The notes under the pieces: model-generated | Databases searched by the model: none | What the model was told of the DNA's origin: nothing | The model's input: only the letters and a program-made list of their open reading frames with translations | Shown here: positions 1-64,000 of the stretch, piece after piece | Numbering within the stretch: position 1 is the first letter of the stretch | Layout: each line of letters opens with the position of its first letter | Program-made: the position numbers and the translations under genes | Origin: Candidatus Latescibacterota bacterium | Lineage (GTDB): Bacteria; JAAXHH01 | Length of the DNA: 64,000 nucleotides | NCBI GenBank assembly: GCA_022821085.1 | Contig: JAJEEG010000006.1 | Location: 268,405 to 332,404 of the forward strand | Direction of reading: 5' to 3'

Positions 1-416
1 GCTTTCTGTGCGCGGGCAGATACACCCTGGTGGATCATACGGCGCTCAAGCGGCTGTTGCCCCTGTGCGAGGAAAGAAACATCAGTATCATCATCGGCGG
101 CCCCTACAACAGCGGCATCCTGGCACAGGGCGTCGTGGACGGCGCAAAGTTCGACTACCGCAAGGCGCCGCCGCATATCGTGGAAAAGGTGCGGCGCATC
201 GAAGCGGCCTGCAGACGCCACGGCACGCCCCTCAAGGCGGCGGCCCTGCAGTTCCCCCTGGCCCATCCGGCGGTGGCGGCCGTTATACCAGGTGCGCGGT
301 CGCCGGAGGAAGTGGACGAGAATGTGCGGATGTTCGAGGTCGAGATTCCCGCGGATTTCTGGTCGGAACTTCGGGAAGAAGGATTGATTCCGGACGCGGC
401 GCCGACCCCGGCGTGA
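1..416 (+). CDS. aldo/keto reductase family oxidoreductase, C-terminal part (gene starts upstream of window)
   Basis: ORF 30..416 translation (IIIGGPYNSGIL...KFDYRKAPPHIVEKVRRIEAACRRHG...AHPAVAAVIPGARSPEEVDENV) matches the C-terminal half of the AKR fold. The frame is open to the window edge. Confidence 0.65.
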   Translation, partial: FLCAGRYTLVDHTALKRLLPLCEERNISIIIGGPYNSGILAQGVVDGAKFDYRKAPPHIVEKVRRIEAACRRHGTPLKAAALQFPLAHPAVAAVIPGARSPEEVDENVRMFEVEIPADFWSELREEGLIPDAAPTPA

Positions 417-530
417 GGTGTGCGAGGGGGGCGGGTAGGTCCAAAAACACAGAAAAACACATTGTCAATATTGATTAAAATATCCATCAACCTATAAATC
501 TGTTTTGGATACATCCCCCCGGGGGCCTGC

Positions 531-585
531 TCGTCATCCGCCCGGCGGCCCGACATCCGCCCGGCGGCCCGACATCCGCCCGGAG
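531..585. repeat. 19-bp direct repeat x~2.5 (catccgcccggcggcccga) in the rhamnose-mutarotase upstream region
   Basis: Two perfect units and one partial unit, about 50 nt upstream of the 637 start. A 10-bp palindrome TCAATATTGA lies nearby at 465-474. Confidence 0.8.
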
Positions 586-636
586 CTCGTTTGAAGCGCC
601 CCGTGCTTCGCACCCCACAAATGAAAGGAGGTCCCA

Positions 637-993
637 ATGAGTGCACCCAAAACCGCACCGGAATCCACGCCTCAACGTTACGGCATGGTCCTCAAGGTCA
701 GGCCGGAACGGATCGAGGAATACAAGGAATATCATGTCGAGATCTGGCCAGGCGTGGCGAAGATGATTACGGAATGCAACATCACCAACTACTCCATCTA
801 TCTGAAGGACGGCTTCCTCTTCTCCTATTTCGAGTATGTCGGTGACGACTTCGAGGCGGACATGGCGAAGATGGCCGCCGACCCGGTCACGCAGGAGTGG
901 TGGGACATCATGATGCCGATGCAGGAGCCGCTGCCGACGCGGAAGGAAGGCGAATGGTGGGCGGAGATGGAAGAAGTGTTTCACCAGGACTGA
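637..993 (+). CDS. L-rhamnose mutarotase (RhaM)-like protein
   Basis: 118 aa with the YKEYH...VEIWPGV pattern typical of RhaM-like mutarotases. Strong Shine-Dalgarno (SD) sequence aaaggagg 8 nt upstream. Confidence 0.75.
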   Translation: MSAPKTAPESTPQRYGMVLKVRPERIEEYKEYHVEIWPGVAKMITECNITNYSIYLKDGFLFSYFEYVGDDFEADMAKMAADPVTQEWWDIMMPMQEPLPTRKEGEWWAEMEEVFHQD

Positions 994-1111
994 CATCGAT
1001 TTTCCAAAGTTGCCAATGGACGTTGCTACGATTATGTTACCGGTATCAACACGACAATCAGATCGTTAAGGCTGATAAGACCCTACCGGATATCAAAGAA
1101 GGAGAACGCCC

Positions 1112-2005
1112 ATGGCCCTCACCGAAGCGCAACTGGCGGAGTTCCACGATCGCGGTCTGGTGGTCGTGGAGGACGTGCTGACCGACGCGGACCTGGATCC
1201 CGTGATCGACGCCATGACCGAGTTCGTCGACCGTAAGGCGCGGGACCTCCACGCCGAGGGCAAGATCACCGACCTGCACGAGGACGAACCCTTCCTGACG
1301 CGCTACGCCCGGATCTTCGCCCAGAGCGCGGAGATCGGAAACGGCATGGACATCTACGACCTGCGGGCCAGGCCGGTCTTCGACTTCCTCCGGAACGACA
1401 ATATGCTTGACGCCGTGGAGTCCCTGGTCGGGCCCGAAATCACGTGCTCGCCCATCCAGCACCTGCGGGCCAAGCCGCCGTCCCGCCTGGACGCCAGTCC
1501 GTCGTACAACGTGCCCTGGCACCAGGATTCGGGGGTGAGCTGGGCGGAGTCGGACCGGACCCTGGCGTTGACGTGCTGGCTGCCCCTGGTGGACGCCACG
1601 GTGGAACGGGGATGCCTGGAGGTGATCCCGAACGTGATCCACACCGGCCATCTCGACCACGTGTCGGACGCCGGGACGCGCATCAAACCGGACCTCATGC
1701 CCGAGACCGAGGCGGAACCGGCCGAGGTGCGCAAGGGCGGGGTCGTCTTCCTGAGCCAGTACACGCCCCACCGGTCCACGCCGAACCTGACCGAATGGGA
1801 TGTGCGCTGGAGCCTGGACCTGCGGTACGTGGCCTACGGCGCGCCGACGGGCCGGCCCTTTTTCCCCGATTTCTGCGTGCGGAGCCGATCGAATCCGGAG
1901 CGCGTACTGACCGATCACCAGGCCTGGGCGGACAGCTGGGTCGCGGCGCTCGAGGAACAGCGCCGCAATCCCAAGCAGGCGCACCGCGTCGCGCAGGCGC
2001 CTTAA
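1112..2005 (+). CDS. phytanoyl-CoA dioxygenase (PhyH) family Fe(II)/2-oxoglutarate dioxygenase
   Basis: 297 aa with the PWHQD...H motif layout of the PhyH family. SD aaggagaa upstream. Confidence 0.75.
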   Translation: MALTEAQLAEFHDRGLVVVEDVLTDADLDPVIDAMTEFVDRKARDLHAEGKITDLHEDEPFLTRYARIFAQSAEIGNGMDIYDLRARPVFDFLRNDNMLDAVESLVGPEITCSPIQHLRAKPPSRLDASPSYNVPWHQDSGVSWAESDRTLALTCWLPLVDATVERGCLEVIPNVIHTGHLDHVSDAGTRIKPDLMPETEAEPAEVRKGGVVFLSQYTPHRSTPNLTEWDVRWSLDLRYVAYGAPTGRPFFPDFCVRSRSNPERVLTDHQAWADSWVAALEEQRRNPKQAHRVAQAP

Positions 2006-2055
2006 GGAGTACCATCATGCTTTGAGGCTCGCCCTTGGGCACCAGGTTTGGTGCC

Positions 2056-2229
2056 ATGGTATTCAGTCTGGTCGTCCCGGGACTGGGGCAGCTGTACCAG
2101 GGCCGCAGGCCGGCGGCGGTCATACATTTCGTCCTCGCGGTCATGCTGTGGATGCTGGGTTACGGTTGGATCGTGCATCTTTATTCCGGCGTCGAGGCGG
2201 CATTCCAAACTCCGGGCGGCAAGTGTTGA
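2056..2229 (+). CDS. small two-TM membrane protein (PGLGQLY motif)
   Basis: Hydrophobic 57-aa ORF beginning at the internal ATG at 2056 (the track's 2035 start is a non-ATG codon). An inverted repeat ggcacc..ggtgcc sits immediately upstream. Confidence 0.35.
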   Translation: MVFSLVVPGLGQLYQGRRPAAVIHFVLAVMLWMLGYGWIVHLYSGVEAAFQTPGGKC

Positions 2230-2343
2230 GGCAAGTGTTGAGGCCAGCGTTGCGACACGTAGTCGTTCGGGTCTTCATTGCAAAGTGAAATTCCGGGTAT
2301 TGTTACGAAACATATTAATACGAAACGATAATAGGAAAGAGGC

Positions 2344-3216
2344 ATGCTCATGAGTTTCGGCAGCGGCGCGTATACCTACGAAGTGCAGGAGAACTGGTTC
2401 AGCCTGCCGGAGGGCTGGTCCTTCGGCTGGATTACGGGCGTGGCGTGCGATTCCCAGGACCGGGTGTACGTTTACTCGCGGAGCGAGCATCCCCTGGTCG
2501 TGTTCGACCGTGACGGCCAATTCATCAAGACGATCGGCGACGGCATACTCAAGGATGCGCACGGTATCTACATCGACGGTGAGGACAACCTCTACCTCAC
2601 CGACTGGCTGGATCACTGCGTCCGCAAGTTCGACCGCGATGGAAACCAGGTGAGGGTGATCGGCATGCCCGGCGTTCCCGGTGCGACGGACGGCGAACCC
2701 TTCCGGAAGCCCACCGATGCCGTCGTCGCGACGAATGGCGACATCTACGTGTCCGACGGTTACGAGAATGCCCGGATCCACCATTACGACGCCGAGGGCC
2801 GCCACATCCACTCCTGGGGAAGCTGGGGCTCGGGTCCGGGCCAGTTCGAACTAAGCCACTGCGTCCGCATCGACCGCTACGACCGGCTCTGGGCGTGCGA
2901 TCGCACCAACGAACGCATCCAGCTCTTCGACCCGGAAGGAAACTACCTCGAGGAACGCACCGTTCCCGGCAAGCCCGACACCACCTTCTTCGACCCGGAA
3001 GAGGATATCGTCTACGTGGCCGAACTCGACCAGCAGGTGGGCATATACACCCTGGACGGCGACCTCGTCAGCAGCTGGGGAGGCGGACGCCGCAGTGACC
3101 GGCCGGGCGAGTTCGCAGGATGTCCCCACGGCATCTGGATGGACTCCCGCGGCGACCTCTACGTCGGCGAAGTCCAGGCCGACGCCCGTCTGCAGAAGTT
3201 CGTACGAAACCGCTGA
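2344..3216 (+). CDS. NHL-repeat beta-propeller protein
   Basis: Repeated D-x-x-G-x-I/L-Y-V-x-D blades (YVYSR, LYLTDW, IYVSDG, LWACDR, VYVAE, LYVGE). SD aggaaagagg upstream. Confidence 0.7.
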   Translation: MLMSFGSGAYTYEVQENWFSLPEGWSFGWITGVACDSQDRVYVYSRSEHPLVVFDRDGQFIKTIGDGILKDAHGIYIDGEDNLYLTDWLDHCVRKFDRDGNQVRVIGMPGVPGATDGEPFRKPTDAVVATNGDIYVSDGYENARIHHYDAEGRHIHSWGSWGSGPGQFELSHCVRIDRYDRLWACDRTNERIQLFDPEGNYLEERTVPGKPDTTFFDPEEDIVYVAELDQQVGIYTLDGDLVSSWGGGRRSDRPGEFAGCPHGIWMDSRGDLYVGEVQADARLQKFVRNR

Positions 3217-3232
3217 TTCGGATATGTGATCC

Positions 3233-4054
3233 ATGCGCATCATCGACCCCCATACCCACGTCTGGGTTAACGATCCCGCCTTCCCCTGGCCGGCGGAGAA
3301 CGACGCCCCGCCCGCCGAGGGCCGGACGGCCGAAATGCTCCTGGACCTGATGGACCGGCACGGCGTGGAAAAGACCGTCCTGGTACAGTACATCGGCTAC
3401 CGTTGGGACAATACATACGTTTCTCACGTCCTGCGCACATATCCGGACCGGTTTGCCGGGGTCTGCCGCGTCAATCCCGAAGATCCCGCCGCACCGGACC
3501 ACCTCGCCCACTGGGTGGAGGAGCACGGTTTCCAGGGCGTGCGGCTGAGTCCCGCCGAAGGACCTGTGGGGGACTGGTTCCGCGGTCCCCTGATGCCGCC
3601 GATTTTCCGGCGTGCCGAAGCACTCGGTGTTCCGCTGCTCATGCTGACGCGGCCGGGCCGCCTGCCCGACCTGGCGAACCTGCTGGTACGGTTTCCCGAT
3701 CTCGACGTCGTCGTGGACCACATGGCCGACGCGCATCCCGATCGGCCGGACGAAATCCAGGCCGTCCTCGACCTGGCCCGGTACCCCCGGGTCTACGTGA
3801 AGATCAGCCATACCTGGTCCATTTCGGATCAGGACTATCCCTGGACGGATACCCACGCCATGGTCGAGCAGGTATACCAGGCCTTCGGGGGCAGCCGCAT
3901 CATGTGGGGCACCGACTGGCCCGTCTGCCTCGCCAACGCCGCGTACGGCCAGACCCTGACGGTCGTCCGCGACGAAATGAAGTTCATCGCGCCGGAGGAC
4001 ATGCCCCGCGTGCTGGGCGGCACGGCCCTGGACCTGTGGACCTTTAATGAATAG
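3233..4054 (+). CDS. amidohydrolase-2 family metal-dependent hydrolase (sugar-lactonase-like)
   Basis: N-terminal MRIIDPHTHVW motif and TIM-barrel length (273 aa) are typical of PF04909 lactonases. Confidence 0.75.
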   Translation: MRIIDPHTHVWVNDPAFPWPAENDAPPAEGRTAEMLLDLMDRHGVEKTVLVQYIGYRWDNTYVSHVLRTYPDRFAGVCRVNPEDPAAPDHLAHWVEEHGFQGVRLSPAEGPVGDWFRGPLMPPIFRRAEALGVPLLMLTRPGRLPDLANLLVRFPDLDVVVDHMADAHPDRPDEIQAVLDLARYPRVYVKISHTWSISDQDYPWTDTHAMVEQVYQAFGGSRIMWGTDWPVCLANAAYGQTLTVVRDEMKFIAPEDMPRVLGGTALDLWTFNE

Positions 4055-4065
4055 AAGGAGCAACC

Positions 4066-4836
4066 ATGAACATCCTGATCACCGGCGCCGCGAGCCGGCT
4101 GGGACAGGCGGTGGCCGAAGCCCTGAAGGACCACAGGCTCCGCCTCGTGGACGAATCGCCCGTGGAGGCGCCAGCCGCGACCGGGGCCGAAACGCGCGGC
4201 GAATCGCCCGGCGATGCCGCCCAGGGCAGCCTGCTGGACCAGGACTTCGCCTGGCGGGCGGTCCGGGGCATGGACGCCGTCGTCCACACGGGCGAGCCGC
4301 CGCGGGACCTGCCGGAGTCCGAGGTGGAGCGCGAGAAGCACCTCCTGGAACTGGCCACGCGGGGCACGCACCAGCTCTTCAAGGCCGGCGTGGAGGCGGG
4401 CGTCAGGCGTTTCGTCTACGGCGGGACGCTCGATCTCTTCCGTCCCTATCCGGACGACGTGTACATCAGCGAGCTCTGGAAGCCGCTGCCCGAGCCCGTT
4501 ATGCCCGCCATGTCCCGCTACCTGGGCGAGCACACCGCCCGCGAATTCGCAAGGGACCACATGGTGACGGTTACGGGACTCAGGCTGGGGACCCTGGTCA
4601 GCGAAGAGGAAGTGGCCGGCCAGGCGCCCGACCTGCTGTGGCTGGACTACCGGGATGCGGCTCAGGCCTTTCGGCTGGCCCTGGAGCGGGACGACTCGGA
4701 CCAGGTCTGGTGGACCGGCCGGTACGCCATGTACCACATCTGCGCCGACCTGGAGAATCCGAAGTACCTCATCAACCAGGCCCGCAACCTTGGCTACGCG
4801 CCGGTCCACAACTTCGCGGCGAACTGGCGGGACTAA
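4066..4836 (+). CDS. NAD-dependent epimerase/dehydratase family, uronate-dehydrogenase-like
   Basis: ITGAASRLG Rossmann motif followed by LRLVD, as in uronate dehydrogenase (Udh). SD aaggagcaacc upstream. Confidence 0.65.
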   Translation: MNILITGAASRLGQAVAEALKDHRLRLVDESPVEAPAATGAETRGESPGDAAQGSLLDQDFAWRAVRGMDAVVHTGEPPRDLPESEVEREKHLLELATRGTHQLFKAGVEAGVRRFVYGGTLDLFRPYPDDVYISELWKPLPEPVMPAMSRYLGEHTAREFARDHMVTVTGLRLGTLVSEEEVAGQAPDLLWLDYRDAAQAFRLALERDDSDQVWWTGRYAMYHICADLENPKYLINQARNLGYAPVHNFAANWRD

Positions 4837-4854
4837 CGGCGTATTCCACTAGAG

Positions 4855-5580
4855 GTGCCATCCATGAAGAAAGTCCTGCTGCTCGGCGCGTCCGGGCTCA
4901 TCGCGCCGCACATCACCCCCGCGCTCGAGAAGGACTACGACCTGCGGCTGGCCGACATCAAGGACCATCCGGACGGGAGGCCCGTCCTCAACGTGGATGT
5001 GCGTGACTACGGCCAGGTCCGCGAGGCCATGGAGGGCGTGGACGCGGTCATGAACTTCACGGTCCTGCGCCACGACGACACGCTGAGCTTCCAGGTCAAT
5101 ACCATCGGGGCCTGGAACGTTATGAAAGCCGCGGCCGACGCCGGGATCAGGAAGGTAATCCACACCGGTCCGGCCCAGACCCTCCTGGCCTACGTGCACG
5201 ACACGGACATCCCCGTCGACGCGCCCGACGCGCCGTCCACCGACTACTACTTCATCACCAAGCACCTGAGCAACGAGATCGTCCGGAGCTTTGCCCGCCG
5301 CCACGAGATCCACACGGTCTGCTACCTGTTCCAGGGCCTGGCGCCCCGGCCGACCGAGCATACCGGAAAGAACTCGACACGAGGTTTTCTCATTATCCAC
5401 GACGATCTCGCCGTGGCCTGCCGCCAGGGCCTCGAACTTCCCTCGGTGCCCGGCTTCTACCAGGCCTTCAACCTGCATAGTCATTATGGACCGGGTCAAT
5501 ACAGCCTGGAGAAGGCCGAGCGCATCCTGAGGTACGCGCCGCAGGAGGCGTGGTGGCAGTGGCAGCGGCGGCCGGGTTAG
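4855..5580 (+). CDS. NAD(P)-binding uronate-dehydrogenase-like protein (paralog of 63101..63823)
   Basis: LLLGASGLIAP...LRLAD and YxxxK (YYFITKH) motifs. About 55% identical to the ORF at 63101. Confidence 0.7.
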   Translation: MPSMKKVLLLGASGLIAPHITPALEKDYDLRLADIKDHPDGRPVLNVDVRDYGQVREAMEGVDAVMNFTVLRHDDTLSFQVNTIGAWNVMKAAADAGIRKVIHTGPAQTLLAYVHDTDIPVDAPDAPSTDYYFITKHLSNEIVRSFARRHEIHTVCYLFQGLAPRPTEHTGKNSTRGFLIIHDDLAVACRQGLELPSVPGFYQAFNLHSHYGPGQYSLEKAERILRYAPQEAWWQWQRRPG

Positions 5581-5588
5581 CGCGTAGG

Positions 5589-5792
5589 TCAGTCTACCCG
5601 GAGAGAAGGTCTGTTGGTGGGTCTTGGATGCTTCCAGCCACGCCAGATCTTGTCCCGATAACCGCTGGTGAGCTTGATATCGATCTCGATGCCCATGGTC
5701 AGGATGTCTTCGTCATGCAATGTTTCCAGAATCGTGTTTTTTATGTGTTCAACGACCTCGGGGGTCAGAACCCGGCCTTTCTTCGTCGACAT
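5589..5792 (-). CDS. hypothetical small protein (67 aa) in AT-rich islet
   Basis: ATG at 5792 is preceded by SD aagggagg at 6 nt spacing. Sits in a low-GC segment. No recognisable family. Confidence 0.45.
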   Translation of the reverse strand: MSTKKGRVLTPEVVEHIKNTILETLHDEDILTMGIEIDIKLTSGYRDKIWRGWKHPRPTNRPSLRVD

Positions 5793-5808
5793 GTATGCCT
5801 CCCTTCGA

Positions 5809-6063
5809 TTAGTCCAGTAGTAGTTTGATTGTAATGGTGATGAGCAACCCAAAATTCGCAATGATACATGTAATCAGGGTTTTTCTCCACCAGCGGGCAT
5901 CGCTTTTCATTTCCTTCAACTGTTCGGCGTTGTATTCAATGAGTTCCCGCATGCCGTCTTCCGATGTCTCAAGACCGGACAGACGGCTTTTGACGCACTG
6001 GTCCTTGAAGTACACTTCCTCCATCAGTTCTTCCGTGTCTCTTTGGGTTTTATGATTGTTCAT
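5809..6063 (-). CDS. hypothetical C-terminally membrane-anchored small protein (84 aa) in AT-rich islet
   Basis: Charged N-terminal region and hydrophobic C-terminal TM (ITCIIANFGLLITITIKLLL). Lies 16 nt upstream of 5792 on the same strand. Confidence 0.45.
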   Translation of the reverse strand: MNNHKTQRDTEELMEEVYFKDQCVKSRLSGLETSEDGMRELIEYNAEQLKEMKSDARWWRKTLITCIIANFGLLITITIKLLLD

Positions 6064-6283
6064 CGTCGGGTTGTGCTCCTATCGGTGTGTGCGTGACATC
6101 GCTATGTTTATCCATTTATACTGGTTAATTGTGTATCATGATCTGTCATATTGAATCAGTTGGAATTCCGTTAAACATTCTCGCGGACTTTTTAAAAAAG
6201 ATGCAGGAAGCATGAAATAAACTCCGATCGGTTTAGTTCAAATTTAGACCGGATTCCTACAGCCAACCAAGGAGAATCACCCC

Positions 6284-7354
6284 ATGTCCAGTAACGCCCG
6301 GACCATTCGCGTATTCGTCGGCACCTACACCCAGACCACCAGCAAGGGCATCTACGTATATGACGTCGATACCGCCACCGGCGTCATGGAATACGTCAGC
6401 CACGTGGGCGGCATCACGAACCCGTCCTTCCTGTGCCTGACGCCGGACGCCCGCTTCCTCTACGCCGTGGGCGAGACGGGCGATCCTCACGGCGGCGTTT
6501 TCGCTTATTCCGTGGACGCGTCCGGCACGCTCACGCCGCTGAACAGCCAGTCGTCCGGGGGCGCCGGGCCCTGCTCCATCGACGTGCACCGGAGCGGCAA
6601 GGCCGTGCTCGCGGCCAATTACGGCGGCGGGTCCGTTTCCTCCTTCCCCGTGAATGACGACGGATCCCTGGGCGAGGCGGCGTCGGTCATCCAGCATACC
6701 GGTTCGAGCGTCGACCAGAGCCGCCAGCAGGAGCCCCACGCCCACATGATCCGCCACGACCTGGACTACAACTTCGTCTTCTCGCCGGACCTGGGCACCG
6801 ACAAGGTGATGATCTACGCCCTCGACCCGGACACGGCCGTGCTGACGCCCCATGGGGAGGCTTCTGTACCGCCCGGGTCCGGTCCCAGGCACATCGAGTT
6901 CCATCCCAACCGCCGGTTCGCTTACGTGATCAACGAGATGGGCAACACGATCACGGCCTTCGCCTACGACGGGTCGGCCGGCACGCTCACCGCGATCGAG
7001 ACCGTGCCGACGCTGCCCGACGGCTACGACGAGGTCAGCCACACGGCGGACATCCACATCACCGACGACGGACGGTACCTCTACGGATCCAACCGGGGCC
7101 ACGACAGCCTGGCCATGTACGCGGTGGACGGGGATTCGGGCCGCCTGTCGCTGCTCGGCATTGTGCCCACGGGCGGCGAGAACCCGCGGAACTTCGGGAT
7201 CGACCCGACCAACAGCTTCGTGCTCGTCGGCAACCAGAGCTCGGACACGGTCACCTACCACCGGCTCGACCCGGACACGGGCCTGCTCCATCTCTCGGGC
7301 GTCGTGGCCGAAATCCCCATGGCGGTGTGCCTGAAGATGATCGTGTTGGACTGA
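6284..7354 (+). CDS. lactonase, 7-bladed beta-propeller (6-phosphogluconolactonase-like, PF10282)
   Basis: VFVGTYT...GIYVY N-terminus and repeated propeller blades. SD aaggagaa upstream. Confidence 0.8.
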   Translation: MSSNARTIRVFVGTYTQTTSKGIYVYDVDTATGVMEYVSHVGGITNPSFLCLTPDARFLYAVGETGDPHGGVFAYSVDASGTLTPLNSQSSGGAGPCSIDVHRSGKAVLAANYGGGSVSSFPVNDDGSLGEAASVIQHTGSSVDQSRQQEPHAHMIRHDLDYNFVFSPDLGTDKVMIYALDPDTAVLTPHGEASVPPGSGPRHIEFHPNRRFAYVINEMGNTITAFAYDGSAGTLTAIETVPTLPDGYDEVSHTADIHITDDGRYLYGSNRGHDSLAMYAVDGDSGRLSLLGIVPTGGENPRNFGIDPTNSFVLVGNQSSDTVTYHRLDPDTGLLHLSGVVAEIPMAVCLKMIVLD

Positions 7355-7363
7355 TTTCGGCCC

Positions 7364-9766
7364 ATGAGCGCGCAAGATCGAAGACCCGAATCCGGACCGC
7401 CGGACCGCACTCAACCGGAACTCGCCCGGCAGGATCCCGCCCGGCAGGACGCTGCCCGGCAGGACCGCGAATGGCGGGCGTTCGTCGAACGGTCGCGGCG
7501 CGAGCCCAAACCCTTCGAGGACCACCTGGAGGCCTTCCGGCGTATATTCGACGGACGCCGCCCGGAGGACGGGCCGCCCGCGGTCTGGGCGCCGGACGAG
7601 GAGACCGTGCGCCGGTCGAACCTATGGGCCAGCATGGCGGCGGTGGGTATGGACCGCTACGAAGATTTCCACACCTGGTCCGTCCGCGATCCTTCCGCCT
7701 TCTGGACCCACACCCTCGAGCGGCTCGGCATCGTATTCACGCGACCGCCGGACGCCATCCTCGACCTGGCCGGGGGTGTCCGCGACCCCCGGTGGCTGCC
7801 GGGCGCCCTGCTCAACATCGTCGACAGCTGCTTTACCGCCGATCCCGGCCGACCAGCAGTCGTCACGCCCGGTTCGGGCGACCCGGAGGGCCTGGACGAC
7901 CCTCACGATCCTGACGATCCTGACGACCCTCGCGATCCTGACGGCCCGGCCGGCCAGGCGCTCCGCACGACGACCTACGGGGAACTGGAAAGCCTCGTCA
8001 ACCGCGTCGCCAACGGCCTGAGCGAGCGGGGCCTTGCGCCGGACCGGGCCATCGCGCTCTACATGCCCCTGAACCGGGCATGCGTGATCGCCTATCTGGC
8101 CATCATCCGCGCGGGTTCGCGGGTCGTCTCCATCGCCGACAGCTTCCCGGCGTCAGAAGTGCGCCGCCGCATGGCCATCGCCGCCGCGAACTGCGTCGTC
8201 ACCATGGACCGGTACGTCCACGCGGGCAAGAGCATACCGCTCTACGACACGGTCGTCGAATCCGGCGCGTCCACGATCATCGTCGTGCCGTCCGGTGGCG
8301 ACGCGATCGCGCCAGGTGCTTCCCCGGCGGCATCAGACGCGCCTCAGCACCACTGCGGCATCCGCGCATCCGACATCCCCTGGTCCGACCTCCTGTCCTC
8401 CGACGATACCTTCGAATCCGTAATCGGCGACCCCTATCGCACGACCAATATCCTGTTCTCTTCGGGGACCACCGGCGAGCCGAAGGCCGTCCCCTGGACC
8501 CACCTGACCCCCATCAAGAGCGCCATGGACGGATACTTCCACCAGGACATCCACGGCGACGACGTGACGACCTGGCCGACGAATATCGGCTGGATGATGG
8601 GGCCGTGGCTCATCTACGCCACCCTGGTCAACGGCGCGTGCATGGCCTTGTATCCCGGCGCGTCGAATACCGCCGAATACCTGCGCTTCATCCGGCGCGC
8701 CGGGGTGACGGTGCAGGGCGTCATCCCCTCGCTGGTGCGGACCTGGCGGCGCGCCGGCGTGGCCGATGAGCGGCGCACCGGCGTTTCCGATGGGCAGCAA
8801 GGCGGCGTGGCCGATGGAATCGACTGGCCGTCCATCCGCGTGTTCAGCTCCACGGGCGAGCCCGCCAGCCGGACCGACTACCTGTGGCTCATGAGCCGGG
8901 CCGGATACCGCGCGCCCGTGATCGAGTACCTGGGCGGCACCGAAATCGGGGGCGGCCACCTGGCCTGCACGGTCCTTCAGCCCTGCTCGCCCGCGGCATT
9001 CACCACGGCGAATCTGGGTGTGGATTTCGTTATACTGGAAAAGACCGGCAAGGAGGCCGGGGAGACCGGCTGGGAGGCCGGGGAGACCGGAGAGGCCGGG
9101 GAGGCGGGGAAGGCGGGCAAGGAGGCCGGGGAGGGCGAAACCGGCGAGCTCTTCCTCATGCCGCCCGCCCTGGGCATGTCGCAGCGGCTGCTCAACGGAG
9201 ACCACGACGAAGTCTACTACAATGGCTGTCCGGCAGGTCCCCGGGGCGAGGTCCTGCGCCGGCACGGCGACCACACCAAGCGGCTTTATCACGGCTACTA
9301 CCGGGCCCAGGGACGCGCCGACGACGGGATGAACCTGGGCGGCATCCTGGTCAGCCCCCTGGAACTGGAACGGATCATCGACGGGCATCCCGCCGTCTAT
9401 GAGAGTGCGGCCGTGGCGGTGCAGCCCGAGGGGGAAGGGGCGGAAAGACTGGTGGTCTTCGTCGTCGCCGAAGCGGGCGCCGCCGCTGACGCCGATCTCG
9501 CAGCCGATGCGCTAGATTCGGAACTCGACACCGGCCCGGGTGGCGCCGCCGGGCCCTGGTCGGCCGGTCCACCCGTTGACGCTGAGCCCGACGCCCGAAC
9601 GCTCACGCCCGATCTCGACCCCGAAGCACTAAAATCACAACTCCAGGCCATGGTCTCTGCCGGACTCAACCCGCTGTTCAAAATATACCGGGTCGTTATC
9701 GTGGAGGAACTTCCTCACACCGCGTCGGGAAAGCTGATCCGCCGTGTCCTCAGAGACATGACGTAA
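7364..9766 (+). CDS. acetoacetyl-CoA synthetase-like AMP-forming ligase with N-terminal extension and low-complexity insertions
   Basis: AACS-type N-terminus (VWAPDEE...RYEDFHTWSVRDPSAFW). Acyl-adenylate motif FSSGTTGEPK and C-terminal catalytic Lys (SGKLIRR). Insertions: an acidic DP repeat and a GEAG/KEAG repeat. Confidence 0.85.
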   Translation: MSAQDRRPESGPPDRTQPELARQDPARQDAARQDREWRAFVERSRREPKPFEDHLEAFRRIFDGRRPEDGPPAVWAPDEETVRRSNLWASMAAVGMDRYEDFHTWSVRDPSAFWTHTLERLGIVFTRPPDAILDLAGGVRDPRWLPGALLNIVDSCFTADPGRPAVVTPGSGDPEGLDDPHDPDDPDDPRDPDGPAGQALRTTTYGELESLVNRVANGLSERGLAPDRAIALYMPLNRACVIAYLAIIRAGSRVVSIADSFPASEVRRRMAIAAANCVVTMDRYVHAGKSIPLYDTVVESGASTIIVVPSGGDAIAPGASPAASDAPQHHCGIRASDIPWSDLLSSDDTFESVIGDPYRTTNILFSSGTTGEPKAVPWTHLTPIKSAMDGYFHQDIHGDDVTTWPTNIGWMMGPWLIYATLVNGACMALYPGASNTAEYLRFIRRAGVTVQGVIPSLVRTWRRAGVADERRTGVSDGQQGGVADGIDWPSIRVFSSTGEPASRTDYLWLMSRAGYRAPVIEYLGGTEIGGGHLACTVLQPCSPAAFTTANLGVDFVILEKTGKEAGETGWEAGETGEAGEAGKAGKEAGEGETGELFLMPPALGMSQRLLNGDHDEVYYNGCPAGPRGEVLRRHGDHTKRLYHGYYRAQGRADDGMNLGGILVSPLELERIIDGHPAVYESAAVAVQPEGEGAERLVVFVVAEAGAAADADLAADALDSELDTGPGGAAGPWSAGPPVDAEPDARTLTPDLDPEALKSQLQAMVSAGLNPLFKIYRVVIVEELPHTASGKLIRRVLRDMT

Positions 9767-9810
9767 CCTGGCGTCTGAACGCCTGTGGTCATGCAAAAGC
9801 CCCCGGCCGG

Positions 9811-10713
9811 TTATTGTTTCGATCTGTCCACGTGCCTGAGGTAGGTTTCGCTGGCAAAGAACAGGAAATCGTACGATCGCACCCGGTCGCGCCAATTGGT
9901 AGCGAGGTGGCGATATGTAAACACCCCCCTGGATTTCGATGGCAGCGTATCCTCTCCGTCATGTGTCACAACGGGCACAATCACATAATCCAGTTGCTCG
10001 CCGTTCTCGTCTTTCCAGACAACCGTGACAATGACGTCGCTGATTTCCGTACCCGTGTTATTCAATATGGTCCCGTTGCCAGTCACATATATACCGCCTG
10101 GGTCCGTGGAGAAGATTGCGCTTTCCTCCAGCAAGATTAAAGGTACCGGTGATAATTCGTCCCTGTCGTCTTCAGGGCGCAGGTCCCTGACTCTGACAAA
10201 GGCTGTATTGATGAAGAAACCCCAGTCAACATTGGCAATACGATCGTGAACAAGCGTTACATCATGTCGCCCGTTATAAGTGAGCGTTTCTCCTGGTTCG
10301 ACTTCTTTCTCATCTTCCGGTTCGATTATCGTAAAGAATACCCTACCAATCCTGGCGCCCTGGGTGTCATTTAAGAATATCCCCAACTGAATGAAACTAT
10401 CCTTCAGCGTATGGTCGGTTATGTTCTTAATGACGAGATGCATCACGGCATGTTTCTGCCCGTTCTCCGCGGTCTCATAATCGAGAATAAACTCTGATAA
10501 CTCGAAGACATATTCGAACGACAACAGACCGGGGATACCCGGCGGGCCTTGAGGCCCGGCCTCCCCCTGTGGCCCCGGTGGACCGGCAGGTCCCTGAGGG
10601 CCTTCGGTTCCGACCCCCGGAATTCCCTGCGGACCTTGAGGACCTGCCGGGCCTGCCGGGCCCTCACATGCCGAGAAAACAAAGAGCACTGAAAAGAGAA
10701 CCAGGTATCGCAT
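9811..10713 (-). CDS. lipoprotein with N-terminal collagen-like G-X-Y stalk and unknown C-terminal domain
   Basis: Signal peptide plus lipobox (FSAC). About 40 residues of collagen-like repeat follow immediately ([17 protein letters not shown]...GPPGIPG). Confidence 0.7.
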
Positions 10714-10781
10714 CGTTACCCCCTTTGTTCATGTTCAGAACGGTTGGGAAGGATCGCCGTTGCCGCCGGCCTCCACCCCAC

Positions 10782-13700
10782 TCACGGCACCCCGGTGCTG
10801 ACGACGACCTTCAGGCCCGGTTCGGGCAGCGTGCGACGCGCGGACACCCGGGATGTTCCCGGCGCCGGCCAGTCACGGAGGAAACCCCGGATTTCACCGG
10901 TGACCTCATCCAGCAGCAGTGCGGCGGACGAACCGCCTTCCACACCGCTATCCAGGCCGCCGTCCCGACCGCCGTCCAGGCCGCCTTTCTTGCTCATCGC
11001 TACAATGCCCCCGGGTCCGGACAGTTCGATACGCCCCAGCGCAGCGGGCCAGTCCGCGCTCAGCGGAACCGCGAAGACGAACCCGCCGGCTTCGACGTTG
11101 CCTTCCCCGCACACGATCTCGTCCATGGCGAAGCTCATATCGAATAGCGTGTTTCCATTGGCGGCCGCCCCGGATATCCGGTAGGGGCCGCGCTCCGGAG
11201 GCAGGGTCGGCGGCGCGTCGACCACGAATGAAGGCTCCAGGTAGAGCGCTCCGTCCTCGTCGACGCCTCCCCAGACCAGCAGGCTCTTGCCGGACGGCGA
11301 GAAGGATGAAACGGAGGGACGGTGCGACGCCCCGGACAACCTGTATTCCATCGACTTCCTGAAATTATAGTCGCTGGTCCAGTCGGGCGGACCGCAACCT
11401 GACATGTGATCCGGTGTAAACGGCGGCACAAGTTCGTTATTCCAGATATCATATCCCCAGACGCCGATATTTCCATCCGGGTAAGGGTAATTCTCGTCGA
11501 TGCCCGTCGGCCTTCCACACGGCGCATGCCCCAGGCTGAAGTTGTGTCCCAGTTCGTGGCCGATGTAGTAGGGATGAAGTTCGGCAACGGAATCGAGACC
11601 AGGCCTGAAGGCCCGTCCCCCTCCGCCGTAGACGATGCCCAGGTAGTACCAGTCCGCGCTGTCCATGGTTCGGGTCATCCGGGTCAGAAGGAGCGTGGAA
11701 TGCGTATCTACCGGCTCTTCCGAAACCCATACCGGGCTTCGAGCGTCCACAACCAGCTCGTGTACCGGAAGGTAAGTCATGGTCGGTCTCAGGTACTCGG
11801 AAGCCGATGTAACGCCGTTGATCTCCGCCAGTAGCGCTTCGTCCGGATTATCCGTCCATACCAGGGGAACCAGGGTCAGTTTCATCGGCGGAATCTCGTG
11901 CACGGCAACGGGGATCGCGCCCGATGCGGGAAGGCGGTCGGGCAACGGTACGGGCGCATCGTGAGTTCCATCCGGATCGATCTCTATGACCATCTCCAGT
12001 GTCGGCTGGATGACCGAACTGGGTATCATCGCGTTGGCCGTGGCTTCAAGGTCTCCCGCGTCGATGAGCGGCGGAATGACCTTGCCTTCGGTCCGCAGAT
12101 TCGTGACGTGTACCTGCGCATTGTTCAGGAAGAACCGCGCGGTCATGGGCGGCATGGGCGTTTCTACGGGCGCCGAGATGAATACGCGCAGGAGCGCTTC
12201 TTCTCCCGCCACCAGGGGCACGCTTGATCCCAGGGTCTGGGTCGACTGGGTCAGTACGGCCTTCGAACTCACCACGTTCACCTCCAGACAGGTGTTTACG
12301 CGGGAGTTGGGAATCGTATTGAGCCACTCCCACAGTACAGAATCTACGGGCTCGCACAACCTGGTGAGATCGAGCCGCAGTTCTTCCAGCATCAATCCGG
12401 TCAGGGCCGCCGGGATTCCTCCGGTGAGTCTGGCGTTATAGGACAGGTCGAGCTTTTTGAGGCTGACCAGACCACCGAACGACTCAGGCACGGCGCCCGT
12501 AAGCTCGTTATCCCGCAAGTCCAATTCCACGAGTTGCCCGAGCCGCCCCAGTTCGGGGGGGATTTCGCCCGTTAAACCGTTCCAGGGCATCTGCAGCTTC
12601 TCGAGATGCTCAAGCGCTCCCAGATCGGGCGGAATGGCCTCCGTCAGTCTGTTTACTCCCAGATCCAGTATGACTAGATGGGAGAGTCGTCCCAACTCGG
12701 ATGGGATGCCTCCCGTCAACCGGTTATTCGAAAGACTCAGTACCTTCAGTTGTTCAAGCTGCCCGAGTTCCGGCGGGATTTCGCCCGATAACGAATTGCC
12801 GGTCAAATACAGAGACTCGAGCTTTTGCATTTGCCCGATTTCGGAAGGGATGTCGCCGGTCAACCGATTAAGTGCGAGGCTCAGAAAGGTCAATTGGGAG
12901 ATTTGCCCCAGTTCGGAGGGGATGCCTCCCGTCAACCGGTTGTTGTAGAGATCGAGGTCGTTGAGTTTTTTGAGTCTCCCGAGCTCCGCCGGTATTTCAC
13001 CTGATAACTGGTTGTTTGATATACCCAGTGACGTCAGGGATTCCATCCTCCCCAGCTCCGCCGGTATTGCGCCGGTTAACTGGTTGTTTTCGAGTTTCAG
13101 TCCCTCCAGATTTTCCAGCAGCCCGAGTTCCGCCGGTATTTCTCCGGTCAGCCGGTTAAGGCCGAGATACAGGAGTTTCAGGTTTTTCAGCTCGCCCAGC
13201 GCGGATGGGATATCGCCCGACAACTGGTTGTTATAGAGGTTGATGACCGTGAGGCCGGAGAGTTGCCCCAGTTCGCGAGGTAAACGGCCGGACATTTCAT
13301 TCCCGGGAAGCCACAACGACCATATGCGGCCTTCCTGGTCTGTGTCTATACCATGCCAGGTCCTCAGGGGTTCCCCGCTCAGCCAGTTCGTGTTGTCCGA
13401 CCAGTTGGGCCCGTCCGTTGCGTTGTACAATGCGATCATAGCCTGCAGATCCGGTCCCGCCTCCTCTGCCGAGACGACGAACCTGGCGATGGCCTCCGCG
13501 TCCCCGGACCGGACCGAAATCCGGGCCGATCCTTCGCCGGTGGCGGTCACCAGCCCGTCCGGACTGACCGTCGCCACGGATTCGTCGCTGCTCGACCATT
13601 CCATGTCGGCCTCTTCGATGGGATGTTCGTTCCGATCGAGCACGACGGCGGCCAGCCGAATGGTGTCGCCGACGGCCAGGGCCCAGGCTTCTTCCGGTCC

Positions 13701-14390
13701 CAGGACGATACTGGTTGCGGCCTGCAGGACCGTAACGTCGACGGTCTCCTCGATGCTTCCTGATTGCGCGGTTACCTGCGCGGTCCCGTTGCCGGCCGAG
13801 AATACCCATCCGCTGTCGCTGACCGTTGCCACGGCCTCGTCGCTGCTCGACCACGCCACGACGGCCTCTACGATCGGATGTCCGTTCTGGTCCATCGCGG
13901 TCGCGACGACCCGGACCGAATCGCCTATGGCCGTAAACATTGCCTCGCCCGGTTCGACTATCAGTTCGACCACATCCTGCATGACCGCGACTTCGATACT
14001 CGCTGTCAGGGTCAGGCTGCGCACCGTGATGCGGGCCTTTCCCGGACCTCGCGCCGTCAACAGGCCCCTGTTGGAGTCAATAGCGGCAACGCGCACGTTG
14101 CTGCTGGACCATACGAGTGGAATGCCCGTCAATGGAGCGTTTCGCTGATCGAACACCGTGGCGGTCAACTGCCGGGTCTGACCGATCGAGTGGAAAGAGA
14201 CGGACGAGGGCATGATTTCGATCCGGGTCGCCACCGGCGCCGGTGGCGGAGGCGGGGACGTAGGCGGGGACGTAGGCGGTTGGGGCGGGCGAGCAGGCTG
14301 GGAAGGGCTTTCCTTTCCGCAGGCGGCCAGGACGAACAGGATAAGGCAAACGGCCAACCCGCGAGTACAAGGTGACGGGAAAGAGTACAA
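10782..14390 (-). CDS. large surface lipoprotein: Big_2 Ig-like domains + leucine-rich repeats + C-terminal metzincin-like zinc metalloprotease domain
   Basis: Lipobox LAACGKES and a Pro-rich linker. Four or more Big_2 modules (VATRIEI...). About 12 plant-type LRRs (LxxLxLxxNxLTGxIPxELGxL). HELGHNFSLGH zinc-binding motif encoded near 11525-11560. Confidence 0.8.
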   Translation of the reverse strand: MYSFPSPCTRGLAVCLILFVLAACGKESPSQPARPPQPPTSPPTSPPPPPAPVATRIEIMPSSVSFHSIGQTRQLTATVFDQRNAPLTGIPLVWSSSNVRVAAIDSNRGLLTARGPGKARITVRSLTLTASIEVAVMQDVVELIVEPGEAMFTAIGDSVRVVATAMDQNGHPIVEAVVAWSSSDEAVATVSDSGWVFSAGNGTAQVTAQSGSIEETVDVTVLQAATSIVLGPEEAWALAVGDTIRLAAVVLDRNEHPIEEADMEWSSSDESVATVSPDGLVTATGEGSARISVRSGDAEAIARFVVSAEEAGPDLQAMIALYNATDGPNWSDNTNWLSGEPLRTWHGIDTDQEGRIWSLWLPGNEMSGRLPRELGQLSGLTVINLYNNQLSGDIPSALGELKNLKLLYLGLNRLTGEIPAELGLLENLEGLKLENNQLTGAIPAELGRMESLTSLGISNNQLSGEIPAELGRLKKLNDLDLYNNRLTGGIPSELGQISQLTFLSLALNRLTGDIPSEIGQMQKLESLYLTGNSLSGEIPPELGQLEQLKVLSLSNNRLTGGIPSELGRLSHLVILDLGVNRLTEAIPPDLGALEHLEKLQMPWNGLTGEIPPELGRLGQLVELDLRDNELTGAVPESFGGLVSLKKLDLSYNARLTGGIPAALTGLMLEELRLDLTRLCEPVDSVLWEWLNTIPNSRVNTCLEVNVVSSKAVLTQSTQTLGSSVPLVAGEEALLRVFISAPVETPMPPMTARFFLNNAQVHVTNLRTEGKVIPPLIDAGDLEATANAMIPSSVIQPTLEMVIEIDPDGTHDAPVPLPDRLPASGAIPVAVHEIPPMKLTLVPLVWTDNPDEALLAEINGVTSASEYLRPTMTYLPVHELVVDARSPVWVSEEPVDTHSTLLLTRMTRTMDSADWYYLGIVYGGGGRAFRPGLDSVAELHPYYIGHELGHNFSLGHAPCGRPTGIDENYPYPDGNIGVWGYDIWNNELVPPFTPDHMSGCGPPDWTSDYNFRKSMEYRLSGASHRPSVSSFSPSGKSLLVWGGVDEDGALYLEPSFVVDAPPTLPPERGPYRISGAAANGNTLFDMSFAMDEIVCGEGNVEAGGFVFAVPLSADWPAALGRIELSGPGGIVAMSKKGGLDGGRDGGLDSGVEGGSSAALLLDEVTGEIRGFLRDWPAPGTSRVSARRTLPEPGLKVVVSTGVP

Positions 14391-14715
14391 GTACCTTGTC
14401 CCTTCTACCTACGCTTGCATTCAGGTTCTGATGATAACACGAAACACCGGCCCGTCTCAACCCGGTATCTCCGTCATGCCAGGCGGTCTGCCAGGACCGG
14501 CTGGACAGGCTGGGTGGTTTTGATTATAAATATACCGGTTCTTGTATGTAATTTGTGTGTGAAGTGCGGCTCGTTATATGTAATTTGCGCGATATTGGAT
14601 GTATGACTGTCTTTTTGCATTGAACCACGCAAAGGCGGGTACTTAGTGTAGTGGAATTTCGGCCGACCGGCGGTCCACGATTAGCGCGGAAACACACCGT
14701 GAACAGCAGTAGACA

Positions 14716-17091
14716 GTGGAAAAAAACATGACGAGTATGGAAAAACTCAGGCGGGAGAATGCCGCGTTGCGCGAGAGTATCTCCAAGCTGAACTCGGCCA
14801 GCCTGCGTATCAGCGCGAGCCTGGACCTGGAGACCGTCCTGCAGGAAGTCGTGGAAAGCGCCCGTGCACTGACCCGGGCGAGCCACGGCGTCATCGCAAC
14901 GATAGACGAGGAAGGCCGCCCCGTTGACATTCTCACTTCCGGCCTCACGGACGAAGAGCGACGGCAGATGATGGACTGGCCGGATGGTATCAAGCTCTTC
15001 GAACATTTACGCGACCTGCCGGGCGCACTGAGACTGCCGGACGTGCAGGACTACGTGCGGTCGCTGGGATTCTCCCCGGACGTACTGCCGTTCAGTACCT
15101 TCCAGTGCATGCCCATGCGCTCTGGCGCACAACACGTCGGCAGCTTTTTTCTCGCCGATAAGGAGGGTGGCGAGCACTTCACGGACGAGGACGAGGAATT
15201 CCTCGTGCTGTTCGCGTCGCAGGCGGCCACGGCGATCGTCAATGCCCGCGCGTACCGGGCGGAGCAGAGCGCGCGCGCCGACCTGGAAGCCCTGGTCGAG
15301 ACTTCACCGGTGGGCGTTGCGGTTTTTGACGCGGGGTCCGGGTGGCCGAAGTGGTTCAACCGCGAAGCGAGACGGATCGTGGAAGTCCTGATCAGCCCGG
15401 GAAGTCCGCCGGAGTCTTTGCTGGAACAGATCACATTGAAGCGCGCCGACGGACGCGAGATCGCGCTGGACCAGTTCCCGTTGTCCGAGGCGCTGATCCA
15501 CGCCGAGAACGTACGGGCCGAGGAGATCGTGCTATCGGTACCCGACGGACGTTCCGTCGAGACACTGGTAAACTGCACGCCGATCCATTCCGATGAAGGA
15601 GAGGTCCAGTCCGTCGTCGTCACGATGCAGGACCTGGCGCAGATCAAGGAACTGGACCGGTTGCGGACCGAATTCATCAGCATGGTGAGTCACGAGCTTC
15701 GGGCCCCCCTTACCTCCATCAAGGGCTCTGCGGCCACCCTGATGGAGGAATCACCGGGGCTGGATCCCGCGGAGACGCGCGAGTTCTACCGCATCATCAT
15801 GGATCAGACCGATCAAATGCGCCGGTTGATCGGCGACCTGCTGGACGCGGGCCGCATCGACACGGGCACGCTGTCGGTGACACCCGAAGCATCTGAAATC
15901 GCCGTCCTGGTCGACCAGGCGCGAAGCTCCTTTCAGAGCGGCGGCAGCAAGCACACGCTCAGGATCGATCTTCCACCGGACCTGCCGAGGGTCATGGCCG
16001 ATCGCGCGCGCATCATACAGGTATTGAACAACCTGTTCGTCAATGCCGCGCGTCACGCACCGGAGTCCTCCCCCATCCAGGTCTCCGCCATACATGATTG
16101 CCAACACGTCGAAGTCTCGGTACGCGACGAAGGCATCGGCGTGGCGCCTGAGATGTTGCCGCACCTTTTTCATAAGCACATCGGACTTGACGACCGTGCA
16201 CGCTCTTCCAATACAGCCGGCACGCGGCTGGGTCTTGCCATCTGCAAGGGGCTCGTCGAGGCCCACGGAGGGCGAATCTGGGCGGAAAGCGCGGGTATCG
16301 GCCAGGGCACGCGCATTGCCTTCACCATCCCGGTGATCCAGGAATCCGTGACCGCGGACCGCGCAACGATTCGGAGGGAAGCGCCCGGCGAAGACGAAGT
16401 GTTCGAACCCACGCGCATACTCGTGGTCGACGACGACCCAAGGATGCTGCAGTACATTCGGGACGCCCTCACCGAATCCGGTTTCGACCCGGTCGTAACC
16501 GGCGACCACGTCGAACTGTCGAGCATCATTCGGGCCGAAAAACCCCAACTGGTCCTGCTCGACCTGATATTGCCCGATACAGATGGCATAGAGTTGATGA
16601 GAAGCTTATCAGAACTATCCGATATCCCGGTCATCTTCATCTCTGCCTACGGCCGGGACGAAACCATCGCGAAGGCGCTGGAAGAGGGTGCGGACGACTA
16701 CCTGGTCAAACCCTTCTCGCCGACGGAACTCGTGGCAAGGATACGGACGTCGTTGCGCAGGCGGGCCGATCCCGAACCGTTCCTGCTGGGTGAGCTGGCG
16801 ATCAACTACGACCGTCGCCTGGTGAGCATGGGCGGCGTCCAGGTCGATCTCACCGCCAAGGAGTTCAACCTGCTTCGCGTACTCTCCCTGAACGCGGGCC
16901 GGGTGTCGACCTTCGATGCCCTGATTCGACAGGTTTGGGGTGCGCATGGCTACGCGAACCACAAGCTTGTGCGGAGTCTGATCAAAACGCTTCGGCGCAA
17001 GATTGGAGACGATGCGCGCGCGCCCGACTACATCTTCAACGTACGCGGGGTCGGGTACCGAATGGCCCGGCCCGGCGATGTCAAGGTCTGA
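14716..17091 (+). CDS. fused two-component protein: GAF/PAS sensor histidine kinase + receiver + OmpR-type winged-helix DNA-binding domain
   Basis: HisKA H-box (FISMVSHELRAPL). HATPase region. REC domain (ILVVDDDP...LLDLILPDTDG). Trans_reg_C tail (LTAKEFNLLRVL...GVGYRM). Confidence 0.85.
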   Translation: MEKNMTSMEKLRRENAALRESISKLNSASLRISASLDLETVLQEVVESARALTRASHGVIATIDEEGRPVDILTSGLTDEERRQMMDWPDGIKLFEHLRDLPGALRLPDVQDYVRSLGFSPDVLPFSTFQCMPMRSGAQHVGSFFLADKEGGEHFTDEDEEFLVLFASQAATAIVNARAYRAEQSARADLEALVETSPVGVAVFDAGSGWPKWFNREARRIVEVLISPGSPPESLLEQITLKRADGREIALDQFPLSEALIHAENVRAEEIVLSVPDGRSVETLVNCTPIHSDEGEVQSVVVTMQDLAQIKELDRLRTEFISMVSHELRAPLTSIKGSAATLMEESPGLDPAETREFYRIIMDQTDQMRRLIGDLLDAGRIDTGTLSVTPEASEIAVLVDQARSSFQSGGSKHTLRIDLPPDLPRVMADRARIIQVLNNLFVNAARHAPESSPIQVSAIHDCQHVEVSVRDEGIGVAPEMLPHLFHKHIGLDDRARSSNTAGTRLGLAICKGLVEAHGGRIWAESAGIGQGTRIAFTIPVIQESVTADRATIRREAPGEDEVFEPTRILVVDDDPRMLQYIRDALTESGFDPVVTGDHVELSSIIRAEKPQLVLLDLILPDTDGIELMRSLSELSDIPVIFISAYGRDETIAKALEEGADDYLVKPFSPTELVARIRTSLRRRADPEPFLLGELAINYDRRLVSMGGVQVDLTAKEFNLLRVLSLNAGRVSTFDALIRQVWGAHGYANHKLVRSLIKTLRRKIGDDARAPDYIFNVRGVGYRMARPGDVKV

Positions 17092-17131
17092 CACCAGACG
17101 CCGGCGAACGCTTCGTACCAGGTCGGTTTGC

Positions 17132-17521
17132 TCAGTCCTGCCTCTGCTTCAAAGCCCTGACTTCTCCTTCAACGCGGCCAAGCCTTTTGTTCAAGTCATG
17201 TATATCCGCCCTGACAACCTTGAATTCCTCCTGCATTTCGGTCCTGAGCGACTGCATTTCATCCCTGACGGCCTTGAATTCCTCCTGCATTTCAGCCCTG
17301 ACGGCCTTGAATTCCTCCTGCATTTCAGCCCTGAACGACCGCATTTCAGTCCTGAACGACCTGAATTCCTCCTGCATTTCGGTGCGCAGTTCACCGGTGG
17401 ATTGACCCATAAAGGTGATGACCGCAATGACAAGAATACCGACGGCAACCAGCACCTGGACAAATGCGATCAGTTTCTGGTACATTTCGTTCCCCGCTTT
17501 CGTTTTGCGTTCATGATTCAT
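17132..17521 (-). CDS. small N-terminal-TM protein with 11-residue repeats and C-terminal DLNKRLGRVEG motif (paralog family)
   Basis: 129 aa. TM helix (LIAFVQVLVAVGILVIAVITF). Repeats of the form EMQEEFKAVRA encoded by 33-bp DNA tandem repeats. Confidence 0.65.
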   Translation of the reverse strand: MNHERKTKAGNEMYQKLIAFVQVLVAVGILVIAVITFMGQSTGELRTEMQEEFRSFRTEMRSFRAEMQEEFKAVRAEMQEEFKAVRDEMQSLRTEMQEEFKVVRADIHDLNKRLGRVEGEVRALKQRQD

Positions 17522-17533
17522 TTCTGTTGATCA

Positions 17534-17800
17534 ATACTATTGAAGACATTGGACCGCATCCGGCTCGCCGCACCCGGCTCGTCGCACCCCATTCGACCCT
17601 TCTAAATTGTAACTGTCGGAGCCCATTCTGAAATCCTCGGACTTTTTTGTGTTTTGTTAAGGTTCCGCCAGTTAAGGTTCCGCCAGTTGAAGTTCCGCCC
17701 GGATAAGGCACACAGCAGCCTCTTTCTGCTCGATGGCCTCACCAATTGGGAATTGCCTTATACGCCTCATCCTGTGGTAATTGGCTAATGGCATTGTAAC
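17534..17800. repeat. ~270-bp conserved element, copy A (upstream of minus-strand gene 17132..17521); contains a 15-bp x3 tandem repeat
   Basis: About 80% identity to 19960-20225 (aagacattggac..catccggctcg..gtaactgtcggag..ctgaaatcct.ggacttttttt...gccttatacgc..catcctgtg). Tandem units agttaaggttccgcc at ~17655-17700. Confidence 0.7.
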
Positions 17801-18180
17801 GTCGTTTTGTGATGGGAGAACGCTGACAAGCCCTACGCTAACAGACGCGTCGCGGTCCAGCGCGTCGCGACTCAGCGCTGCGCTGCGAGTCAGTTTAAAA
17901 ACCCTCACTCCCGTCCTTTTGCGTCAACGGCTTGACTGCCCCCTCCACGCGTCCGAGCCTTATTCTCGAACTTTTCACGAAAACACGACAGTCCCCCTTG
18001 CCTTATACCATTACTTATCAGATATTTCACAATACCTCATGACGGAGTAACCACCTCTACGGAAGTTTCTTTCGGTAAAGTAGGAAGCACTTTTACAGCC
18101 AACGGCTTTCCCATCCATATAAAAATCGTCAAATGGGCGTGTAGTATAACCCCAGTGTTTTTCCATCCGAAAGGATTGCC

Positions 18181-19419
18181 ATGACACGCTTGCGTCTCAG
18201 ACTCGTGTGCATTGCGTTACTGCCGGTATCCCTGTTCGTGCTTTCCACCTGCGGCAAGGATAGTTCCACCGCCCCAGGCGCTCCAACACCCCCTGCCCCG
18301 GTACCCGCCAGCATCGAAATCACCCCGGCGTCCGCTACGTTGAACGCCATAGATCAAACCGTTGAGTTGGCTCCAGTAGTACTTGACGAGAATGGTGCTG
18401 AGATCGCCGATGCTTCGGTTACGTGGACGAGTGGCGCCGTGGACGTTGCGACGGTTTCCGATCAAGGCCTGGTCACGGCGGTCAACAACGGGTCCGCGGT
18501 GATCACGGCACAGTCGGACAGTCTTTCGGCATCGGCGAGTATCACCGTCTCGCAGGTGCCGGTCCGTATCGTAATCGAGTTCCCGACCACGGAATCGGGC
18601 CAGGTCATACTGACGGACATGGGCGAGTTAAAACTGGTAGCCACGGTACAGGATAGAAACGGACATCCGGTGGCCGGAGCGGAAGTGACATGGTCGAGCA
18701 GCGATGAATCCGTAGCGACCGTCAACGATCAAGGAGTGGTAAACGAGGTCTCGAGCGGGTTTACTCAGATCACAGCCCGATCGGGAGACCTGTCAGACTC
18801 GATTAATTATGGTGTCTCGTTAAGTGTTGCACTGGGCAGGTTGTATATGGCGACAAATGGTCCGGATTGGACACAAAACACGAACTGGTTGACTGATAAA
18901 CCGTTGGAAGAATGGCACGGTATTACGGTCGGCTTGTTTGGACAGCCTACGATACTGAACCTGAACAACAACAACCTGGGTGGCTCGATTCCGACGGATG
19001 CGGGACAATTGTATTCTCTTGGAGAACTGAATCTGGGATCCAATCGGATTTCGGGCGAGATTCCCGCAACGATAGGAAAGCTGGAATTTCTCGGCAAACT
19101 GAACCTGAGCGACAACCAGTTGTCAGGAGAAATACCCGCCGAGTTGGGACGACTTAAAGAACTGGAGGTTCTGGCACTCGACAGGAACGAGTTGACCGGT
19201 GAGCTTCCGGCCGAACTGGGTAACCTTGCCAACCTCCGGGAATTACACCTGCAGGAAAATGAATCATTGAACGGACCTCTGCCTGATTCGTTTACGAATC
19301 TCGAGCTTCAAACCCTGGACCTGGATGGAACAGCGCTTTGCGTGCCGGCCAACTCGGAGTTCCAGGCCTGGATCGAAGGGATTGATAACGTAACCGCCGC
19401 CACGTGCCCTGATCCGTAG
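18181..19419 (+). CDS. Big_2 + LRR surface lipoprotein (paralog family)
   Basis: Lipobox LSTCGKDS. Two Big_2 domains. LRRs with the conserved C-cap GTALCVP...FQAWI...C. Confidence 0.8.
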   Translation: MTRLRLRLVCIALLPVSLFVLSTCGKDSSTAPGAPTPPAPVPASIEITPASATLNAIDQTVELAPVVLDENGAEIADASVTWTSGAVDVATVSDQGLVTAVNNGSAVITAQSDSLSASASITVSQVPVRIVIEFPTTESGQVILTDMGELKLVATVQDRNGHPVAGAEVTWSSSDESVATVNDQGVVNEVSSGFTQITARSGDLSDSINYGVSLSVALGRLYMATNGPDWTQNTNWLTDKPLEEWHGITVGLFGQPTILNLNNNNLGGSIPTDAGQLYSLGELNLGSNRISGEIPATIGKLEFLGKLNLSDNQLSGEIPAELGRLKELEVLALDRNELTGELPAELGNLANLRELHLQENESLNGPLPDSFTNLELQTLDLDGTALCVPANSEFQAWIEGIDNVTAATCPDP

Positions 19420-19503
19420 TTGGTAAACGGCTTCGCCGGTTCTGAAAACCATTGTAAATCTTCATGAAGCGTGTTTGCTCCGGTCTGATACCCCGGTGCG
19501 CTG

Positions 19504-19543
19504 AAAAAAAACGGGTCAGGGAGACACAGTCCCTGACCCGTTT
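19504..19543 (-). terminator. rho-independent terminator-like hairpin (A-tract / stem / T-rich; strongest on minus strand)
   Basis: aaacgggtcaggg-agacacagt-ccctgacccgttt forms a perfect 13-bp stem. The minus strand reads a U8 tract after the stem. Lies downstream of the minus-strand gene 19731..19946. Confidence 0.55.
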
Positions 19544-19730
19544 GCAATATAGCGGATGATGAATACGCTGTTAAATGTCGCATCCGGTAATCACAGCTTC
19601 ATCCGAAGTGAAAAAGATCACGATCATTCTGGCACGACTACTCTTATGGGCAGGTCGTTAATGGTACGACCTGCCGGCCACAAAGCGGCGTCTCAGGTAT
19701 CGGAAGATCCTTTGAAACAGGTCGCCACGC

Positions 19731-19946
19731 TTACTCCCGCCCCTGCGTCAATGCCCTGACTTCCCCCTCCACGCGTCCAAGCCTTTTGTTCATGTCCTGC
19801 ATTTCGATGCGCAACTCACTGGTGGATTGCCCCATCCAGGTGATGACGGCGATGACGAGCATACCGATGGCAACCAGCGACTGGACAAATACGATCAGTT
19901 TCTGATACATTTTATTCCCTGCTTTCGTTTCGCGTACATGATCCAT
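19731..19946 (-). CDS. short paralog of the N-terminal-TM / RLGRVEG small protein family
   Basis: 71 aa. Same N-terminus (KAGNKMYQKLIVFVQSLVAIGMLVIAVITWMGQST) and DMNKRLGRVEGEVRAL tail. No internal repeats. Confidence 0.55.
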   Translation of the reverse strand: MDHVRETKAGNKMYQKLIVFVQSLVAIGMLVIAVITWMGQSTSELRIEMQDMNKRLGRVEGEVRALTQGRE

Positions 19947-19959
19947 TACTGTTTAAGAC

Positions 19960-20225
19960 ATTGGACTACATCCGGCTCGTCGCATCCGGTTTATCGCATC
20001 CCAATCAGTCGTTCCTAATCGTAACTGTCGGAGTCCAATCTGAAATCCTTGGACTTTTTTTCGTTTAGTTGCAGGTCCCGCCAGTCGAGGCCCCACACGG
20101 ATTACCGCACACAGAGTCCTCTTTTCGGTCGATAGCGTCACTAAATGAGATTTGCCTAATACGCTGCATCCTGTGTTTATTGGCTAAGGTCACTTTATGC
20201 AACCCAGGCACCCCCGGACCACCTG
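19960..20225. repeat. ~270-bp conserved element, copy B (between minus-strand gene 19731..19946 and the thiolase gene)
   Basis: See copy A. This copy has a single unit where copy A has the 15-bp triplication. Confidence 0.7.
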
Positions 20226-20273
20226 GGGCCACCCAGGCACGCCTGGCCACACTGAACCCGAAAGGCACCTTCC

Positions 20274-21395
20274 ATGAGCAACAAGCGCGTCGCCATCGTC
20301 GCGGGCGGACGGACGCCCTTCATCAAGTCGGGCAAGGCCTTCGCCGAAATCGATTCCCTGGCCATGGCCGTCCACACCACGCGCGGCATGCTGGACCGGA
20401 GCGGGATCGACCCGGCGCTCATCGAATCCGTCGTCTTCGGGACGATGACGCCCGATCCCCTGAAGCCCAACCTGGCCCGGGAGCTCGTCTTCGAGGCGGG
20501 GCTACCTATCCGCGCCGAGGCTCATACCGTGGCCTCCTACTGCATCACCGGACTGCGGGCGGTCACGGTCGTCGCCGACGCCATCTCCGGTGGCCGCATC
20601 GACGTGGGCCTGGCCGGCGGGGTCGATTCGCTCACCCGGGCCTCCATGGATCTCTTCCGCGAGCCGTCCACGGGCCTGACCATGGGCGAGCACATGGAGC
20701 TGACCTGCAAGGAATGGGACATCCCGCGCGAGCGGCAGGACGAGGTGGCCCTGGCCAGCCACCGCAACGCCGTGGCCGCGCGCGAGAAGCTTGCCGGGGA
20801 GATCCATCCGCTGCTGGGCGAGGAGGCCGACTCCGGACCGCGGGCCGACACGTCGCTCGAGGCCCTGGCCGCGCTGAAGCCCGTCTTTGACCCGGAGCAC
20901 GGCACGCTCACGGCGGGCAACTCGTCGCCCGTGACGGACGGCGCCGCGGCGGTGCTGCTGATGAGCGAGGAGAAAGCGGCCGAGTGCGGCCTGGAACCGC
21001 TGGCGTACATCGGGGGCATGGCCTACGCCGCCCACGACCCCTCGGAGGGGCTGCTCATGGCGCCGGCCATCTCGGTGCCCCGGCTCCTGGCCAGCCGGAA
21101 CCTGTCCATGGCGGACATGGACCTGGTCGAGATCCACGAGGCCTTCGCGGCCCAGGCCCTGGCCAGCGCGGCGGCGTGGGAGCGGGGCTGGAAAGGCGCG
21201 CCGACGGGCCCGGTGGACTGGGACCGCGTGAACGTCAACGGCAGTTCGATTGCCGTGGGCCATCCCTGGGCGGCCACGGGCACGCGCATCCTCACGACCC
21301 TGGCCCACGAGATGAAACGGCGCGACGCCCGCTACGGCCTGGTCAGCATCTGCGCCGCGGGCGCCATGGCGGGCGCGTTCCTGCTGGAGCGGTAG
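20274..21395 (+). CDS. acetyl-CoA C-acyltransferase (thiolase)
   Basis: 373 aa with the thiolase active-site context (CITGLRAV). [17 protein letters not shown] and [15 protein letters not shown]-terminus. Confidence 0.9.
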
Positions 21396-21465
21396 GGGGC
21401 GGCATCGACAGTATCCACGTCAGTGGGTGGCATTCATGAAGGGTTATTTGCGCGGTAGATTAGAT

Positions 21466-21753
21466 TTACCTGAACAATCTTACCACTATGGCCACGACGC
21501 CTATCAGTGTAGGAATCCCCAGGGTGAGAATGACTGTGAGTATGTAGGCTTTGGTAGGTACATGTTTCAATGTCTCTTCCATCTTCACCACGGAATCTCT
21601 GAGCGCATCTACTTTCTCCGCAGTGTTGTTCGTAGACACTTCCAGCCGGTCGAGCCTGAAATCCCTTGGTCGATTCCCATTACCGCTTCCACTGCTCGAA
21701 CCGCTGCCTTCTCCAGCGGGTTCGCCGGTTAATTCGCGATTGGGCAAAGTCAT
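21466..21753 (-). CDS. hypothetical tail-anchored (C-terminal TM) small protein
   Basis: 95 aa. Gly/Ser-rich N-terminus, helical middle, C-terminal TM (AYILTVILTLGIPTLIGVVAIVV). SD agagagg upstream. Confidence 0.45.
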   Translation of the reverse strand: MTLPNRELTGEPAGEGSGSSSGSGNGNRPRDFRLDRLEVSTNNTAEKVDALRDSVVKMEETLKHVPTKAYILTVILTLGIPTLIGVVAIVVRLFR

Positions 21754-21765
21754 TGGAACACCTCT

Positions 21766-21990
21766 CTACTCGAGCAACGACCCGATCAGCGGGATGACGA
21801 CGCACGCCAGCACGACGCCAAGCATCCATTTCATCAGTTTAATGTCGCTCTGCATCAGTTCGATGTCATTCTGCATGGAGGACAGTTTCCGCTCGAAGTC
21901 CGCGATTTCTTCGGCGGCTTCGCTGGCGGCTGCTTCAGGAGTACCAGCGGCTACGAGTGCGTCATACGTCTTGGAAAGCATGACAGGCAT
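21766..21990 (-). CDS. hypothetical tail-anchored (C-terminal TM) small protein
   Basis: 74 aa. Acidic/Ala-rich helix and C-terminal TM (WMLGVVLACVVIPLIGSLL). SD aaggatgg upstream. Forms a tandem pair with 21466..21753. Confidence 0.45.
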   Translation of the reverse strand: MPVMLSKTYDALVAAGTPEAAASEAAEEIADFERKLSSMQNDIELMQSDIKLMKWMLGVVLACVVIPLIGSLLE

Positions 21991-22191
21991 GATCCATCCT
22001 TTTCTGTCTACGAGTCGTCGTACTATGCGCAGGTACGCTGCACGCGTCCTGCCCGGCCCTTATCTATAATCGTCGGAAGCCGGGACGAGTTTCTCGTATG
22101 GACGATGTCTTTTATTGCTTTGGGAGAGATAAAAGACTAAAGGAGTGCTGGTCAGACCAGAGGAGAGGGGGCCGCCAACTCAGAACCCGCC

Positions 22192-24750
22192 CTACTCATC
22201 CCCGCCGCTCTGTCGCTGCTGCTCGAACTTCACGTCGGGATGGGCCACCAGGTTGATCCGGAAGTAGAACCCCTTGTTGATGCCGTTCGGCACCCACCGG
22301 AAGGTAAACTCCCAGCAGTGCAGCGGACGGTAGAGGTCCACGCTGTGGGAGACGATTTCCTTGCGGCGGTAGTCGTAGTTGATGGAGTGCTGCACGCGCC
22401 ATTTGTCGGTGACGCGGTTGGTCAGCCTGAGCAGGTCCGTGATGTCGTTCAGGGCGAACCGGTTCGTGGCCCGTATCTCGTGACGGCTGGTGGTGAATCC
22501 CTCCTCGGCGTCTGGATTCGAGCGCCGGATCGAGTAGTGGTGGGAGAGCCGGACCGTCCAGGGACCCTTGACCTGGGAGAACCGCTGGTCGAACCGGTCG
22601 TCGCCGTACCCGCCGTACCCGCCGTAGTCGTTGAACCCGCCGCCCGAAAAGCTGCTGCCCCCGAAGCTGCTCCCGCCCAATCCTCCGCCGGAGTAGTCGT
22701 CATACCCGCCGTAGGCGCCGCCGAACTCGCCGTCCCCGAGTTCATTACCGAATTCGTCCCTGCGCGGCCCCACGAGGTTGAGGGACGTGCTGAGCGTCAT
22801 GCGGTCCAGCCAGGGCCGGCGTAATTCGTCGGTTTCCGGATCGTAGAAATCGTGGTTCAGCGACAGATCAACGTTCAGCCGGCGGCTCGGGATGCGCACG
22901 GTGGTCCGCAGGTCCGCGAACTTCCGGTCCTCGGCCTGGAAATCGTAGGACGTCGACGATTTGACGTACACCAGGTTGTACTTCTTCTCGCGGCCCTCGT
23001 GTTCGGTCCTGGCCTGCAGGATGTTGTTCACGGAGAAACGCATCGTCTTCCGGACGCGCGCCCCCCCGGTCCCCCCGGACTGGGAGAAGTTGATGTCGGG
23101 CGTGACCACGTGCCGAATGGCGTTGAGCCGGCCGATCTTGGGCTGGAAGAGCCCGTAGAGCGTCGTGTTGACCGACATGCCCACCGTGTGGTCTTCCTTC
23201 TGTTCCCAGTTACCCTCGGTTTCCGGGTCGGTATCCTGCTCCCAGGTTCGGCCGTACCGGGCCTGCGGGCGGATCTTCAGCCAGCCCCCGATCTTCTGCG
23301 GCGCACTCAGGGTAAAGTCGTTGTCGAAGGTCCGGATGGATGCGTGCGTGTAGTGGTAACGGGTATCCGGACCCGTATGGGTCGTGTCCCGGTCGCCCCG
23401 TATGTTATTCCTGCGGTTCCGCAGCGTGTTGTTGAAACCGAACATGATAGTGTGGAACCAGCGATCCTCGATCTGCGTGCGGGGCTGGCTGAAGTCGGGC
23501 ATACTGCCCCGCCGCGTCTGCCTGCGGGGCGGCTTGAAGATCGCCTTCGTCCCGAAGCGGAACCGAAGCGTGGTGGTGGGCCGGCTCGGCTGGCCGGTCC
23601 GGCCGCTCGTGGACGTGCTCAGGTTGAGGCTGTTCCGCCCGAACTTCTTGTCGATCGCGAAGGATGAACGCGTCGTGGACCGCAGGAGTCCGGGGTCCGT
23701 CCCCCGCGTCGTCGAATGCAGGTACTGCAGCGATTGGGCGAAGTTGCCCTGCCCGCGGATCGTCAGGTCCGGGATCACTTCCTGCCGGTGCCGGGCGGTC
23801 ACGTCCCAGCCGGTCGTCGTCCCGTCGAAGCCTCTCCGCCACGAGCCGCTCGCCGAGCCCGTGAGCCGGCGGTCCTGCCGGTACTGGAACCTTTGCCTTA
23901 GCAGGAACCCGGTCTTGGCCTCGATGTCGGCTGTGGTCTTCATGTCGAAGTACTCGTTCGGCGCCCAGTAGTAGCCCAGGTTGCGCAGGTACCGGCCTTC
24001 CTCCACGCCGCTGCCGTAGTTCGGCACCGTGAGCCCGGACTGCCGGCCTTGCTTCACCGAGAAGACGTAGACGGGGAGATAGACTATGGGTATGCCCATG
24101 ATGTAGCCCGTCACGTTCCGGACGACCGCCTTGTCTTCGGGGACGACTTTCGCCTCGCCCATTTTCAGATAGTAGTGCAGGTGGTTCGGGTTGTCGCAGG
24201 TGGTGTAGGTGCCGTCGTGGATCTCGAAGGTCCGGTCGGCGTTGAGCGTGATGAGTTCGCCGTTGAAGAACCCTTCCTGGTACTGGGTGCGGCCCTTCCA
24301 GATCTGCCCTTCCCCGGTTTTCATGTCGTACTGCATGCGGTCCCCGACCACGACGTTCATCTCGTCCTGCAAACGGGGATAGGTATTGGTCTCGGGATCG
24401 ATGTCCGGCGACGGGGGCAGGAAGTCCGCGGTCAGCAGTTCGGAGTAGGTATGGAATCGCAGTCGCCCGGCCGTCAGCTCGACGTCGCCGTACTTCACAT
24501 AGGCGCTACCGATCATCACCATCATGGTGTCGGGGAATACGTACTCGATGCGTTTCGCATTGTAGTCGATCGGTGGCAGTCCGGTCGTATCGGCCTCGGC
24601 GCCGGCCCCGATCCCCATGCCGCCGGAAGGGAACTGCGCGAAGGCCGCCCCGGGAGCACGGCCGGCCAGCAGCAGACCGGCCGCCAGCAGAAAGATCGAA
24701 AGCCGGCCGGCCGGCAATAAACAGGCCTGCAATAAACACACCGGCAGCAA
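22192..24750 (-). CDS. LptD (OstA)-like outer membrane protein
   Basis: Signal peptide. OstA-like N-terminal beta-jellyroll region (ADTMMVMIGSAYVKYGDVELTAGRLRF). Long beta-barrel-like remainder with a Gly/Tyr-rich insert. Family assignment is tentative. Confidence 0.55.
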   Translation of the reverse strand: MLPVCLLQACLLPAGRLSIFLLAAGLLLAGRAPGAAFAQFPSGGMGIGAGAEADTTGLPPIDYNAKRIEYVFPDTMMVMIGSAYVKYGDVELTAGRLRFHTYSELLTADFLPPSPDIDPETNTYPRLQDEMNVVVGDRMQYDMKTGEGQIWKGRTQYQEGFFNGELITLNADRTFEIHDGTYTTCDNPNHLHYYLKMGEAKVVPEDKAVVRNVTGYIMGIPIVYLPVYVFSVKQGRQSGLTVPNYGSGVEEGRYLRNLGYYWAPNEYFDMKTTADIEAKTGFLLRQRFQYRQDRRLTGSASGSWRRGFDGTTTGWDVTARHRQEVIPDLTIRGQGNFAQSLQYLHSTTRGTDPGLLRSTTRSSFAIDKKFGRNSLNLSTSTSGRTGQPSRPTTTLRFRFGTKAIFKPPRRQTRRGSMPDFSQPRTQIEDRWFHTIMFGFNNTLRNRRNNIRGDRDTTHTGPDTRYHYTHASIRTFDNDFTLSAPQKIGGWLKIRPQARYGRTWEQDTDPETEGNWEQKEDHTVGMSVNTTLYGLFQPKIGRLNAIRHVVTPDINFSQSGGTGGARVRKTMRFSVNNILQARTEHEGREKKYNLVYVKSSTSYDFQAEDRKFADLRTTVRIPSRRLNVDLSLNHDFYDPETDELRRPWLDRMTLSTSLNLVGPRRDEFGNELGDGEFGGAYGGYDDYSGGGLGGSSFGGSSFSGGGFNDYGGYGGYGDDRFDQRFSQVKGPWTVRLSHHYSIRRSNPDAEEGFTTSRHEIRATNRFALNDITDLLRLTNRVTDKWRVQHSINYDYRRKEIVSHSVDLYRPLHCWEFTFRWVPNGINKGFYFRINLVAHPDVKFEQQRQSGGDE

Positions 24751-24997
24751 CCCCGTAACACCCGCCCATTTACTTTTAACTTTACATTTATTATAATGAA
24801 TGTTAATAATGAGCCTCAGTGACCTTTGGCATCGTGTTGTCCTGAACGCTCGGACCGTTTAAGATCGGAGATTCAGGGCGGTTTCTTCAAGTCCCTGCGT
24901 AATCTAAGTTAAACGGGTTAGCAGGCAAAGCGTTTCGTTTCAACGCCCTGAAGGGGCTTAAAGCCCGATGGACAAAAGAATTAATGAAGAAAACCGG

Positions 24998-25026
24998 TTG
25001 ACACGCCGGATGGCCGGCACTATACT
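24998..25026 (+). promoter_or_regulatory. consensus sigma70-type promoter (TTGACA-17 bp-TATACT)
   Basis: A perfect -35 and a 5/6 -10 with a 17-bp spacer. It lies about 320 nt upstream of the OMP gene at 25349. The intervening segment is rich in hairpins. Confidence 0.4.
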
Positions 25027-25348
25027 TGCAATTAGTATGGCCGTTTCGGGCGGAATCCCCGTGGACGCGGGGGCTTCCCCGTGGGCGGCCGGACGCGATT
25101 CCGGCCTGCCATGCTGACACCATCGAATTCGCTATCCGTCTTTAGAAGCATGGCGAATGTACGGTCGCCATCCGGGACGGCCTCGCGAAGCCGGTTCTTT
25201 GAAAACTTATACGGTCAGTTGAGTTTATGGTTGCAAAGGGCACGTAAAGAATTGTGTTGCAACGAAATAAAAAGATTCATTTTTTCCTTGCATTATCGAA
25301 GTGAATCATATTATATGGGTTCAAAACCCGTACTTTTCGTGAGGAGAT

Positions 25349-25837
25349 ATGGCAAGAATCGTATTTCTTTTGATTGCCACGCTTGCATGTGGTGATGCAT
25401 ACGCCCAGTTGGACATGAACCTGGGCGTGTCCGGCAGCAGGCCCTATTCTTGTCTTACGGATCTCACCGATTCAGGGATCGGGTACGGCGTTCGGGTCGA
25501 AATGGCTGCGGATTTGAACGACCGGTTTCAGTTCATTGGCAACTTGTCGTATGATCGGCACAACAGCGACTATTCGTCCCTCCCGGTCATGGCCGGGTTG
25601 AGGATGTCCACCACATCGGATGACGACATGTTCTGTTACGTCCAGGCCACGGCGGGAAGCTCGTACCGGGTCATGGGCGACGAAGAAAGCAGGACGACTT
25701 GGATTGTGAACGGCGGTATCGGTACGGTGTGGAACAGGCTGGGCGCGGTTGTGGAGTACAACATTTCAGACGATGCAGCCGACAAGTGGAGTTGGGTATC
25801 AGTTCGTACATTCTTGAGGTTACCACTCGGTTTTTAG
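25349..25837 (+). CDS. small outer-membrane beta-barrel protein
   Basis: Signal peptide (LLIATLACGDAYAQ). Alternating amphipathic strands. Ends in an aromatic residue (LPLGF). SD gaggagat upstream. Confidence 0.6.
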   Translation: MARIVFLLIATLACGDAYAQLDMNLGVSGSRPYSCLTDLTDSGIGYGVRVEMAADLNDRFQFIGNLSYDRHNSDYSSLPVMAGLRMSTTSDDDMFCYVQATAGSSYRVMGDEESRTTWIVNGGIGTVWNRLGAVVEYNISDDAADKWSWVSVRTFLRLPLGF

Positions 25838-25943
25838 TGTCCATGCCACGAAGAGGGCATATGGGAAAGGAGAGCATATAGATTGCTTACTTATGTACAT
25901 GAGCAGAATGTAAAGTGCAGTTCTCATTCTACGGGAGATACAG

Positions 25944-27398
25944 ATGCATTACTTCATAGTAGTACTGATTGCGTTCGCTCTCAGTATGTATGGATGCGAA
26001 GGTAAGACGGGTCCGGCGGGTCCGACCGGTGCCGCAGGCGCCGCAGGTCCGGCAGGTCCGGCTGGCCCGCAGGGTTCGACTGGTCCGGCAGGTCCGGCAG
26101 GTCCGGCAGGCCCCCAGGGTCCGGCTGGTGCTGATGGTGCCGATGGTGCCGCAGGTCCGGCAGGTCCGGCAGGTCCGGCAGGTCCGGCAGGTCCGGCAGG
26201 TCCGCAAGGTGAGAAGGGCGACACCGGCGAGCAGGGTCCGGCGGGTGCAGGCGCCGATCCGGGTGCTATCCAGGACATCGTTGATGGCGTCATCGGAACT
26301 GGTGTCCTGGCGGACATTCACCACATCCTGCTGTTGAAGGATGGTGAAACAGATCCTAAAAAAGGTATGGCGATAGATGTTGCAGGCGTGGCAGTTGGCG
26401 CCGAGATCGCCAGCGTGAACGTTGGCGTACTTGTAGGGGCATCCACATCTTATGTGGCCAAGGTTGCGACCGTCAGTGGACAGCCGATTCCCGCTACGCT
26501 TACCTGGACATCCGACGACGAGGAAGTAGCCTCGGTGGATGACGGTACGATTACAGGTAATAGAAGGGGATCAGCGACGGTAACCATGGCCGTAGATGGT
26601 CGTGGCATTGAAGTTGATTTCAAGGTAACCGTCCACGACGTTGTCAAGGGTATCATCGCTATTGCTGCCAGTGATACCAGGCTTGCAGTGGGTGATGAGG
26701 TTACAGTTAACGCTACTGCCTATGATGCCGCACAGACCGATGCTGCGGGCGCCGAAGGTAACGAGGTTCCCAATATAACCTTTACCTGGATGAGCTCCAA
26801 CGAAGCCGTGGCAACCGTGGATGAAGATGGCGTGGTGACTGCCAAGGGCGCCGGAAGTGCTGATATTACGGCCCACGTAGGCGACGTTAAGAGTAACAAG
26901 GTCGGAGTCACTGTATTCGACGTTCTGACTGTCGAACGCAGGATACGTGTAACCAACCTTCCCATCTCAGGGACGTATATCGCTGTCGGAGATACGCTTA
27001 TTTCTGACAGCAGCGTAGTTGCAGATGGATCTGAATCTGGTAGCGTCGGCGCTATCAATGTGGTTGTCGAGCAGTTCGATCCGACTTCTGGTGCAAGTGG
27101 AGCTTGGGCAGCTGTTACTGGCACTGATACTATGGTGAAGTACACAAGTCTGGATACAGACGTGATTACTTTTGCCGAAACCACCTCCAATACTGATGCC
27201 ACTCCCTATATGGGTACGGCTAGTATTGCTACCGATGGCAGCGGTAACGCCAATATGCCTGCGTTTACACACGATAATAGCGCAAACGGTAAGGTGGCAG
27301 GTCGAGGCACTGCCAGAATTGAGATTTCCACCCAATATGCTGATTCGCGCTATATTGAGATCATAGTATCAATTCCCTCTACCCACAAGGCCCCCTAA
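25944..27398 (+). CDS. lipoprotein with collagen-like stalk followed by Big_2 Ig-like domains
   Basis: Lipobox YGCEG followed immediately by about 95 residues of G-X-Y repeats ([10 protein letters not shown]...), then Big_2-type domains. Contains a perfect 9-bp tandem repeat. Confidence 0.8.
26151..26204. repeat. perfect 9-bp tandem repeat (gcaggtccg x6) encoding (AGP)n inside the collagen-like gene
   Basis: Six identical head-to-tail units, with three more related units at 26086-26112. Confidence 0.9.
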
Positions 27399-27518
27399 CC
27401 ACAGGATGAGTGGCTATACATTGATGAAGAAAGGTTATTGCCACTCAACAGGTCTTGGAGGGTAGCAGAGCAGAAACGCACGACAAATACAGAATACACA
27501 GTTGAACCGTGTATCTTC

Positions 27519-27580
27519 CCGTCCGTCCTTAGTAGGAGCTTTAGCGACCGAACAGGGCGGACGGTTTTTTTTGTGTTTTT
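27519..27580 (+). terminator. probable rho-independent terminator after the collagen-Big_2 gene
   Basis: ccgtccg...cggacgg stem followed by ttttttttgtgttttt. Confidence 0.45.
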
Positions 27581-27787
27581 CCGCCAGATCCCTCCCTCTT
27601 GACTAAGCCCCTCATGAAAGTTACTTTCTGCGTCGCGGCGTTTCATGGTTCCGGTTGCGTTATGCCGACGTGCCGACATACCCGGTAGACCGGGAATCCT
27701 TGCGCCGTGGTTTGGTATTGCATTGAATGCACCGTTTTGTGGAACGAATTTCATAGCCGATAGCGGCAACATCCGGAGGTCTCCATC

Positions 27788-28711
27788 GTGCTACGCCACC
27801 TCGCCAGGCTGTTACTCTTTCTTGTATTTCTAGGCTGTGAGGGACCGACGGGTCCGGAGGGTCCGGCCGGACCGGCGGGGCAGGCCGGCGCCGCCGGTCC
27901 GCAGGGTATCCAGGGTCCGGCGGGACCGCAGGGCGAACCCGGGGAGACGCTGGACTGGTCGGACGTAATCGAGACCGAGAATCTGGGGGACGCGGTCTAC
28001 GCGATCGGGGTGCAGATCCAGGGGAAGAACTACGTGCTGGGTTCGGGTTTCGTCGCACACTTCACAAATGCCGTCTGGACCAATGCCCGCGTCGTTCAGG
28101 CCGTCCTCATTTCGACCACGTTTATCGACCACCTCAACCCGCGGGCCTTTGCCGTCAAGTCGGGCACGGAGATTGGCGGCGCCGACACGTACTGGCTGGA
28201 GAACTACTGGGTTCATCCCGACTACGACGGCACAGCCGGCTCGCCCGACGCGGCCCTGCTCATCATCGACGCGAACCTGACGGACCTGCCGTTCTTCCTG
28301 CCCAGGGACCAGGCCCAGGGCCTGCGCGCGGGACAGCCCATCGGTACGATCGGGTTTCCGGAGGAAGAAACGGGCGAGTCCGTCACGGTCCCCATCGCCA
28401 CGTTCAATGGCGGCACGATCGGCGCGCTGAGGCCCTTCGAAGACGCGGTCCCCACGCCGGCGAACAGCCGGATCATCCAGCATGACCTGGACAATTCCGG
28501 CCGAACGAGCGGCAGTCTCATTTTTGATCACTCGGGATACATCGTCGGGATGAATTTCGCCGGGATCTTCCGGGTCGCCTACGACGCCCGGACCGGGGAG
28601 CCCACGCGCGTTCCGTCGGGAAACCCCGGCCTCGCCGTCCGCGTGGACGAGCTCTGGCGCCTCTACGACCTGGCAAGGGGGAGTGGGCGCCAGGTCGTGC
28701 TACTTCCCTAG
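27788..28711 (+). CDS. lipoprotein with collagen-like stalk and trypsin-like (S1/Trypsin_2) domain, possibly non-canonical
   Basis: Lipobox LGCEG followed by about 35 residues of G-X-Y repeats. Then GSGFV...TNARVV (Arg where the catalytic His is expected), DAALLIID (Asp box) and GRTSGSLIF (Ser box). Confidence 0.65.
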   Translation: MLRHLARLLLFLVFLGCEGPTGPEGPAGPAGQAGAAGPQGIQGPAGPQGEPGETLDWSDVIETENLGDAVYAIGVQIQGKNYVLGSGFVAHFTNAVWTNARVVQAVLISTTFIDHLNPRAFAVKSGTEIGGADTYWLENYWVHPDYDGTAGSPDAALLIIDANLTDLPFFLPRDQAQGLRAGQPIGTIGFPEEETGESVTVPIATFNGGTIGALRPFEDAVPTPANSRIIQHDLDNSGRTSGSLIFDHSGYIVGMNFAGIFRVAYDARTGEPTRVPSGNPGLAVRVDELWRLYDLARGSGRQVVLLP

Positions 28712-29069
28712 CAGGACTTTCCGCACCTAGCCTTCAGATCCTACCCAGCCTTCAAACCCTTCCCGGATAGATGGAACGGCGAGGCGGAACTTTCGTAACA
28801 CAGGATTCCGGCCTGATCGCTAACGATCCGGAAGCGCTGGCGGTATGTGTTTGTGCCTTCCTCCCCTCCCATGCTCAAATAACCACATTTTAACCCCATA
28901 ACATCACGCTTAAATTATATGTCAAGGTATTGAAACAGATGATACCTGGCTATGGGTGATTTTATGTTGTAAATCCAAATATGATGCATACTTTGATCAT
29001 TCCACTTTGCAGAATGTTAGTCGAAAACTCGAATGTAATGCCGACCACACCGGTCCCGGGGAACGTCCT

Positions 29070-30968
29070 ATGAATATCCGTCCTTTGAAGCGTCTGTACA
29101 TAACGACCTTCTCAAGTTTCAGTACTGTATTTTTGATCACGGCCTGTCTGGTCCTGGTCACCTGCGGCAAGGACAGCACGACGAAGCCTGCGGCGCCTGA
29201 ACCGCCTCCGCCCGCAACACCCGCGCCGCCGCCCCCGGCGCCCGTACCTACCCGGATTACGATCACCCCTTCGTCCGTTTCGCTCAACTCCGTTGGCCAG
29301 ACCATGCCCTTGACGGCCAAGGTCTTCGATCAGAACAACGCGGTGCTCGGCAGTGCAACAGTTTCGTGGTCCAGCAGCGACGAGGGCGTGGCGACGGTCG
29401 GCAGCCGGGGGTTGGTCACCGCCGTCTCGAACGGTACGGCGACCATCACGGCGAGTTCAGGCATCGCTTCTGCGACCGCGGCCGTCACGGTGATGCAGTC
29501 CGCAAGCCGCATCGTCCTTGAGTCGTCCTCGGCAACGCTTGTGTCCCTCGGGGAAACCGTGCAACTCACCGCCACTGTGCAGGATGCGAACGGTCAAGCA
29601 GTAGACGGCGCGGCTGTAACCTGGTCGAGCAGCGACGAGGGCGTGGCGACAGTCGGCGCCCAGGGCTTGGTCACGGCAGTCTCGAACGGCAGCGCCACGA
29701 TCACGGCCAGATCGGGCAGCGTTTCTGCGACCGCGGCCGTCACGGTCATGCAAACCGCCCACGGAATCGTCCTTGAACCGCAGATGGCGACGCTCACCAG
29801 GGCCGGCGAGACCGTGCAGCTGGCCGCGGCCGTACTGGACCTGAACGAACAGCCCGTGGACGGCGCCACCGTCTCATGGGCCAGTAGCGACCCGGGCGTC
29901 GCGGCGGTCGACGATGATGGACTGGTGACGGCGGTTGCGAACGGCAGCGCCGGGATCACCGCGTCTTACGGCGACATATCCGCCACGGCCCGGATCGAAG
30001 TGGAGATCGCCGACCCGGGCGATAGAGACGCGTTGATTGCGCTGTATGTCGCCCTTGACGGACCGAACTGGACGTATAATACCAACTGGCTGTCCGACCT
30101 GCCTCTGGGTGAGTGGTATGGCGTGGGCACCGACGACACTGGAAGAGTCACCTGGCTGAGTCTCGCCTTCAACGAACTCAGCGGCGCCATTCCTTCGGAA
30201 CTGGGCAATCTGGCCAAACTGGAGGAACTCAATCTTAGCCAGAATCGGTTGTCGTGCGTGATTCCACCTGAATTGGGGAACCTGACCAACCTGTACGGGC
30301 TCTACCTTTACTCCATTCCGATCTTGCCGGCGGTCTTTCCGCCGGAGTGGGATCCTGTCCCCGACCCGGCTTGCCGCATCCCTGCCGAGTTGGGGAACCT
30401 GACCAACCTGGAGGAACTGAGGCTTGGCCTCAGAACGCTGTCTGGCCGCATTCCTGCCGAGTTGGGGAACCTGACCAACCTGCAGGTACTGGATCTCCGC
30501 TTCAACGCATTGTCCGGCGGCGTGCCGCCGGAACTGGGGAAGCTGCCCAACCTGTATTCGTTGAATCTCGGTTTCAACGCGTTATCTGGCAGCATCCCTG
30601 CCGAGTTGGGGAATCTGGCCAATCTGATGGAACTGAACCTGACCCTCAACGCGTTGTCGGGCAGCATCCCGCCTGAGTTGGGCAACCTGGCCGGCCTGGA
30701 AGTGCTGGAACTTGGCTTAAATGCGTTGTCCGGCAGTGTCCCGCCTGAGTTGGGAAACCTCTCCGAACTCACATATCTTTCTTTGGTTTACAATGAGGAC
30801 CTGTCGGGTCCGCTGCCCGCCACGTTCACCAACCTCAACTACCTGGAGGGGTTGGATCTGTCTTATACCGGCTTGTGCGTGCCGCCGGAACCTGCGTTCC
30901 GGGCGTGGCTGGAGCGGTTTCAGGCTGCCGATCAAGTGGTGTACTGCGGAGGGATGCAGGGCGGTTAA
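29070..30968 (+). CDS. Big_2 + LRR surface lipoprotein (paralog family)
   Basis: Start placed at the ATG (29070) that gives the signal peptide/lipobox LVTCGKDS. Pro-rich linker. Four Big_2 domains (VPTRITI...). About 9 LRRs. C-cap GLCVPPEPAFRAWLERF...C. Confidence 0.75.
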   Translation: MNIRPLKRLYITTFSSFSTVFLITACLVLVTCGKDSTTKPAAPEPPPPATPAPPPPAPVPTRITITPSSVSLNSVGQTMPLTAKVFDQNNAVLGSATVSWSSSDEGVATVGSRGLVTAVSNGTATITASSGIASATAAVTVMQSASRIVLESSSATLVSLGETVQLTATVQDANGQAVDGAAVTWSSSDEGVATVGAQGLVTAVSNGSATITARSGSVSATAAVTVMQTAHGIVLEPQMATLTRAGETVQLAAAVLDLNEQPVDGATVSWASSDPGVAAVDDDGLVTAVANGSAGITASYGDISATARIEVEIADPGDRDALIALYVALDGPNWTYNTNWLSDLPLGEWYGVGTDDTGRVTWLSLAFNELSGAIPSELGNLAKLEELNLSQNRLSCVIPPELGNLTNLYGLYLYSIPILPAVFPPEWDPVPDPACRIPAELGNLTNLEELRLGLRTLSGRIPAELGNLTNLQVLDLRFNALSGGVPPELGKLPNLYSLNLGFNALSGSIPAELGNLANLMELNLTLNALSGSIPPELGNLAGLEVLELGLNALSGSVPPELGNLSELTYLSLVYNEDLSGPLPATFTNLNYLEGLDLSYTGLCVPPEPAFRAWLERFQAADQVVYCGGMQGG

Positions 30969-31062
30969 TGATTCAACACGTTCGTGCTGAATCGCAATCG
31001 AGTGTCCGTTGCCTCGCGTTATCGTCACTTCGCCGACCATTCTGTACAGCCCGGACTGACGC
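30965..31062 (-). pseudogene. frameshifted remnant duplicating the 3' end of gene 32156..32896
   Basis: About 100 bp at ~85% identity to 32156-32253 (gattcaacacgttcg[t/a]gctgaa[t/c]cgca...ccattctgtacag). It encodes SGLYRMVGEVTI in one frame and LRFSTNVLNH-stop in the adjacent frame. Confidence 0.5.
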
Positions 31063-31395
31063 CCCCGCGTCGGCCTGATCGGCAGGATGAGCTTATGAGG
31101 CGGCAGTTTCATACGCAGTTGAACAGCATCTGCGGAACCGGATCAGGCAACAACGCATGAAACAATGGCCGGGTAATCGGTTGTGTGGGTAAGTCTGTGG
31201 ATAACACTCAGTTCTGTCGCCTGCCCCTGCACGTTTACTGTGTGAATTGAACGCCCCGTGATGCTAAAATCCCGGGGCCTTCTCGTCTTTTGGATGGATG
31301 GGCAGCACAGGATTCGGTAACGACTCGACTGCTTTGATGATTTCGAACTGGTGCACTGCCCGAAAACCAAGTTTAATTTACGAAATATGGAAGAT

Positions 31396-31424
31396 TTGAT
31401 TAGGAAAAACAAATTGTATATACT
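31396..31424 (+). promoter_or_regulatory. sigma70-like promoter candidate (TTGATT-17 bp-TATACT) upstream of the MarR gene
   Basis: Hexamers with 17-bp spacing in an AT-rich intergenic region, about 215 nt upstream of the 31641 start. Confidence 0.3.
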
Positions 31425-31640
31425 ATTTTAAGTATGAGTCAGTTTTCAGGGCTTTCCTATGTCCTCTGAAGCTTAGCAGAATCCGTTTCCATGATCAGGG
31501 AAGATCGAATCGAAGCTCCGATGACCTTGTGTTACTGAATAAGACCGGATACGCGCTCATTCTCATCGTAAGTAGTAGGGTACTATGGCATCCGGCCGAA
31601 CTGCAAGGCGGGGGATCGTAACCAGGGAAAGGTAAAACCG

Positions 31641-32084
31641 ATGAGCAACGACCACAGGGAGGAACTGTGCGACCGGTTGGTAGCCGCGACAGCCGGTCTG
31701 TATCGTCTCGTATATCTGGGCCTTCGGAATGACCGAAGAGATATGCGGGAGACAGAGATGGTTAACCAGTATAAAACCCTGATATTGTTGGCCGACCACG
31801 GACCTGCGAGCGTGAGCCGGATTGCCGATATCAACGAATGCAATGATAGTTCCATAAACAAAGTTCTGGATAGGCTCGAACAAAAAAACATGATCGAGAA
31901 GGAGAGATCTTCGCATGACCGCAGACAAGTCATCTGTGAACTGGCTCCCGAGGGACGGAAGGTGGTGGAGAGGATCGATCATGTCGTCAGGTATCTTGTT
32001 CTGCCGACCACCGAGACCTGGAGCCTGGAGCAACTCGAAGCTTTCGTAGAATCGTTGGAGTCTATGCATCCCGGCCGAGCGTAG
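31641..32084 (+). CDS. MarR family transcriptional regulator
   Basis: 147 aa. Winged-helix region (LADHGPASVSRIADI...VLDRLEQKNMIEKERSSHDRRQVICELAPEG). SD gggaaagg upstream. Confidence 0.8.
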   Translation: MSNDHREELCDRLVAATAGLYRLVYLGLRNDRRDMRETEMVNQYKTLILLADHGPASVSRIADINECNDSSINKVLDRLEQKNMIEKERSSHDRRQVICELAPEGRKVVERIDHVVRYLVLPTTETWSLEQLEAFVESLESMHPGRA

Positions 32085-32155
32085 GCCGCGTCCTGGTCAC
32101 CGAACGAATCACGAGGAAGGTAAACCATGTGTATTCATCGGGAAACCGAACGTCC

Positions 32156-32896
32156 TCAGTGATTCAACACGTTCGAGCTGAACCGCAGTTCCGTAAGTCC
32201 ATCCCGGCCTATCGTAACATCGCCTACCATTCTGTACAGTCCGGACTCGACCGGTGTGTATACGCACAGCTTGTTCTCGCCACGCACCGTGCCGGGTAGG
32301 GTCGTCCAGCCGAATTCATCCTGCCGCTGCCATCTCGAATGGTGAAACCGGTAGCTTGCCGCTTCGTATCCCGTCCCGTACACGGTTTGCGGATCGACGT
32401 CGATGCAGGAGCCGGCCCCCTGCGCGGACAACTCGAAGAACTCCACACGGCCCGCACTGACTACCAGCCTCTGCAATGGATTATAACTTTCGTCGTCGGG
32501 ATGCGCCGGCGCGTTCACCGTTACGGAGATGGTGATCGTCGCGCTGTTCCCGCCTGGGTCCGTCGCCCTGATGGAAACCGTGGCGGTTCCCTCGGCCAAC
32601 GGGTCGATCGTCAGCACCGGACCGGACATAGTGGCCATTACGACCGACGCGTCGCTCGATTCCGCCGAGTAGGTCAGGGGCCGCTCCTCGGGGTCCTTGA
32701 AGGCCGTCGCGAAACTGATCGTAAGGCGCTCCCGCTCCGCGGTCAGCGTCTGCGCTTCGAAGGTCTCGACCACCGTGGGCGCGAAATCATCCGGCGTTCT
32801 CGGCTGGACACTGCTGTCGCCCCCGCATCCCATAGCCAGGGAAACCAGCAGGACAGGTATCATTATTGTTCTCATGGCTTTCTCGCTCCTTGCCAA
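32156..32896 (-). CDS. lipoprotein with Ig-like (Big/cadherin-like) domain
   Basis: Lipobox LAMGCGGD. Beta-sandwich-like segment (TATVSIRATDPGGNSATITISVTV). Its 3' end is duplicated as a remnant at 30965-31062. Confidence 0.6.
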   Translation of the reverse strand: MARSEKAMRTIMIPVLLVSLAMGCGGDSSVQPRTPDDFAPTVVETFEAQTLTAERERLTISFATAFKDPEERPLTYSAESSDASVVMATMSGPVLTIDPLAEGTATVSIRATDPGGNSATITISVTVNAPAHPDDESYNPLQRLVVSAGRVEFFELSAQGAGSCIDVDPQTVYGTGYEAASYRFHHSRWQRQDEFGWTTLPGTVRGENKLCVYTPVESGLYRMVGDVTIGRDGLTELRFSSNVLNH

Positions 32897-33138
32897 CCTG
32901 CTAAGGTAGAATCTTAAGCGGCGACGAACAGTGTATGGCTAATCCCTACTGTTGAGTATTTCTCTGATGACCTGTATAATGATAGATATCTCGTCGGTAG
33001 CAATGCTGGATTTCCGAATGTAATCGTCCGGGGTCATGGGAACAAGTTGGAACCGCCAACCGTCTTGGAAGGTGATCCTCGACCGTCCCGCTTGAATCAG
33101 TCGTAAGGCAGATAACCTTTCTCGCATCGAGGTGTAGC

Positions 33139-33672
33139 ATGACAGAAAAACACCATACGGTCTATTCGCTGCTATCGATCCCCTTCGTGCCACTGCTTGC
33201 GGCTTTGTCGCTGGCAGTGGCGGGTTGTACGGAATCAGCGCAGGACGCACCGACGGCAGACGCTACACCCCCTGCCGCGCCTTCGCACGAGCCGGTCTAT
33301 CTCGTCTCGGAAACCACGGCGAGCATGAACCTGCCCTTCTCCGACGCCGTGCGCGTGGGGCACCTGCTGTTCCTCTCCGGCCAGATCGGAAACATCCCCG
33401 GTACGACGGACCTGGCGCCGGGCGGCATCCAGGGCGAGGCCCGCCAGACCATGGAGAACATCAAGGCGGTCCTGGAAGCCAACGGATCCACCATGGACCG
33501 GGTGTTCAAGGCCACGGTCATGCTGGCGGACATCGCCGAATGGCCCGCCTTCAACGAGGTGTACGTCACGTACTTCCCCGGCGACAAGCCGGCCCGCAGC
33601 GCCTTCGCCGGCAGCGGCCTGGCATTCGGCGCGCGGTGCGAGGTCGAGGTGATCGCCACGGTGGGCGAGTAG
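33139..33672 (+). CDS. RidA/YjgF/TdcF family protein with lipoprotein signal peptide
   Basis: Lipobox LAVAGCTE and a Pro/Ala linker, then the RidA fold signature (...GQIGNIPGT...ARSAFAG...). Confidence 0.75.
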   Translation: MTEKHHTVYSLLSIPFVPLLAALSLAVAGCTESAQDAPTADATPPAAPSHEPVYLVSETTASMNLPFSDAVRVGHLLFLSGQIGNIPGTTDLAPGGIQGEARQTMENIKAVLEANGSTMDRVFKATVMLADIAEWPAFNEVYVTYFPGDKPARSAFAGSGLAFGARCEVEVIATVGE

Positions 33673-33687
33673 GAAAGATCAATAGCC

Positions 33688-34122
33688 ATGGCTAAAGGCA
33701 AGTTCTGGCACGACGGATTGAAGTTCTCCTGCCACGGGTGCGGCCACTGCTGCACCTTCCCGGGTGGATTCATCTACGGCAGCGAGAAGGAGTTCCGGCG
33801 CATCGCCGAATACCTGGACCTGACCTTCGAAACCTTCCTGGAAAGGTACACGGAAGAGATCGACGGCTACGTCTCCCTGGTCTCTCCCAATGACGGTCCC
33901 TGCGTCTTCTACGACCAGGGATGTTCCATCTATCCGGTGCGGCCGTCCCAGTGCAGCAGCTATCCCTTCTGGCAGGACATCCTGAAGTCCAGGCGCCGGT
34001 GGGAACGTGAAGCGGAGACGTGCGGTGGCATGAACCGGGGGAAGCGCTGGACGCGCAAGGAGATCGAGGCGCAGGCGGCAAGCCGGACGGAGCACCTGAT
34101 GGAAGCAAAGAAGCGGGCGTAG
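33688..34122 (+). CDS. YkgJ-family cysteine-cluster protein (UPF0153)
   Basis: CHGCGHCC plus downstream Cys residues (CVFY, GCSIYPVRPSQCSSYPFW). SD upstream. Confidence 0.7.
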   Translation: MAKGKFWHDGLKFSCHGCGHCCTFPGGFIYGSEKEFRRIAEYLDLTFETFLERYTEEIDGYVSLVSPNDGPCVFYDQGCSIYPVRPSQCSSYPFWQDILKSRRRWEREAETCGGMNRGKRWTRKEIEAQAASRTEHLMEAKKRA

Positions 34123-34135
34123 GGAGTGCGGACAC

Positions 34136-35572
34136 ATGGATGAGGATATTCGGGAAGACGAGCGTGTTGATGGGCCGGGGTCGGCAGAGGCGGAAAGCGG
34201 ACCGGGCCGGCTGGACCGGCCGGACCGGCTGAATCGGCTGGACCGCCTGGACCGACGCACGTTCATCAGGGTGAGCGCCCTGGCCGGCATGGCCGGCGCG
34301 GCGGGCGTCGCCGCGTCCGGTTGCACTGGTGCGGGCGAGCAGGATGGATCATCGGAAGGTGGTGGCACGGGCGGTACGAGCGGTGCCGTTGGTACCGGCG
34401 GTTTGGGCGGTGACCCGGAGGCCCTGGCGGCCGACCTGAGGGACAACGTCTACACCCGGCTGCTGGGCGTACGGCCCCATGTCGGTGCCCACGAGCACCT
34501 CTCGAGCATGGGGGGCTCGCGCATGCCGGTCGAGGTAATGGAGGCCATGGCCGAGGCCAACCGCTATTTCGTGGACATGGCGGAACTGCACGACGCGGCG
34601 GGACGGCGCATCGCCGAGATCATGGGGGCGGAGGCCGCCCTGGTCTCGTCTGGCGCCTTCGCGTCGATGCTGGTGGGCGCGGCGGGCGTTTTGACCGGGT
34701 CCGACCAGGAACGGATGCGGCTCCTGCCCAATCCGACCTGGCCGAAGGTGGAGTGCCTGTTCCAGACCGCCCATCGCTTCTTCTACGACAACGTGTTCGG
34801 ATTCGCCGGCATGAAGCTGGTGGAGGTCGGCACCCGCGCGGAATACGAGGCGGCCATCACGGACCGGACGGCGCTGCTCGTGGGCCTGGCCTATATCGAG
34901 CACCAGACGCGGGGCGTCCCGCCCTTCCCCGTGCGCCACCGGCAGGAACACGATCCCGAGACGCTCATGCCCCTGGAGATCATCGAGATCGGCAAGCGCA
35001 GGGGGGTGCCGGTGATGATCGACCTGGCGTCCAACCTGCCGCCGAAGGAGAACCTGACGAAGTACCTGGAAGCCGGCGCCGACCTGGTCGTGGTCAGCGG
35101 CGGCAAGGGGATCCGCGGCCCGAACTCGACGGGGATCCTCGCGGGCCGCGCCGACCTGATCCACGCCGCCCGGATGCAGAACGCGCCGGTGAACGGCATC
35201 GGACGGGGACTGAAGGTCGGCAAGGAGGAGATCGTCGGCCTGGTCGCCGCGCTGGAGCGGTATGTAGCCCTCGACGAAGAAGAGGAGATCGCGGCCTGGA
35301 ACGAGAAGGCCCGCTGGCTGGCGGACCAGTTGCAGGGCATCGACGGCCTGGAAGCCCGCTACGAGCTCAACACCCACGGGTACTGCGACGTGGAACTGCT
35401 CTGGGACGAGGCGGTGATTCCCCTGTCCCGGGAAGACGTGGGCCGGCTGCTGCGCGCGGGCGATCCGAAGATTATCTATGACGGACCGGGTCCGCGAACG
35501 CTGCAGCTCGAGGAAGGCGAAGTCGAACTCGTGGCCCGCAGGCTGCGGGAACTGTTCACCACGGGAAGCTGA
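34136..35572 (+). CDS. SelA-like (fold type I) PLP-dependent enzyme with twin-arginine signal
   Basis: DRRTFIRVSALAGMAGAAGVAASGC is a Tat motif plus possible lipobox. VSGGKGIRGPNSTGILAG resembles the SelA PLP-lysine motif FSGDKLLGGPQAG. Confidence 0.6.
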   Translation: MDEDIREDERVDGPGSAEAESGPGRLDRPDRLNRLDRLDRRTFIRVSALAGMAGAAGVAASGCTGAGEQDGSSEGGGTGGTSGAVGTGGLGGDPEALAADLRDNVYTRLLGVRPHVGAHEHLSSMGGSRMPVEVMEAMAEANRYFVDMAELHDAAGRRIAEIMGAEAALVSSGAFASMLVGAAGVLTGSDQERMRLLPNPTWPKVECLFQTAHRFFYDNVFGFAGMKLVEVGTRAEYEAAITDRTALLVGLAYIEHQTRGVPPFPVRHRQEHDPETLMPLEIIEIGKRRGVPVMIDLASNLPPKENLTKYLEAGADLVVVSGGKGIRGPNSTGILAGRADLIHAARMQNAPVNGIGRGLKVGKEEIVGLVAALERYVALDEEEEIAAWNEKARWLADQLQGIDGLEARYELNTHGYCDVELLWDEAVIPLSREDVGRLLRAGDPKIIYDGPGPRTLQLEEGEVELVARRLRELFTTGS

Positions 35573-35592
35573 AGGATTCCGAAAGGACGGGC

Positions 35593-36804
35593 ATGGCCGA
35601 GGAAAACCCGAACGGACGCGGCACGCCTGGCGGTCCGCCGGCCGGTGACCGGTTGACCTACGAGGATTCCGGCGTGGATTACGACCGGATCGATCCCCTG
35701 AAGGTCCTCGCCCAGCAGGCGGCGCGGGCCACGGGGGCCAACCTCGAGCGCGCGGGTACGGGTGCCCGCGAGGTGGCGGCCAGCCGCGGCGAGTCGGCGT
35801 ACGTGTTGGACATCGGCGACGCGTACCTCGCCTCCATCACCGAATGCCTGGGCACCAAGGCCCTGGTGGCCGACGCGATGCGGAAGGGGCCGGCGGTATC
35901 GGGGGTGTCGGGGCCGCCCGAGGCGTCGGGACGGGAAGCGTCGGGACGGACCTGGTACGACCACATCGCGCAGGACACCATCGCCACGGCCGTCAACGAC
36001 CTCGTCACCGTAGGCGCCAAACCCCTGAGCATCCACGCCTACTGGGCCGCCGGTTCGTCGGACTGGTTCGACGACACCGAACGCATGAACGACCTGGTCG
36101 AGGGTTGGAGGGCGGCCTGCGACGTCCTGGGCGTGGCCTGGGGCGGCGGCGAGACGCCCTGCCTGACCGGCGTGGTGGAGGAAGGCGCCATCGACCTGGC
36201 CGCCTCCTGCGTGGGCATCATCCGGCCGAAGTCGCGCCTCACCCTGGGCGAGGACCTGGCCGCCGGCGACGCGATCGTCCTACTGGAAAGCAGCGGCATC
36301 CACGCCAACGGCCTCACCCTCGCCCGCAAGCTCGCCGAACGGTTGCCGGAGGGGTACGCCACGGTCATGCCCGGCGGCCGGACCTACGGTGAGGCCTTGC
36401 TCGACCCCACCGTGCTCTATCCGCCCGTCACCGAGGCGGCATTCGAGGCCGGCATCGGCCTGCGCTACGTCGCCAACATCACCGGCCACGGCTGGCGAAA
36501 GATCATGCGCCACCCCGGCCGGCTCACCTACCGCATTACCGAACTGCCCCCCGTTCCCGAGGTCCTGCGGTTCATGGTGGATGAGACCCGCCAGACCGCG
36601 GAAGAGGCCTACGGCAGCCTGAACATGGGCGCCGGCTTTGCCCTCTTCGTCCGCCCGGAGGATGGGGACGCGGCCGTGGCCTGCGCCGAGGCGCAAGGCA
36701 TCCGCGCCTGGGTTGCCGGCGTAGTGGAAGATGGCCCCCGCCAGGTGGTCATCGAGCCGCTGGGCGTGACGCTCAGTGGGGAAAGCCTGGCGCTGCGGGA
36801 CTGA
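35593..36804 (+). CDS. AIR-synthase-related (PurM-like) protein
   Basis: YEDSGVDYDRID N-terminal motif and overall PurM-like N-/C-domain layout (403 aa). Confidence 0.7.
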   Translation: MAEENPNGRGTPGGPPAGDRLTYEDSGVDYDRIDPLKVLAQQAARATGANLERAGTGAREVAASRGESAYVLDIGDAYLASITECLGTKALVADAMRKGPAVSGVSGPPEASGREASGRTWYDHIAQDTIATAVNDLVTVGAKPLSIHAYWAAGSSDWFDDTERMNDLVEGWRAACDVLGVAWGGGETPCLTGVVEEGAIDLAASCVGIIRPKSRLTLGEDLAAGDAIVLLESSGIHANGLTLARKLAERLPEGYATVMPGGRTYGEALLDPTVLYPPVTEAAFEAGIGLRYVANITGHGWRKIMRHPGRLTYRITELPPVPEVLRFMVDETRQTAEEAYGSLNMGAGFALFVRPEDGDAAVACAEAQGIRAWVAGVVEDGPRQVVIEPLGVTLSGESLALRD

Positions 36805-36840
36805 GTAGTCGCGTTTCCTTCAGCCTGTCCTGTTGCATCA

Positions 36841-36937
36841 AAAAAAGAAAAACTCCGAGTATTGCCTGGTGATCTCCGACTAAACACTTTAGAGGTCGGT
36901 TGTTCATGCTTTACCGCTATCACCAGGAGATCGGAAA
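36841..36937 (+). promoter_or_regulatory. conserved structured leader (nested inverted repeats overlapping the SD), copy 1
   Basis: Outer stem cctggtgat (36865-36873) pairs with atcaccagg (36919-36927). Inner hairpin ccgac-taaa-cac-ttta-gag-gtcgg. The 3' arm overlaps the AGG of the aggag SD. About 90% identical to 38388-38485. Confidence 0.5.
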
Positions 36938-37177
36938 ATGACCGCAATGTCCCGCGAGAACTGGGCCTTTGGCGCGCAGATCGTATCGGCCATCGGCATT
37001 CTCACAATCGCAGTCGTCACCTTCATCAATCAATCCAACAAGGAATTCCGGGATGAGATTAGGACCGAATTGGCCGGGTTGCGGACCGAACTCACCTCGA
37101 TTCGTTCCGAAATCCACGACATGAATACACGACTCGGTCGCGTCGAAGGCTACCTGCGCGTATCTGTAAACGAATAA
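36938..37177 (+). CDS. small N-terminal-TM protein with HDMNTRLGRVEG motif (paralog family)
   Basis: 79 aa. TM (IVSAIGILTIAVVTF). Helical repeats (EFRDEIRTELAGLRTELTSIRSEI). Confidence 0.65.
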   Translation: MTAMSRENWAFGAQIVSAIGILTIAVVTFINQSNKEFRDEIRTELAGLRTELTSIRSEIHDMNTRLGRVEGYLRVSVNE

Positions 37178-37449
37178 AAACAGTCCATAAATATCACCGT
37201 ATAAGGAAGTTTGGCGTCGAATATCTGGATATGGGAAATTTACGTATGATTATAAATTGACATTCCAAATAATATTCATAATTACTGTATGTGTTGTCCT
37301 TCCTGCGACCTGGGCAGATCCATTCCAGTCGAGCGGTACACCTTTGAAGGACCTGGCCGATCTGGATCTGACCGGCCACGGAAAGCTGTCCCCTTTAATC
37401 TGGTTTCAAAAGTGGCGCCGTATCGATATGACGAAGTGAAGGGAGCGAC

Positions 37450-37815
37450 ATGTCAAGTAACCTGCAAATGATGACCCGTAACCTGCTGCCGTTCCGGCTA
37501 GCGATGATTGTCGCGATGGGACTGCTTGTGGCCTGTGGGGGAGACGATAGTCCCGTGGCGCCGGCGCCTGATCCAGATCCACCGGAGGCGACGCCAACGC
37601 CGCCGCCATCAGGACGGGCCTGCACCGTCGGACTTGAACTGGGTGCCGGTCAGAGTTGCACGTTCGGCGGAGTTAAGTTCGAAGTCAGGGACGACGGATT
37701 CGGGTGTGCGTTCGGCGGCAGCATCTGCGCGGGTTCGGGAGTGTCGCTGAACAACTTCAGCGCCAAAAAGGTTTCAGACAACCCGGTGCGTTGGAGAATC
37801 GAAGCGCTGCCATAG
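37450..37815 (+). CDS. hypothetical small lipoprotein (Cys/Gly-rich)
   Basis: Signal peptide plus lipobox LLVACGGD, a Pro-rich linker and four further Cys residues. Confidence 0.45.
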   Translation: MSSNLQMMTRNLLPFRLAMIVAMGLLVACGGDDSPVAPAPDPDPPEATPTPPPSGRACTVGLELGAGQSCTFGGVKFEVRDDGFGCAFGGSICAGSGVSLNNFSAKKVSDNPVRWRIEALP

Positions 37816-37916
37816 AAACCGTGCGTGCCGAATCCCGTCACGGGCGAGTAGATTTGATCCATCCTGAATCGATGTGGCTGCTGGTCCATTGGCTCATAAT
37901 GGGAGGTTTCCGGGAT

Positions 37917-38261
37917 ATGGCAATTCAGTACTCGAGTCGTTTCCTGCATTTCATACTGGCATTGGGTTTGACGATCGGTCTGGCAGCCTGTGGGAACGGC
38001 GTGGGATCGTCGTCATGGAATTGCGAAGTGTCCTTGCGGTTGGATTCTGTGTCCGGGGCGGGTAGCGGTAGCGGCGGCAGCCGTGACGAAGCGTTGCGGA
38101 CCGCGCTGGAGACCGCCTGCTCGAAACTGAATCTCGATCAGGACGAGCTTACCCGATGTAAGCAAAACATGGACTTCGGCGTAACGCGAACGTTCGGTAA
38201 CATCACCGTCGTGACGCCCGCGGAGAGAAGTATCAGTTGCAGTTCATCTTCATCATTCTGA
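37917..38261 (+). CDS. hypothetical small lipoprotein
   Basis: ATG at 37917 is preceded by gggagg. Lipobox GLAACGNG. Ser/Gly-rich, with four Cys residues. Confidence 0.45.
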   Translation: MAIQYSSRFLHFILALGLTIGLAACGNGVGSSSWNCEVSLRLDSVSGAGSGSGGSRDEALRTALETACSKLNLDQDELTRCKQNMDFGVTRTFGNITVVTPAERSISCSSSSSF

Positions 38262-38387
38262 GGACGCGGTCGCGGCCATGCCGTGAAGTCCTGGATGGAA
38301 ATCCACCCGGCAATCGTTCATCTGGTCGACACCCACCATGGAAAGTCCGACCCCATTTGCTCCGCCGGCCCAGCCTCCTGCTTCTCC

Positions 38388-38485
38388 CTAACTAAAAAAA
38401 CCACGAGTATCGCCTGGTGATCTCCGACTAAACACTTTAGAGGTCGGTTGTTCATGCTTTACCGCTATCACCAGGAGGTCGGAAG
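38388..38485 (+). promoter_or_regulatory. conserved structured leader, copy 2
   Basis: Same nested inverted repeats as 36841-36937, located immediately upstream of the 38486 start. Confidence 0.5.
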
Positions 38486-38737
38486 ATGACCGGAATGTCC
38501 CGCGAAAACTGGACCTTTGGCGCGCAGATCGTGTCGGCCATAGGCATCCTCGTAATCGCAGTCGTCACTTTCATCAATTCATCCAACAAGGAATTCCGGG
38601 ATGAGGTTCGGGCCGAGTTGACCGGATTGCGGACGGAAATGCAATCCGAATTCGCCTCCATACGTTCAGAGATGCACGATATGAACACGCGCCTCGGTCG
38701 CGTCGAAGGATACCTGCGTGTGTCCGTAAACGAATAG
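38486..38737 (+). CDS. small N-terminal-TM protein with HDMNTRLGRVEG motif (paralog family)
   Basis: 83 aa, about 85% identical to 36938..37177. Confidence 0.65.
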   Translation: MTGMSRENWTFGAQIVSAIGILVIAVVTFINSSNKEFRDEVRAELTGLRTEMQSEFASIRSEMHDMNTRLGRVEGYLRVSVNE

Positions 38738-38825
38738 AATGATCGCTGCTGTCGGTACTGCCTGAATGACGGAATGCATGCTGGTATGTGAATGAAGAAC
38801 AGTCAGAAAAGCTGAGGTCTAAATA

Positions 38826-39089
38826 ATGAGCGAACACAGCAAGAGAGATTGGTCATGGTCTCCGGTTATTACCATGGCCGGAATGCATATCATGATGACG
38901 GGTATCATCGTTACGATAATGCTCTTCTTAAATGGTGATCTTAGTAACAGGATGCTATCGGTAGAAGAGAAATTGAGAGACTTGATCGAGGTTGTATCGG
39001 GCATGCAGACCGAAATCGGTGCAATTAAACAGGAAGTGGATGTAATTAAACAGGAAGTGGATGAAATTAAACGGGAAGTGTCCAAATAG
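38826..39089 (+). CDS. small N-terminal-TM protein with heptad/11-mer repeats (divergent member of the family)
   Basis: 87 aa. TM (MTGIIVTIMLFL). C-terminal repeats IKQEVDVIKQEVDEIKREV. Confidence 0.5.
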   Translation: MSEHSKRDWSWSPVITMAGMHIMMTGIIVTIMLFLNGDLSNRMLSVEEKLRDLIEVVSGMQTEIGAIKQEVDVIKQEVDEIKREVSK

Positions 39090-39114
39090 AAATCAGTCAG
39101 GGAGAAATCGTTCC

Positions 39115-39519
39115 ATGGAAATCGCTCAACTGATCGTATCCCCGGCCATCTTGTTGGGAGCGTTCATTTTCTTCTGGAAAGAATCCAAGGCGGGTCGCAT
39201 GGAACTCGAGACCCGGCTGGTACAGCGCATGGATCGCATGGAGGACAGGCTGGAAGCGCGTTTTGTCGAGTCGGAAGCGCGCTTTGTCGCGCTGGAGGAC
39301 AAGATGGATAGACGCTTTATCGCGACTGATGCGCGCATTGTTGCGCTGGAAAACAAGATGGATAAACGCTTTGTCTCGTTGGAGGACAAGATGGATAAGC
39401 GCTTTGTCGCTCTGGAGGACAAGATGAACGAACGCATCGTCTCACTGGAGGACAAGATGGACGTTCGGGTTGGCCGACTGGAAGGGGTGCTGATTACTAC
39501 GCAGCAGAAGGCGTCTTGA
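39115..39519 (+). CDS. small N-terminal-TM protein with 11-residue repeats (ALEDKMDKRFV x6) and VGRLEGV tail
   Basis: ATG at 39115 is preceded by agggag. TM (IVSPAILLGAFIFFW). Repeats encoded by 33-bp DNA periodicity. Confidence 0.6.
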   Translation: MEIAQLIVSPAILLGAFIFFWKESKAGRMELETRLVQRMDRMEDRLEARFVESEARFVALEDKMDRRFIATDARIVALENKMDKRFVSLEDKMDKRFVALEDKMNERIVSLEDKMDVRVGRLEGVLITTQQKAS

Positions 39520-39527
39520 TTAACGTG

Positions 39528-41957
39528 CTACGGTCCGGAACAGAATTGCACACCGGAACTACTTCGTATACCGCTGATCCACGCCCGGAAATCCGCGGTC
39601 GGGGGTACACACAGGCCGGTGTTTTGCAGCGTCAGATCCTGCATGAACTCGAGCCCGGAAAACGAATCCGGCAATGGTCCGGATAGTCCGGGATTATCGG
39701 CGAGCCAGAGTAACCTGAGGCCGGTGAGTTGTCCCAGTTCGTCCGGGATCGTTCCGGTCAGCCGGTTATCGTCGAAGGTCAGCGACAACAGGTTGTTGAG
39801 TTTACCAAATTCCGGTGGGATTGTCCCGGACAGCCGGTTGTCCTTGAACCAGAGCTCCCTCAAGTTCGAAAGCTGTGCCAGTTCCGGCGGGATGTTCCCG
39901 GTCAGTTCGTTCCGGTCGAAATATAGCAATTCGAGCTTGGATAGCTGTCCCAGTTCCGGCGGAATGTTCCCGGTCAATATGTTCCGATTGAAATCCAGGA
40001 AGGTGAGCTCGGAGAGTTGAGCCAATTCCGGTGGTATGGGTCCCGTCAATCGATTTTTGGCAAGCGACAGATGGGTGAGTGCGGTGAGTTGGGCCAATTC
40101 CAACGGGATATCCCCCGTCAGCCTGTTGCTGCTGAGCCCCAGATGAGTAAGGTCAACGAGTTGCCCCAATTCCGGCGGAATGATTCCCGTCAGGTTGTTG
40201 CCTGTAAGCGTCAGGCGTTCAAGGGCGGTCAATTGTCCCAGTTCCGGCGGGATGTTCCCCGTCAACTCGTTTCCGGCAAGAGCAAGGACTGTCAGGTTCA
40301 CCAACTGCCCGATCTCCGGTGGAATATCTCCCGACAACTGGCTGTTGAGTATACTCAGCCAGGTAAGGTTGGTCAGTTGCCCGATTTCCGGCGGAATGTT
40401 CCCCGTCAGATCGGTGCTGTCGAGACTCAGAGTACCCAATTGGGTCAGTTGCCCCAGTTCCGGCGGGATCCCGCCCGTCAACCCGTTGCCGGACTGCCCC
40501 AGCCAGATGAGGTTGGCGAGCAGCCCGAATTCCGGTGGCAGGTTACCCGTCAGATCGTTGTACCTGAGGTCCAGCACGGCAAGCGAGGCGAGATAGCACA
40601 GTTCAGCGGGAAGGGGGCCCTGGAGATTGTTGCGCGGCAGTTGCAGGCGCACCACCTCTCCGGATGGAGTTGCGATGACGCCATGCCAGTCGCTAAGAGG
40701 TGCATCGCTTAACCAGTTGTCGTTGTTGGTCCATTCGTCCCCGTTCGTGCTGCGGTACAGGATCGCCAGGGCCTCGCGGTCCGGAACCGCTTCCTTCACA
40801 GTGACGGTCGCCACGGAAGTGGTCTCGCCTGAACGGGCGGTGATCTCCACGGTGCCGCCCGCAACGGCGGTCACCAGGCCCTGTTCATCGACCGTTGCGA
40901 TCGTTTCGTCACTGCTTGCCCAGGTCACGTCCGCGCCGTCTATCCTGTGCCCCATATGATCGAGTACCGTGGCCGTGAGCTGTGCCGTATCGCCGGCCGC
41001 CGCCAGGATCGTTTCCACCGGATCGACTACGATGCTGGCGGGCGACTGCATGACGGTAACGTCGCTGCTTACCGTTAGATCGCCTGAGGTGGCCGTGATG
41101 GTTGCGGCGCCGTTGGCCACCGCGGTCACGAGACCGTCAGTGCTCACCGTCGCCACGGAAGCGTCGCTGCTTTGCCAGGTCACGCCGGCCCCTTCGATGG
41201 CCCGGTTATTCGGATCGACCACCATTGCGATGAATTGGACGGTTTCGCCAAAGGCCGTGAGGGTGGCCTCAGGCGGATCGATCACGATACCGGTGGGCGT
41301 CTGCATGACCCTGACGGTGACGCCTTGCTCGGTACTGCCCGACCGGGCGGTTATCCTGGTTGTGCCGTTGCCTGTCGAGGTAACCAGTCCGGTAGTGCTC
41401 ACGCGTGCCACTTCCGTATCGCTGCTCCGCCAGGTCACGTTGGCCCCTTCGATCGTCTGCCCGTTGCGGTCCTGTACTGTTGCGGTGAGCTGCACCGTCT
41501 CCCCGATGGCCGTCAAGGTGGCCTCCGTGGGTTCGATGGTGATCCTGCCGGCGGTCTGTACCACTTTTATTTCAACATCTCGCGATACGCCGCCGGACCT
41601 CGCCGTAATGCGGATTATCCCGTACGCGACCGCCGTCGCCAGGCCGCCCGAACTGACCGACACGATCCTGGGGTCCGCACTGGTCCAGGTTACGGAAGCG
41701 CCTGTCATTACAGCGTTATTCTGATCGAAGACCTGGGCCGTCAGTTGGACCGTCTGGCCGATCGCGTTCAGCGTCGCCGAGGCCGGCGTGATGGTAATGC
41801 GGGTCGCAACCGGAGTCGGCGGCGGGGGCGGGGGCTGCGTCGGGGCCGGTGGCGACGGCGCGGGAGCGGTGGCGCTGTCCTTTCCGCAAGCGGCGATCAG
41901 CGCAATCAGCGTGCCGAATGCGAGCGCGGTAAAGGTATTCAACAGGATTCGTGACAC
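39528..41957 (-). CDS. Big_2 + LRR surface lipoprotein (paralog family)
   Basis: Lipobox LIAACGKDS and a Pro-rich linker. Five Big_2 domains (VATRITI...). About 12 LRRs. C-cap GLCVPPTADFRAWISGI...C. Confidence 0.8.
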   Translation of the reverse strand: MSRILLNTFTALAFGTLIALIAACGKDSATAPAPSPPAPTQPPPPPPTPVATRITITPASATLNAIGQTVQLTAQVFDQNNAVMTGASVTWTSADPRIVSVSSGGLATAVAYGIIRITARSGGVSRDVEIKVVQTAGRITIEPTEATLTAIGETVQLTATVQDRNGQTIEGANVTWRSSDTEVARVSTTGLVTSTGNGTTRITARSGSTEQGVTVRVMQTPTGIVIDPPEATLTAFGETVQFIAMVVDPNNRAIEGAGVTWQSSDASVATVSTDGLVTAVANGAATITATSGDLTVSSDVTVMQSPASIVVDPVETILAAAGDTAQLTATVLDHMGHRIDGADVTWASSDETIATVDEQGLVTAVAGGTVEITARSGETTSVATVTVKEAVPDREALAILYRSTNGDEWTNNDNWLSDAPLSDWHGVIATPSGEVVRLQLPRNNLQGPLPAELCYLASLAVLDLRYNDLTGNLPPEFGLLANLIWLGQSGNGLTGGIPPELGQLTQLGTLSLDSTDLTGNIPPEIGQLTNLTWLSILNSQLSGDIPPEIGQLVNLTVLALAGNELTGNIPPELGQLTALERLTLTGNNLTGIIPPELGQLVDLTHLGLSSNRLTGDIPLELAQLTALTHLSLAKNRLTGPIPPELAQLSELTFLDFNRNILTGNIPPELGQLSKLELLYFDRNELTGNIPPELAQLSNLRELWFKDNRLSGTIPPEFGKLNNLLSLTFDDNRLTGTIPDELGQLTGLRLLWLADNPGLSGPLPDSFSGLEFMQDLTLQNTGLCVPPTADFRAWISGIRSSSGVQFCSGP

Positions 41958-42079
41958 AGCCTATTCCTAACTTTTTTCGTGAAATCCCGGGGGATTGGGA
42001 AACATCAGCGTCAGGCGAACGCTAATGATGATGGGGTATTTCGATGATGGCAACCGGTTTTTTGTATGGCCGCCCGGAC

Positions 42080-42508
42080 TCACTCGGCCCGCACCACCAG
42101 CGTCCGCGCGATCAGGTCGTGAAAGGCCTGTCTGCGCTGCGTGAAGACCGCGGCGAGGTATCCCGGCCAGAGGATGGGCAGGCACTTTGGAATGGCCCTC
42201 AGCGCGGCGCGGCCGAAGGTGGGCGTATATCCCTCGGCATCCACGACCCGGATGCCCAGGATCATCTTGCCGATGGTAGCGCCCCTGGTCGAGCTCTCCA
42301 TGACCGCGTAGTAGAACCAGGGCATGAGCAGCTGGAAGGCGCTCAGCAGCGGGACGGTTACCGGGTCAGAGCCGGCCAGGAATTCGGCGGACAGCGCAAT
42401 CACGGCGCCCGCGGCGGTGAGGATCGCCAGGTCGATGGCGAAGGCGCCGATCCGCTGCAGATGGCCGGCGTAGTCTTCGGACAGGGAGTAGCCGGAGATG
42501 AAGGTCAC
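42080..42508 (-). CDS. RDD family membrane protein
   Basis: Signature YAGHLQRIGAFAIDLAIL...R...D. GTG start at 42508 overlaps the stop of the upstream gene (GTGA). The longer 471-aa ORF in this frame overlaps the ManD-like gene and is not supported. Confidence 0.55.
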   Translation of the reverse strand: MTFISGYSLSEDYAGHLQRIGAFAIDLAILTAAGAVIALSAEFLAGSDPVTVPLLSAFQLLMPWFYYAVMESSTRGATIGKMILGIRVVDAEGYTPTFGRAALRAIPKCLPILWPGYLAAVFTQRRQAFHDLIARTLVVRAE

Positions 42509-43704
42509 GGCCGGGCGGGCCCTCCGTCGGGCGTCCGGGCCTGGGTCCAGTTGATGATTTCGTCCTCGTAGGGATAGCGGGCCGCCAGTTCCTCGTCCAC
42601 GTCGACGCCCAGTCCCGGGCGGTCGTTGGGATACATGTATCCGCCGCGCACTTCGGGGGTGCCGGGGAAGATCTCGTAGACCAGGTCGCCGAACCGGCAC
42701 CACTCCTGGATGCCGAAATTCGGCGCCCACAGGTCGAGGTGCAGGTTGGCGGCGTGTCCCACCGGCGAGACGTCGCCCGGACCGTGCCAGGCCGTGCGGA
42801 TGCCGTACATGGCCGCCATGGCCGCGACGTTGCGGGCCGGCGTGATGCCGCCCATCTGGCTGATGTGCATGCGCAGGAAGTCGATGAGCCGTCCCTCGAT
42901 CAGGGGCAGCCATTCCGCGGGGTTGTTGAAGAGTTCCCCCATGGCGATGGGCGTGGTGGAGGTATCCCGGATGCGGCGGAACCAGGCGTTGTCTTCGGGC
43001 GCCAGGACGTCTTCGAGGAAGAACAGATTGTAGGGTTCGAGCTGCTTCGCGAAGACGACGGCATCGGCGGGGTTGAGCCGCTCGTGGGTGTCGTGGAGCA
43101 GCTCCACCTCGTCGCCCACGGACGCGCGCAGGTGCTCGAACATCTGGACCGTGCGGCGCATGTAGCTCCGCGGGTCGAAATAGTCGCCGGATTTCGCGCC
43201 CTCGGGCGGCGTGACCCGCGGCTTCCGGCCCCCGTATCCGCCGATCTGGCAGCGGACGTGCCGGTAGTCCTGTTCCATGTACTTCCGGACAATTTCCGCC
43301 ACTTCCTCGGGCGATGCGCCGTCGGCGTGGACGTAGGTGTCCGCCGCCTCCCGGCACTTGCCGCCGAGGAGCTGGTACACGGGCATGCCGGCCTGCTTGC
43401 CCTTGATGTCCCACAGGGCCATGTCCATGCCGGAGATCGCATTGTTCAGGACCGGCCCGTTGCGCCAGTAGCCGTTCACCATGGCCGTCTGCCACAGGTC
43501 CTCGATATCGTCCGCGTCCTTGCCGATGAGGAAGGGTTTCAGGTGGTGTTCGATGGCCGCGTGGACGGCGTGGAACCGCTGGGTGAAGGTGGCGCAGCCC
43601 AGGCCGTACAGGCCGGGTTCGGAGGTCAGGATCTTGACGACGATCAGCCGCGACCCGGCGGGCTGGGTCAGGATGGTCTTCACGTCGGTGATGGTCACGG
43701 GCAT
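42505..43704 (-). CDS. enolase-superfamily dehydratase (D-mannonate dehydratase / RspA-like)
   Basis: MPVTITDVKTI...LYGLGCATF...GMDMALWDIKGK N-terminal capping-domain motifs. 399 aa. Confidence 0.85.
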   Translation of the reverse strand: MPVTITDVKTILTQPAGSRLIVVKILTSEPGLYGLGCATFTQRFHAVHAAIEHHLKPFLIGKDADDIEDLWQTAMVNGYWRNGPVLNNAISGMDMALWDIKGKQAGMPVYQLLGGKCREAADTYVHADGASPEEVAEIVRKYMEQDYRHVRCQIGGYGGRKPRVTPPEGAKSGDYFDPRSYMRRTVQMFEHLRASVGDEVELLHDTHERLNPADAVVFAKQLEPYNLFFLEDVLAPEDNAWFRRIRDTSTTPIAMGELFNNPAEWLPLIEGRLIDFLRMHISQMGGITPARNVAAMAAMYGIRTAWHGPGDVSPVGHAANLHLDLWAPNFGIQEWCRFGDLVYEIFPGTPEVRGGYMYPNDRPGLGVDVDEELAARYPYEDEIINWTQARTPDGGPARP

Positions 43705-43814
43705 GGGGTTGGCTTTCAGATCAGGATGCGTGGTTCACTTCGGCCGCGCGTCAGCGGCGCGCCGGCGGCGCCCGGGTCGCGCCGGCGGCGCCCGGGTCGC
43801 GCCTGGAACGCGCC

Positions 43815-46481
43815 CTAGAACGCGCCGCCGAAGAAGACGGCGTTCAGGAACAGGCCGTTCGTGCCGTACCAGAAGGCCCGGAAATTGGGGTTGTCCGCGA
43901 AGAGTATGACGGCGCCGCCACCCACTCGGCGGGCGATCAGCGCGGCCGTGCCCGCCAGTTCGCCGTGTCGCTTCGGCGAGACGTAGCCGCTCAGCAGCGG
44001 TGACGACGTGTATCGGGCTACCGTGGCGCCCGGAATCGCGGAGGGCTCGAAGAAGATCTCGTGGTTGCGGAAGAGCGGCGCCTGATCGCCGTAGCCGAAG
44101 GCCAGAGGGTGGGTGGTGTCCAGCTTCGCCGCGAATATGGCGCCGCCGATGCGCTGCGCGCCCCGCGTGGTCGGCACCTGCTCGTAGGTCAGTTCGGTCG
44201 TATCGGGCGGACTGGCCACGGTCTTTTCGTCGATCAGCTCCCTGGCGATCAGCCAACGGGCCGCGCTCTTCCAGGCGATGAGGATGCCGCCCTCGCGCAC
44301 CCACCTGTTGAGCCGGTTCACGTCTTCGGTATCCAGGTCGTAGCTGCCCATGGCCATGACCAGGACCGTATAGCGGTCCAGGTCCAGGTTCGAAAATCCG
44401 TCGGCGTCGACCAGGGAGACGGGAATGCCGAACCGCTCGTTCAGCAGATGCCAGGTTTCCCCGACCTCGTAGGCCCGGGTGCCTGGGCCCGAGAGCAGCG
44501 CGATCTCCGGCTTGACCAGCACCGGGGAGGTCGGACCGCCGAGATCGCCGCCCGAGGGCGTCAGGCCCGTGTCCGCGCCGTGCACGATTACGTGGTCTTC
44601 CGCCACGATCCGGTCGATCACCGCGCGTACCGCCTCGGGCGTCACCGTCGAGGCTGCGTCGCGCTGGGCGACGGGGATGATGATCGTGCCCCGGCCGAAG
44701 GTCCGTTCCGTGCCGCCCGTGGCCAGGGTAAAGGATTTTCTGGCCACCCGAGGCCGGAGACCCGCGTCCAGGATCCGGTAGAGCGCGCGCGGCGCATAGT
44801 AGCGGTTCCATTCCATCAGGTAGGCGTAGGACCCGTGGCCGCCAATGAGTTCGCCGCCGTCGAAAGCGGCCCCGGTGATCTCCGCACCGGCCAGGTCGTC
44901 GGAGTAACGGCGCAGTTCACCGCTCGTGACGCCCATGGCCAGGGGCAGCGTCCAGGCCGAGACGTCGTAGAAGAGGGAGTCCGTGAAGGTGGTGACGCGC
45001 TCCATCGAGGCCTTGATCAGCCGCGTCTGGGGCTGGTCCATGGGGATGACGACCGCCTCGCCGGCGCGGAAGGTCCGGCCATCGGAACCCGCGATGCGCC
45101 CGGCCCGCGAGCCTCGGCTGGTCGGCAAGGACCGCCCGCCCGCCTCCACGGTCCGCGCGAGTTCGTACACGCGGATGCGGTGGCGGAGCAGCATCTCCAC
45201 GAGGGCCTGCGTGCGCGTGCGGGATTCGGACAGGTCGAGGACGTAGGCCTTGACGGGGTTCTGCCGGGCGGCTTCAGGCGCCGAGGCGTAGAAGTCGCGC
45301 TGATTGGACAGCAGTTCGGTCCGAAGGGCCAGGCTGCCGGCCAGCGTCGACATGGAAGTGGCGAACTGGTTGCGGATCGTGAAGGGGAAGGTCAAGACCC
45401 CGTCGTTGGTCGTCCTTTCGAGCGACCGGGCCGAGGCCTGCTCGAAGAGGATGCCGATGGCGCCGTTCACGTCCGGAAAGGTGGACCCCTTGCCGTAGAA
45501 GAAGTCGTCGAAAGTCTCCCGGCTGTAGTACAGCGCACCGTGGCGGTCAAGCCACTCGGCGTGGTGCTCGGCCAGCGCCACCGTCAGTTCGAAGGTCCGC
45601 TGCGGCGTGTTCGGGTTGTTCCGGCTCGGGATCCCGGGCTGGAAGAAGTAGGTCGCGTTGCTGCCCATCTCGTGGAAATCGGTCAGCACCTGGGCGCGCC
45701 AGTGGTGGAACAGCGCTACCCGGCCCTGCGATTCGGGGTGCTGCGCCACGAGCCAGTCCCGGTTCAGGTCGAACCAGTAGTGGTTGGTCCGCCCGCCCGG
45801 CCACGGCTCCACGTGCTCCCGGTCCTGTCCGTCCCGCGTGGCGATGCGGCCCCGGTTGGCGTTGACCCAGTTGACGAAACGGTCCCGCCCGTCCGGGTTG
45901 TAATTGGGATCCATAATGATCACCGCGCGGTCCAGCAGGTCGTCCACGGCCGGTCCGCTGCCCGCGGCCAGGTGATAGAGCACCAGCATGGCCGCCTCGG
46001 AACTGCTGCCCTCGTTGCCGTGCACGCCGTAGCCCATGTGGACGACGACGGGCATGTCATCGATCATGGCGTCCGTCACCTCGCCGGGCGCGTCGGACAG
46101 CCGGTGGTTGGCCAGCCGGATCTCCTCCAGGCGCCCATGGTTGGCCGGCGACGTCACCACGGCGTGGAGCAGGCGGCGCCCCTCGTAGGAAGCGCCGTGG
46201 CGGTTCACCACGACGCGGTCCGAGGCCTCGGCCACCGCCCGGTAGTAGTCGGCCACCAGGTGGGACCGCGTGTGCGTGTCGCCCACCACGTGGCCGATGA
46301 CCGATTCGGGGCGGGGAACGGCCGGGTCGTAGGACTCGACGCCGGGCACGCGGACCTCCATGGCGAAAGGGAGGTCCTGGGCGCGGGCGCTGCCTGGGAA
46401 AAGGATCAGGACGCAGAGCAGGCCGGTGGCGATGGGGAAGGGCGCGGCGAGGAGCGAGGACAGCGAAACGACTCGGGACAT
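43815..46481 (-). CDS. M14-family zinc carboxypeptidase (large, secreted)
   Basis: Signal peptide. HGNE zinc motif within MGYGVHGNEGSSSEAA. Long C-terminal extension. Confidence 0.75.
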   Translation of the reverse strand: MSRVVSLSSLLAAPFPIATGLLCVLILFPGSARAQDLPFAMEVRVPGVESYDPAVPRPESVIGHVVGDTHTRSHLVADYYRAVAEASDRVVVNRHGASYEGRRLLHAVVTSPANHGRLEEIRLANHRLSDAPGEVTDAMIDDMPVVVHMGYGVHGNEGSSSEAAMLVLYHLAAGSGPAVDDLLDRAVIIMDPNYNPDGRDRFVNWVNANRGRIATRDGQDREHVEPWPGGRTNHYWFDLNRDWLVAQHPESQGRVALFHHWRAQVLTDFHEMGSNATYFFQPGIPSRNNPNTPQRTFELTVALAEHHAEWLDRHGALYYSRETFDDFFYGKGSTFPDVNGAIGILFEQASARSLERTTNDGVLTFPFTIRNQFATSMSTLAGSLALRTELLSNQRDFYASAPEAARQNPVKAYVLDLSESRTRTQALVEMLLRHRIRVYELARTVEAGGRSLPTSRGSRAGRIAGSDGRTFRAGEAVVIPMDQPQTRLIKASMERVTTFTDSLFYDVSAWTLPLAMGVTSGELRRYSDDLAGAEITGAAFDGGELIGGHGSYAYLMEWNRYYAPRALYRILDAGLRPRVARKSFTLATGGTERTFGRGTIIIPVAQRDAASTVTPEAVRAVIDRIVAEDHVIVHGADTGLTPSGGDLGGPTSPVLVKPEIALLSGPGTRAYEVGETWHLLNERFGIPVSLVDADGFSNLDLDRYTVLVMAMGSYDLDTEDVNRLNRWVREGGILIAWKSAARWLIARELIDEKTVASPPDTTELTYEQVPTTRGAQRIGGAIFAAKLDTTHPLAFGYGDQAPLFRNHEIFFEPSAIPGATVARYTSSPLLSGYVSPKRHGELAGTAALIARRVGGGAVILFADNPNFRAFWYGTNGLFLNAVFFGGAF

Positions 46482-46747
46482 GGTTGTTCCTGACCTGGTT
46501 ACGGTGTTGGATCAGTCTTTTTTTGGGCAAATGTAACCGGCAAGATACTGATCGGTGAAAAGCGGATCAAGGGTTATCCGGCAGGCGCTGCCCGTTCGTC
46601 CGATGCGTGTCCGGCGCTTCCGTTTATCCGCCTCCAGATTGGCCTTGACGCGGCAGGCTTTCGCGGCACAAATTAACAGTCCGGATCATCATTTCGTTCC
46701 TATATGCACATGAATGATCGGATGGGGATATACCTACGGAGGCGCCC

Positions 46748-47914
46748 GTGCGCATGCTCGTGATCGGCAGCGGCCTGATGGGCCCGGCGGCGGCATACAA
46801 CGCCATGGTGGACGACGCGGTGGAACGGGTCACCGTCTGCGATCTCAGCGAGGAACAACTGGGGACCTGCCGCGCCAGGCTCCAGGGACTGCCGGGGGCG
46901 GACAAGGTCGCCTACCGGAGGCTGGACATGAACGACGCCGCCGAGGCCGTCGCCGTGATGAAGGACCACGGAGCGGGCGTGGCGGCCCTGCCCCGCGCGG
47001 CGAGCATGGCGGCCATCCCCCTGGCCCTCGAGGCGGGGATGCCCTACATGGATCTCACGCGCGTGGCCGACGAGGACCTCGAGACCTGGACGTCCTCCCA
47101 TGCCGGTTCCGGCGGGTTCGTCATCCTGGGATGCGGCCTGGAGCCGGGACTGACCGAGATCATGGCCCGCCACCTGGCCGAACAGCTGGACCGGACCGAC
47201 GAACTGCACATCCAGTGCGGCGGCATTCCGGAGAGGCCGTCGCCGCCCCTGGGGTACAAGATCGTCTTCGGCGGCCGGCGCCTGCCCCTGCGCGAGTCCA
47301 CGGCCCGGGCCGTCGTCGACGGGCGTCTCGTGGACGTGCCGCGTTACTCCGATCCGGAACCCGCGGTCTTCGAAGGCGTGGGGGAATGCGAGGCCTGGCA
47401 CGAGGGTTTCATGCCCTGGCTCCTGGAGGTGGACGCCCTCAAGGGACTGCGCGCCGGGACGCAGAAGACCGTCCGCTGGCCGGGCTATTCCGAAAAGGTC
47501 ACCGTGCTGCGGGAACTCGGCCTGCTCAGCGAGGCGCCCGTGGACGTGGACGGCGTTTCCATTATACCGAAACACGTGGTGGACGCCGTGCTCTACCCCA
47601 GCGTGAAGATGGCGCCGGAGGAACGGGACATCACGGCCTACCGCGTCACGGTGATCGGCGAAAAGGACGGTCGGCCGGCCACGAGATCGGCCGAGATGGT
47701 CGATCGGTACGACGAAAGTACGGGGTTCACTTCCATGGCGCGCACCACGGCATTTACCGCGGCCATCGCCGCGCGCATGGCGGCCCGGGGCGACCTGCCC
47801 CATCCCGGCTCGCTTTTCATTACCCCCGAACAGGCGATCTATGGGGACCGGTACCAAATGCTGATCGAAGAGCTCGGCCGGATGGGCGTCCGCTTCACGA
47901 TTACCGGAGACTGA
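46748..47914 (+). CDS. saccharopine dehydrogenase NADP-binding family oxidoreductase
   Basis: MLVIGSGLMGPAAAYN Rossmann motif and Sacchrp_dh-like length. Confidence 0.75.
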   Translation: MRMLVIGSGLMGPAAAYNAMVDDAVERVTVCDLSEEQLGTCRARLQGLPGADKVAYRRLDMNDAAEAVAVMKDHGAGVAALPRAASMAAIPLALEAGMPYMDLTRVADEDLETWTSSHAGSGGFVILGCGLEPGLTEIMARHLAEQLDRTDELHIQCGGIPERPSPPLGYKIVFGGRRLPLRESTARAVVDGRLVDVPRYSDPEPAVFEGVGECEAWHEGFMPWLLEVDALKGLRAGTQKTVRWPGYSEKVTVLRELGLLSEAPVDVDGVSIIPKHVVDAVLYPSVKMAPEERDITAYRVTVIGEKDGRPATRSAEMVDRYDESTGFTSMARTTAFTAAIAARMAARGDLPHPGSLFITPEQAIYGDRYQMLIEELGRMGVRFTITGD

Positions 47915-47950
47915 GTGGCCGGAGACTGAGTGGCCGGAGACTGAGACGGC
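47905..47950. repeat. 15-bp tandem repeat (ccggagactgagtgg x~3) spanning the stop codon of 46748..47914
   Basis: Two perfect units and one partial unit. Confidence 0.8.
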
Positions 47951-47978
47951 CCTGTCCGTGTCCGCGGCAGGAGGAACA

Positions 47979-48815
47979 GTGGCGAAAAAAACCATAGACA
48001 AGCAACCGGCGGCCACCGTGAAGAAGAATAAGAAGAAGAAACTGAGCCGCAAGGCCTACGAGGCGGAACTGGCCCGCCTGCAGGTCGAACTGTCCAAGCT
48101 CCAGGAATGGGTGGTCGACCAGGGCGAGAAAGTGGTGGTCATCTTCGAAGGGCGCGACGCGGCCGGCAAGGGCGGCACCATCGCCCGCATCACCGCGCGG
48201 CTCAATTCCCGCGTCTGCCGCGTGGCCGCGCTGGCCAAGCCGACAGAACGGGAACAGTCGCAGTGGTACTTCCAGCGGTACGTCGCGCACCTGCCTTCGG
48301 CCGGCGAAATCGTCCTCTTCGACCGGAGCTGGTACAACCGGGCCGGCGTCGACCGGGTAATGGGGTTCTGCTCAGAGGAGGAATACCGCGAGTTCCTTCG
48401 GACCTGCCCCCAGTTCGAGCGCATGCTCGTGCGGTCCGGCATCAGGCTGATCAAGTACTGGTTCTCGGTGAGCGCGAAGGAACAGGAACGGAGGTTCAGG
48501 AACCGGATCAAGGATCCCCTGAAGAGCTGGAAGTTCAGCGAAATGGACCTGCAGTCCTACATGAAATGGGACGAATACTCGCACGCCAAGGACGACATGA
48601 TGAATTACACGGACAGCAACCAGGCGCCCTGGTTCGTCGTGCCGTCGGACAGCAAGCGCCGCGCCCGGCTGAACTGCATCAACCACCTGCTCAGCCACTT
48701 CCCCTATGACAAGGATCCCCCTACGTCCGGCATCGAGTTGCCCGACCGGGACACCGACTCAGGCTACGTCCGTCCCCCCATGGACGACCAGCGATTCATC
48801 CCCGAAATATACTGA
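47979..48815 (+). CDS. ppk2: polyphosphate kinase 2 (PPK2) family
   Basis: Walker-A-like FEGRDAAGKGGTI and PPK2 lid region. GTG at 47979 has aggagg at 5-nt spacing (the track start at 47958 is also GTG). Confidence 0.8.
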   Translation: MAKKTIDKQPAATVKKNKKKKLSRKAYEAELARLQVELSKLQEWVVDQGEKVVVIFEGRDAAGKGGTIARITARLNSRVCRVAALAKPTEREQSQWYFQRYVAHLPSAGEIVLFDRSWYNRAGVDRVMGFCSEEEYREFLRTCPQFERMLVRSGIRLIKYWFSVSAKEQERRFRNRIKDPLKSWKFSEMDLQSYMKWDEYSHAKDDMMNYTDSNQAPWFVVPSDSKRRARLNCINHLLSHFPYDKDPPTSGIELPDRDTDSGYVRPPMDDQRFIPEIY

Positions 48816-48875
48816 AGTACCGGCCGCCGCCACGCGGTAAGCCGGCGATTCAAGGGGACGGCCCCGCCGGCACCC

Positions 48876-50678
48876 CTACCTGATGATCTCGCCCAGTATG
48901 CGCCCGTCGCGGTTCGACGGCAGGGTGATCCGCAGCAGATTGCAGATCGTCGGCGTGATATCGGCCGCGTCGATGGAGTGACGGTAGTGGCCGGGTGCGA
49001 TCCACGGACCGTGGAACATGACCGGTATGTGCGTATCGTAGTCGTGGGGCCATCCGTGGGAAGTGCCCACCGTGGCCGACCCGTACTCGCCCAGCAGGAG
49101 GTAGAAGGGCGTGGCGATGAGCATGATGTCGCCGCTGTTTTCGGTATGGAAGCTGTGATAGACCGTCTTCGTGAGGTTCGATTCCGGCAACAGCTTCCGT
49201 TCGATGCGGTGGCGCGTATAGGCCCGCAATACGGCCGGATGGGTCACGACGGCGGCGGCCGCCGTCTCTTCCACCTCTGCCCGGCTCAGGCCGCGGCTGT
49301 CGATGGCCTCCCAGTTCAGGTACACGCCCGATTCCGCCACGTGCAGGACCCAGTCGTCTTCCCCGTGCAGCCCGTCCAGGGCCTCCTCTATCAGGGCCGT
49401 CAGCGGCTCGGGACCGGCCCGTCCGGCCTCCAGGCCCCTGAGCGCGAGCTGCTCCGGCAATTCCATGGCGCCGTGGTCGGCCGTCAGGGCCAGGAGGGTG
49501 TGGTCGCGCCCGACCCGCTCGTCGAGGAAGGCGAAGAAATCCGCAAGTTGCCGGTCCGTACGCAAGGTGGCGTCCATGGATTCCTGGCTGAAGGGCCCGA
49601 AATCGTGGCCGATGTAGTCATTGGCCGAGAGACAGATGACCAGGACGTCCGGGATGTCGTCCTGACCCAGTTCTTCCTCGATGATCGCCTGCCGGGCGAA
49701 TTCCAGCTGGTAGTCTGTGGACCAGGGCGTGTGCTTGAAGGCGTTCCAGTACCGGGGCCCCGGCTCCTCCAGGCCGCCTTTCGTCACGTGGGGGAAGACG
49801 ATCCCGCTGTTCCGGTTGTCCTCCTCGCCCTCGCGGACGTCTTCGCCTGCCCGTTCAAGGTAGAGTTCCTCCGGCAGCAGGCGTTCCCATGTGCGGCCGA
49901 AGGACTGGTCCGGGATTTTCCGCTCGTTGAAGCGCTTGACCCAGTCGGGCACGTCGTCCATGAAGAAACTGCTCGACGTGATCCGGCCCAGGGACGCCTC
50001 GAACCAGTATGGCGCCCCCAGTTTCCCGGCGGAGATCATGGCGCTGTAGTCCTTGAGCGATATCGTGATGGCCTTGCCCCGGTAGCGTGTGGCCATGCGC
50101 AGTTCGTCCGCCAGGGAAGAGCCAACCAGTTCCCGCGTGGATGCGCGGCCGGTCGCGGTGGGCCACAATCCGAGGATGTGGCTGTCCGGATCCACCAGCG
50201 ACGGCCGAAACACCCCCGTGGACCGGCTGTACCACGCGTTGTTGACCATCCCCGTCTTGTGGGCGTAGGTGCCAGAGGTGACCACGCTGTGGCCCGGTGA
50301 AGTGGAGGCATGCACATGCGTGAAACGGGCGTCCTGCATCCACGCGCCGCGGTCCATGAACCGGCGGAATCCGTCCTCCACGAAGAGGTCGTCGAACCGC
50401 TGCAGGTAGTCGTGGCGGAACTGGTCGATGATGATCAGCACCGCGAGCCGGGGCGGGTCGGTCGGCGCGGGCTCCGACGACATCTGATCGGCCGGGTCGG
50501 CCTGCGCGGGTTCCGACGGCGGTGCAGACGGGGTGGCCCGCGCGGGCGATTCGGACGGTCCGGGCGGTCCGGCTGCTTCCTGGAGAACCGGTTCGCCGGT
50601 GTGCGCCGCTGAAGCAGGCGTAATGATCAAAAGCAACGACAGGATCAAACCCGTCCTGGTGAGTCCGGATATGGACAT
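48876..50678 (-). CDS. alkaline phosphatase superfamily protein (PafA / nucleotide pyrophosphatase-phosphodiesterase-like)
   Basis: Signal peptide and Pro-rich linker. VLIIIDQFRHDYL metal-site motif. HDFGP...TADHG. Confidence 0.7.
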   Translation of the reverse strand: MSISGLTRTGLILSLLLIITPASAAHTGEPVLQEAAGPPGPSESPARATPSAPPSEPAQADPADQMSSEPAPTDPPRLAVLIIIDQFRHDYLQRFDDLFVEDGFRRFMDRGAWMQDARFTHVHASTSPGHSVVTSGTYAHKTGMVNNAWYSRSTGVFRPSLVDPDSHILGLWPTATGRASTRELVGSSLADELRMATRYRGKAITISLKDYSAMISAGKLGAPYWFEASLGRITSSSFFMDDVPDWVKRFNERKIPDQSFGRTWERLLPEELYLERAGEDVREGEEDNRNSGIVFPHVTKGGLEEPGPRYWNAFKHTPWSTDYQLEFARQAIIEEELGQDDIPDVLVICLSANDYIGHDFGPFSQESMDATLRTDRQLADFFAFLDERVGRDHTLLALTADHGAMELPEQLALRGLEAGRAGPEPLTALIEEALDGLHGEDDWVLHVAESGVYLNWEAIDSRGLSRAEVEETAAAAVVTHPAVLRAYTRHRIERKLLPESNLTKTVYHSFHTENSGDIMLIATPFYLLLGEYGSATVGTSHGWPHDYDTHIPVMFHGPWIAPGHYRHSIDAADITPTICNLLRITLPSNRDGRILGEIIR

Positions 50679-50938
50679 GATCGGCCCTTTCAGAGTTCGG
50701 ATGTGTTACAGTAGTTTTTTTGTTACGAGGTTACAGCGGACGCAAATGACTAACACTTTTAACAGGGGTGCTTAGCGCTATTGCCGGTTCCGGGTCCCGT
50801 TCGACGCATTTGCCGTCGCCTTCATGGCCACGCTCAGGGTCGTTCATGACGGCCCGTCAGCAGGCTGATTTTAAGATAGTGAACTATAGAGCGTTGTCAA
50901 CGACGCGCCGTTAGCTGGAAAGGGGGCTGTAGAGACAA

Positions 50939-51268
50939 ATGACGGAATTCATGGTGGTTACCCAGGTGATCTGCGCGGCGGGAGTCTTGTTGCTCGGCAT
51001 AGTGACCTTAACGGGACGGATCACGAAGTCTCTGCGCGAGGAGATGCGCGCGGACCGGGAGACCATCCGCGAAGAGATGAGACAAGACCGTGAGAATGTC
51101 TTTGGTGAGATCAAATCACTTCGTGAGGAGATGCGTGCGGACCGGGAAGTCATCTTCGGTGAGATCAAATCGCTTCGTAGGGAGATGCACGACATGAACG
51201 GCCGGCTGGGCCGAGTAGAAGGTCATATGAGAATCTCTGGATCGAACAGTTCAAAGGAGTTGCAATGA
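50939..51268 (+). CDS. small N-terminal-TM protein with 11-residue repeats and MHDMNGRLGRVEG motif (paralog family)
   Basis: 109 aa. TM (VVTQVICAAGVLLLGIVTL). Repeats LREEMRADRE...FGEIKSLREEMRADRE. Confidence 0.65.
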   Translation: MTEFMVVTQVICAAGVLLLGIVTLTGRITKSLREEMRADRETIREEMRQDRENVFGEIKSLREEMRADREVIFGEIKSLRREMHDMNGRLGRVEGHMRISGSNSSKELQ

Positions 51269-51296
51269 CCAAAATAATGGAAGTTTCACTGCTCAT

Positions 51297-52604
51297 TCAG
51301 GCGGATTCCGTATCCCGTTGCCTGATTCGGTGAAGCAGGGCGACGAGGTGATCACGAAACACGGCGCCCGCATCGGGTTCGAAGGGCAGATGGCGGCAGA
51401 TCCGTGGCGCGAACACCGCGGCGTACCAGCCGAATCCTTCCTGGTCGAAATCCTGCGGCCGCGCCAGGTAGCCGACGGTCTCGTTGGCGTACCCGATAAC
51501 CATGGTGTGCGGGTAAGGAGAGGCCGACTGGATCTGCTTTCCGTAGGTCAGGAACAACTCCAGCGGATGGGCGAGGAACACGGCATCGTTGATGCGCATC
51601 CACGAAACGCGGAATTCCAGCCGCTGCGGATGGGGGCCGTCGAGCAGGCCGAGACGGTGCGCGCGCCAGTCCACCTCGAAGCGCGGTTTGCGCAGGTCTG
51701 CGGGGTCCGCATCACTGCCTGAAGCCTCGAGACGGTCGCGGCAGTCGGCCAGTTCCGCTGCCAGCGCCGCCCGGTCCGGGACTTCCGTGGGCAGCGCGAC
51801 CTCGTAGGTGTCGCCGTCCAGGTCCACATCGGCGGTCGTCTCGATTTCGTCCAGGGCCGGCAAAGCGTGCTCGCGGAGGAGCGAACCGTTCGCTTTCATC
51901 ATATCCATGCCATCGCCGAATCCCCGGCAGTTCAGGTCGCCGCAGCTGCCCTGGAGGAATAGCACACGCAGGCCTTGCCGCTCTGCCTCCATCTTCCCGA
52001 TGGCATCGGCCGGGTAGTCGCCGCAGATTACGGTGTCGGCGCCGAGCGTAACGGGGTGGGCGCCGAAATTGATCGCGGCGGCGCGCATCCGGCCGCGGGT
52101 ATCGTCGATGCGCATCAGCAGCGCTTCCGCGTCGGCTTCCCCGCCCTCGTCGACCCGGTTGACCGAGAGCTCCGGCACGGGCGTTCTCCCGAACCCGATG
52201 CGCCCGGGTTCCAGGTTCGACAAGGCCTGGCCGATGGCGTCGGCGAATAGCGCCGGCAACCCCGCCGTGTAGTCCTCGTCCCATTCTCCCCAGGCCACGG
52301 TCTTCATGGTGGCCGGGCCGGAATGGGTATGGGTGTTGGTGATGACCACGCGGGCCGGTTCGAGTCCGTACCGGTCGCGGACGATGCGGTGGGTCTCGTC
52401 GACCAGGGAGCGGTCCGTCCACACCAGGTCGTTCGACACCCAAACGAAGATCCGGTCGCCGTCCGAAAGGGCCAGGGCCGTGCAATGGAGGTCCTGGTGT
52501 ACCGCGGTGGACCGGCGCTCGAGGTAGGGACCGTATCCGCAGAGTTCGATCCCCACGGGCGGCGTGATGAGGGTTCTGCCGGTGCCGAAATGCAGCTGGG
52601 CCAT
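51297..52604 (-). CDS. neutral/alkaline ceramidase-like hydrolase
   Basis: N-terminal GRTLITPPVGIELCGYG resembles the ceramidase N-terminus. 435 aa. Confidence 0.55.
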   Translation of the reverse strand: MAQLHFGTGRTLITPPVGIELCGYGPYLERRSTAVHQDLHCTALALSDGDRIFVWVSNDLVWTDRSLVDETHRIVRDRYGLEPARVVITNTHTHSGPATMKTVAWGEWDEDYTAGLPALFADAIGQALSNLEPGRIGFGRTPVPELSVNRVDEGGEADAEALLMRIDDTRGRMRAAAINFGAHPVTLGADTVICGDYPADAIGKMEAERQGLRVLFLQGSCGDLNCRGFGDGMDMMKANGSLLREHALPALDEIETTADVDLDGDTYEVALPTEVPDRAALAAELADCRDRLEASGSDADPADLRKPRFEVDWRAHRLGLLDGPHPQRLEFRVSWMRINDAVFLAHPLELFLTYGKQIQSASPYPHTMVIGYANETVGYLARPQDFDQEGFGWYAAVFAPRICRHLPFEPDAGAVFRDHLVALLHRIRQRDTESA

Positions 52605-52622
52605 GGTCGTGATTATGCCGAG

Positions 52623-53645
52623 TTAGTCCGAAAACCGCACGGTTTTCCCCGTCTTCACCGATTCGGCCTCTCCGTGGCAGATCCGCAGGGCGTCGCGGGC
52701 CGCGCCGGCCGATACCAGGACGGGCTCCGTGCCGTTTTCCAGGGCGTCGACGGCATATCCCAACTGGGCCTCGAAGGCCTCGGGAAAGTCGATTTCCGGT
52801 TCGGTTCTGCCGCCGTCGGGCGTGTAGAGCGTGACCGGCCGTTCGGACAGCACGTTGTACCAGAGCGTGCCTTCCTCGAAATAGGCGTCGTATCCGTGCT
52901 CGAAGGCGGCCGAGCTGATGGCCCCGCACTGGGACGAGACGGTGATGTCCCGGCCCTCGTATCCGTACTGCGTGTTCAGGTAGAGCACGTAGCCGTTCGG
53001 ACTCGTCTTGCCGTCGGCGTGCACGCTGTCCGGCATGCCGAAGAGATAGCGCAGGTAGTCGGTGTCGTGTATGTGCAGGTCGATGCCCGCCGCGCCCGTG
53101 CGCTCGTAGTCTCCGAACCAGTTGCCTTCCCCCCAGAGGGGTTTGGAGATGACCCGCTTGAGGTGCAGTCCCAGCAGGCGGCCGTAGCGGCCGTCGTCGA
53201 TGGCGGCCTTGAGGAAGGCGAATTCGGGAAAGAACTTCAGCACGTGGGCGACCATCAGGGTCCGGCCGGCTTCCCCGGCCCGGGCGATCATGCGGTCCGC
53301 CTCGTCCAGTCCGAGGGCGATGGGCTTCTCGACGAGGACGTGCTTTCCGGCGTCCAGCGCGCGCAGGACGACGTCGTGGTGCAGGGCCGTGGGCAGGCAC
53401 ACGTCGACCAGGTCGATTTCCGGGTCGCCCAGCACCTCGTCGATATCGGTACAGGTGCGGATGCTGGTGAGGTCCTGCACGCCGCCGCCGCCCCCGAAGT
53501 TGCCCTGGATATGCCGCCAGTCGCCGCTCAGCTTTCGCTCGTCCCGCGTGCAGATGGCCCCCACCTCCGCGTTAGCCAGATGCTTGATCGCCATGAAGTG
53601 GGTCGTCCCCATGAACCCGATGCCCAGGATGCCGATGCGTATCAA
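52623..53645 (-). CDS. Gfo/Idh/MocA family oxidoreductase
   Basis: MIRIGILGIGFMG Rossmann N-terminus. EKP motif (VLVEKPIAL). Confidence 0.85.
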   Translation of the reverse strand: MIRIGILGIGFMGTTHFMAIKHLANAEVGAICTRDERKLSGDWRHIQGNFGGGGGVQDLTSIRTCTDIDEVLGDPEIDLVDVCLPTALHHDVVLRALDAGKHVLVEKPIALGLDEADRMIARAGEAGRTLMVAHVLKFFPEFAFLKAAIDDGRYGRLLGLHLKRVISKPLWGEGNWFGDYERTGAAGIDLHIHDTDYLRYLFGMPDSVHADGKTSPNGYVLYLNTQYGYEGRDITVSSQCGAISSAAFEHGYDAYFEEGTLWYNVLSERPVTLYTPDGGRTEPEIDFPEAFEAQLGYAVDALENGTEPVLVSAGAARDALRICHGEAESVKTGKTVRFSD

Positions 53646-53745
53646 TGCAGATCCTCCTCTGTTTCGCGCCGGAGCTTCGCAGGTATCCGGCGGTCCGTCC
53701 GGCTTCCGGCGCCCGGACCACTTCGCGCGCTCGATCCGCCGCGCT

Positions 53746-54591
53746 TCAGTCCGCCGCGGACGGCGTGAACAACCGCTGGCCGTACTTCCGGTATCCGCCG
53801 ATGATGGCCTGGGCTTCCGGCGAGGTCACATAGTCGATGAACGCGCGCGCCTGCCCGTACTTGACGTGGGGCCAGCGTTCGGGGTTGACGGCGATGATGC
53901 TGTAGGGGTTGTGCAGCGGGGGATCGTACTCCACCAGGACCCGCAGGTTCACCGTTTCCCGCAGGGCCAGATAGGTGCCCCGGTCAATCAGCACGTAACC
54001 CCGCTTCTCGTCCGCCATCCGCAGCGTGGCCGCCATGCCCTGGCCCACTTCCACGTACCAACTCCCCGCGGGGTCGATCCCGGAAAGGTCCCAGATCGCC
54101 CGTTCCTTCAGGTGGGTACCGGACAGGTCGCCCCGCGAGAAGAACAACGCTTCCTTTCGCGCGATGGTGGCGAAGGCGTCGGCGACCCGCTCCGTTCCGG
54201 CGATCCCCGCCTGGTCGGCAGCCGGTCCGACGACGACGAAATCGTTGTACATGACGCCCCGGCGGTCCACCCCGAAGCCGGCGGCCACGAAGGCTTCTTC
54301 CAGCTCCGGCGCGTGTACGAGGACCGCGTCCACGTCCCCGTTCTCGGCCAGCTTCAGCGCCTTGCCCGTACCCACGGCGATGACGTCCACCCGGATCCCG
54401 TCCGTCCGGTTCTCCTCGAAGGGCGGCAGGAGGATGTCCAGCAGGCCGGAGTCGTAGGTGCTGGTGGTGGTAGCGAGTTTCAGGCGCGGTTGCGCTTCGG
54501 CGGCAGATGAGGCGGCGAGAACCGATGCGGTAGACGCGACAAATGCGATCAGCGCGATGGGAAGCAGGTCGAAAAGCTGGCGGAGGCGCAT
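53746..54591 (-). CDS. tungstate/molybdate-type ABC substrate-binding protein (TupA/PBP-like)
   Basis: Signal peptide. TTSTYDSGLL...VIAVGTGKAL and C-terminal PBP fold. Confidence 0.65.
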   Translation of the reverse strand: MRLRQLFDLLPIALIAFVASTASVLAASSAAEAQPRLKLATTTSTYDSGLLDILLPPFEENRTDGIRVDVIAVGTGKALKLAENGDVDAVLVHAPELEEAFVAAGFGVDRRGVMYNDFVVVGPAADQAGIAGTERVADAFATIARKEALFFSRGDLSGTHLKERAIWDLSGIDPAGSWYVEVGQGMAATLRMADEKRGYVLIDRGTYLALRETVNLRVLVEYDPPLHNPYSIIAVNPERWPHVKYGQARAFIDYVTSPEAQAIIGGYRKYGQRLFTPSAAD

Positions 54592-54647
54592 GCTGTGGAC
54601 CGATCAGTGGGCGGTACTTCGCGGGCGGTGCTGCGCGGGCGGACCCG

Positions 54648-55787
54648 TCAGTTGAGCCGGAGCATGAACATCACGCGAAGCCGCGTTCGCCAGGCGTTGT
54701 TGGCCGCGGGGGACACGAGTGTTTCGGGGGAATCGTACTTTCGGGTATACACGTGGGTATAGACCGTCAACTTCTCGATGAGATGATGGGCGAAAAAGAG
54801 GGCGGCGCCCTTCGTATTGGTCTGCGTGTAGTCGATGTTGCTGAACGGCGCCAGCGTGGCGTCCTGCTGCATGAGGAAAGCCTGGACCCCGGCCTGGGTG
54901 TCGCCGACCTTACCCGTGCCGCCGTACATCAACGAACCCGTGATACCGTGGCGCATGTCGTCGGCCCCGGTGTTGAATACGTAGTCGGCGTTCAGCGCCA
55001 GCGGCCGTCCGTTCACGGTCTGGGTGTACTGGCCGCTTAAGTTGATCATCCGGAATTTAGACAGGTAACCGGTGCGGTCCGCGTTGGGCCGGTTGGAATT
55101 CGCCGCGACGATCGGCGCGGGGGACCTGAGGTTTTGCGCGGCGAAGAGGGAATCCGCGCCTCCCACGGTATAAATGGCGGCTGCCAGCGTCTGCGACCTG
55201 CCCGGCTGGTCGAAACGGACCACGAACTGTCCGCCCAGGAAATAGGTGCGGTCGAGGTCCTTCACCGGCGAGGCCAGTTGGTTGATCATGAACTGGCCGA
55301 AATTCATGCCGAAGGTCGTGGAGCCGTCAGCGCTCTTCGTGGTGATCTGCTGGGCCAGTCCCTCCGGCGAGAGATCGCTGTCCAGGACGACCTGGGTCGG
55401 ACGGAAGAAGGGCAGGGGGAACTTGCCCGCGGTCAGGGTGAGCGTGGGATTGAGCCGGATGCGCGCGTACATCCAGGAGATATGGGGGTTTTCGCGTACG
55501 AACAGGTCGCCGTAACCCATCCAGTCGGCCACGGTGATGGCCTTGGGATTGCCCGTCATGACCTTGCCGGTTACGTCGATGCGGTCCGACACACGCAACG
55601 TGGCATTCAGGAAGGCCCCGTACATGAAACGATTGACCGCGCGGCTGCCGTCCTGGTAGTCGCCCTGCAGCCGCGACCTGATCATGCCGTTCCAGGTGAA
55701 ACGGCCATCTTCCTGGCCTGCCGCGGGAGCGGTGTTGAAGAGCACGGCAATCGTGCTGGCACACAACAGGATGTATCTGGTCCGCAT
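54648..55787 (-). CDS. putative porin-like outer-membrane protein
   Basis: ATG at 55787 gives the signal peptide MRTRYILLCASTIAVLFNTAPAAGQ. Beta-rich sequence with a C-terminal aromatic residue (FMLRLN is weak). The longer N-terminal extension from the 56003 start is not supported. Confidence 0.45.
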   Translation of the reverse strand: MRTRYILLCASTIAVLFNTAPAAGQEDGRFTWNGMIRSRLQGDYQDGSRAVNRFMYGAFLNATLRVSDRIDVTGKVMTGNPKAITVADWMGYGDLFVRENPHISWMYARIRLNPTLTLTAGKFPLPFFRPTQVVLDSDLSPEGLAQQITTKSADGSTTFGMNFGQFMINQLASPVKDLDRTYFLGGQFVVRFDQPGRSQTLAAAIYTVGGADSLFAAQNLRSPAPIVAANSNRPNADRTGYLSKFRMINLSGQYTQTVNGRPLALNADYVFNTGADDMRHGITGSLMYGGTGKVGDTQAGVQAFLMQQDATLAPFSNIDYTQTNTKGAALFFAHHLIEKLTVYTHVYTRKYDSPETLVSPAANNAWRTRLRVMFMLRLN

Positions 55788-56190
55788 GGGCCGATTTCCC
55801 CGGTGTACTGGTCTCATCCGGTTCCCCGCGTTGCGGGCCGGCTTATTCAACATACACTGGAAACGATCCAATTTGACGATGTCGGTTCCTGACCAAGCCA
55901 TTTTAAGATCGTCGTATAATCGTGTCAAGGTTAATCTAAGGTACTCGGCCTGCGCCGGACTGGACGGATTCCCTCGTTTTCGATCCGGTCCGGCAGTAAT
56001 CAAAAAGTCGGGGATAGTTCGGCCCGCGGCATAATGTTAGAAGAAAGCCGGCCGGTTGAATGTATCCAAATTGTATACACGAATCCGCCCGGTGCCTTGC
56101 CTGGTTTCGAGTCCCGTTTCGGTGACTTTAAGGGTTGTCAGGACACCCCCGGGCGCGTATATTCGACATCGTAATCGAACCGGCTCATCC

Positions 56191-56226
56191 ACGTACATGC
56201 TATACGTACATGCTATACGTACATGC
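56191..56226. repeat. 13-bp tandem repeat (acgtacatgctat x2.6)
   Basis: Direct repeats in the intergenic region upstream of the Tat-signal aminotransferase. Confidence 0.8.
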
Positions 56227-56289
56227 GGGTGGGTCGGATTCGACCGCCGCCGCTACGCGGCCGCGTTCACACACACAGGGAGAACTTTC

Positions 56290-57543
56290 ATGTTGAACCG
56301 TATAAAGGAGACGGTCGATTCCGGCCTCTCCCGCCGCCGTTTTCTCACGGGAGCACTGGCCGCAGGCGCCGCGTTGACGCTGGCCGATCGTCTGGCCCTT
56401 GCCCAGACCATGGCTACGGGCGGCCTTACCGCCAAGGACATCCACGGGATCGGCGTCGAACCGGGTCTCGTCCGCATGGCGTTGAACGAGAATCCCATCG
56501 GACCGTCCCCGCGGGCGTTGGAAGCCATCGCCGAGAACATGTTCAAGATCAACCGGTATTCCTTCGGCGGCGGCGACATCTTCGGCGCGCTGGCCGAGTT
56601 CGACGGTCTGGAGCTGCCGCCCCCTCCCAGGTTCGGCGGTACGGGTCGTATGGGCGGTGGAGGCCGTTTCTTCAGGCAGACTCCGTTCTACATTACGGCG
56701 GGATCCGGCGCGCTCCTTTCCCAGATCGCGCTGACCTATCTGAGCAAGGGCGGCACCGAGGTCATCGAGGCCGATATGGGCTACGGCGACATTTCGGGTG
56801 ATGCCGAGAACTACCTGGAAGCCGGCCTCGACGTGAACATCATCCGCACGCCCATGAAGGACTACAAACACGACCTGGACGCCATGCTCGCGGCGATTAC
56901 CCCGAAGACGTCCGTGGTGGTCATCACCAATCCGAACAACCCGACCGGCACGCTGCTCTCCTTCGAAGAGACGGAGAAGTTCGTGGCCGCCGTGCCCGAG
57001 AACGTAATCGTGGTCATCGACGAGGCCTACATTCATTTCGTCCGGGATCCCCAGTACCAAACCGCGGCGTCGCTGACCAGGAAGTACGAAAACGTGATCG
57101 TCACCCGAACCTTTTCCAAGGTCTTCGGCATGCCGGGCATGCGCCTTGGATACGGGATCTGCAGCCAGGCCATCCAGGAGAAGCTGCGGTTCTACAGAAC
57201 AGGCAGCGCCAACGCCCTGGCCTACGCCGCGGGCGAGGCGTCCCTGAAGGATCGGAACCATTACGACCGTTCCCGGGCGGTCGTTCAACACTTCCGGGAC
57301 CGGCTGGAAGACGAATTCACGAAGATGGGGCTGGAGTACATCCCGTCCGAAAGCAATTTCATGATGGTCGACCTGGGCAAGCCGTCGATGAACATCATGC
57401 GGGAAATGTTCCAGAAGGGCGTCATGGTGACGAACCGGCGCAGGCAGCAGATGCCCACGTGGATCCGCGTATCCTCCGGCGACGAGCGGGAAACGGAAGT
57501 CTTCCTCAACGTGCTGAAAGAAGCTTTGGGCAAGACCAGCTAG
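56290..57543 (+). CDS. class I/II (HisC-like) PLP aminotransferase with twin-arginine signal peptide
   Basis: ATG at 56290 is preceded by agggag. SRRRFLTGALAAGAALTLA Tat motif. NENPIGP, NPNNPTG and FSKVFGMPGMRLGYG (PLP Lys) motifs. Confidence 0.75.
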   Translation: MLNRIKETVDSGLSRRRFLTGALAAGAALTLADRLALAQTMATGGLTAKDIHGIGVEPGLVRMALNENPIGPSPRALEAIAENMFKINRYSFGGGDIFGALAEFDGLELPPPPRFGGTGRMGGGGRFFRQTPFYITAGSGALLSQIALTYLSKGGTEVIEADMGYGDISGDAENYLEAGLDVNIIRTPMKDYKHDLDAMLAAITPKTSVVVITNPNNPTGTLLSFEETEKFVAAVPENVIVVIDEAYIHFVRDPQYQTAASLTRKYENVIVTRTFSKVFGMPGMRLGYGICSQAIQEKLRFYRTGSANALAYAAGEASLKDRNHYDRSRAVVQHFRDRLEDEFTKMGLEYIPSESNFMMVDLGKPSMNIMREMFQKGVMVTNRRRQQMPTWIRVSSGDERETEVFLNVLKEALGKTS

Positions 57544-57559
57544 CAGCACGGGGCCGCCA

Positions 57560-58930
57560 ATGTCGCACATCCGCCTGCCCCTGATCGTTACCTGGGGCCT
57601 GGTCGTCCTGTGGTTCCTGCTGGACGTCTCGGGCCTGGTGTCGGGCGGTCCATTCAACATAAACTGGACGATACCGGCCGCCGCCGCGTGGATTTCGGTC
57701 ATCAGTCTCCGCGCGGGCAGGGGATACGGCGGGTTTCTGTCTGCCGTCATGCTCTATACGGCGGGCGTCCGCCTGTTGATCGTCCTGCTGTCGGTTCTGG
57801 GCAAGACGGCGGAGCTCGAAGGCGAGTATTTCACCTGGGGCCGCAACGTCCTGTTCGGCCTCGTCATTCCCCACGTCGTTGTCTGGCCCATCGTCACCTT
57901 CATCGCGGGCACGGTACTCTGGCCCGCGGCTGCCCTGGTTCTGCGCAGGGGGCGGGTTTCCTATCGAGGCGCCGCCATGGGCGTTGTGGTCATTCTACTG
58001 CTGGTATTCATCGGTCTTCCCTACCTGATATCGATCACTTATACCGGCGGCGTGGGCCCGCGGCGCAAGGCGCAGAATACGCCGGCGGACTATGGACTGG
58101 CCTACGAAGAGGTGACCTTGACCACGTCGGACGGCCTGAACCTGGCCGCCTGGTACATACCGAACGCGTCTGGCCGGGGCACGGTCATCTACTGCCATGG
58201 CCACACCAACCACCGGGGCCAGATGCTGGAACAGGCCGCCTTCCTGCATGAAAACGGGTATAGCGGGCTCCTGTTCGACTTCCGCCGCCACGGGGACAGT
58301 GAAGGCGACCTGACGACATTCGGTTACTACGAATGGCGCGACGCACAGGCGGCCTTGAGACACGTGGTCGACGAACGTGGTGAGGAAGGCCCGGTCATAC
58401 TCTGGGGCGTTTCCATGGGGGCCGCCACCGCGCTGCTCACGGCGACGGAGGAGCCCGAATACGACGCCGTGATCGCCGAAAGCAGCTACTACGCCGCGTC
58501 GGAAACGCTCCGCAGCGACCTGAGCCGGATATTCGGCCTGCCGAAAAACCCCTTCGGTTTCCTGACCGGTACCATTACGGAACTCCGCGTGGGCATCAAG
58601 ATCGATTCCCTGGACCTCGGCCGGGCGGTTGCCGGCCTGGGGGAGACGGCCGTACTCCTCGTGGGCGGAAGCGCGGACCGGCGCATGCCGCTGTCGAACA
58701 ACGAGCGGCTGTTCGAGCGGATTCCCGGCGCACGCAAGGAGATCTACGTGGCCGAAGGCGCGACCCACGGCGACATCTGGGAAATGGACCGGGAGGCGTA
58801 CGCGGAGAAGGTCCTGGCCTTCCTTGAGAAGTCGGGGTCTAGCGATGACCTGGAATCGCCGGCCAGAGACGGGGCATCCGATGACCCGGAAACATCGGCC
58901 GGAGACGGGGCATCCGATGAATCCCGCTAG
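57560..58930 (+). CDS. membrane-anchored alpha/beta hydrolase
   Basis: Four or five N-terminal TM helices, then a hydrolase domain (HGHTNHRG, GVSMGA nucleophile elbow). Confidence 0.7.
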   Translation: MSHIRLPLIVTWGLVVLWFLLDVSGLVSGGPFNINWTIPAAAAWISVISLRAGRGYGGFLSAVMLYTAGVRLLIVLLSVLGKTAELEGEYFTWGRNVLFGLVIPHVVVWPIVTFIAGTVLWPAAALVLRRGRVSYRGAAMGVVVILLLVFIGLPYLISITYTGGVGPRRKAQNTPADYGLAYEEVTLTTSDGLNLAAWYIPNASGRGTVIYCHGHTNHRGQMLEQAAFLHENGYSGLLFDFRRHGDSEGDLTTFGYYEWRDAQAALRHVVDERGEEGPVILWGVSMGAATALLTATEEPEYDAVIAESSYYAASETLRSDLSRIFGLPKNPFGFLTGTITELRVGIKIDSLDLGRAVAGLGETAVLLVGGSADRRMPLSNNERLFERIPGARKEIYVAEGATHGDIWEMDREAYAEKVLAFLEKSGSSDDLESPARDGASDDPETSAGDGASDESR

Positions 58931-58951
58931 AGAGAAAAAAGGGGAACTGGC

Positions 58952-59620
58952 GTGAAAGATCCCGTGTTTCAATCCCTGTCGACCTACCGGGAGTATTCGC
59001 CCGAAGAGATGAAACGGCGGGCCGAAGCGTTCTACCGGGAGCTTCGCCGGCGGAGGACGGTCCGCGATTTCTCCGACCGGCCCGTGCCGAAATCCATCAT
59101 CGATCACTGCCTGCTGGCGGCCGGTACGGCGCCCAGCGGCGCGAACATGCAGCCGTGGCATTTCGCCGCGGTGTCCGACCCGGAGATCAAAGCGAAGATC
59201 CGCGTCGCCGCCGAGCAGGAGGAACAGCAGTTCTACCGCGAGAAAGCGCCGCAGGAGTGGCTCGACGCCCTGGCCCCGCTGGGCACCGATGAACATAAGC
59301 CCTTCCTGGAAACGGCGCCGTGGCTGGTCGCCATCTTCGTCCAGCGTCACGGCGTGCTGCCCGACGGACGGAGCGTCAAGCACTACTACGCCCTGGAATC
59401 GGTGGGCATCGCCACGGGCATGCTGATCGCGGCGGTGCACCAGGCCGGCCTGGCGTCGCTCACCCACACGCCGAGCCCCATGAATTTCCTGAACCGCCTG
59501 CTGGGCCGGCCGGCCAACGAACGGCCCTTCCTGCTCCTGGTCGTCGGGTACCCGGCGGAAGACGCGGAAGTGCCGGTGATCACGAAGAAACCGCTTGAGG
59601 ACATCGCCACGTTTATTTGA
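58952..59620 (+). CDS. nitroreductase family flavoprotein (iodotyrosine-deiodinase-like)
   Basis: RRRTVRDF motif and nitroreductase fold length (222 aa). GTG start. Confidence 0.75.
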
Positions 59621-59723
59621 AGCGCGACGCGGACACGGGCATCCCGGCGAGACCGGGCGCGACCTGGCGCGACCGGGCGCGTCCAGGCGAGACCAGACAC
59701 GTCCAACAGATTGGGGAGGATCA

Positions 59724-60599
59724 ATGCGCGGATCGATCGTACCGGTGGTTACACCCTTCAAGAACGGGTCGCTGGACCTGGACGGACTGGCCGGCCTGGT
59801 CGATTGGCAGATCCGTTGCGGGTCCCATGGCGTGTCGGTGCAGGGGACGACCGGCGAACCGGGTTCGCTGTCTCTCGAAGAACGTAAGGAAGTGATCCGC
59901 GCCGCGGCCGCGGCGGTGGACGGAAGGGTGCCCTTCGTGCCGGGCAGCGCGTCCACCCACCACGAGGAGTCGGTCGAGCTCTCCCGCTTCGCCCAGGCGA
60001 ACGGCGCCGACGCCCTGCTCTTCATCGCGCCGTACTACAGCCGGCCGGGCCAGGAAGGGATTTTCCGACATTTCGACGCGCTGGCGAAATGCGTGGACCT
60101 GCCGGTCATCCTGTACAACATTCCCGGGCGCACGGCCGTCAACATCGAGATCGATACCGTGGCGCGGCTGAAGGAGGCCAATGACAATCTCATCGGCGTC
60201 AAGGAGTCGAACAAGGATTTCGAGCACATCAACCGGCTCCTGCACCGTATGGGCCGGGACTTCCTCGTGTACTCGGGGATCGAACTGCTCTGCTATCCCA
60301 TTCTGGCCATCGGCGGGGCGGGATTCGTGAGCGCCACGGGCAACCTGATGCCGTCGGAAGTGGCGCGGCTGTACGACCTGGTCCAGGAGGGCAAGTGGCT
60401 GGAGGCGCGCGAACTCCATTATCACATGATGACGCTTAACGACGCCGTGTTCATGGAAATCAATCCCGTGCCGGTCAAGACGGCCCTGGGCATGATGGGT
60501 AAAATCAGTCCCGAGGTCAGGCTGCCCCTGGCCCCGTTGTCGGAACCGAACCGCGAGAAGCTGCGCGGGATCCTGGCGGACTACGGGCTGATCGGATAG
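59724..60599 (+). CDS. DapA/DHDPS-family enzyme (dihydrodipicolinate synthase / 2-keto-3-deoxy acid dehydratase or aldolase family)
   Basis: ATG at 59724 is preceded by ggggagga. IVPVVTPF, GTTGE and Schiff-base Lys in LIGVKES. Confidence 0.8.
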   Translation: MRGSIVPVVTPFKNGSLDLDGLAGLVDWQIRCGSHGVSVQGTTGEPGSLSLEERKEVIRAAAAAVDGRVPFVPGSASTHHEESVELSRFAQANGADALLFIAPYYSRPGQEGIFRHFDALAKCVDLPVILYNIPGRTAVNIEIDTVARLKEANDNLIGVKESNKDFEHINRLLHRMGRDFLVYSGIELLCYPILAIGGAGFVSATGNLMPSEVARLYDLVQEGKWLEARELHYHMMTLNDAVFMEINPVPVKTALGMMGKISPEVRLPLAPLSEPNREKLRGILADYGLIG

Positions 60600-60666
60600 C
60601 CGGCCATGGCCTCCTGCCGGTCATGGCCGCAGCTACATCCTTGCGCGGTGCGCTTCCGGTACGCAT

Positions 60667-61716
60667 ATGCCGAACACCCCTTACCGACTGCATTACAACG
60701 AGAATCCGCTCGGTCCGTCCCCGCTGGTGATGGACCGGATCCGGGCTCACCTGGCCGGACTCAGCCTGTATCCGCCCAGGGACGATGACGCGCTGCGAAA
60801 CCGCCTCGCGGCGTTCTACGGCAGGAGCGTGACGCCCGACCACCTGTTCACGACCTACAGCGGCTCCGAAGCCCTGGACCTCATTGCCCGGGTCTTCCTG
60901 GCGCCCGGCGACGAGGTCATCGTGTGCGGGCCGACGTTTCATGTATACGAACGGACCGCCGCGTGGCAGGGCGCGAAGGTTGTCGACGTTCCCCTGGACG
61001 GCGAGGATTTCAGCGTCCGGACCGACGCGGTCCTGGAGGCGGTGACGGCGCGGACGCGCCTGGTCTACCTGGGCAATCCCAACAATCCGACGGGTTCTAT
61101 CGTTAACCGGGAGGACATGGACCGGCTTCACGAGGGCCTGCCCTCCAGCGTTACCCTGGTTTCCGACGAAGTGTACCACCAGTTCGTGACCCATCCGGAC
61201 TATCCGGATTCGCCCGCCGATGCCGTAGCCGGGCGCAACGTGATCGTCCTCCACTCATTCTCGAAGGTCTACGGGCTGGCCGGCCTACGCGTCGGCGTGG
61301 TCATATCCCGTCCCGACATCGTCGAACGCCTGGCGGGACTTCGCAGGACCTTTCACCTGGGTTCGCTCGAGATGGAGGCGGCCGCCGCGGCCATCGATGA
61401 CCAGGACCACGTTGCGCAATCCGTGGCACTGGCGGAGCAGGGGAAGAAAACGCTCTACGCGGCCTTCGACCGGCTGGGCGTCGCCTGCTGGCTGAGCGAG
61501 GGCAACTTCGTGCTTTTCCGGACGCCGGTTCCCGCCGACGAACTGACGGCGCGGATGGCGGACCGTGGCATACTCGTGGGATCGGGCAATCGTTTCGGCC
61601 TGACACACAGCATCCGGGTCAGCGTCGGGCTTCCGGAGGCGAACGAAGCCTTCATATCGGCGCTGGAATGCATCCTGATCGACAACAGGCAGCCCGTGAC
61701 GTCCGACGGGCGCTGA
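60667..61716 (+). CDS. histidinol-phosphate-aminotransferase-like class II aminotransferase (cytoplasmic paralog)
   Basis: YNENPLGPSP, GNPNNPTG and SFSKVYGLAGLRVG motifs. 349 aa. Confidence 0.8.
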   Translation: MPNTPYRLHYNENPLGPSPLVMDRIRAHLAGLSLYPPRDDDALRNRLAAFYGRSVTPDHLFTTYSGSEALDLIARVFLAPGDEVIVCGPTFHVYERTAAWQGAKVVDVPLDGEDFSVRTDAVLEAVTARTRLVYLGNPNNPTGSIVNREDMDRLHEGLPSSVTLVSDEVYHQFVTHPDYPDSPADAVAGRNVIVLHSFSKVYGLAGLRVGVVISRPDIVERLAGLRRTFHLGSLEMEAAAAAIDDQDHVAQSVALAEQGKKTLYAAFDRLGVACWLSEGNFVLFRTPVPADELTARMADRGILVGSGNRFGLTHSIRVSVGLPEANEAFISALECILIDNRQPVTSDGR

Positions 61717-61787
61717 CTTTCGGTCGGCGATCGCCGGCGTCAGATATCGTTGCATGATAAACAGAGATTCCGTACCGAGGGAAACGC

Positions 61788-63083
61788 ATGTCGCAAACCG
61801 CATTGATCGAACGGGCCGAACGGGTTTTCGTGGGCGGAGGAAACGGGGAATTCCGCCTTCCGCCTGAAGCCAACCTGGTCGTGACCCGCGGCGAAGGCGT
61901 GACGATCCACGACACCGCGGGAAAAACGTACATCGACTTTCTCCTGGGGTCCGGCCCGATGATCCTCGGTCACGCCCATCCCGCAGTAGTGGAGGCGGTG
62001 ACCCGCCAGATCGCGCGCGGGACGACCTTCATGGCCCTCAACGAACCGGCGATCGAGCTGGCCGAACGGGTGGTCGACGCCTCGCCCTGCGGGGAGAAGG
62101 TCCGCCTGGTAATCACCGGTTCCGAATCGATCCAGTTCGCCCTGCGGGCCGCCCGGGCCTTCACGGGCCGCGACCGCTGCCTGCGCTTCGAGGGGGGCTG
62201 GCACGGGGTGAGCGATTCGGCGCTGCACGGGGCGCGGACGCTGCATCCCGGCGCCTATCCCGGCACGTTGCCGGACGGCGGCGGCATTCCCCGGAGTTGG
62301 TCGGCGGACATGCTCGCCGTGCCCTTCAACGACGTGGAACGGGCCACCGAGATCGTGGAACGCCACCACGGGGAGCTCGCCGCGATCGTCATCGAGCCCC
62401 TCCAGCGGTGCATCCTGCCCCGGCCGGGCTTCTTCGAGGCGATGCGGACATTGTGCGACCGGTTCGGCATCGTCCTCATCTTCGACGAGATCGTCACGGG
62501 TTTCCGCATGGCCTGGGGCGGTGCGCAGGAACGGTATGGCGTGACCGCCGATCTGGCGGCCTACGGAAAGACGATCAGCGGCGGCTATCCCCTGGCCGCC
62601 ATGTGCGGACGGGCCGACGTGATGGACGTCATGAATGGCTGGCGCCCGGCGGACGATCCGAAGCGGGTCATCGCCTCCGGCACCTTCAACGGCTATCCCG
62701 TGGGCGCCGTCGCCGGGCTGGCCACCCTCGGCGTGCTGGAACGGCCCGGGACCTACGAGCGGCTCTTCGCCATGGGCGACCGCATCACCCGGGAGATTAC
62801 GGCCATGGGCGAGCGGCATTCGATCCCCCTGCTGGTCGGCGGCGAAGGCCCCGTGCTCCAGGTGCTGTTCACCGACGAAAGGGAAATCGTCGACTACGGT
62901 TCCATGTTCCGCGCCGACAAGCAGAAGGCCTTCGTCTTCGGCGTCGAGATGATCAAGCGGGGGCTCTTCGTAAGCCCCTACGAGAAGATTTACCTGTCCC
63001 TCGTGCACACGGACGGCCACATCGACCGGCTTCTAGAGTCGGCGGAAGAGGTGCTGCGGGACGTGATCGCGAAAATGGATTGA
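61788..63083 (+). CDS. class III aminotransferase (glutamate-1-semialdehyde 2,1-aminomutase-like)
   Basis: GSGPMILGHAHP, DEIVTGFR and YGKTISGG (PLP Lys) motifs. Confidence 0.85.
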   Translation: MSQTALIERAERVFVGGGNGEFRLPPEANLVVTRGEGVTIHDTAGKTYIDFLLGSGPMILGHAHPAVVEAVTRQIARGTTFMALNEPAIELAERVVDASPCGEKVRLVITGSESIQFALRAARAFTGRDRCLRFEGGWHGVSDSALHGARTLHPGAYPGTLPDGGGIPRSWSADMLAVPFNDVERATEIVERHHGELAAIVIEPLQRCILPRPGFFEAMRTLCDRFGIVLIFDEIVTGFRMAWGGAQERYGVTADLAAYGKTISGGYPLAAMCGRADVMDVMNGWRPADDPKRVIASGTFNGYPVGAVAGLATLGVLERPGTYERLFAMGDRITREITAMGERHSIPLLVGGEGPVLQVLFTDEREIVDYGSMFRADKQKAFVFGVEMIKRGLFVSPYEKIYLSLVHTDGHIDRLLESAEEVLRDVIAKMD

Positions 63084-63100
63084 ACAGAAGGAGCAAAACC

Positions 63101-63823
63101 ATGAAAAACGTCCTCCTCCTGGGCGCCTCCGGCAATATCGCGCCGTTCATCATCCCCGGCCTGGAGCAGCACTACAACCTGCGCCTGGCCGATATCCGTC
63201 CCCATCCCGGCGGAAAGCCCACCATGCACGTGGACATGGGCGACTACGGGCAGGTGCTGGAAGCCGCCCGCGGCATGGACGCGATCATGAACTGGACCGT
63301 GGTCCGGCAGGACCCGGTGGCGAGTTTCGCCGTATCGACCCGGGGCGCCTGGCACGTGATGAAGGCGGCGGCGGAGCTCGGTATCGAGAAGGTCCTGCAC
63401 ACGGGTCCGGAGATCATCATCTCCGGTTACCTCCACGACCACGACATCGGCGACGTGCCCCAGGCGCCGGGCACCGGCTATTACATGCTGACCAAGCACC
63501 TGGCCATGGAGATCTGCAAAATCTACGCCCGCAAGTACCGTATACACACCGTGTGCTATCAGTTCAACGGACTGGGCCCGATGCCCGAAGAGCAGGTCAG
63601 GAACGCCGACCATCCGCCCTTCACCATCGTCTACGACGACCTGGTGGAGGCCTGCCGGCTGGCCCTGGAAATCGAGGAGGTGCCGGGATACTTCCAGGCC
63701 TTCAACATGGGCAGCTACCTGCAGCAGGGCAAGTACACCATCGACAAGGCCCGGCGCATCCTCGGCTACGAACCCCGGACCAACCCCCAGCGGTTCTACA
63801 GGCGGCCGGTTGCGACTACATGA
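63101..63823 (+). CDS. NAD(P)-binding uronate-dehydrogenase-like protein (paralog of 4855..5580)
   Basis: LLLGASGNIAP...LRLAD and YYMLTKH. SD aaggagcaaaacc. The longer track ORF from 62297 is not supported upstream of this ATG. Confidence 0.7.
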   Translation: MKNVLLLGASGNIAPFIIPGLEQHYNLRLADIRPHPGGKPTMHVDMGDYGQVLEAARGMDAIMNWTVVRQDPVASFAVSTRGAWHVMKAAAELGIEKVLHTGPEIIISGYLHDHDIGDVPQAPGTGYYMLTKHLAMEICKIYARKYRIHTVCYQFNGLGPMPEEQVRNADHPPFTIVYDDLVEACRLALEIEEVPGYFQAFNMGSYLQQGKYTIDKARRILGYEPRTNPQRFYRRPVATT

Positions 63824-64000
63824 AGATCACGCGGTTCGAGGTCATTCCCCTGAAGCAGCGCGGCCTGCTGCTCAAGGTGCATACCGATTCGGAACTCGTG
63901 GGCTACGGGTCGCCCATGAACTACGAGCACGGCCGGACGGTCACCCGGGCTATCCATGACATGGAAGACTACCTCCGCGGCCGCGATCCTCGGCAAATCG
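63822..64000 (+). CDS. enolase-superfamily (mandelate racemase / sugar-acid dehydratase) protein, N-terminal fragment (continues past window)
   Basis: MKITRFEVIPLK...LLKVHTDSELVGYG capping-domain start. Its ATGA overlaps the stop of 63101..63823. Confidence 0.55.

What the first reader, a model, noticed from the sequence alone, without database searches (positions are those of the whole stretch)
5589..6283. AT-rich two-gene islet inserted in the sugar-acid gene cluster
GC content falls visibly across about 5.6-6.28 kb. The islet holds two tandem minus-strand small genes. One is an 84-aa tail-anchored membrane protein. The other is a 67-aa soluble protein with a strong SD, and the two are separated by 16 nt. 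Both islet genes run opposite to the flanking plus-strand catabolic genes. Compositional deviation plus a small tail-anchored and soluble gene pair is typical of horizontally acquired toxin/antitoxin or abortive-infection cassettes. I cannot assign either protein to a family.
Basis: partly seen in the sequence, partly recalled or inferred. Interest (0 to 1): 0.5.

Follow-up and report, generated by a model that had tools for sequence, protein, structure and literature searches.

The report
Swappable small membrane-protein gene pair
Two real, co-inherited small genes (a tail-anchored membrane protein faintly resembling phage XhlA, plus an unclassifiable soluble partner) sit in an AT-rich slot inside a sugar-catabolism operon of an uncultured Gemmatimonadota bacterium; related genomes have this slot empty, decayed or filled by a different pair, so it is an accessory cassette of untested function rather than a recent foreign import.

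Summary
Minus-strand genes 5809-6063 (84 aa, one C-terminal membrane helix) and 5589-5792 (67 aa, soluble; GGGAGG ribosome site; 16-nt gap) occupy the lowest-GC 695 bp of the window (0.46 against 0.62). Both are under purifying selection (dN/dS 0.13-0.38).

The pair lies at the same site in at least 8 related Gemmatimonadota genomes, and its low GC3 (0.5-0.7 against 0.83-0.92 in the flanks) persists to synonymous saturation. So it is not a recent import. Still, the slot is variable:
- An outgroup operon has only about 105 bp there.
- One in-group genome carries a different, non-homologous pair (soluble plus tail-anchored).
- Another has a 112-nt deletion in the 84-aa gene.

Both families are restricted to this lineage, in three paralog groups that probably share a genome. 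They are absent from phage, viral-contig and plasmid collections and match no toxin-antitoxin or defence model.

The 84-aa protein resembles phage XhlA/SPP1 gp24.1 only weakly (Pfam 29.9 bits, below the cut-off; hhalign E 2e-4). No holin or endolysin is nearby. The 67-aa protein has no assignable family or fold.

Best guess (0.4): a partner-controlled, holin-like or toxin-antitoxin-like membrane module. Toxicity and binding are untested.

The parts
5809..6063 (-). Gene for the 84-aa tail-anchored membrane protein ('p84'). It has an acidic cytoplasmic helix of about 60 residues and a single C-terminal membrane helix (residues 63-81, nucleotides 5821-5877). It is weakly XhlA-like.
   Evidence: ORF. 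Hydropathy. The AlphaFold2 model is one long helix, pLDDT 79. There are 19 ortholog clusters of 60-95% identity. dN/dS is 0.13-0.34. Pfam XhlA PF10779 scores E 6.4e-7, 29.9 bits, below the 34.7-bit cut-off. PHROG 689 'holin' scores E 3e-4. hhalign against phage XhlA proteins gives E 2.2e-4, probability 45%.
5793..5808 (-). 16-nt intercistronic spacer carrying the ribosome-binding site GGGAGG (5798-5803) for the second gene.
   Evidence: Sequence. GAAGGGAG and the 13-16-nt spacing are conserved in all orthologs and in the two paralog groups.
5589..5792 (-). Gene for the 67-aa soluble partner ('p67'). It belongs to an orphan family with the invariant motif G-x-E-x(4)-L-x(2)-G-x(2)-D-x(2)-W-x(2)-W-x(2)-P and a variable, basic, proline-rich tail.
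   Evidence: ORF. There are 17 ortholog clusters and 43 clusters in the wider profile search, all 35-75 aa and named only from Gemmatimonadota. Alignment A6 is. dN/dS is 0.14-0.38. No family was found in Pfam, NCBIfam, PHROGs, PADLOC or PDB. The AlphaFold2 model has pLDDT 60 with two helices and a hairpin. No fold match was found.
6064..6283 (.). AT-rich (GC 0.41) divergent intergenic region between the p84 start and the lactonase start. It presumably holds the promoters of both.
   Evidence: Composition. It is poorly conserved among orthologs apart from short blocks. About 150 nt next to the lactonase gene are retained in L028 although its cassette differs. One sigma-70-like site on the + strand lies at 6093-6122. 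No Rfam match.
5581..5588 (.). 8-nt gap between the convergent stop codons of the epimerase-family gene (+) and p67 (-). There is no room for a terminator, so the two transcription units must overlap or collide.
   Evidence: Read directly from the sequence.
4855..5580 (+). Left flank: the second of two NAD-dependent epimerase/dehydratase-family genes of the catabolic operon (context, not part of the cassette).
   Evidence: The Pfam Epimerase hit is on orthologs that are 84-91% identical. This gene directly abuts the lactonase gene in L031.
6284..7354 (+). Right flank: lactonase (PF10282) gene of the same operon (context).

Best explanation
The islet is a lineage-restricted accessory two-gene operon of an uncultured Gemmatimonadota bacterium. 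It is not recently imported DNA.

Shown:
- One mRNA unit encodes p84 and then, 16 nt later behind its own strong ribosome site, p67.
- p84 is a small inner-membrane protein held by a single C-terminal helix. Its conserved acidic helix of about 60 residues should face the cytoplasm, because RWWRK precedes the membrane helix and only 3 residues follow it.
- p67 is a small cytoplasmic protein.
- The two families always occur together and co-diverge. They exist as three paralog groups that probably share a genome.
- Both are under purifying selection but evolve 3-5 times faster than their neighbours.
- The pair occupies a slot that is empty, decayed or refilled by an analogous but unrelated pair in related genomes.

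Inferred:
- p67 binds the cytoplasmic helix of p84 and controls it.
- p84 acts like the phage XhlA/gp24.1 class of single-helix holin-type proteins. When freed from p67 it oligomerises and perturbs the membrane.
- That would make the pair a toxin-antitoxin-like or holin-antiholin-like module. It could serve defence or simply its own retention.

The AT-richness is a stable property of this class of small genes in this genome, not a mark of recent transfer.
For: Gene structure and conservation:
- Sequence, ORFs, alignments and the conserved spacer with its ribosome site.
- dN/dS below 0.4.
- Single C-terminal membrane helix and a long-helix model.

Obligate pairing and co-divergence:
- Distant homologs P0038 (L012) and P0044 (L013) each have a homologous partner 13 nt downstream, in different genomic contexts.
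- Pairwise distances of p84 and p67 correlate with r = 0.96 over all pairs and 0.76 among orthologs.

XhlA-like signal:
- Pfam E 6.4e-7 and 1.9e-5; PHROG holin E 3e-4.
- The hhalign alignment to Bacillus-phage XhlA proteins is gapless over 53 columns, E 2.2e-4.
- By eye, p84 and SPP1 gp24.1 (83 aa) show the same 31-residue spacing between an R-[LI]-S-x-L-E motif and a tryptophan just before the membrane helix. Their lengths are almost equal (84 and 83 aa).
- XhlA-type proteins act in membrane disruption together with a partner (PMC6316719; PMC5589764).

Accessory behaviour:
- L031 lacks the pair, L028 has a different AT-rich cassette (soluble plus tail-anchored), and L030 has a 112-nt deletion in p84 with p67 intact.
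- In L017/L018 one paralogous module lies next to a PIN-domain gene pair, apparently VapBC-like. That pair is absent from the corresponding place in L012.
Against: - No toxin, antitoxin, abortive-infection or defence model matches either protein or its paralogs.
- The XhlA score is below Pfam's cut-off. A control shows that another membrane-helix plus coiled-coil protein of this same window reaches E 7.9e-7 against an unrelated Pfam family. The similarity could therefore be architectural.
- Phage XhlA homologs are reported as harmless alone and need a two-helix holin (PMC6316719). No holin or endolysin is nearby.
- The pair is stably inherited at one site in at least 8 genomes. It has no copies on phages, viral contigs or plasmids. 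This is less patchy than typical toxin-antitoxin or defence cassettes.
- The genome holds many other AT-rich small coiled-coil membrane genes that lack partners. A non-toxic lineage-specific role is therefore equally natural.
- Binding and toxicity are untested.
Confidence: 0.4

Rival explanations
1. The pair is a benign lineage-specific membrane complex. p84 would be a tail-anchored scaffold, comparable in architecture to E. coli ElaB/YqjD, that tethers p67 (or something p67 binds) to the inner membrane. The role would be structural, stress-related or regulatory, with no toxicity. Low GC would simply be the normal composition of this genome's fast-evolving small membrane-protein genes.
For: - The window alone holds at least 8 other AT-rich small single-helix coiled-coil genes with GC3 of 0.52-0.72, most without a partner.
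- The pair is inherited at one site in at least 8 genomes under purifying selection.
- Low GC3 is stationary across deep divergence.
- No defence or toxin-antitoxin signature was found.
- The XhlA hit may be architectural.
Against: - The slot is dispensable and replaceable: it is empty in L031, carries a different cassette in L028, and holds a deleted p84 in L030.
- There is no Pfam hit to the ElaB/DUF883 family.
- The pair evolves 3-5 times faster in protein sequence than its neighbours.
- Replacement by an analogous but non-homologous soluble plus tail-anchored pair is more typical of competing accessory cassettes.
Confidence: 0.35
2. The pair is a domesticated remnant of a prophage lysis cassette. 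An XhlA-type holin accessory gene would have been left behind after loss of the holin and endolysin, with p67 as a phage-derived regulator such as a cytoplasmic antiholin.
For: - XhlA and PHROG-holin similarity.
- Cytoplasmic antiholins that bind a holin's cytoplasmic domain exist; phage T4 RIII is an example (my own knowledge, not checked here).
Against: - No phage genes lie in the neighbourhood of any ortholog or paralog.
- No relatives were found in 50,697 phage records or in IMG/VR.
- Three paralogous copies, probably in one genome, each lie in a different non-phage context.
- An exhaustive profile search finds only 11 proteins at E up to 1e-3, and the convincing hits all fall in the three paralog groups.
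Confidence: 0.1
3. The islet is recently acquired foreign DNA from an AT-rich donor that has not yet drifted to the host composition.
For: - It is the lowest-GC stretch of the window, with deviant tetranucleotide usage.
- It is absent from the outgroup operon L031.
Against: - The site and orientation are the same in at least 8 genomes.
- GC3 is unchanged (0.51-0.68) in orthologs whose synonymous sites are saturated.
- The families occur nowhere outside this lineage among 1.84 and 5.8 billion proteins searched.
- There are no mobility genes or flanking repeats.
Confidence: 0.05
4. The ORFs are chance reading frames in an AT-rich regulatory spacer.
For: The genes are small and no family can be assigned to p67.
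Against: Both proteins are conserved with mostly synonymous change, dN/dS is 0.13-0.38, start codons and the ribosome site are conserved, and diverged paralogs keep the same architecture.
Confidence: 0.01

Closest known systems
XhlA / SPP1 gp24.1 family (Pfam PF10779, misnamed 'Haemolysin XhlA'): single-helix holin-type proteins of Bacillus and Enterococcus phage lysis cassettes
   Same: - Almost the same length (84 against 83 aa).
- An N-terminal cytoplasmic coiled-coil helix and one C-terminal membrane helix.
- A gapless 53-column profile alignment. By eye it includes a shared R-[LI]-S-x-L-E motif and a tryptophan just before the membrane helix at identical spacing.
- XhlA is the only Pfam hit with E below 0.01.
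- Like XhlA, it comes with an obligate small partner gene.
   Different: - The score is below Pfam's gathering threshold, and hhalign probability is only 45%.
- The host is Gram-negative-type Gemmatimonadota, not Firmicutes.
- The context is not a phage or prophage and has no endolysin.
- The partner is a soluble cytoplasmic protein, not the two-helix holin XhlB/gp26.
- The cytoplasmic domain (RDTEELMEEVYFKD...) is conserved in a way not shared with phage XhlA.
Chromosomal toxin-antitoxin modules with small membrane toxins (for example GhoT/GhoS, type V), and holin-antiholin pairs (for example T4 holin T with the cytoplasmic antiholin RIII). Both comparisons come from my own knowledge.
   Same: - Two small adjacent co-transcribed genes, one a membrane protein and one a small cytoplasmic protein.
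- An accessory, replaceable locus.
- In L030 the membrane gene is destroyed while the partner stays intact. This is the tolerated order of decay if the membrane protein is the harmful part.
   Different: - No sequence or profile match to any known toxin, antitoxin or antiholin.
- p84 has a long conserved cytoplasmic domain, unlike the very short hydrophobic toxins.
- The pair is not patchy across distant taxa.
- Toxicity and neutralisation are untested.
ElaB/YqjD/YgaM (DUF883) tail-anchored inner-membrane proteins of E. coli (my own knowledge)
   Same: A small protein with a cytoplasmic helical domain anchored by a single C-terminal membrane helix.
   Different: There is no Pfam DUF883 hit. 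Those proteins have no dedicated partner gene and are core genes rather than islet genes.
Replacement-type flexible genomic islets (a fixed chromosomal slot holding alternative cassettes in related strains; a general concept from my own knowledge)
   Same: The slot between the same two conserved operon genes is empty, filled by p84-p67, or filled by a different AT-rich two-gene cassette. About 150 nt of the lactonase upstream region are retained.
   Different: The slot is unusually small (about 0.7-0.9 kb, two genes). It lies inside an operon on the opposite strand and has no integrase, tRNA or flanking repeats.

Membership tests
XhlA family (PF10779) | A protein of about 70-110 aa with an N-terminal coiled-coil helix and a single C-terminal transmembrane helix | tested here: met
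   Hydropathy peak at residues 63-81 of 84. The AlphaFold2 model is one continuous helix over residues 3-83. SPP1 gp24.1 has 83 aa and the same layout (PMC6316719).
XhlA family (PF10779) | Score at or above the Pfam gathering threshold (34.7 bits) | tested here: not met
   29.9 bits (E 6.4e-7) for the window protein and 25.1 bits for the L009 ortholog. A few orthologs carry a precomputed PF10779 hit, marked weak.
XhlA family (PF10779) | Profile-profile similarity to bona fide phage XhlA proteins beyond what membrane-helix plus coiled-coil composition gives | tested here: inconclusive
   hhalign of A5 against A4 gives probability 45%, E 2.2e-4, over 53 gapless columns. As a control, another membrane-helix plus coiled-coil protein of the window hits the unrelated Lectin_N family at E 7.9e-7.
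XhlA family (PF10779) | Encoded in a phage or prophage lysis cassette next to a two-helix holin and an endolysin | tested here: not met
   The neighbours are catabolic genes in all orthologs. The partner has no membrane helix. No phage or viral-contig relatives were found.
Toxin-antitoxin module | Two small adjacent co-oriented genes forming one operon and always found together | tested here: met
   A 13-16-nt spacer with a conserved ribosome site is present in all orthologs and paralogs.
Toxin-antitoxin module | A recognisable toxin or antitoxin domain | tested here: not met
   No hit in Pfam, NCBIfam, PADLOC or PDB sequence searches. No fold match for p67, though that model has low confidence.
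Toxin-antitoxin module | Accessory, patchy distribution with gain, loss or replacement between related genomes | tested here: inconclusive
   One case each of absence, replacement and deletion (L031, L028, L030), but stable inheritance in at least 8 genomes and no copies on mobile elements.
Toxin-antitoxin module | One product is toxic and the other neutralises it | not testable with these tools
   This needs expression experiments.
Known anti-phage defence systems (PADLOC-DB v2) | Match to a model of a known or candidate defence protein | tested here: not met
   No hit for p84, p67, their paralogs or the L028 cassette at E up to 1-10.
Horizontally acquired genomic island | Composition significantly different from the host | tested here: met
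   GC z = -2.75, the lowest 0.06% of windows; tetranucleotide z = 2.8; GC3 of 0.59 and 0.66 against 0.83-0.91.
Horizontally acquired genomic island | Absent from the same site in a related genome | tested here: met
   L031 has the same operon with flanking proteins 69-79% identical (NHL/SGL-like to lactonase) and about 105 bp between the epimerase-family and lactonase genes.
Horizontally acquired genomic island | Relatives in other taxa or on mobile elements; mobility genes or flanking repeats | tested here: not met
   The families are confined to one lineage. No flanking direct repeats in the window. No phage or plasmid copies.
Horizontally acquired genomic island | Composition drifting towards the host (recent arrival) | tested here: not met
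   GC3 is 0.51-0.68 in all orthologs and paralogs, although synonymous divergence of the pair exceeds 1 between subclades.
ElaB/YqjD (DUF883) tail-anchored proteins | Match to the DUF883 profile | tested here: not met
   No such hit in the Pfam scan at E up to 10.

The most novel reading that the evidence does not exclude
Gemmatimonadota of this lineage may carry a previously undescribed class of miniature, interchangeable cassettes. Each would pair a tail-anchored membrane effector with a small cytoplasmic controller and would occupy a fixed opposite-strand slot inside an operon. The cassettes would be kept AT-rich and would compete for those slots. They would act as a new toxin-antitoxin-like or abortive-infection-like system whose membrane component is a non-phage descendant, or a convergent analogue, of the XhlA holin class. 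Because the cassette converges on the operon with only 8 nt between stop codons, operon read-through could also control it by antisense transcription.
Probability: 0.25. Interest if true: 0.65.

Novelty: new variant of a known kind. Interest (0 to 1): 0.42.

Why it matters
If the pair is a partner-controlled membrane-perturbing module, three things follow:
- It would extend the XhlA type of single-helix holin protein beyond Firmicute phages into the chromosome of a Gram-negative-type phylum.
- It would give that protein a new kind of soluble partner.
- It would define a new orphan protein family (p67).

The fixed slot with alternative two-gene fillings is a compact natural example of cassette replacement inside an operon.

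More generally, the case shows that in this genome low GC marks a class of small, fast-evolving membrane-protein genes rather than recent transfer. This is a caution for composition-based island calling in high-GC uncultured lineages.

If instead the pair is a benign membrane scaffold, the finding is of local interest only.

Tried and rejected
- **Family scans.** Pfam, NCBIfam, PHROGs and PADLOC scans of both proteins, their paralogs and the L028 cassette gave only the weak XhlA and PHROG-holin hits for p84.
- **PDB profile searches.** Both families were searched; nothing scored below E 0.09.
- **Protein databases.** An exhaustive HMMER search with the p84 profile over 1.84 billion representatives gave 11 hits; the full-length, convincing ones fall in the three paralog groups. 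A profile search with p67 gave 43 clusters, all of the same family.
- **Mobile-element collections.** Phage GenBank, IMG/VR and PLSDB searches found no relatives.
- **RNA and signals.** Rfam found nothing in 5000-7000. Promoter and terminator consensus scans gave no convincing site for the minus-strand operon.
- **Flanking repeats.** No direct repeats flank the islet in the window.
- **L028 cassette.** I tested whether it is a diverged p84-p67 pair. hhalign rejected this.
- **L011 frameshift.** It is a 1-nt deletion next to an A6 run, in sequence otherwise identical to L010. It is probably a long-read error and was not used as evidence.
- **Literature.** A search found no link between XhlA-type proteins and toxin-antitoxin systems.
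Full report
**1. The observation**

- A minus-strand ORF at 5809-6063 encodes 84 aa.
- A second minus-strand ORF at 5589-5792 encodes 67 aa from its ATG.
- The 16-nt spacer between them (5793-5808) carries GGGAGG 5 nt before that ATG.
- The flanking genes run on the plus strand: an epimerase-family gene at 4855-5580 and a lactonase gene at 6284-7354.

The 84-aa protein ('p84') has one hydrophobic stretch at residues 63-81, followed by only three residues. The 67-aa protein ('p67') has none.

The composition is clearly atypical.
- GC of 5589-6283 is 0.462 against a window mean of 0.620. That is z = -2.75, the lowest 0.06% of same-size windows, and in fact the minimum of the 64 kb.
- Tetranucleotide usage is in the top 1.1% of deviation.
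- Third-codon-position GC is 0.59 and 0.66, against 0.83-0.91 in the neighbours.
- The 220-bp divergent spacer 6064-6283 has GC 0.41.

The islet is extreme but not alone. Fifteen segments below GC 0.52 make up about 18% of the window.

**2. The genes are real**

- p67 has 17 clusters of homologs at 72-100% identity. All but one are exactly 67 aa.
- p84 has 19 clusters at 60-95% identity.
- A DNA alignment of seven orthologous loci shows conserved reading frames, start codons and ribosome site, with change concentrated at third positions. The upstream spacer is poorly conserved.
- Pairwise dN/dS is 0.13-0.38 for both genes.
- The 90-aa TTG-start alternative for the second gene is not supported by conservation.

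**3. Organism and context**

The only source names attached to homologs are Gemmatimonadetes/Gemmatimonadota metagenome-assembled genomes, apart from one 64-aa cluster member labelled candidate division Zixibacteria.

Pfam labels on orthologs that are 81-94% identical describe the neighbourhood as a catabolic cluster. In order it contains:
- an aldo-keto reductase and an L-rhamnose mutarotase;
- a PhyH-family gene and an NHL/SGL-like gene;
- an Amidohydro_2 gene and two NAD-epimerase-family genes;
- then the pair, followed by the lactonase and an acetyl-CoA-synthetase-like gene.

**4. Recent import or not**

The pair sits at the same position and orientation in every related long contig examined: L001-L011 and L019-L021. 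Flanking proteins are 81-96% identical to those of the window, and the pair is 68-82% identical.

The low GC3 of the pair (0.51-0.68) is the same in all orthologs, while flanks stay at 0.83-0.92. This holds even between subclades where the synonymous divergence of the pair exceeds 1. The composition is therefore stationary, not that of a newcomer drifting toward the host.

The families are tiny and lineage-bound.
- An exhaustive profile search over 1.84 billion representative proteins found 11 hits for p84. The full-length, convincing ones fall into three groups; the rest are short fragments plus one weak repeat-protein match.
- A profile search for p67 found 43 clusters, again in the same groups.
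- Nothing related exists in 50,697 phage records, IMG/VR or 72,556 plasmids.
- No repeats flank the islet.

Recent acquisition from a foreign AT-rich donor is thus not supported.

**5. An accessory, replaceable slot**

A scan of metagenome contigs with the lactonase recovered four informative loci.
- **L031.** Its flanking proteins are 69-79% identical (NHL/SGL-like to lactonase), and it is the outgroup in a neighbour-joining tree of three flanking proteins. It has the same operon, but only about 105 bp separate the epimerase-family and lactonase genes. There is no pair.
- **L028.** Its lactonase is 96% identical and it nests inside the clade that carries the pair. It has a 910-bp AT-rich insert with two different minus-strand genes: an 89-aa soluble protein and, overlapping by 4 nt, a 75-aa protein with a C-terminal membrane helix. 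These are not detectably related to p67 or p84 and match no family. About 150 nt upstream of the lactonase gene are retained. The 3' end of the epimerase-family gene is triplicated as a 38-nt tandem repeat.
- **L030.** It has a clean 112-nt deletion inside p84 while p67 is intact.
- **L011.** An apparent frameshift of p67 is a single-base deletion beside an A6 run, in sequence otherwise identical to L010. I discount it as a probable long-read error.

The site therefore shows four states: gain (or loss in the outgroup), vertical inheritance, replacement, and decay.

**6. Paralogs**

The distant p84 homologs P0038 and P0044 are each followed 13 nt later by a p67 homolog of 59-75 aa. Each pair lies in a different genomic context and is again AT-rich (0.40-0.50 against about 0.61).

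Members of all three groups are recorded on a contig of exactly 2,870,129 bp, the length of the longest contig that carries the window's own p67. I infer, but did not verify on DNA, that one genome carries three paralogous modules.

In L017/L018 one paralog lies next to a PIN-domain gene pair, apparently VapBC-like. That pair is missing from the corresponding place in L012.

Distances between p84 proteins and between p67 proteins co-vary, with r = 0.96 overall and 0.76 among orthologs. Any linked pair would show this.

**7. What the proteins are**

p84:
- It models as one long helix.
- Its most conserved part is the cytoplasmic segment R-D-T-E-E-L-M-E-E-V-Y-F-K-D ... K-x-R-L-x-G-L-E-T-S, not the membrane helix.
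- Its only notable family hit is Pfam XhlA, E 6.4e-7 at 29.9 bits, below the 34.7-bit cut-off. A PHROG 'holin' family scores E 3e-4.

To test the XhlA link I took SPP1 gp24.1, a documented XhlA homolog of 83 aa with a C-terminal membrane helix (PMC6316719), and five other Bacillus-phage XhlA proteins.
- Profile-profile comparison gives a gapless 53-column alignment with E 2.2e-4 and probability 45%.
- By eye, the R-[LI]-S-x-L-E motif and the tryptophan before the membrane helix are 31 residues apart in both proteins.
- A control tempers this. Another membrane-helix plus coiled-coil protein of the same window scores E 7.9e-7 against the unrelated Lectin_N family.

I put true homology at roughly even odds.

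Phage XhlA-type proteins cooperate with a two-helix holin, and each alone appears harmless (PMC6316719; PMC5589764). No such holin or endolysin is near any copy.

p67:
- It has no family in any library.
- It has no PDB sequence relative.
- Its model has low confidence (pLDDT 60; two helices and a hairpin).
- It has no fold match.
- Its invariant core across paralogs is G-x-E-x(4)-L-x(2)-G-x(2)-D-x(2)-W-x(2)-W-x(2)-P, followed by a variable tail.

**8. Mechanism**

Shown:
- a bicistronic unit encoding a tail-anchored membrane protein and an obligate cytoplasmic partner;
- purifying selection with fast evolution;
- residence in a dispensable, replaceable slot.

Inferred:
- p67 binds and restrains the cytoplasmic helix of p84;
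- unrestrained p84 oligomerises and damages the membrane, as a holin-type protein does.

This is a toxin-antitoxin-like or holin-antiholin-like logic. The decay pattern in L030 (membrane gene lost, partner kept) and the replacement by an analogous pair in L028 fit it. I give this 0.4.

The main rival (0.35) is a harmless lineage-specific membrane scaffold. It is supported by the abundance of other AT-rich small coiled-coil membrane genes in this genome and by the stable inheritance. A prophage remnant (0.1) and a recent foreign import (0.05) are poorly supported.

One structural consequence can be read directly from the sequence. The stop codons of the epimerase-family gene and p67 converge with only 8 nt between them. 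Operon read-through would therefore be antisense to the pair. Whether this is used for control is unknown.

**9. Verdict**

- The closest known relative is the XhlA class, but two defining features (threshold score and lysis-cassette context) are not met.
- I file the pair as a new variant of a known kind, with a wholly uncharacterised partner family.
- Interest is moderate.

Noticed in passing
window 17132-17521(-), 19731-19946(-), 36938-37177(+), 38486-38737(+), 50939-51268(+); relatives L001 1570-1914 and 8874-9263, L004 8827-9201, L009 9210-9566: A multi-copy family of small proteins, each with an N-terminal membrane helix, a variable number of 'E-M-R-x-x-F-x-x-[IV]-R' coiled-coil repeats and a conserved C-terminal R-L-G-R-V-E-G motif. 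Each gene lies in a low-GC segment, usually on the strand opposite to its neighbours. Presence varies between related genomes: for example, the copy between the NHL-like and amidohydrolase genes is present in L001, L004, L009 and L010 but absent from the window and L006.
   Followed up: partly
L028 2578-2691: Three tandem 38-nt copies of the 3' end (including the stop codon) of the epimerase-family gene lie directly at the left edge of the alternative cassette. This may be a scar of the replacement event. No equivalent repeat exists in the window.
   Followed up: partly
L028 2808-3301 (minus strand): An alternative AT-rich cassette occupies the same slot: an 89-aa soluble protein followed, with a 4-nt overlap, by a 75-aa tail-anchored membrane protein (GC3 of 0.44 and 0.36). 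No family or defence hit was found, and it is not homologous to p67 or p84.
   Followed up: partly
window 21766-21990 (-): Another small (74-aa) tail-anchored protein with a coiled-coil segment and a C-terminal membrane helix. It has no Pfam hit and no obvious partner gene.
   Followed up: partly
window 38826-39089 (+) and 39061-39519 (+): Two further AT-rich small genes for proteins with an N-terminal membrane helix and coiled-coil repeats (87 aa with GC 0.42, and 152 aa). This region is the most tetranucleotide-deviant part of the window.
   Followed up: no
window 9811-10713 (-) and 27788-28711 (+): Two predicted secreted or lipoprotein-like proteins begin with collagen-like G-P-x triplet repeats. 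The first has low GC3 (0.58). In relatives it is replaced by small coiled-coil membrane genes downstream of the acyl-CoA-synthetase-like gene.
   Followed up: no
window 7364-9766 (+): The acetyl-CoA-synthetase-like gene carries low-complexity insertions (D-P-x-D-P repeats and G-E-[AT]-G-[EK]-A-G runs). It is only about 65% identical to orthologs whose neighbours are 81-96% identical, mostly because of insertions and deletions.
   Followed up: no
L017 1169-1803 (-) and 2700-2885 (+): Next to one paralogous module lies a PIN-domain gene with a 78-aa AbrB-like partner, apparently a VapBC-type pair, which is absent from the corresponding place in L012. An extra 61-aa coiled-coil gene follows the module.
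   Followed up: no
window 31641-32084 (+): A MarR-family regulator gene (Pfam E 1.8e-13) lies in a low-GC segment.
   Followed up: no
window 5581-5588: Only 8 nt separate the convergent stop codons of the epimerase-family gene and p67, so the two transcription units must overlap. In L031 the operon is continuous at this point.
   Followed up: no

Follow-up and report, generated by a model that had tools for sequence, protein, structure and literature searches.

Lipobox-linked collagen-like stalks with exchangeable heads in a Latescibacterota genome

A window of 64,000 nucleotides (the whole stretch of DNA analysed) from a Candidatus Latescibacterota bacterium encodes three proteins, A, B and C, that share a common plan: a short signal peptide, a lipobox Cys, one residue (Glu) and then Gly-X-Y repeats, which lead into different heads (Table 1). 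The same lipo-collagen design with swappable heads is widespread in related genomes and constitutes an unnamed and undescribed class; no description of collagen rods that start at a lipobox Cys and carry swappable heads was found in the literature. Judging from sequence, we lean towards the view that A, B and C are trimeric, lipid-anchored collagen rods that would hold their heads off the membrane, probably at the cell surface.

Table 1. Coordinates of the lipo-collagen genes, their parts and two neighbouring genes in the window.
Feature	Position	Strand	Details
Gene A	9811..10713	-	300 aa
A signal peptide	residues 1-15	-
A lipobox	Cys16 at 10666..10668	-	FSA-C, then Glu17
A collagen-like region	residues 18-62, 10528..10662	-	5 triplets, G1G break GV-GTE, 9 triplets
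A head	residues 63-300, 9814..10527	-
Conserved upstream partner of A	10782..14390	-	lipoprotein, 1202 aa, LAA-CGKES
Small outer-membrane beta-barrel protein	25349..25837	+	162 aa, always upstream of B and C
Gene B	25944..27398	+	484 aa
B signal peptide	residues 1-17	+
B lipobox	Cys18 at 25995..25997	+	MYG-C, then Glu19
B collagen stalk	26001..26252	+	28 unbroken triplets, 84 residues
B head	26253..27395	+	two Big_2 domains, then C-terminal part without assigned domain
Gene C	27788..28711	+	307 aa, GTG start
C signal peptide	residues 1-16	+
C lipobox	Cys17 at 27836..27838	+	FLG-C, then Glu18
C collagen stalk	27842..27949	+	12 unbroken triplets, 36 residues
C head	27950..28708	+	Trypsin_2
C Arg101	28088..28090	+	CGC, in catalytic His column
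C stop codon	28709..28711	+	TAG
C tail relic	28712..28798	+	QDFPHLAFRSYPAFKPFPDRWNGEAELS then TAA; in frame past TAG

The three open reading frames had been put forward in a first-pass annotation of the window. All are present where it placed them, as a check of the ORF translations confirmed, and its motif [AGY][AG]CEG[PK]xGP correctly describes the three N-termini. Its description of the repeats as uninterrupted G-X-Y holds for B and C; in A, the Gly-X-Y region of 45 residues (15 triplets counted) contains one break, GIP-GV-GTE, which is one residue short ('G1G' type). This break is present in all six full-length homologs and duplicated in two of them. The Pfam model Collagen (PF01391) scored 28.9 bits on A and 50.2 bits on B, above its threshold of 27.2 bits, and 24.5 bits on C, slightly under it. 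By chance, 6e-8 Gly-periodic runs of at least 12 triplets would be expected in the six frames of the whole window. No further real collagen-like ORF was found in the window; the remaining short Gly-periodic matches, in alternative frames of B and in a low-complexity insert of an acyl-CoA synthetase, were rejected.

Beyond the window, the N-terminal module recurs in related loci and in profile-search matches. The window and 1.31 Mb of related loci together contain 76 ORFs in which at least six triplets begin 0-4 residues after a lipobox-like Cys, and the only real collagen ORFs without a lipobox are those in loci L028 and L049. Of the 150 best cluster representatives from an exhaustive profile search of 1.84 billion proteins, 40 have the same N-terminus. 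Single linkage of the heads from both searches together gave 27 families, one of them doubtful, and hence at least 26 unrelated heads. Heads assigned by Pfam include Trypsin_2, Big_2, CARDB, GmrSD_C (an HNH/GmrSD_C nuclease), DUF7151, DUF7481 and LRR_5 (leucine-rich repeats of BspA type); many other heads are small domains of unknown kind. In locus L055, a 133-nt repeat (99% identical) spanning the signal peptide, the lipobox and the first triplets lies on two adjacent genes, one with a trypsin and the other with a CARDB head. The proposal that one lipobox-collagen module is joined to differing heads is thus borne out.

The relatives are found in Latescibacterota and Gemmatimonadota MAGs, and the source of the window is a marine bacterium, probably associated with sponges or corals. 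It is distinctly unlikely, in our view, that the collagen part itself is the functional ligand, with the heads being secondary, and lets symbionts of sponges or corals mimic host matrix, for instance to engage the host's collagen receptors or to mask the cell in the collagenous mesohyl. The collagen domain of streptococcal Scl1 does bind host receptors, and many isolate names of the related loci point to sponges or a coral. Sponge-associated Latescibacterota are moreover rich in eukaryote-like repeat proteins (PMC8163846), and four Big_2+LRR lipoproteins are encoded in the window. However, the triplets are of simple types (GPA, GPQ, GPT) with freely varying X and Y, MAGs from the water column and from sediment (SI072/SI074, CSSed) contain relatives too, and the diversity of the heads together with their conservation argues that function sits in the heads.

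The lipobox Cys is invariant in all families and is the sole Cys of A, of B and of C. The 9-15 residues before it are uncharged and close with [LFM]-x-[AG]; the N-terminus of C reads MLRHLARLLLFLVFLG-C-E-GPTGPEGP... The residue after the Cys is Glu in about 75% of cases. The junction motif G-x-x-G-P-x-G-P that follows is almost invariant, although for the profile-search matches this is partly circular, the profile itself having contained the motif. Among 218 non-redundant N-termini, Pro occupies the X position in 97% of second and 95% of third triplets, and in 50% overall. When strict PROSITE-type lipobox rules were read by hand, only A among the three passed cleanly; the n-region of B is without Lys or Arg, and the uncharged stretch of C is one residue short. 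These failures of B and C, and the frequent occurrence of Cys knots beside the helix in collagens, would suit proteins that are not lipoproteins at all but are cleaved by signal peptidase I, the N-terminal Cys then stapling collagen chains through interchain disulfides. Such an arrangement is highly improbable: a single Cys per chain is insufficient to join three chains, the residues at -3 (F, M and F in A, B and C) fit signal peptidase I poorly under the -1/-3 rule, and in every family the Cys stands exactly at the lipobox position after [LFM]-x-[AG]. The first-pass annotation had considered that the lipobox might be non-functional; where this could be checked, the invariant Cys gave no sign of it.

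In the preferred reading, the proteins would be exported by the Sec pathway, the Cys at the end of the 15-17-residue signal peptide would receive a diacylglyceryl group (Lgt/LspA/Lnt route), the signal peptide would be cut directly before it, and the new N-terminus would be acylated. The mature chain would consist of the lipid-Cys, one residue and the Gly-X-Y repeats, three such chains forming a collagen triple helix, a rigid rod about 1.5 nm wide with a rise of 0.286 nm per residue. Three clustered lipid anchors, one residue before the first Gly, may keep the chains in register, with the helix starting at the junction motif. The rod would then set the distance between head and membrane at ~13 nm in A, ~24 nm in B and ~10 nm in C, and at up to ~81 nm (94 triplets) in orthologs.

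Length variation and Gly phase bear on whether a triple helix is formed. Among complete relatives of C, 99 of 105 are unbroken in Gly-X-Y from Cys+2 up to the head; their stalks comprise 11-24 triplets, every indel is of whole triplets, and Pro takes 49% of X positions. Over all lipobox-collagen proteins, 111 of 116 have no interruption. That the Gly phase is kept while X and Y vary freely points to a triple-helix constraint rather than a linker. The 16 B-type genes of the fetched loci, B itself counted, have 23-47 triplets. It is quite improbable that the lipoproteins are monomers whose repeats are merely a flexible spacer of Pro-rich polyproline-II type. Many lipoproteins do carry a disordered tether behind the Cys, in this genome too, and slippage-prone DNA, such as the 9-nt unit GGTCCGGCA repeated 21.7 times in B, would alone give whole-triplet changes in length. 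A spacer, however, has no need of Gly at every third residue, and the collagen DNA of C is weakly repetitive (~3-copy 9-nt tracts; an 18-nt period at 61% match), so that slippage alone fails to explain the conserved phase. The other lipoproteins of the window also differ in kind, with linkers rich in Pro, Ser and Thr after CGK[DE]S, for example CGKESPSQPARPPQPPTSPP...

Against triple-helical rods, the stalks of A and C are short (12-15 triplets) and without hydroxyproline, which also speaks for a spacer, and in A the helix carries a break. Bacterial collagen fragments of ~26 triplets, taken in isolation, melt at about 25-30 °C; A and C would thus depend on a further stabilising factor, either clustering of the lipids or trimerisation of the heads. 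We know of no trimerising role for Big_2 and FxLYD heads. Acyl tails reportedly raise the melting temperature of collagen-model helices (Yu, Tirrell and Fields, 1996-1998). A physical precedent exists in synthetic collagen-model peptides with an N-terminal acyl group, which assemble into triple helices, anchor in the bilayers of liposomes and project from them (PMC3505660). AF2 single-chain prediction is uninformative on trimers. Across homologs, the stalks are not uniformly too short, a concern raised in the first-pass annotation, but comprise 5-94 triplets (median 18).

The heads would serve as exchangeable modules. That of A, first described as unknown, is not wholly so: it is a beta-sandwich with an FxLYD domain, residues 212-246 matching the NCBIfam FxLYD model at 28.2 bits (cut-off 23 bits). 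The assignments of Big_2 domains to B and of a trypsin-like head to C (Trypsin_2, 39.6 bits against a cut-off of 27.6 bits) were upheld. The Ig-like head of B is only 29-53% identical in loci whose neighbouring genes are 66-95% identical (53% against 91-94% for flanking genes in the closest genome; 70% for the top database match), and such fast divergence is what an exposed protein would be expected to show. The family of C comprises 477 database matches. In the alignment of C with its homologs, Asp154 and Ser241 are invariant and the His column is occupied by H, R or T. The conserved C-terminal tail of the homologs reads PEQDYPHxxYxPFPxNWNGxTxLP, with which the relic after the TAG of C was compared, and a relative 94% identical to C (P0008) is truncated at the same place. 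In this genome, the head of C thus looks catalytically dead and truncated, with Arg in place of the catalytic His and the tail removed by the TAG stop. A match of the C-family profile to Deg1 (3qo6; E 8e-4) and a weak match of TIGR02037 hint that this head is distantly HtrA/Deg-like.

The genes had been described as lying in one locus. This is accurate for B and C, which are adjacent; A lies 15 kb away in a separate conserved neighbourhood. The upstream partner of A, on the same strand after a gap of 68 nt, encodes Big_2/Big_1 domains, leucine-rich repeats and an M66-like metallopeptidase region (Pfam), and the pair is also found, 33 nt apart, in loci L070 and L071. The order thiolase, LptD (minus strand), OMP, B and C is kept in at least 12 MAG loci. 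The OMP matched Pfam OMP_b-brl with E 4.5e-6 and 27.4 bits, slightly under the cut-off of 28.7 bits, and together with LptD it indicates a diderm envelope.

Within this envelope, the lipo-collagens would most likely be located on the external side of the outer membrane in these Latescibacterota and Gemmatimonadota, most of which are associates of sponges and corals. They could instead be periplasmic tethers or rulers, anchored in the inner membrane or in the inner leaflet of the outer membrane, with the rod setting the depth of the head. This is unlikely, despite the analogy with Braun's lipoprotein and its trimeric coiled coil, the 10-13 nm stalks of A and C, which fit the periplasm, and the distant resemblance of the C head to HtrA proteases, which are periplasmic trimers. 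The acidic residue at +2 (Glu/Asp) recalls a rule of E. coli, where Asp at this position is an inner-membrane retention signal. Nor do the residues after the Cys in lipo-collagens fit K-(D/E)2, the signal for surface export in Bacteroidetes (PMC5080379). However, orthologous trypsin heads stand on stalks of 9-94 triplets (~8-81 nm), so that distance is not fixed. A stalk longer than ~30 nm is too long to stand upright in the periplasm, which favours a surface location. Big_2, CARDB, BspA-type LRR and nuclease heads are also of types usual on surface or extracellular proteins, and the rapid evolution of the B head speaks against the periplasm as well.

Several known systems resemble the lipo-collagens in part. 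BclA, the Bacillus exosporium glycoprotein (PDB 1wck), was among the collagen matches of the family profile and has the same polarity: it is anchored at its N-terminus, its collagen stalk varies in triplet number between strains, and its globular C-terminal head stands off the surface. However, it belongs to Gram-positive spores, is anchored to the exosporium basal layer by a peptide without lipid, and has a single C1q/TNF-like trimer head rather than a swappable set. Scl1/Scl2 (SclA/SclB) are surface 'lollipops' with a triple-helical stalk that also lacks hydroxyproline and varies in triplet number, but their topology is reversed, with an N-terminal head and a C-terminal LPXTG sortase anchor to peptidoglycan. 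No LPXTG was found in lipo-collagens, and the NCBIfam Scl models scored 21-59 bits (cut-offs 325-400), on the collagen part only. Braun's lipoprotein (Lpp) is a trimeric rod of defined length rising from a lipidated Cys; unlike lipo-collagens it is a headless, periplasmic alpha-helical coiled coil of ~8 nm whose C-terminal Lys is joined to peptidoglycan. In eukaryotes, ColQ-tailed acetylcholinesterase, class A scavenger receptors/MARCO and membrane collagens XIII/XVII also have a collagen rod between an enzyme or binding head and its membrane or matrix anchor; they contain hydroxyproline, have anchors of transmembrane or matrix type and trimerise through separate domains, and are analogues of lipo-collagens, not homologues. 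In Burkholderia Bucl8, the collagen-like region reportedly lies elsewhere in the protein and not at the lipid-binding Cys. The published description (PMC4565658) presents Bucl8 and Bucl3 as predicted lipoproteins with collagen-like regions in a diderm, the lipid-binding Cys of Bucl8 heading two outer-membrane efflux (OEP) domains. Neither forms a family with swappable heads. The collagen-model peptide-amphiphiles of Fields and Tirrell come close in design, with an acyl tail on the N-terminus of Gly-X-Y repeats, the tail in the bilayer and the helix protruding (PMC3505660), but they are man-made, bear Gly-Pro-Hyp caps and have no protein head.

The natural version, if lipidated, would bear three acyl chains per strand. 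If located at the outer surface, the rods would raise adhesin-like and enzyme heads over the lipopolysaccharide layer.

Genes A, B and C begin in the same way, with a hydrophobic leader of 15-17 residues, a Cys, one Glu and then Gly-X-Y repeats, as read in the ORF listing and a six-frame scan. The first-pass annotation had noticed this common N-terminal design; the ORF listing and relatives across related loci show that it is real and generalises strongly. The lipobox tripeptide and Cys are FSA-C16 in A, MYG-C18 in B and FLG-C17 in C, and in all three the h-region ends in the pattern [LVI..][ASTVI..][GAS]-C, whose Cys lies 15-35 residues into the protein. This Cys does not vary in alignments of the C family, of the A family and of mixed N-termini of all three families, nor in 116 catalogued proteins. 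Using our own regular expression and hand reading, the three were compared with a PROSITE PS00013-type rule, which asks that the n-region carry positive charge and that no fewer than 10 uncharged residues precede the Cys. A is the only one to follow this rule in full. The n-region of B (MHYFIVV) is devoid of Lys and Arg, and Arg7 of C leaves 9 uncharged residues before the Cys; the majority of C-family homologs (MLRHAG...) do follow the rule. The single Cys never varies and sits where the hydrophobic core ends, right behind [LFM]-x-[AG] and with a bulky residue at -3; this argues that the Cys of A, B and C would be processed by signal peptidase II and lipidated.

Features of the window and of related loci (L numbers denote loci fetched from MAGs; a triplet is one Gly-X-Y unit; the head is the C-terminal part beyond the stalk)
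Feature	Position	Strand	Details
Gene A	9811..10713	minus	300 aa
Gene B	25944..27398	plus	484 aa
Stalk of B	26001..26252	plus	28 triplets, unbroken
Head of B	26253..27395
Gene C	27788..28711	plus	307 aa, GTG start
Stalk of C	27842..27949	plus	12 triplets, unbroken
Arg101 codon of C	28088..28090		CGC
Region of conserved tail of C, with TAG	28709..28798
Tail of C readable beyond TAG	28712..28795
Acyl-CoA synthetase	7364..9766	plus
Low-complexity insert in synthetase	9080..9124
Big_2-LRR-M66-like lipoprotein	10782..14390	minus
Big_2/Big_1-LRR lipoprotein	18181..19419	plus
Big_2/Big_1-LRR lipoprotein	28956..30968	plus
Big_2/Big_1-LRR lipoprotein	39528..41957	minus
Coiled-coil protein	17132..17521	minus	129 aa
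Ortholog of trypsin-like head	L022 9347..10975		86 triplets, unbroken
Ortholog of trypsin-like head	L023 9500..11206		94 triplets, unbroken
Direct repeat	L055 9726..9858 and 11016..11148		133 nt, 99% identity
Trypsin-like head	51 ORFs in fetched loci		9-94 triplets
B-type (Big_2) head	16 ORFs in fetched loci		23-47 triplets
2 x CARDB head	2 ORFs in fetched loci		35-45 triplets
GmrSD_C/HNH nuclease head	1 ORF in fetched loci, L015 870..1562		19 triplets
Small unknown-domain heads	several ORFs in fetched loci

Gly-periodic runs as long as those behind the Cys have a chance expectation of 6e-8 in the window. The repeats had been called uninterrupted, which is wrong for A: its stalk of 45 residues consists of 5 + 9 triplets around one G1G break, GIP-GV-GTE, where one residue is missing. 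The same type of break is present in all six full-length A homologs, doubled in two of them; these relatives keep ACEGP and carry 14-25 triplets. Pfam family PF01391 scored 28.9 bits on A, 50.2 on B and 24.5 on C against a gathering threshold of 27.2, C thus lying just under it; the majority of C homologs are annotated with this family. Pro makes up 20-31% of the residues in the three stalks. C has 477 database matches, and among the matches listed 105 are complete proteins. In 99 of these 105 the Gly-X-Y pattern runs unbroken from Cys+2 to L[DN]W, where the head starts. Their stalks comprise 11-24 triplets, always whole ones, with Pro at 49% of the X positions, and the +2 residue is mostly Glu (54) or Lys (35), more rarely Asp (7) or Ala (6). 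Such regions might alternatively be linkers, which in ordinary lipoproteins of the same genome are Pro/Thr/Ser-rich and follow CGK[DE]S. The Gly period is kept despite free variation at X and Y and indels of whole triplets, even in the collagen DNA of C, which is only weakly repetitive; the stalks of A, B and C therefore carry the sequence hallmark of a triple helix, not of a linker. The stalks in L022 and L023 are highly charged (GEKGDP, GERGEQ...) and would span about 74-81 nm. Elsewhere in the window, the insert GETGWEAGETGEAGEAGKAGKEAGEGETGE of an acyl-CoA synthetase scores as five Gly-X-Y triplets; it belongs to an enzyme and is no collagen.

A motif scan of 1.31 Mb of related loci plus the window returned 76 ORFs in which six or more triplets begin 0-4 residues after a lipobox-like Cys. 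Alternative-frame artefacts aside, collagen ORFs lacking the lipobox Cys were found there only in L028 and L049. The nuclease-headed protein among the fetched loci may be a nuclease tethered to the envelope. An exhaustive search of 1.84 billion cluster representatives with a profile of the 33-residue N-terminus gave 1869 matches (E <=0.001). Long collagens dominate the top of this list, and the same design is seen in 40 of the best 150. The heads of these 40 include DUF7151, DUF7481, BspA-type LRR and numerous 80-160-aa domains without assignment; ten lipobox-collagen representatives whose cluster entries were looked up are called 'hypothetical protein' and nothing beyond, and have no taxon attached. 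When the loci, the window and the best 150 of the 1869 matches were pooled, single linkage yielded 27 head families, one of them doubtful. Exactly one residue separates Cys and first Gly in about 111 of the 116 catalogued proteins (Glu in 87), and the stalk, whose median is 18 triplets (range 5-94), is free of interruption in 111. Among 218 non-redundant N-termini, X is Pro in 97% of second and 95% of third triplets, against 50% overall, a figure that is partly circular for the profile-found members; the preference is also present in loci retrieved with a regular expression that did not require Pro. In L055, the direct repeat runs from the signal peptide through the lipobox into the first triplets of two adjacent genes, one with a trypsin-like and the other with a 2 x CARDB head. 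This is direct evidence for movement of the signal-stalk cassette from head to head, or for its homogenisation.

The trypsin-like domain assigned to C in the first-pass annotation was confirmed by Trypsin_2 (PF13365, 39.6 bits, cut-off 27.6). Searching the PDB with the C-family profile gave weak matches to Deg/HtrA proteins alone (Deg1, HhoA, DegQ; E 8e-4 to 0.05), and the sequence of C by itself matched collagen peptides and nothing further. No PDZ domain was matched by Pfam in C, and TIGR02037 reached 12.6 bits against a cut-off of 416. The His-Asp-Ser triad is incomplete: Asp154 and Ser241, invariant in the C family, are kept, and the catalytic His column (TNAHV) holds Arg101. The majority of the family has His in this column, several other homologs Arg or Thr. 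In addition, a TAG stands where the conserved tail PEQDYPH...PFPxNWNG has its Glu; this tail is still readable in frame beyond the stop. Since P0008, a database relative 94% identical to C, has both the same Arg-for-His and the same stop, neither is a sequencing error. The copy of C in the window thus looks degraded in two ways, at the catalytic His and in its tail.

For A, the head had been described as unknown. This does not hold for residues 212-246, which match the FxLYD domain NF038353 of NCBIfam (28.2 bits, cut-off 23), and it stands for the remainder, which is free of domain matches; a Pfam search of the head found no domain. The head has seven database relatives (63-87% identity), and the exact sequence of A had no record in the public assemblies looked up. 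AlphaFold2 (AF2) models of A reached a mean pLDDT of 38.7 from the single sequence and 45.1 with an 8-sequence alignment, the first beta-sandwich alone attaining 50-85. The Big_2-LRR-M66-like lipoprotein gene always lies directly upstream of A on the same strand, at a gap of 33-68 nt (window, L070 and L071), and this constant adjacency points to an operon and to linked functions. That lipoprotein is one of four large ones in the window combining Big_2/Big_1 domains with leucine-rich repeats, and the one with an M66-like peptidase region besides. Each of the four starts with CGK[DE]S and a Pro/Thr/Ser-rich linker, and they belong to the eukaryote-like repeat proteins that sponge symbionts typically have. 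A separate small protein combines one membrane-spanning segment with a coiled coil made of tandem repeats of 33 nt (11 aa, EMQEEFKAVRA...), and is 80% identical in L001.

Pfam bore out the Big_2 assignment for B, finding two such domains next to unassigned sequence in its head. The closest database match to this head has 70% identity, and beyond it identity falls steeply. The order thiolase, LptD (minus strand), OMP barrel (a small outer-membrane protein gene), B, C is kept in at least 12 of the related-locus genomes. Within this synteny the thiolase is 90-95% identical, the OMP 67-94%, LptD 66-87% and C 64-91%, whereas the head of B shows 29-53% (against L001-L013 and L025). Such divergence between conserved flanks suits an exposed, diversifying protein and looks like rapid diversification or head replacement. 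A phage tail-fibre or prophage origin was rejected, since these genes have signal peptides and lie with thiolase and LptD in a gene order conserved on the chromosome. The scan, with one genome per species, covered 68 related loci from MAGs labelled Latescibacterota, Gemmatimonadota or Longimicrobiales and, in a few cases, Spirochaetia, with several paralogs per genome; the closest is L001 from a Latescibacterota MAG, in which C is 91% identical. Many of these MAGs carry isolate names with APA_, IRC1_, COS4_, RHO1_, SB0665 or Plut_, prefixes that we take to denote sponge or coral hosts; others come from water column or sediment.

LptD and the OMP barrel, detected by Pfam between A and B/C, indicate a diderm cell. 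A periplasmic position would fit the short-stalk members, and the surface-export signal of Bacteroidetes is missing in A, B and C. This LES consists of K-(D/E)2, or of one polar and several acidic residues, at positions +2 to +6 relative to the Cys (PMC5080379), whereas the mature C-E-G-P/K-x-G-P has one acidic residue and then Gly-X-Y; the LES was thus rejected as support for surface export. An outward-facing location in the outer membrane is nevertheless favoured, given stalks of 8 to 81 nm under the one trypsin-like head, heads that resemble adhesins or extracellular enzymes, and the fast divergence of B, although it is the weakest link.

Bacterial collagens are generally considered to depend on a folded trimerisation domain for the helix to start. 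In the mechanism proposed here, three lipidated chains would form a rod holding the head off the membrane, at about 10 nm in C, 13 nm in A and 24 nm in B, with orthologs reaching as far as 81 nm. Given the single residue between lipid and helix, clustered acyl chains may align the strands, after which the Pro-rich junction would nucleate folding. Collagen peptide-amphiphiles gain Tm. Synthetic N-acylated versions anchored in liposomes show the same behaviour as the model proposes (PMC3505660). A broader proposal, speculative and rather improbable, is that these are lipid-nucleated natural collagens in which a triacylated Cys and the junction C-[E/K]-G-x-x-G-P-x-G-P replace the trimerisation domain and mark a surface-exported class; the cassette would be recombined between heads, and the resulting array of tunable-length rods would meet the collagen-rich host matrix in animal-associated Latescibacterota, Gemmatimonadota and other uncultured bacteria.

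Among known systems, BclA shares the polarity of anchor, stalk and head, but its anchor is a protein and its head a single, fixed one. Scl1/Scl2 run the other way round and are anchored through LPXTG; no LPXTG sorting signal is present in the sequences of A, B and C, on which families NF038330 and NF038329 score 21-59 bits against cut-offs of 325-400. The Legionella Lcl adhesin NF046116 gives 21-53 bits against an equivalog cut-off of 500, from the collagen part only. In Burkholderia Bucl8 the collagen-like region is elsewhere in the protein. Bucl8 and Bucl3 are predicted lipoproteins with collagen-like regions, and the lipid-binding Cys of Bucl8 heads efflux domains (PMC4565658). Lpp is a functional analogue, a trimeric lipoprotein rod, but its rod is a coiled coil. 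Literature matches to Cardinium concern separate proteins and were rejected as precedent. The literature searched held no description of lipobox-adjacent collagen or of collagen-like proteins from sponge-associated Latescibacterota or Gemmatimonadota. Lipoproteins, collagen stalks in bacteria and the known head domains are each familiar components; undescribed in that literature are a fixed junction of lipid and helix, so wide a set of swappable heads, and the sharing of the cassette.

Bacterial collagens are studied as hydroxyproline-free biomaterials. A helix starting one residue after its lipid anchor would be the natural counterpart of synthetic collagen peptide-amphiphiles, and the family would give a simple scaffold for protein display at set membrane distances. 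The proteins form a previously unnamed and apparently abundant envelope class in marine lineages that are uncultured and in many cases come from sponges and corals. Current surveys of 'eukaryote-like proteins' (ankyrin, LRR, TPR and similar repeats) leave this class uncounted. With fast-evolving adhesin-like heads next to enzyme heads, they are candidates for interactions with host matrix or phages.

Follow-up and report, generated by a model that had tools for sequence, protein, structure and literature searches.

Four long-diverged Ig-like and leucine-rich-repeat predicted lipoproteins of an uncultured, probably marine Latescibacterota bacterium, one carrying an M66-like metzincin module

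Four genes of one layout

Four intact reading frames, here called A to D, lie in the window (the whole 64,000-nt stretch of Candidatus Latescibacterota DNA that was analysed), and the list of open reading frames and the translations confirm that they share one common layout, as the initial annotation had described (Table 1). The genes come from an uncultured, probably marine bacterium, and the closest relative with a sequenced genome is a MAG of an Ircinia sponge symbiont. The longest open reading frame of gene C starts at GTG 28956, while the ATG at 29070 gives a better signal peptide (MNIRPLKR...). A tentative promoter-like site lies upstream of gene A (14460-14431, minus strand).

Table 1. 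Coordinates of the four genes and of the parts of gene A within the window
Feature	Position	Strand	Description
Gene A	10782..14390	-	1202 aa; ORF, translation, Pfam; L001 encodes a 1198-aa orthologue; signal peptide of lipoprotein type, Pro-rich spacer, 3 Big_2, N-cap, ~14 plant-type LRRs, two-Cys cap, linker, M66-like metzincin module
A, signal peptide (residues 1-24)	14319..14390	-	lipobox L-A-A-C at end; predicted mature N-terminus C-G-K-E-S
A, Pro-rich spacer (residues 25-52)	14235..14318	-	…PPTSPPTSPPPPPAPV
A, three Big_2 modules (residues 53-310)	13461..14234	-	~86 aa each; Pfam Big_2, Big_1 and Big-like matches
A, LRR block (residues 311-675)	12366..13460	-	N-cap (…ALYNATDGPNWSDNTNWLS…W.GI), 12 regular 24-residue plant-specific LRRs, two terminal irregular units
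A, LRR C-cap (residues 676-701)	12288..12365	-	two Cys; TRLCEPVDSVLWEWLNTIPNSRVNTC
A, protease module (residues 702-1202)	10785..12287	-	low-confidence linker, beta-sandwich, metzincin catalytic domain, two C-terminal beta-sandwich domains
A, zinc-binding motif HELGHNFSLGH (residues 945-955)	11526..11558	-	H945, E946, H949, H955
A, candidate Met-turn D-H-M-S-G-C (residues 994-999)	11394..11411	-	M996, 41 residues past third His
Gene B	18181..19419	+	412 aa; translation, Pfam, repeat register; signal with L-S-T-C, spacer, 2 Big_2, N-cap, ~6 LRRs, cap; ends 3 residues past cap
Gene C	29070..30968	+	632 aa; translation, Pfam, repeat register; signal with L-V-T-C, spacer, 3 Big_2, N-cap, ~9 LRRs (one unit degenerate, 39 residues), cap; ends 6 residues past cap
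Gene D	39528..41957	-	809 aa; signal with I-A-A-C, spacer, 4 Big_2 (residues 50-388), N-cap helix, ~15 LRRs, cap; ends 3 residues past cap

All four translations carry C-G-K-[DE]-S after a hydrophobic stretch and then a Pro-rich spacer, in agreement with the initial annotation. The Cys of this motif stands at position 24, except in C, where it is residue 32, and an atypical Thr occupies lipobox position -1 in B and C. A lipoprotein N-terminus can be recognised in 85 relatives; 64 of these have Gly at position +2, and their modal motif is CGKDS (25 proteins). In the predicted structure of D, residues 1-42, including the stretch equivalent to the Pro-rich spacer of A, are disordered; then come four beta-sandwiches and a regular solenoid that bears a cap helix (pLDDT 86). 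The pTM of 0.56 is consistent with domains strung together flexibly, like beads. The Big_2 and LRR Pfam families score well over the cut-off in every one of the four proteins. With three Big_2 modules in A, two in B, three in C, and four in D, the range is 2-4 and not the two to five first counted. The motif V[AP]TRI[TE]I, thought to open the Big_2 modules, does stand at the head of the Big_2 chain in A, C, and D, but later modules start otherwise and B has VPASIEI. The Big_2 hallmark WxSS..VAxV is found in A at residues 94, 180, and 265.

The LRR blocks are of the plant type, as proposed, with units of exactly 24 residues and the consensus LxxLxLxxNxLSGxIPxELGxL, and the block of A matches Pfam LRR_1, LRR_8, LRR_4, and LRR_14. 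A two-Cys cap closes the block in all four proteins, although the motif given for it (GLCVP...F[RQ]AW...C) does not cover A, which deviates (RLCEP...LWEW...C). B, C, and D end 3-6 residues past the cap and thus have no C-terminal sorting domain. Among orthologues, 0.07-0.09 of the LRR scaffold positions are substituted, compared to 0.28-0.45 at variable positions, indicating that the solenoid itself is under constraint. The concave LRR face varies only slightly more among orthologues than the other variable positions do (0.45 versus 0.37 in A and 0.34 versus 0.28 in D).

The metzincin module of A

The C-terminal module of A follows a flexible linker of about 20 residues, whose pLDDT of 35-37 in the model means that no fixed geometry between the LRR block and the active site can be claimed. 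The metzincin-type zinc site HELGHNFSLGH reported for the 1202-aa protein is indeed present. A missing Met-turn or third zinc ligand, or a collapsed repeat behind the four copies, had been named as what would speak against the initial annotation; A has both the ligand and a candidate Met-turn, and the copies are distinct genes (see below). In 278 domains of the family, the zinc-site residues are conserved as His (273), Glu (268), His (275), and His (273), and the Met of the Met-turn is kept in 276, so that each of the five is retained in at least 96% of these relatives. Positions C280 and C321 (fragment numbering) each have Cys in 274 domains and Gly in the other four, and C999 of A probably pairs with C958. 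The two cap cysteines together with the two conserved protease cysteines would fit an oxidising, extracytoplasmic location. The family consensus of the Met-turn is DLMSYC, with Tyr after the Met in 253 of 278 domains, while in A and the relatives closest to it this place is taken by Gly, Ser, or Arg. A has Ser at the eighth position of the zinc motif; the counts at this place across the 278 domains are 150 for Ser, 53 for Asn, and 36 for Gly.

The Pfam M66 score of A is over the cut-off with a match to 54 of 306 profile positions, and the StcE PDB chain matches the module by sequence at E=0.47; the term M66-like therefore rests on the active-site region and the fold. The phmmer alignment pairs HELGHNFSLGH...WGYD...P.F of A with H(D)VGHNYGLGH...WGWD...P.F of StcE. 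Every domain of A is under purifying selection, with dN/dS values of 0.27-0.51 against the orthologue, compared to 0.04-0.33 for six neighbouring genes, and the catalytic domain shows a dN/dS of 0.27 and 87% identity to the orthologue.

Age of the paralogues and breadth of the family

The four genes are old, long-diverged paralogues of one family, with pairwise protein identities of 40-47% (E 1e-76 to 1e-165), and homogenisation among them is absent. The ongoing duplication suggested earlier is not supported by this identity, nor by the nearest relatives of A, C, and D elsewhere, which agree with them in whether a protease follows at the C-terminus; for C, the nearest relatives by the cap region, P0357 (80%) and P0394 (69%), both end at the cap. 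What stands of the proposed module shuffling is a shift in Big_2 and LRR number between orthologues, since the L001 orthologue of B lacks one 24-residue LRR and the Big_2 count in the D lineage is four versus six to seven.

Among sequenced genomes, MAG jk18x7bins.54 is the nearest, with 87% protein identity and conserved synteny, and orthologues of A and B are present in an independent MAG. The jk18x7 bins come from the sponge Ircinia cf. reteplana, and LRR, fn3, cadherin, and other eukaryotic-like domains are reported to be enriched in those Ircinia microbiomes (PMC9531527); LRR proteins have also been reported in sponge Latescibacterota MAGs (PMC12993501). These reports are domain counts in which the architecture of A-D and the protease fusion are not described, and our literature search found no paper joining M66 with sponge symbionts.

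At E≤1e-3 the protease module has 4056 representative clusters, of which 980 pass E≤1e-30. In the best 150 matches listed, the module is C-terminal in proteins of 436-2731 aa. At least three plant-type LRR motifs are found in 123 of the best 144 representatives (median LRR count 11.5), and in 110 of these 144 the protease module comes after the cap motif. The joining of LRRs to a metzincin, taken at first for an uncommon combination, is thus widespread, and the design of Ig-like stalk, plant-type LRRs, and protease proves to be the usual architecture of a very large family in the databases, so far unstudied. Its members bear database names from more than one habitat label.

Proposed function and comparison with known systems

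We propose, with a probability of about 0.6, that A-D are envelope-anchored binding proteins and that A is an LRR-tethered zinc endopeptidase acting on a protein ligand; the earlier suggestion of a targeted surface protease or adhesin is plausible. The proteins would be exported by a lipoprotein-type signal peptide and anchored by a lipid at the Cys of C-G-K-D/E-S, the disordered Pro-rich spacer and the 2-4 Big_2 Ig-like beads would keep the LRR off the membrane, and the terminal solenoid with its N-cap and two-Cys C-cap would be the ligand-binding part. To this A would add, after its linker, a beta-sandwich, the M66-like zinc endopeptidase, and two further beta-sandwiches, and its LRR may serve as a tethering or exosite domain that brings the ligand, most likely a (glyco)protein of the host or of the extracellular matrix, to the catalytic cleft. 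B, C, and D would be binders like A lacking the protease, either adhesins or decoys.

It is considerably less likely that A is a feeding protease, envelope-bound or released, which degrades environmental or host proteins for nutrition, with Big_2 and LRR mainly a spacer or scaffold that takes no part in target choice and with B, C, and D as functionally unrelated general adhesins. Such a role would suit the other secreted or anchored hydrolases in the window, among them a Trypsin_2-containing collagen-like lipoprotein (27788-28711), a phosphodiesterase, and an M14 carboxypeptidase, as well as the size of the family and its range of habitat labels. However, the LRRs kept by most of the best representatives would be costly for a mere spacer, and the strong conservation of the LRR scaffold also argues against it. 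We consider it unlikely that A-D act in the periplasm as lipoproteins of the inner membrane or of the outer membrane's inner leaflet, where they might, for instance, maintain the envelope or process proteins made by the cell itself. For related phyla, only K-(D/E)2 or Q-A-(D/E)2 has been described as a signal for lipoprotein export to the surface (PMC5080379), and C-G-K-D/E-S matches it only in part. No other secretion signal was seen in A-D, in line with a periplasmic location, but 2-4 Ig-like modules, a Pro-rich spacer, and a 15-repeat solenoid would be long for the periplasm. The nearest Ig-like and LRR analogues, the internalins and the Leptospira LRR lipoproteins, are surface proteins.

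It is quite improbable that the protease module of A has lost some or all of its activity and, as a pseudo-enzyme, now serves as a binding domain. The near-invariant Tyr of DLMSYC is replaced in A and its clade, and other members have clearly lost catalytic residues (HQLGH, AQQLGR, and ASNLGA, for example), indicating that loss of activity does happen in the family; A, however, keeps all four zinc-site residues and the Met, its catalytic domain is the conserved one described above, and many active metzincins, such as adamalysins and matrixins, also lack the Tyr. The internal repetition of the genes (72-nt and 255-nt periodicities) might suggest a collapsed or chimeric repeat produced by assembly, but such an artefact is rejected given the low identity between copies, LRR units that share at most 78% nucleotide identity, the intact frames, the orthologues of A and B in an independent MAG, a contig of a separate sequencing run that encodes the very same protein as B, and a protein 98% identical to D in another data set.

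StcE of enterohaemorrhagic E. coli is a secreted mucinase. Its zinc motif (MEROPS/Pfam M66; PDB 3UJZ) is of the same type as that of A, HE[LV]GHN[FY]xLGH, and the likeness goes on downstream (WG[YW]D...P.F), while the structural identity is only 16%; StcE lacks Big_2 and LRR, whereas the module of A stands C-terminally behind both in a predicted lipoprotein. Adamalysin/ADAM and other metzincins (M12B, fragilysin, ulilysin, and archaemetzincin) show 14-20% identity to the module, adamalysins match the family profile weakly, and Reprolysin_3 Pfam matches occur in 14 of 36 relatives; these proteins differ in their flanking domains, and A has Ser instead of Gly at the eighth zinc-motif residue.

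The ectodomains of plant LRR receptor kinases (FLS2, GSO1, PEPR1, BRI1, and also PGIP) share the 24-residue plant-specific repeat class, one of the LRR classes listed in PMC5976695, and receptor kinase ectodomains are the best PDB sequence matches (2e-151 to 1e-74). In contrast, the proteins described here are bacterial and have no transmembrane helix or kinase, their N-cap has no Cys pair, their C-cap (LC[VE]P...F.AW...C) differs, and their predicted anchor is an N-terminal lipid instead of a C-terminal helix. Listeria internalins and Leptospira LRR lipoproteins (LIC11098, LIC_11051 family) likewise combine LRRs and Ig-like modules in an anchored protein, but the NCBIfam scores are all far under the family cut-offs (internalin A, 45 versus 1600; LIC_11051 family, 84 versus 1000), and the order of anchor, Ig stalk, and LRR found here is the reverse of that in internalins.

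Layout of the four genes and their plant-type repeats

The open reading frames, their translations and the Pfam matches confirm the four genes A, B, C and D and the layout that they share, and Pfam and the structure models also agree with the domains named in the initial annotation (Big_2, plant-type LRR, a Cys cap and a protease domain). The open frame of gene C extends back to a GTG at 28956, and a proper signal peptide is obtained from the ATG at 29070. Big_2 (PF02368) scores 57-146 bits in 4/4 proteins against a Pfam cut-off of 22.8, and several LRR families likewise lie far above their cut-offs in A-D. Counting from hallmarks and repeat registers gives two to four Big_2 modules per protein rather than the two to five first proposed, and the motif V[AP]TRI[TE]I, described as the start of every module, opens module 1 in A, C and D and no other module. 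The two-Cys cap that ends the LRR solenoid is present as described, with the variant RLCEP...LWEW...C in A, and B, C and D stop 3-6 residues beyond it.

Features of genes A-D and their surroundings (window positions)
Feature	Position	Strand	Details
Gene A	10782-14390	minus	ORF, 1202 aa; 3 Big_2; about 14 LRR units
Gene B	18181-19419	plus	ORF, 412 aa; 2 Big_2; about 6 LRR units
Gene C	29070-30968	plus	ORF, 632 aa; 3 Big_2; about 9 LRR units, one degenerate (39 residues)
Gene D	39528-41957	minus	ORF, 809 aa; 4 Big_2; about 15 LRR units
Hybrid sensor kinase/response regulator	14716-17091	plus	GAF, PAS, HisKA, HATPase, receiver, winged-helix DNA-binding output
Collagen triple-helix lipoprotein	9811-10713	minus	
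Collagen triple-helix lipoprotein	25944-27398	plus	
Collagen triple-helix lipoprotein	27788-28711	plus	
Small coiled-coil gene	17132-17521	minus	
Small coiled-coil gene	36938-37177	plus	
Small coiled-coil gene	38486-38737	plus	
Small coiled-coil gene	38826-39089	plus	
Small coiled-coil gene	39061-39519	plus	
Small coiled-coil gene	50939-51268	plus	
Small coiled-coil gene remnant	17920-17961		
Small coiled-coil gene remnant	19710-19805		
Small predicted lipoprotein	37450-37815	plus	
Small predicted lipoprotein	about 37920-38261	plus	
Direct repeats flanking B	17111-17206, 19710-19805		96 nt, 78% identity

The N-termini of A-D consist of a short n-region with at least one basic residue, a hydrophobic stretch (mean Kyte-Doolittle 2.2-2.4) and a Cys followed by G-K-D/E-S and a Pro-rich spacer. 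A (LAAC) and D (IAAC) conform to the lipobox [LVI][ASTVI][GAS]C; in B (LSTC) and C (LVTC), position -1 is occupied by Thr. The Bacteroidota lipoprotein export signal is K-(D/E)2 or Q-A-(D/E)2 directly after the lipidated Cys (PMC5080379), and it is matched only partially in A-D, where C-G-K-D/E-S has one acidic residue, not two. Among 85 recognisable lipoprotein N-termini of the family, C-G-K-D/E-S is the modal form (25/85), and Gly stands at +2 in 64.

The LRRs of A-D are of the plant-type class, with units of exactly 24 residues that follow LxxLxLxxNxL(S/T)GxIPxELGxL and, together with a solenoid like that of plant receptors, have the features of the plant-specific LRR class. When the LRR domain of D was compared with PDB sequences, the best matches were all plant receptor-kinase ectodomains (GSO1, 2e-151; FLS2, 2e-125; then PEPR1, MIK2 and BRI1), and the first bacterial match was Leptospira LIC11098 (6e-59). 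In the AlphaFold model of D (pLDDT 86), residues 1-42 are disordered and are followed by four beta-sandwiches, a helix that forms the N-cap, and a regular solenoid that ends in a cap helix. In gene C, a degenerate 39-residue unit, LYGLYLYSIPILPAVFPPEWDPVPDPACRIPAELGNLTN (residues 408-446, window 30291-30407), forms an island within the regular 24-residue array. Listeria internalins were rejected as an assignment (best 45 bits against NCBIfam cut-offs of 1050-1600), as were the Xanthomonas type III effectors XopAE, XopAC and XopL (best 121 bits against cut-offs of 450-600), whose models match only the LRR part of A-D, proteins that have Sec-type signal peptides.

The metzincin module of A and its family

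The zinc motif of A, HELGHNFSLGH (residues 945-955), fits the HExxHxxGxxH spacing, with Ser, not Gly, as its eighth residue. Across 278 domain instances aligned to the family profile, this residue is Ser in 150, Asn in 53 and Gly in 36, while the three His are conserved in 273, 275 and 273 and the catalytic Glu in 268. M996 lies 41 residues past H955 and falls, in the model of A, between the active-site helix and the C-terminal helix; its sequence position and conservation mark it as a candidate Met-turn. The zinc site proposed in the initial annotation thus survives, with the third His ligand present and Met at the candidate Met-turn position kept in 276/278 relatives. The family consensus here is D-L-M-S-Y-C (Tyr in 253/278), and the Tyr after the Met is replaced by Gly, Ser or Arg in A, its orthologue and the nearest relatives. 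At two further positions, each is Cys in 274/278 and Gly in 4/278, and a disulfide between these conserved Cys positions of the module is likely, judging from the alignment.

Against Peptidase_M66 (PF10462; Pfam cut-off 20.6), A scores 28.1 bits at full length and 29.7 as the fragment; the match spans only profile positions 196-249 of 306, and 34/36 relatives match the same model. A phmmer search of the PDB with the C-terminal 524 aa of A found only StcE, a mucin-cleaving enzyme (E=0.47), aligned from the zinc motif through WGYD...P.F, and the family profile found weak adamalysin matches (E 0.016-0.9). The model of the C-terminal part of A, built with 35 relatives as input (pLDDT 82, pTM 0.82), contains a low-confidence post-cap linker, a beta-sandwich, an alpha/beta catalytic domain with the HELGH helix and two further beta-sandwiches. 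The modelled catalytic domain has the metzincin fold, with intact catalytic residues. In the database relatives P0273, P0111, P0279, P0199, P0211, P0033 and P0175, the catalytic Glu or a zinc His is replaced (e.g. AQQLGR, ASNLGA, HQLGH), and LRR-M66-like relatives with such replacements are probably inactive pseudo-proteases.

We searched 1.84 billion cluster representatives with the 501 post-cap residues of A and found the protease module in 4056 clusters (50% identity) at E<=1e-3 and in 980 at E<=1e-30. In the best 150 listed, it occupies the C-terminus of proteins 436-2731 aa long. At least three strict plant-type LRR motifs (median 11.5, maximum 40) are found in 123 of the best 144 representatives, the zinc motif in 122, the cap motif in 110 and Big_2 hallmarks in 71, and seemingly short relatives mostly start within an LRR. 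These numbers contradict the initial view that an LRR-metzincin fusion is an uncommon combination. The protease-less Big_2 + LRR architecture is very common too: of the candidates scored, 2212 proteins reach E<=1e-30. Labelled sources of the family are Gemmatimonadota, Candidatus Palauibacter and Acidobacteriota MAGs, and its entries bear names such as 'M66 family metalloprotease', 'leucine-rich repeat domain-containing protein' or 'Ig-like domain-containing protein'. A-D are nothing unusual within this very large family, whose database names are all generic. In the library searched, M66 peptidases combined with sponge, symbiont or LRR gave nothing relevant, nor did we find a paper there that describes the LRR-cap-M66-like family.

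Age of the paralogues and their neighbourhood

The nearest genome is the Candidatus Latescibacterota MAG jk18x7bins.54, with a protease module 87% identical to that of A and aligned blocks of 79-95% nucleotide identity to the window. The jk18x7 bins were obtained from Ircinia cf. reteplana by a study of the microbiomes of Caribbean Ircinia sponges, which reports that LRR and other eukaryotic-like domains are enriched there (PMC9531527).

A-D share only 40-47% pairwise protein identity, no pair of their LRR units exceeds 78% nucleotide identity, and the only tblastn matches of D in the window are A-D and Big_2 modules of a single collagen-like gene. Orthologues of A and B are found in an independent metagenome-assembled genome, a contig from an independent run encodes a protein identical to B, and a protein 98% identical to D exists elsewhere. 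With copies so divergent, and with A, B and D recovered from other data, the shared layout is neither chance nor an assembly artefact of a collapsed repeat.

Kinship was assessed on the last 150 residues plus the cap, compared with those of the collected homologues that have the cap motif. The nearest relatives of A have the protease, whereas those of C and D (about 50% up to 100% identity) all end at the cap; the nearest relative of B is protease-less at 60%, and its next matches have the protease (45-51%). The N-terminal halves of protease-bearing proteins from other organisms match B, C and D at 45-53%, just as closely as B, C and D match one another. Tblastn found no decayed protease relic downstream of B, C or D, indicating that these genes are not recent truncations. 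Taken together, the cap-region kinship, the cross-organism similarity and the lack of a relic indicate that the duplications are old and that the lineages of A, C and D each stably keep their state, with or without the protease. The proposed ongoing duplication is thus not supported by copies so divergent, whose nearest relatives, for A, C and D, keep the same C-terminal state.

The accompanying proposal of module shuffling holds in part, in that LRR and Big_2 numbers differ between orthologues. Compared with B, its sister-genome orthologue is shorter by exactly one 24-residue LRR and by 8 residues in the second Big_2 module. D-lineage proteins at 72-98% identity retain 12-14 strict LRR motifs, and those at 60-69% identity have 6-7 Big_2 modules versus 4 in D. 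In the test for homogenisation of LRR units, within-gene nucleotide identity was modestly raised in C (0.65) and D (0.575) compared with 0.51-0.55 between genes, but in neither A nor B. The rise in C and D suggests that units were duplicated within these genes in the past. Ongoing concerted evolution of the units is ruled out by this modest excess and by the absence of any pair above 78%. A is under purifying selection (dN/dS against its orthologue 0.27-0.51 per domain; 0.04-0.33 in six neighbouring genes), and B is more relaxed (0.47-0.64) with an unusually low dS. The orthologue comparison gave only a small excess of diversifying change on the concave LRR face.

B lies between direct repeats that are the 3' ends of small coiled-coil genes, and its synonymous divergence is about half that of its neighbours (dS 0.08-0.14 versus 0.23-0.42). 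In the sister genome (locus L001, 12753-14201), B is located elsewhere, between a collagen-like gene and an AMP-binding gene. The flanking repeats, the different site and the low dS suggest that the B cassette was moved or exchanged by recombination. The small coiled-coil family, with at least six genes and two remnants within the 64 kb, several beside LRR genes, encodes proteins with one membrane helix and 11-residue coiled-coil repeats, most ending in ...RLGRVEG..., whose Pfam matches are all of a generic coiled-coil kind. In locus L004, too, a distant LRR-M66 gene has a small CCDC90-like gene nearby. The accessory stretch that separates the coiled-coil genes from D contains two small predicted lipoproteins, the first of which has a Cys-Gly-Gly-Asp-Asp start and a Pro-rich spacer in the style of the LRR proteins.

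The three collagen-like lipoproteins have a signal peptide, Cys-Glu-Gly and long (G-P-x)n runs; in one of them Big_2 modules follow, in another a Trypsin_2 peptidase domain. The gene at 9811-10713 lies 68 nt downstream of A and the other two just upstream of C, in each case on the same strand. A collagen-like gene is found near A in the window, the sister MAG and a 72%-identity relative, with varying order and orientation. The hybrid sensor/regulator is divergently transcribed from A and adjoins it in the window, in L001 and in the 72%-identity relative, with a different orientation in the relative's locus L003; it is a possible regulator of A. Third-position GC is 0.62-0.76 in A-D and 0.83-0.93 in most surrounding housekeeping genes, with the HK-RR gene (0.77) as an exception. 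LRR, collagen-like and coiled-coil genes span 0.49-0.82 (e.g. B versus the housekeeping gene 20274-21395), and such low values suggest that accessory genes, or genes gained by horizontal transfer, are scattered among the core genes.

Proposed role in host contact

A-D would be lipidated at the Cys and projected from a membrane by the Pro-rich spacer and the Ig stalk, with the LRR solenoid binding a protein ligand. In A, the LRR would hold this ligand near a tethered zinc endopeptidase, and B, C and D would bind without cleavage. A host or matrix glycoprotein is the most attractive candidate target, given the sponge association and the relationship to StcE.

A more far-reaching and less likely reading, to which we assign a joint probability of about 0.25, sees in the LRR-cap-M66-like proteins a large class of 'receptor-guided' proteases, so far undescribed, of Gemmatimonadota, Latescibacterota and Acidobacteriota that are marine or live with sponges. 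The LRR would pick a specific host protein, such as a glycoprotein of the extracellular matrix or of immune recognition, and the tethered metzincin would cleave it. Under the same joint figure, B, C and D may serve as adhesins or decoys for these ligands or related ones, and gain and loss of LRR and Ig modules may adjust how far the proteins reach and what they recognise as the bacteria adapt to a host.

The family as a whole, more than this locus, is worth biochemical study, and one such study would annotate thousands of proteins. If the mode of action proposed first is right, A-D would provide a concrete molecular handle on host contact by uncultured sponge-associated bacteria, with a binding module of a known structural class, the plant-receptor-like LRR, on a defined stalk, coupled in one paralogue to a protease related to StcE.
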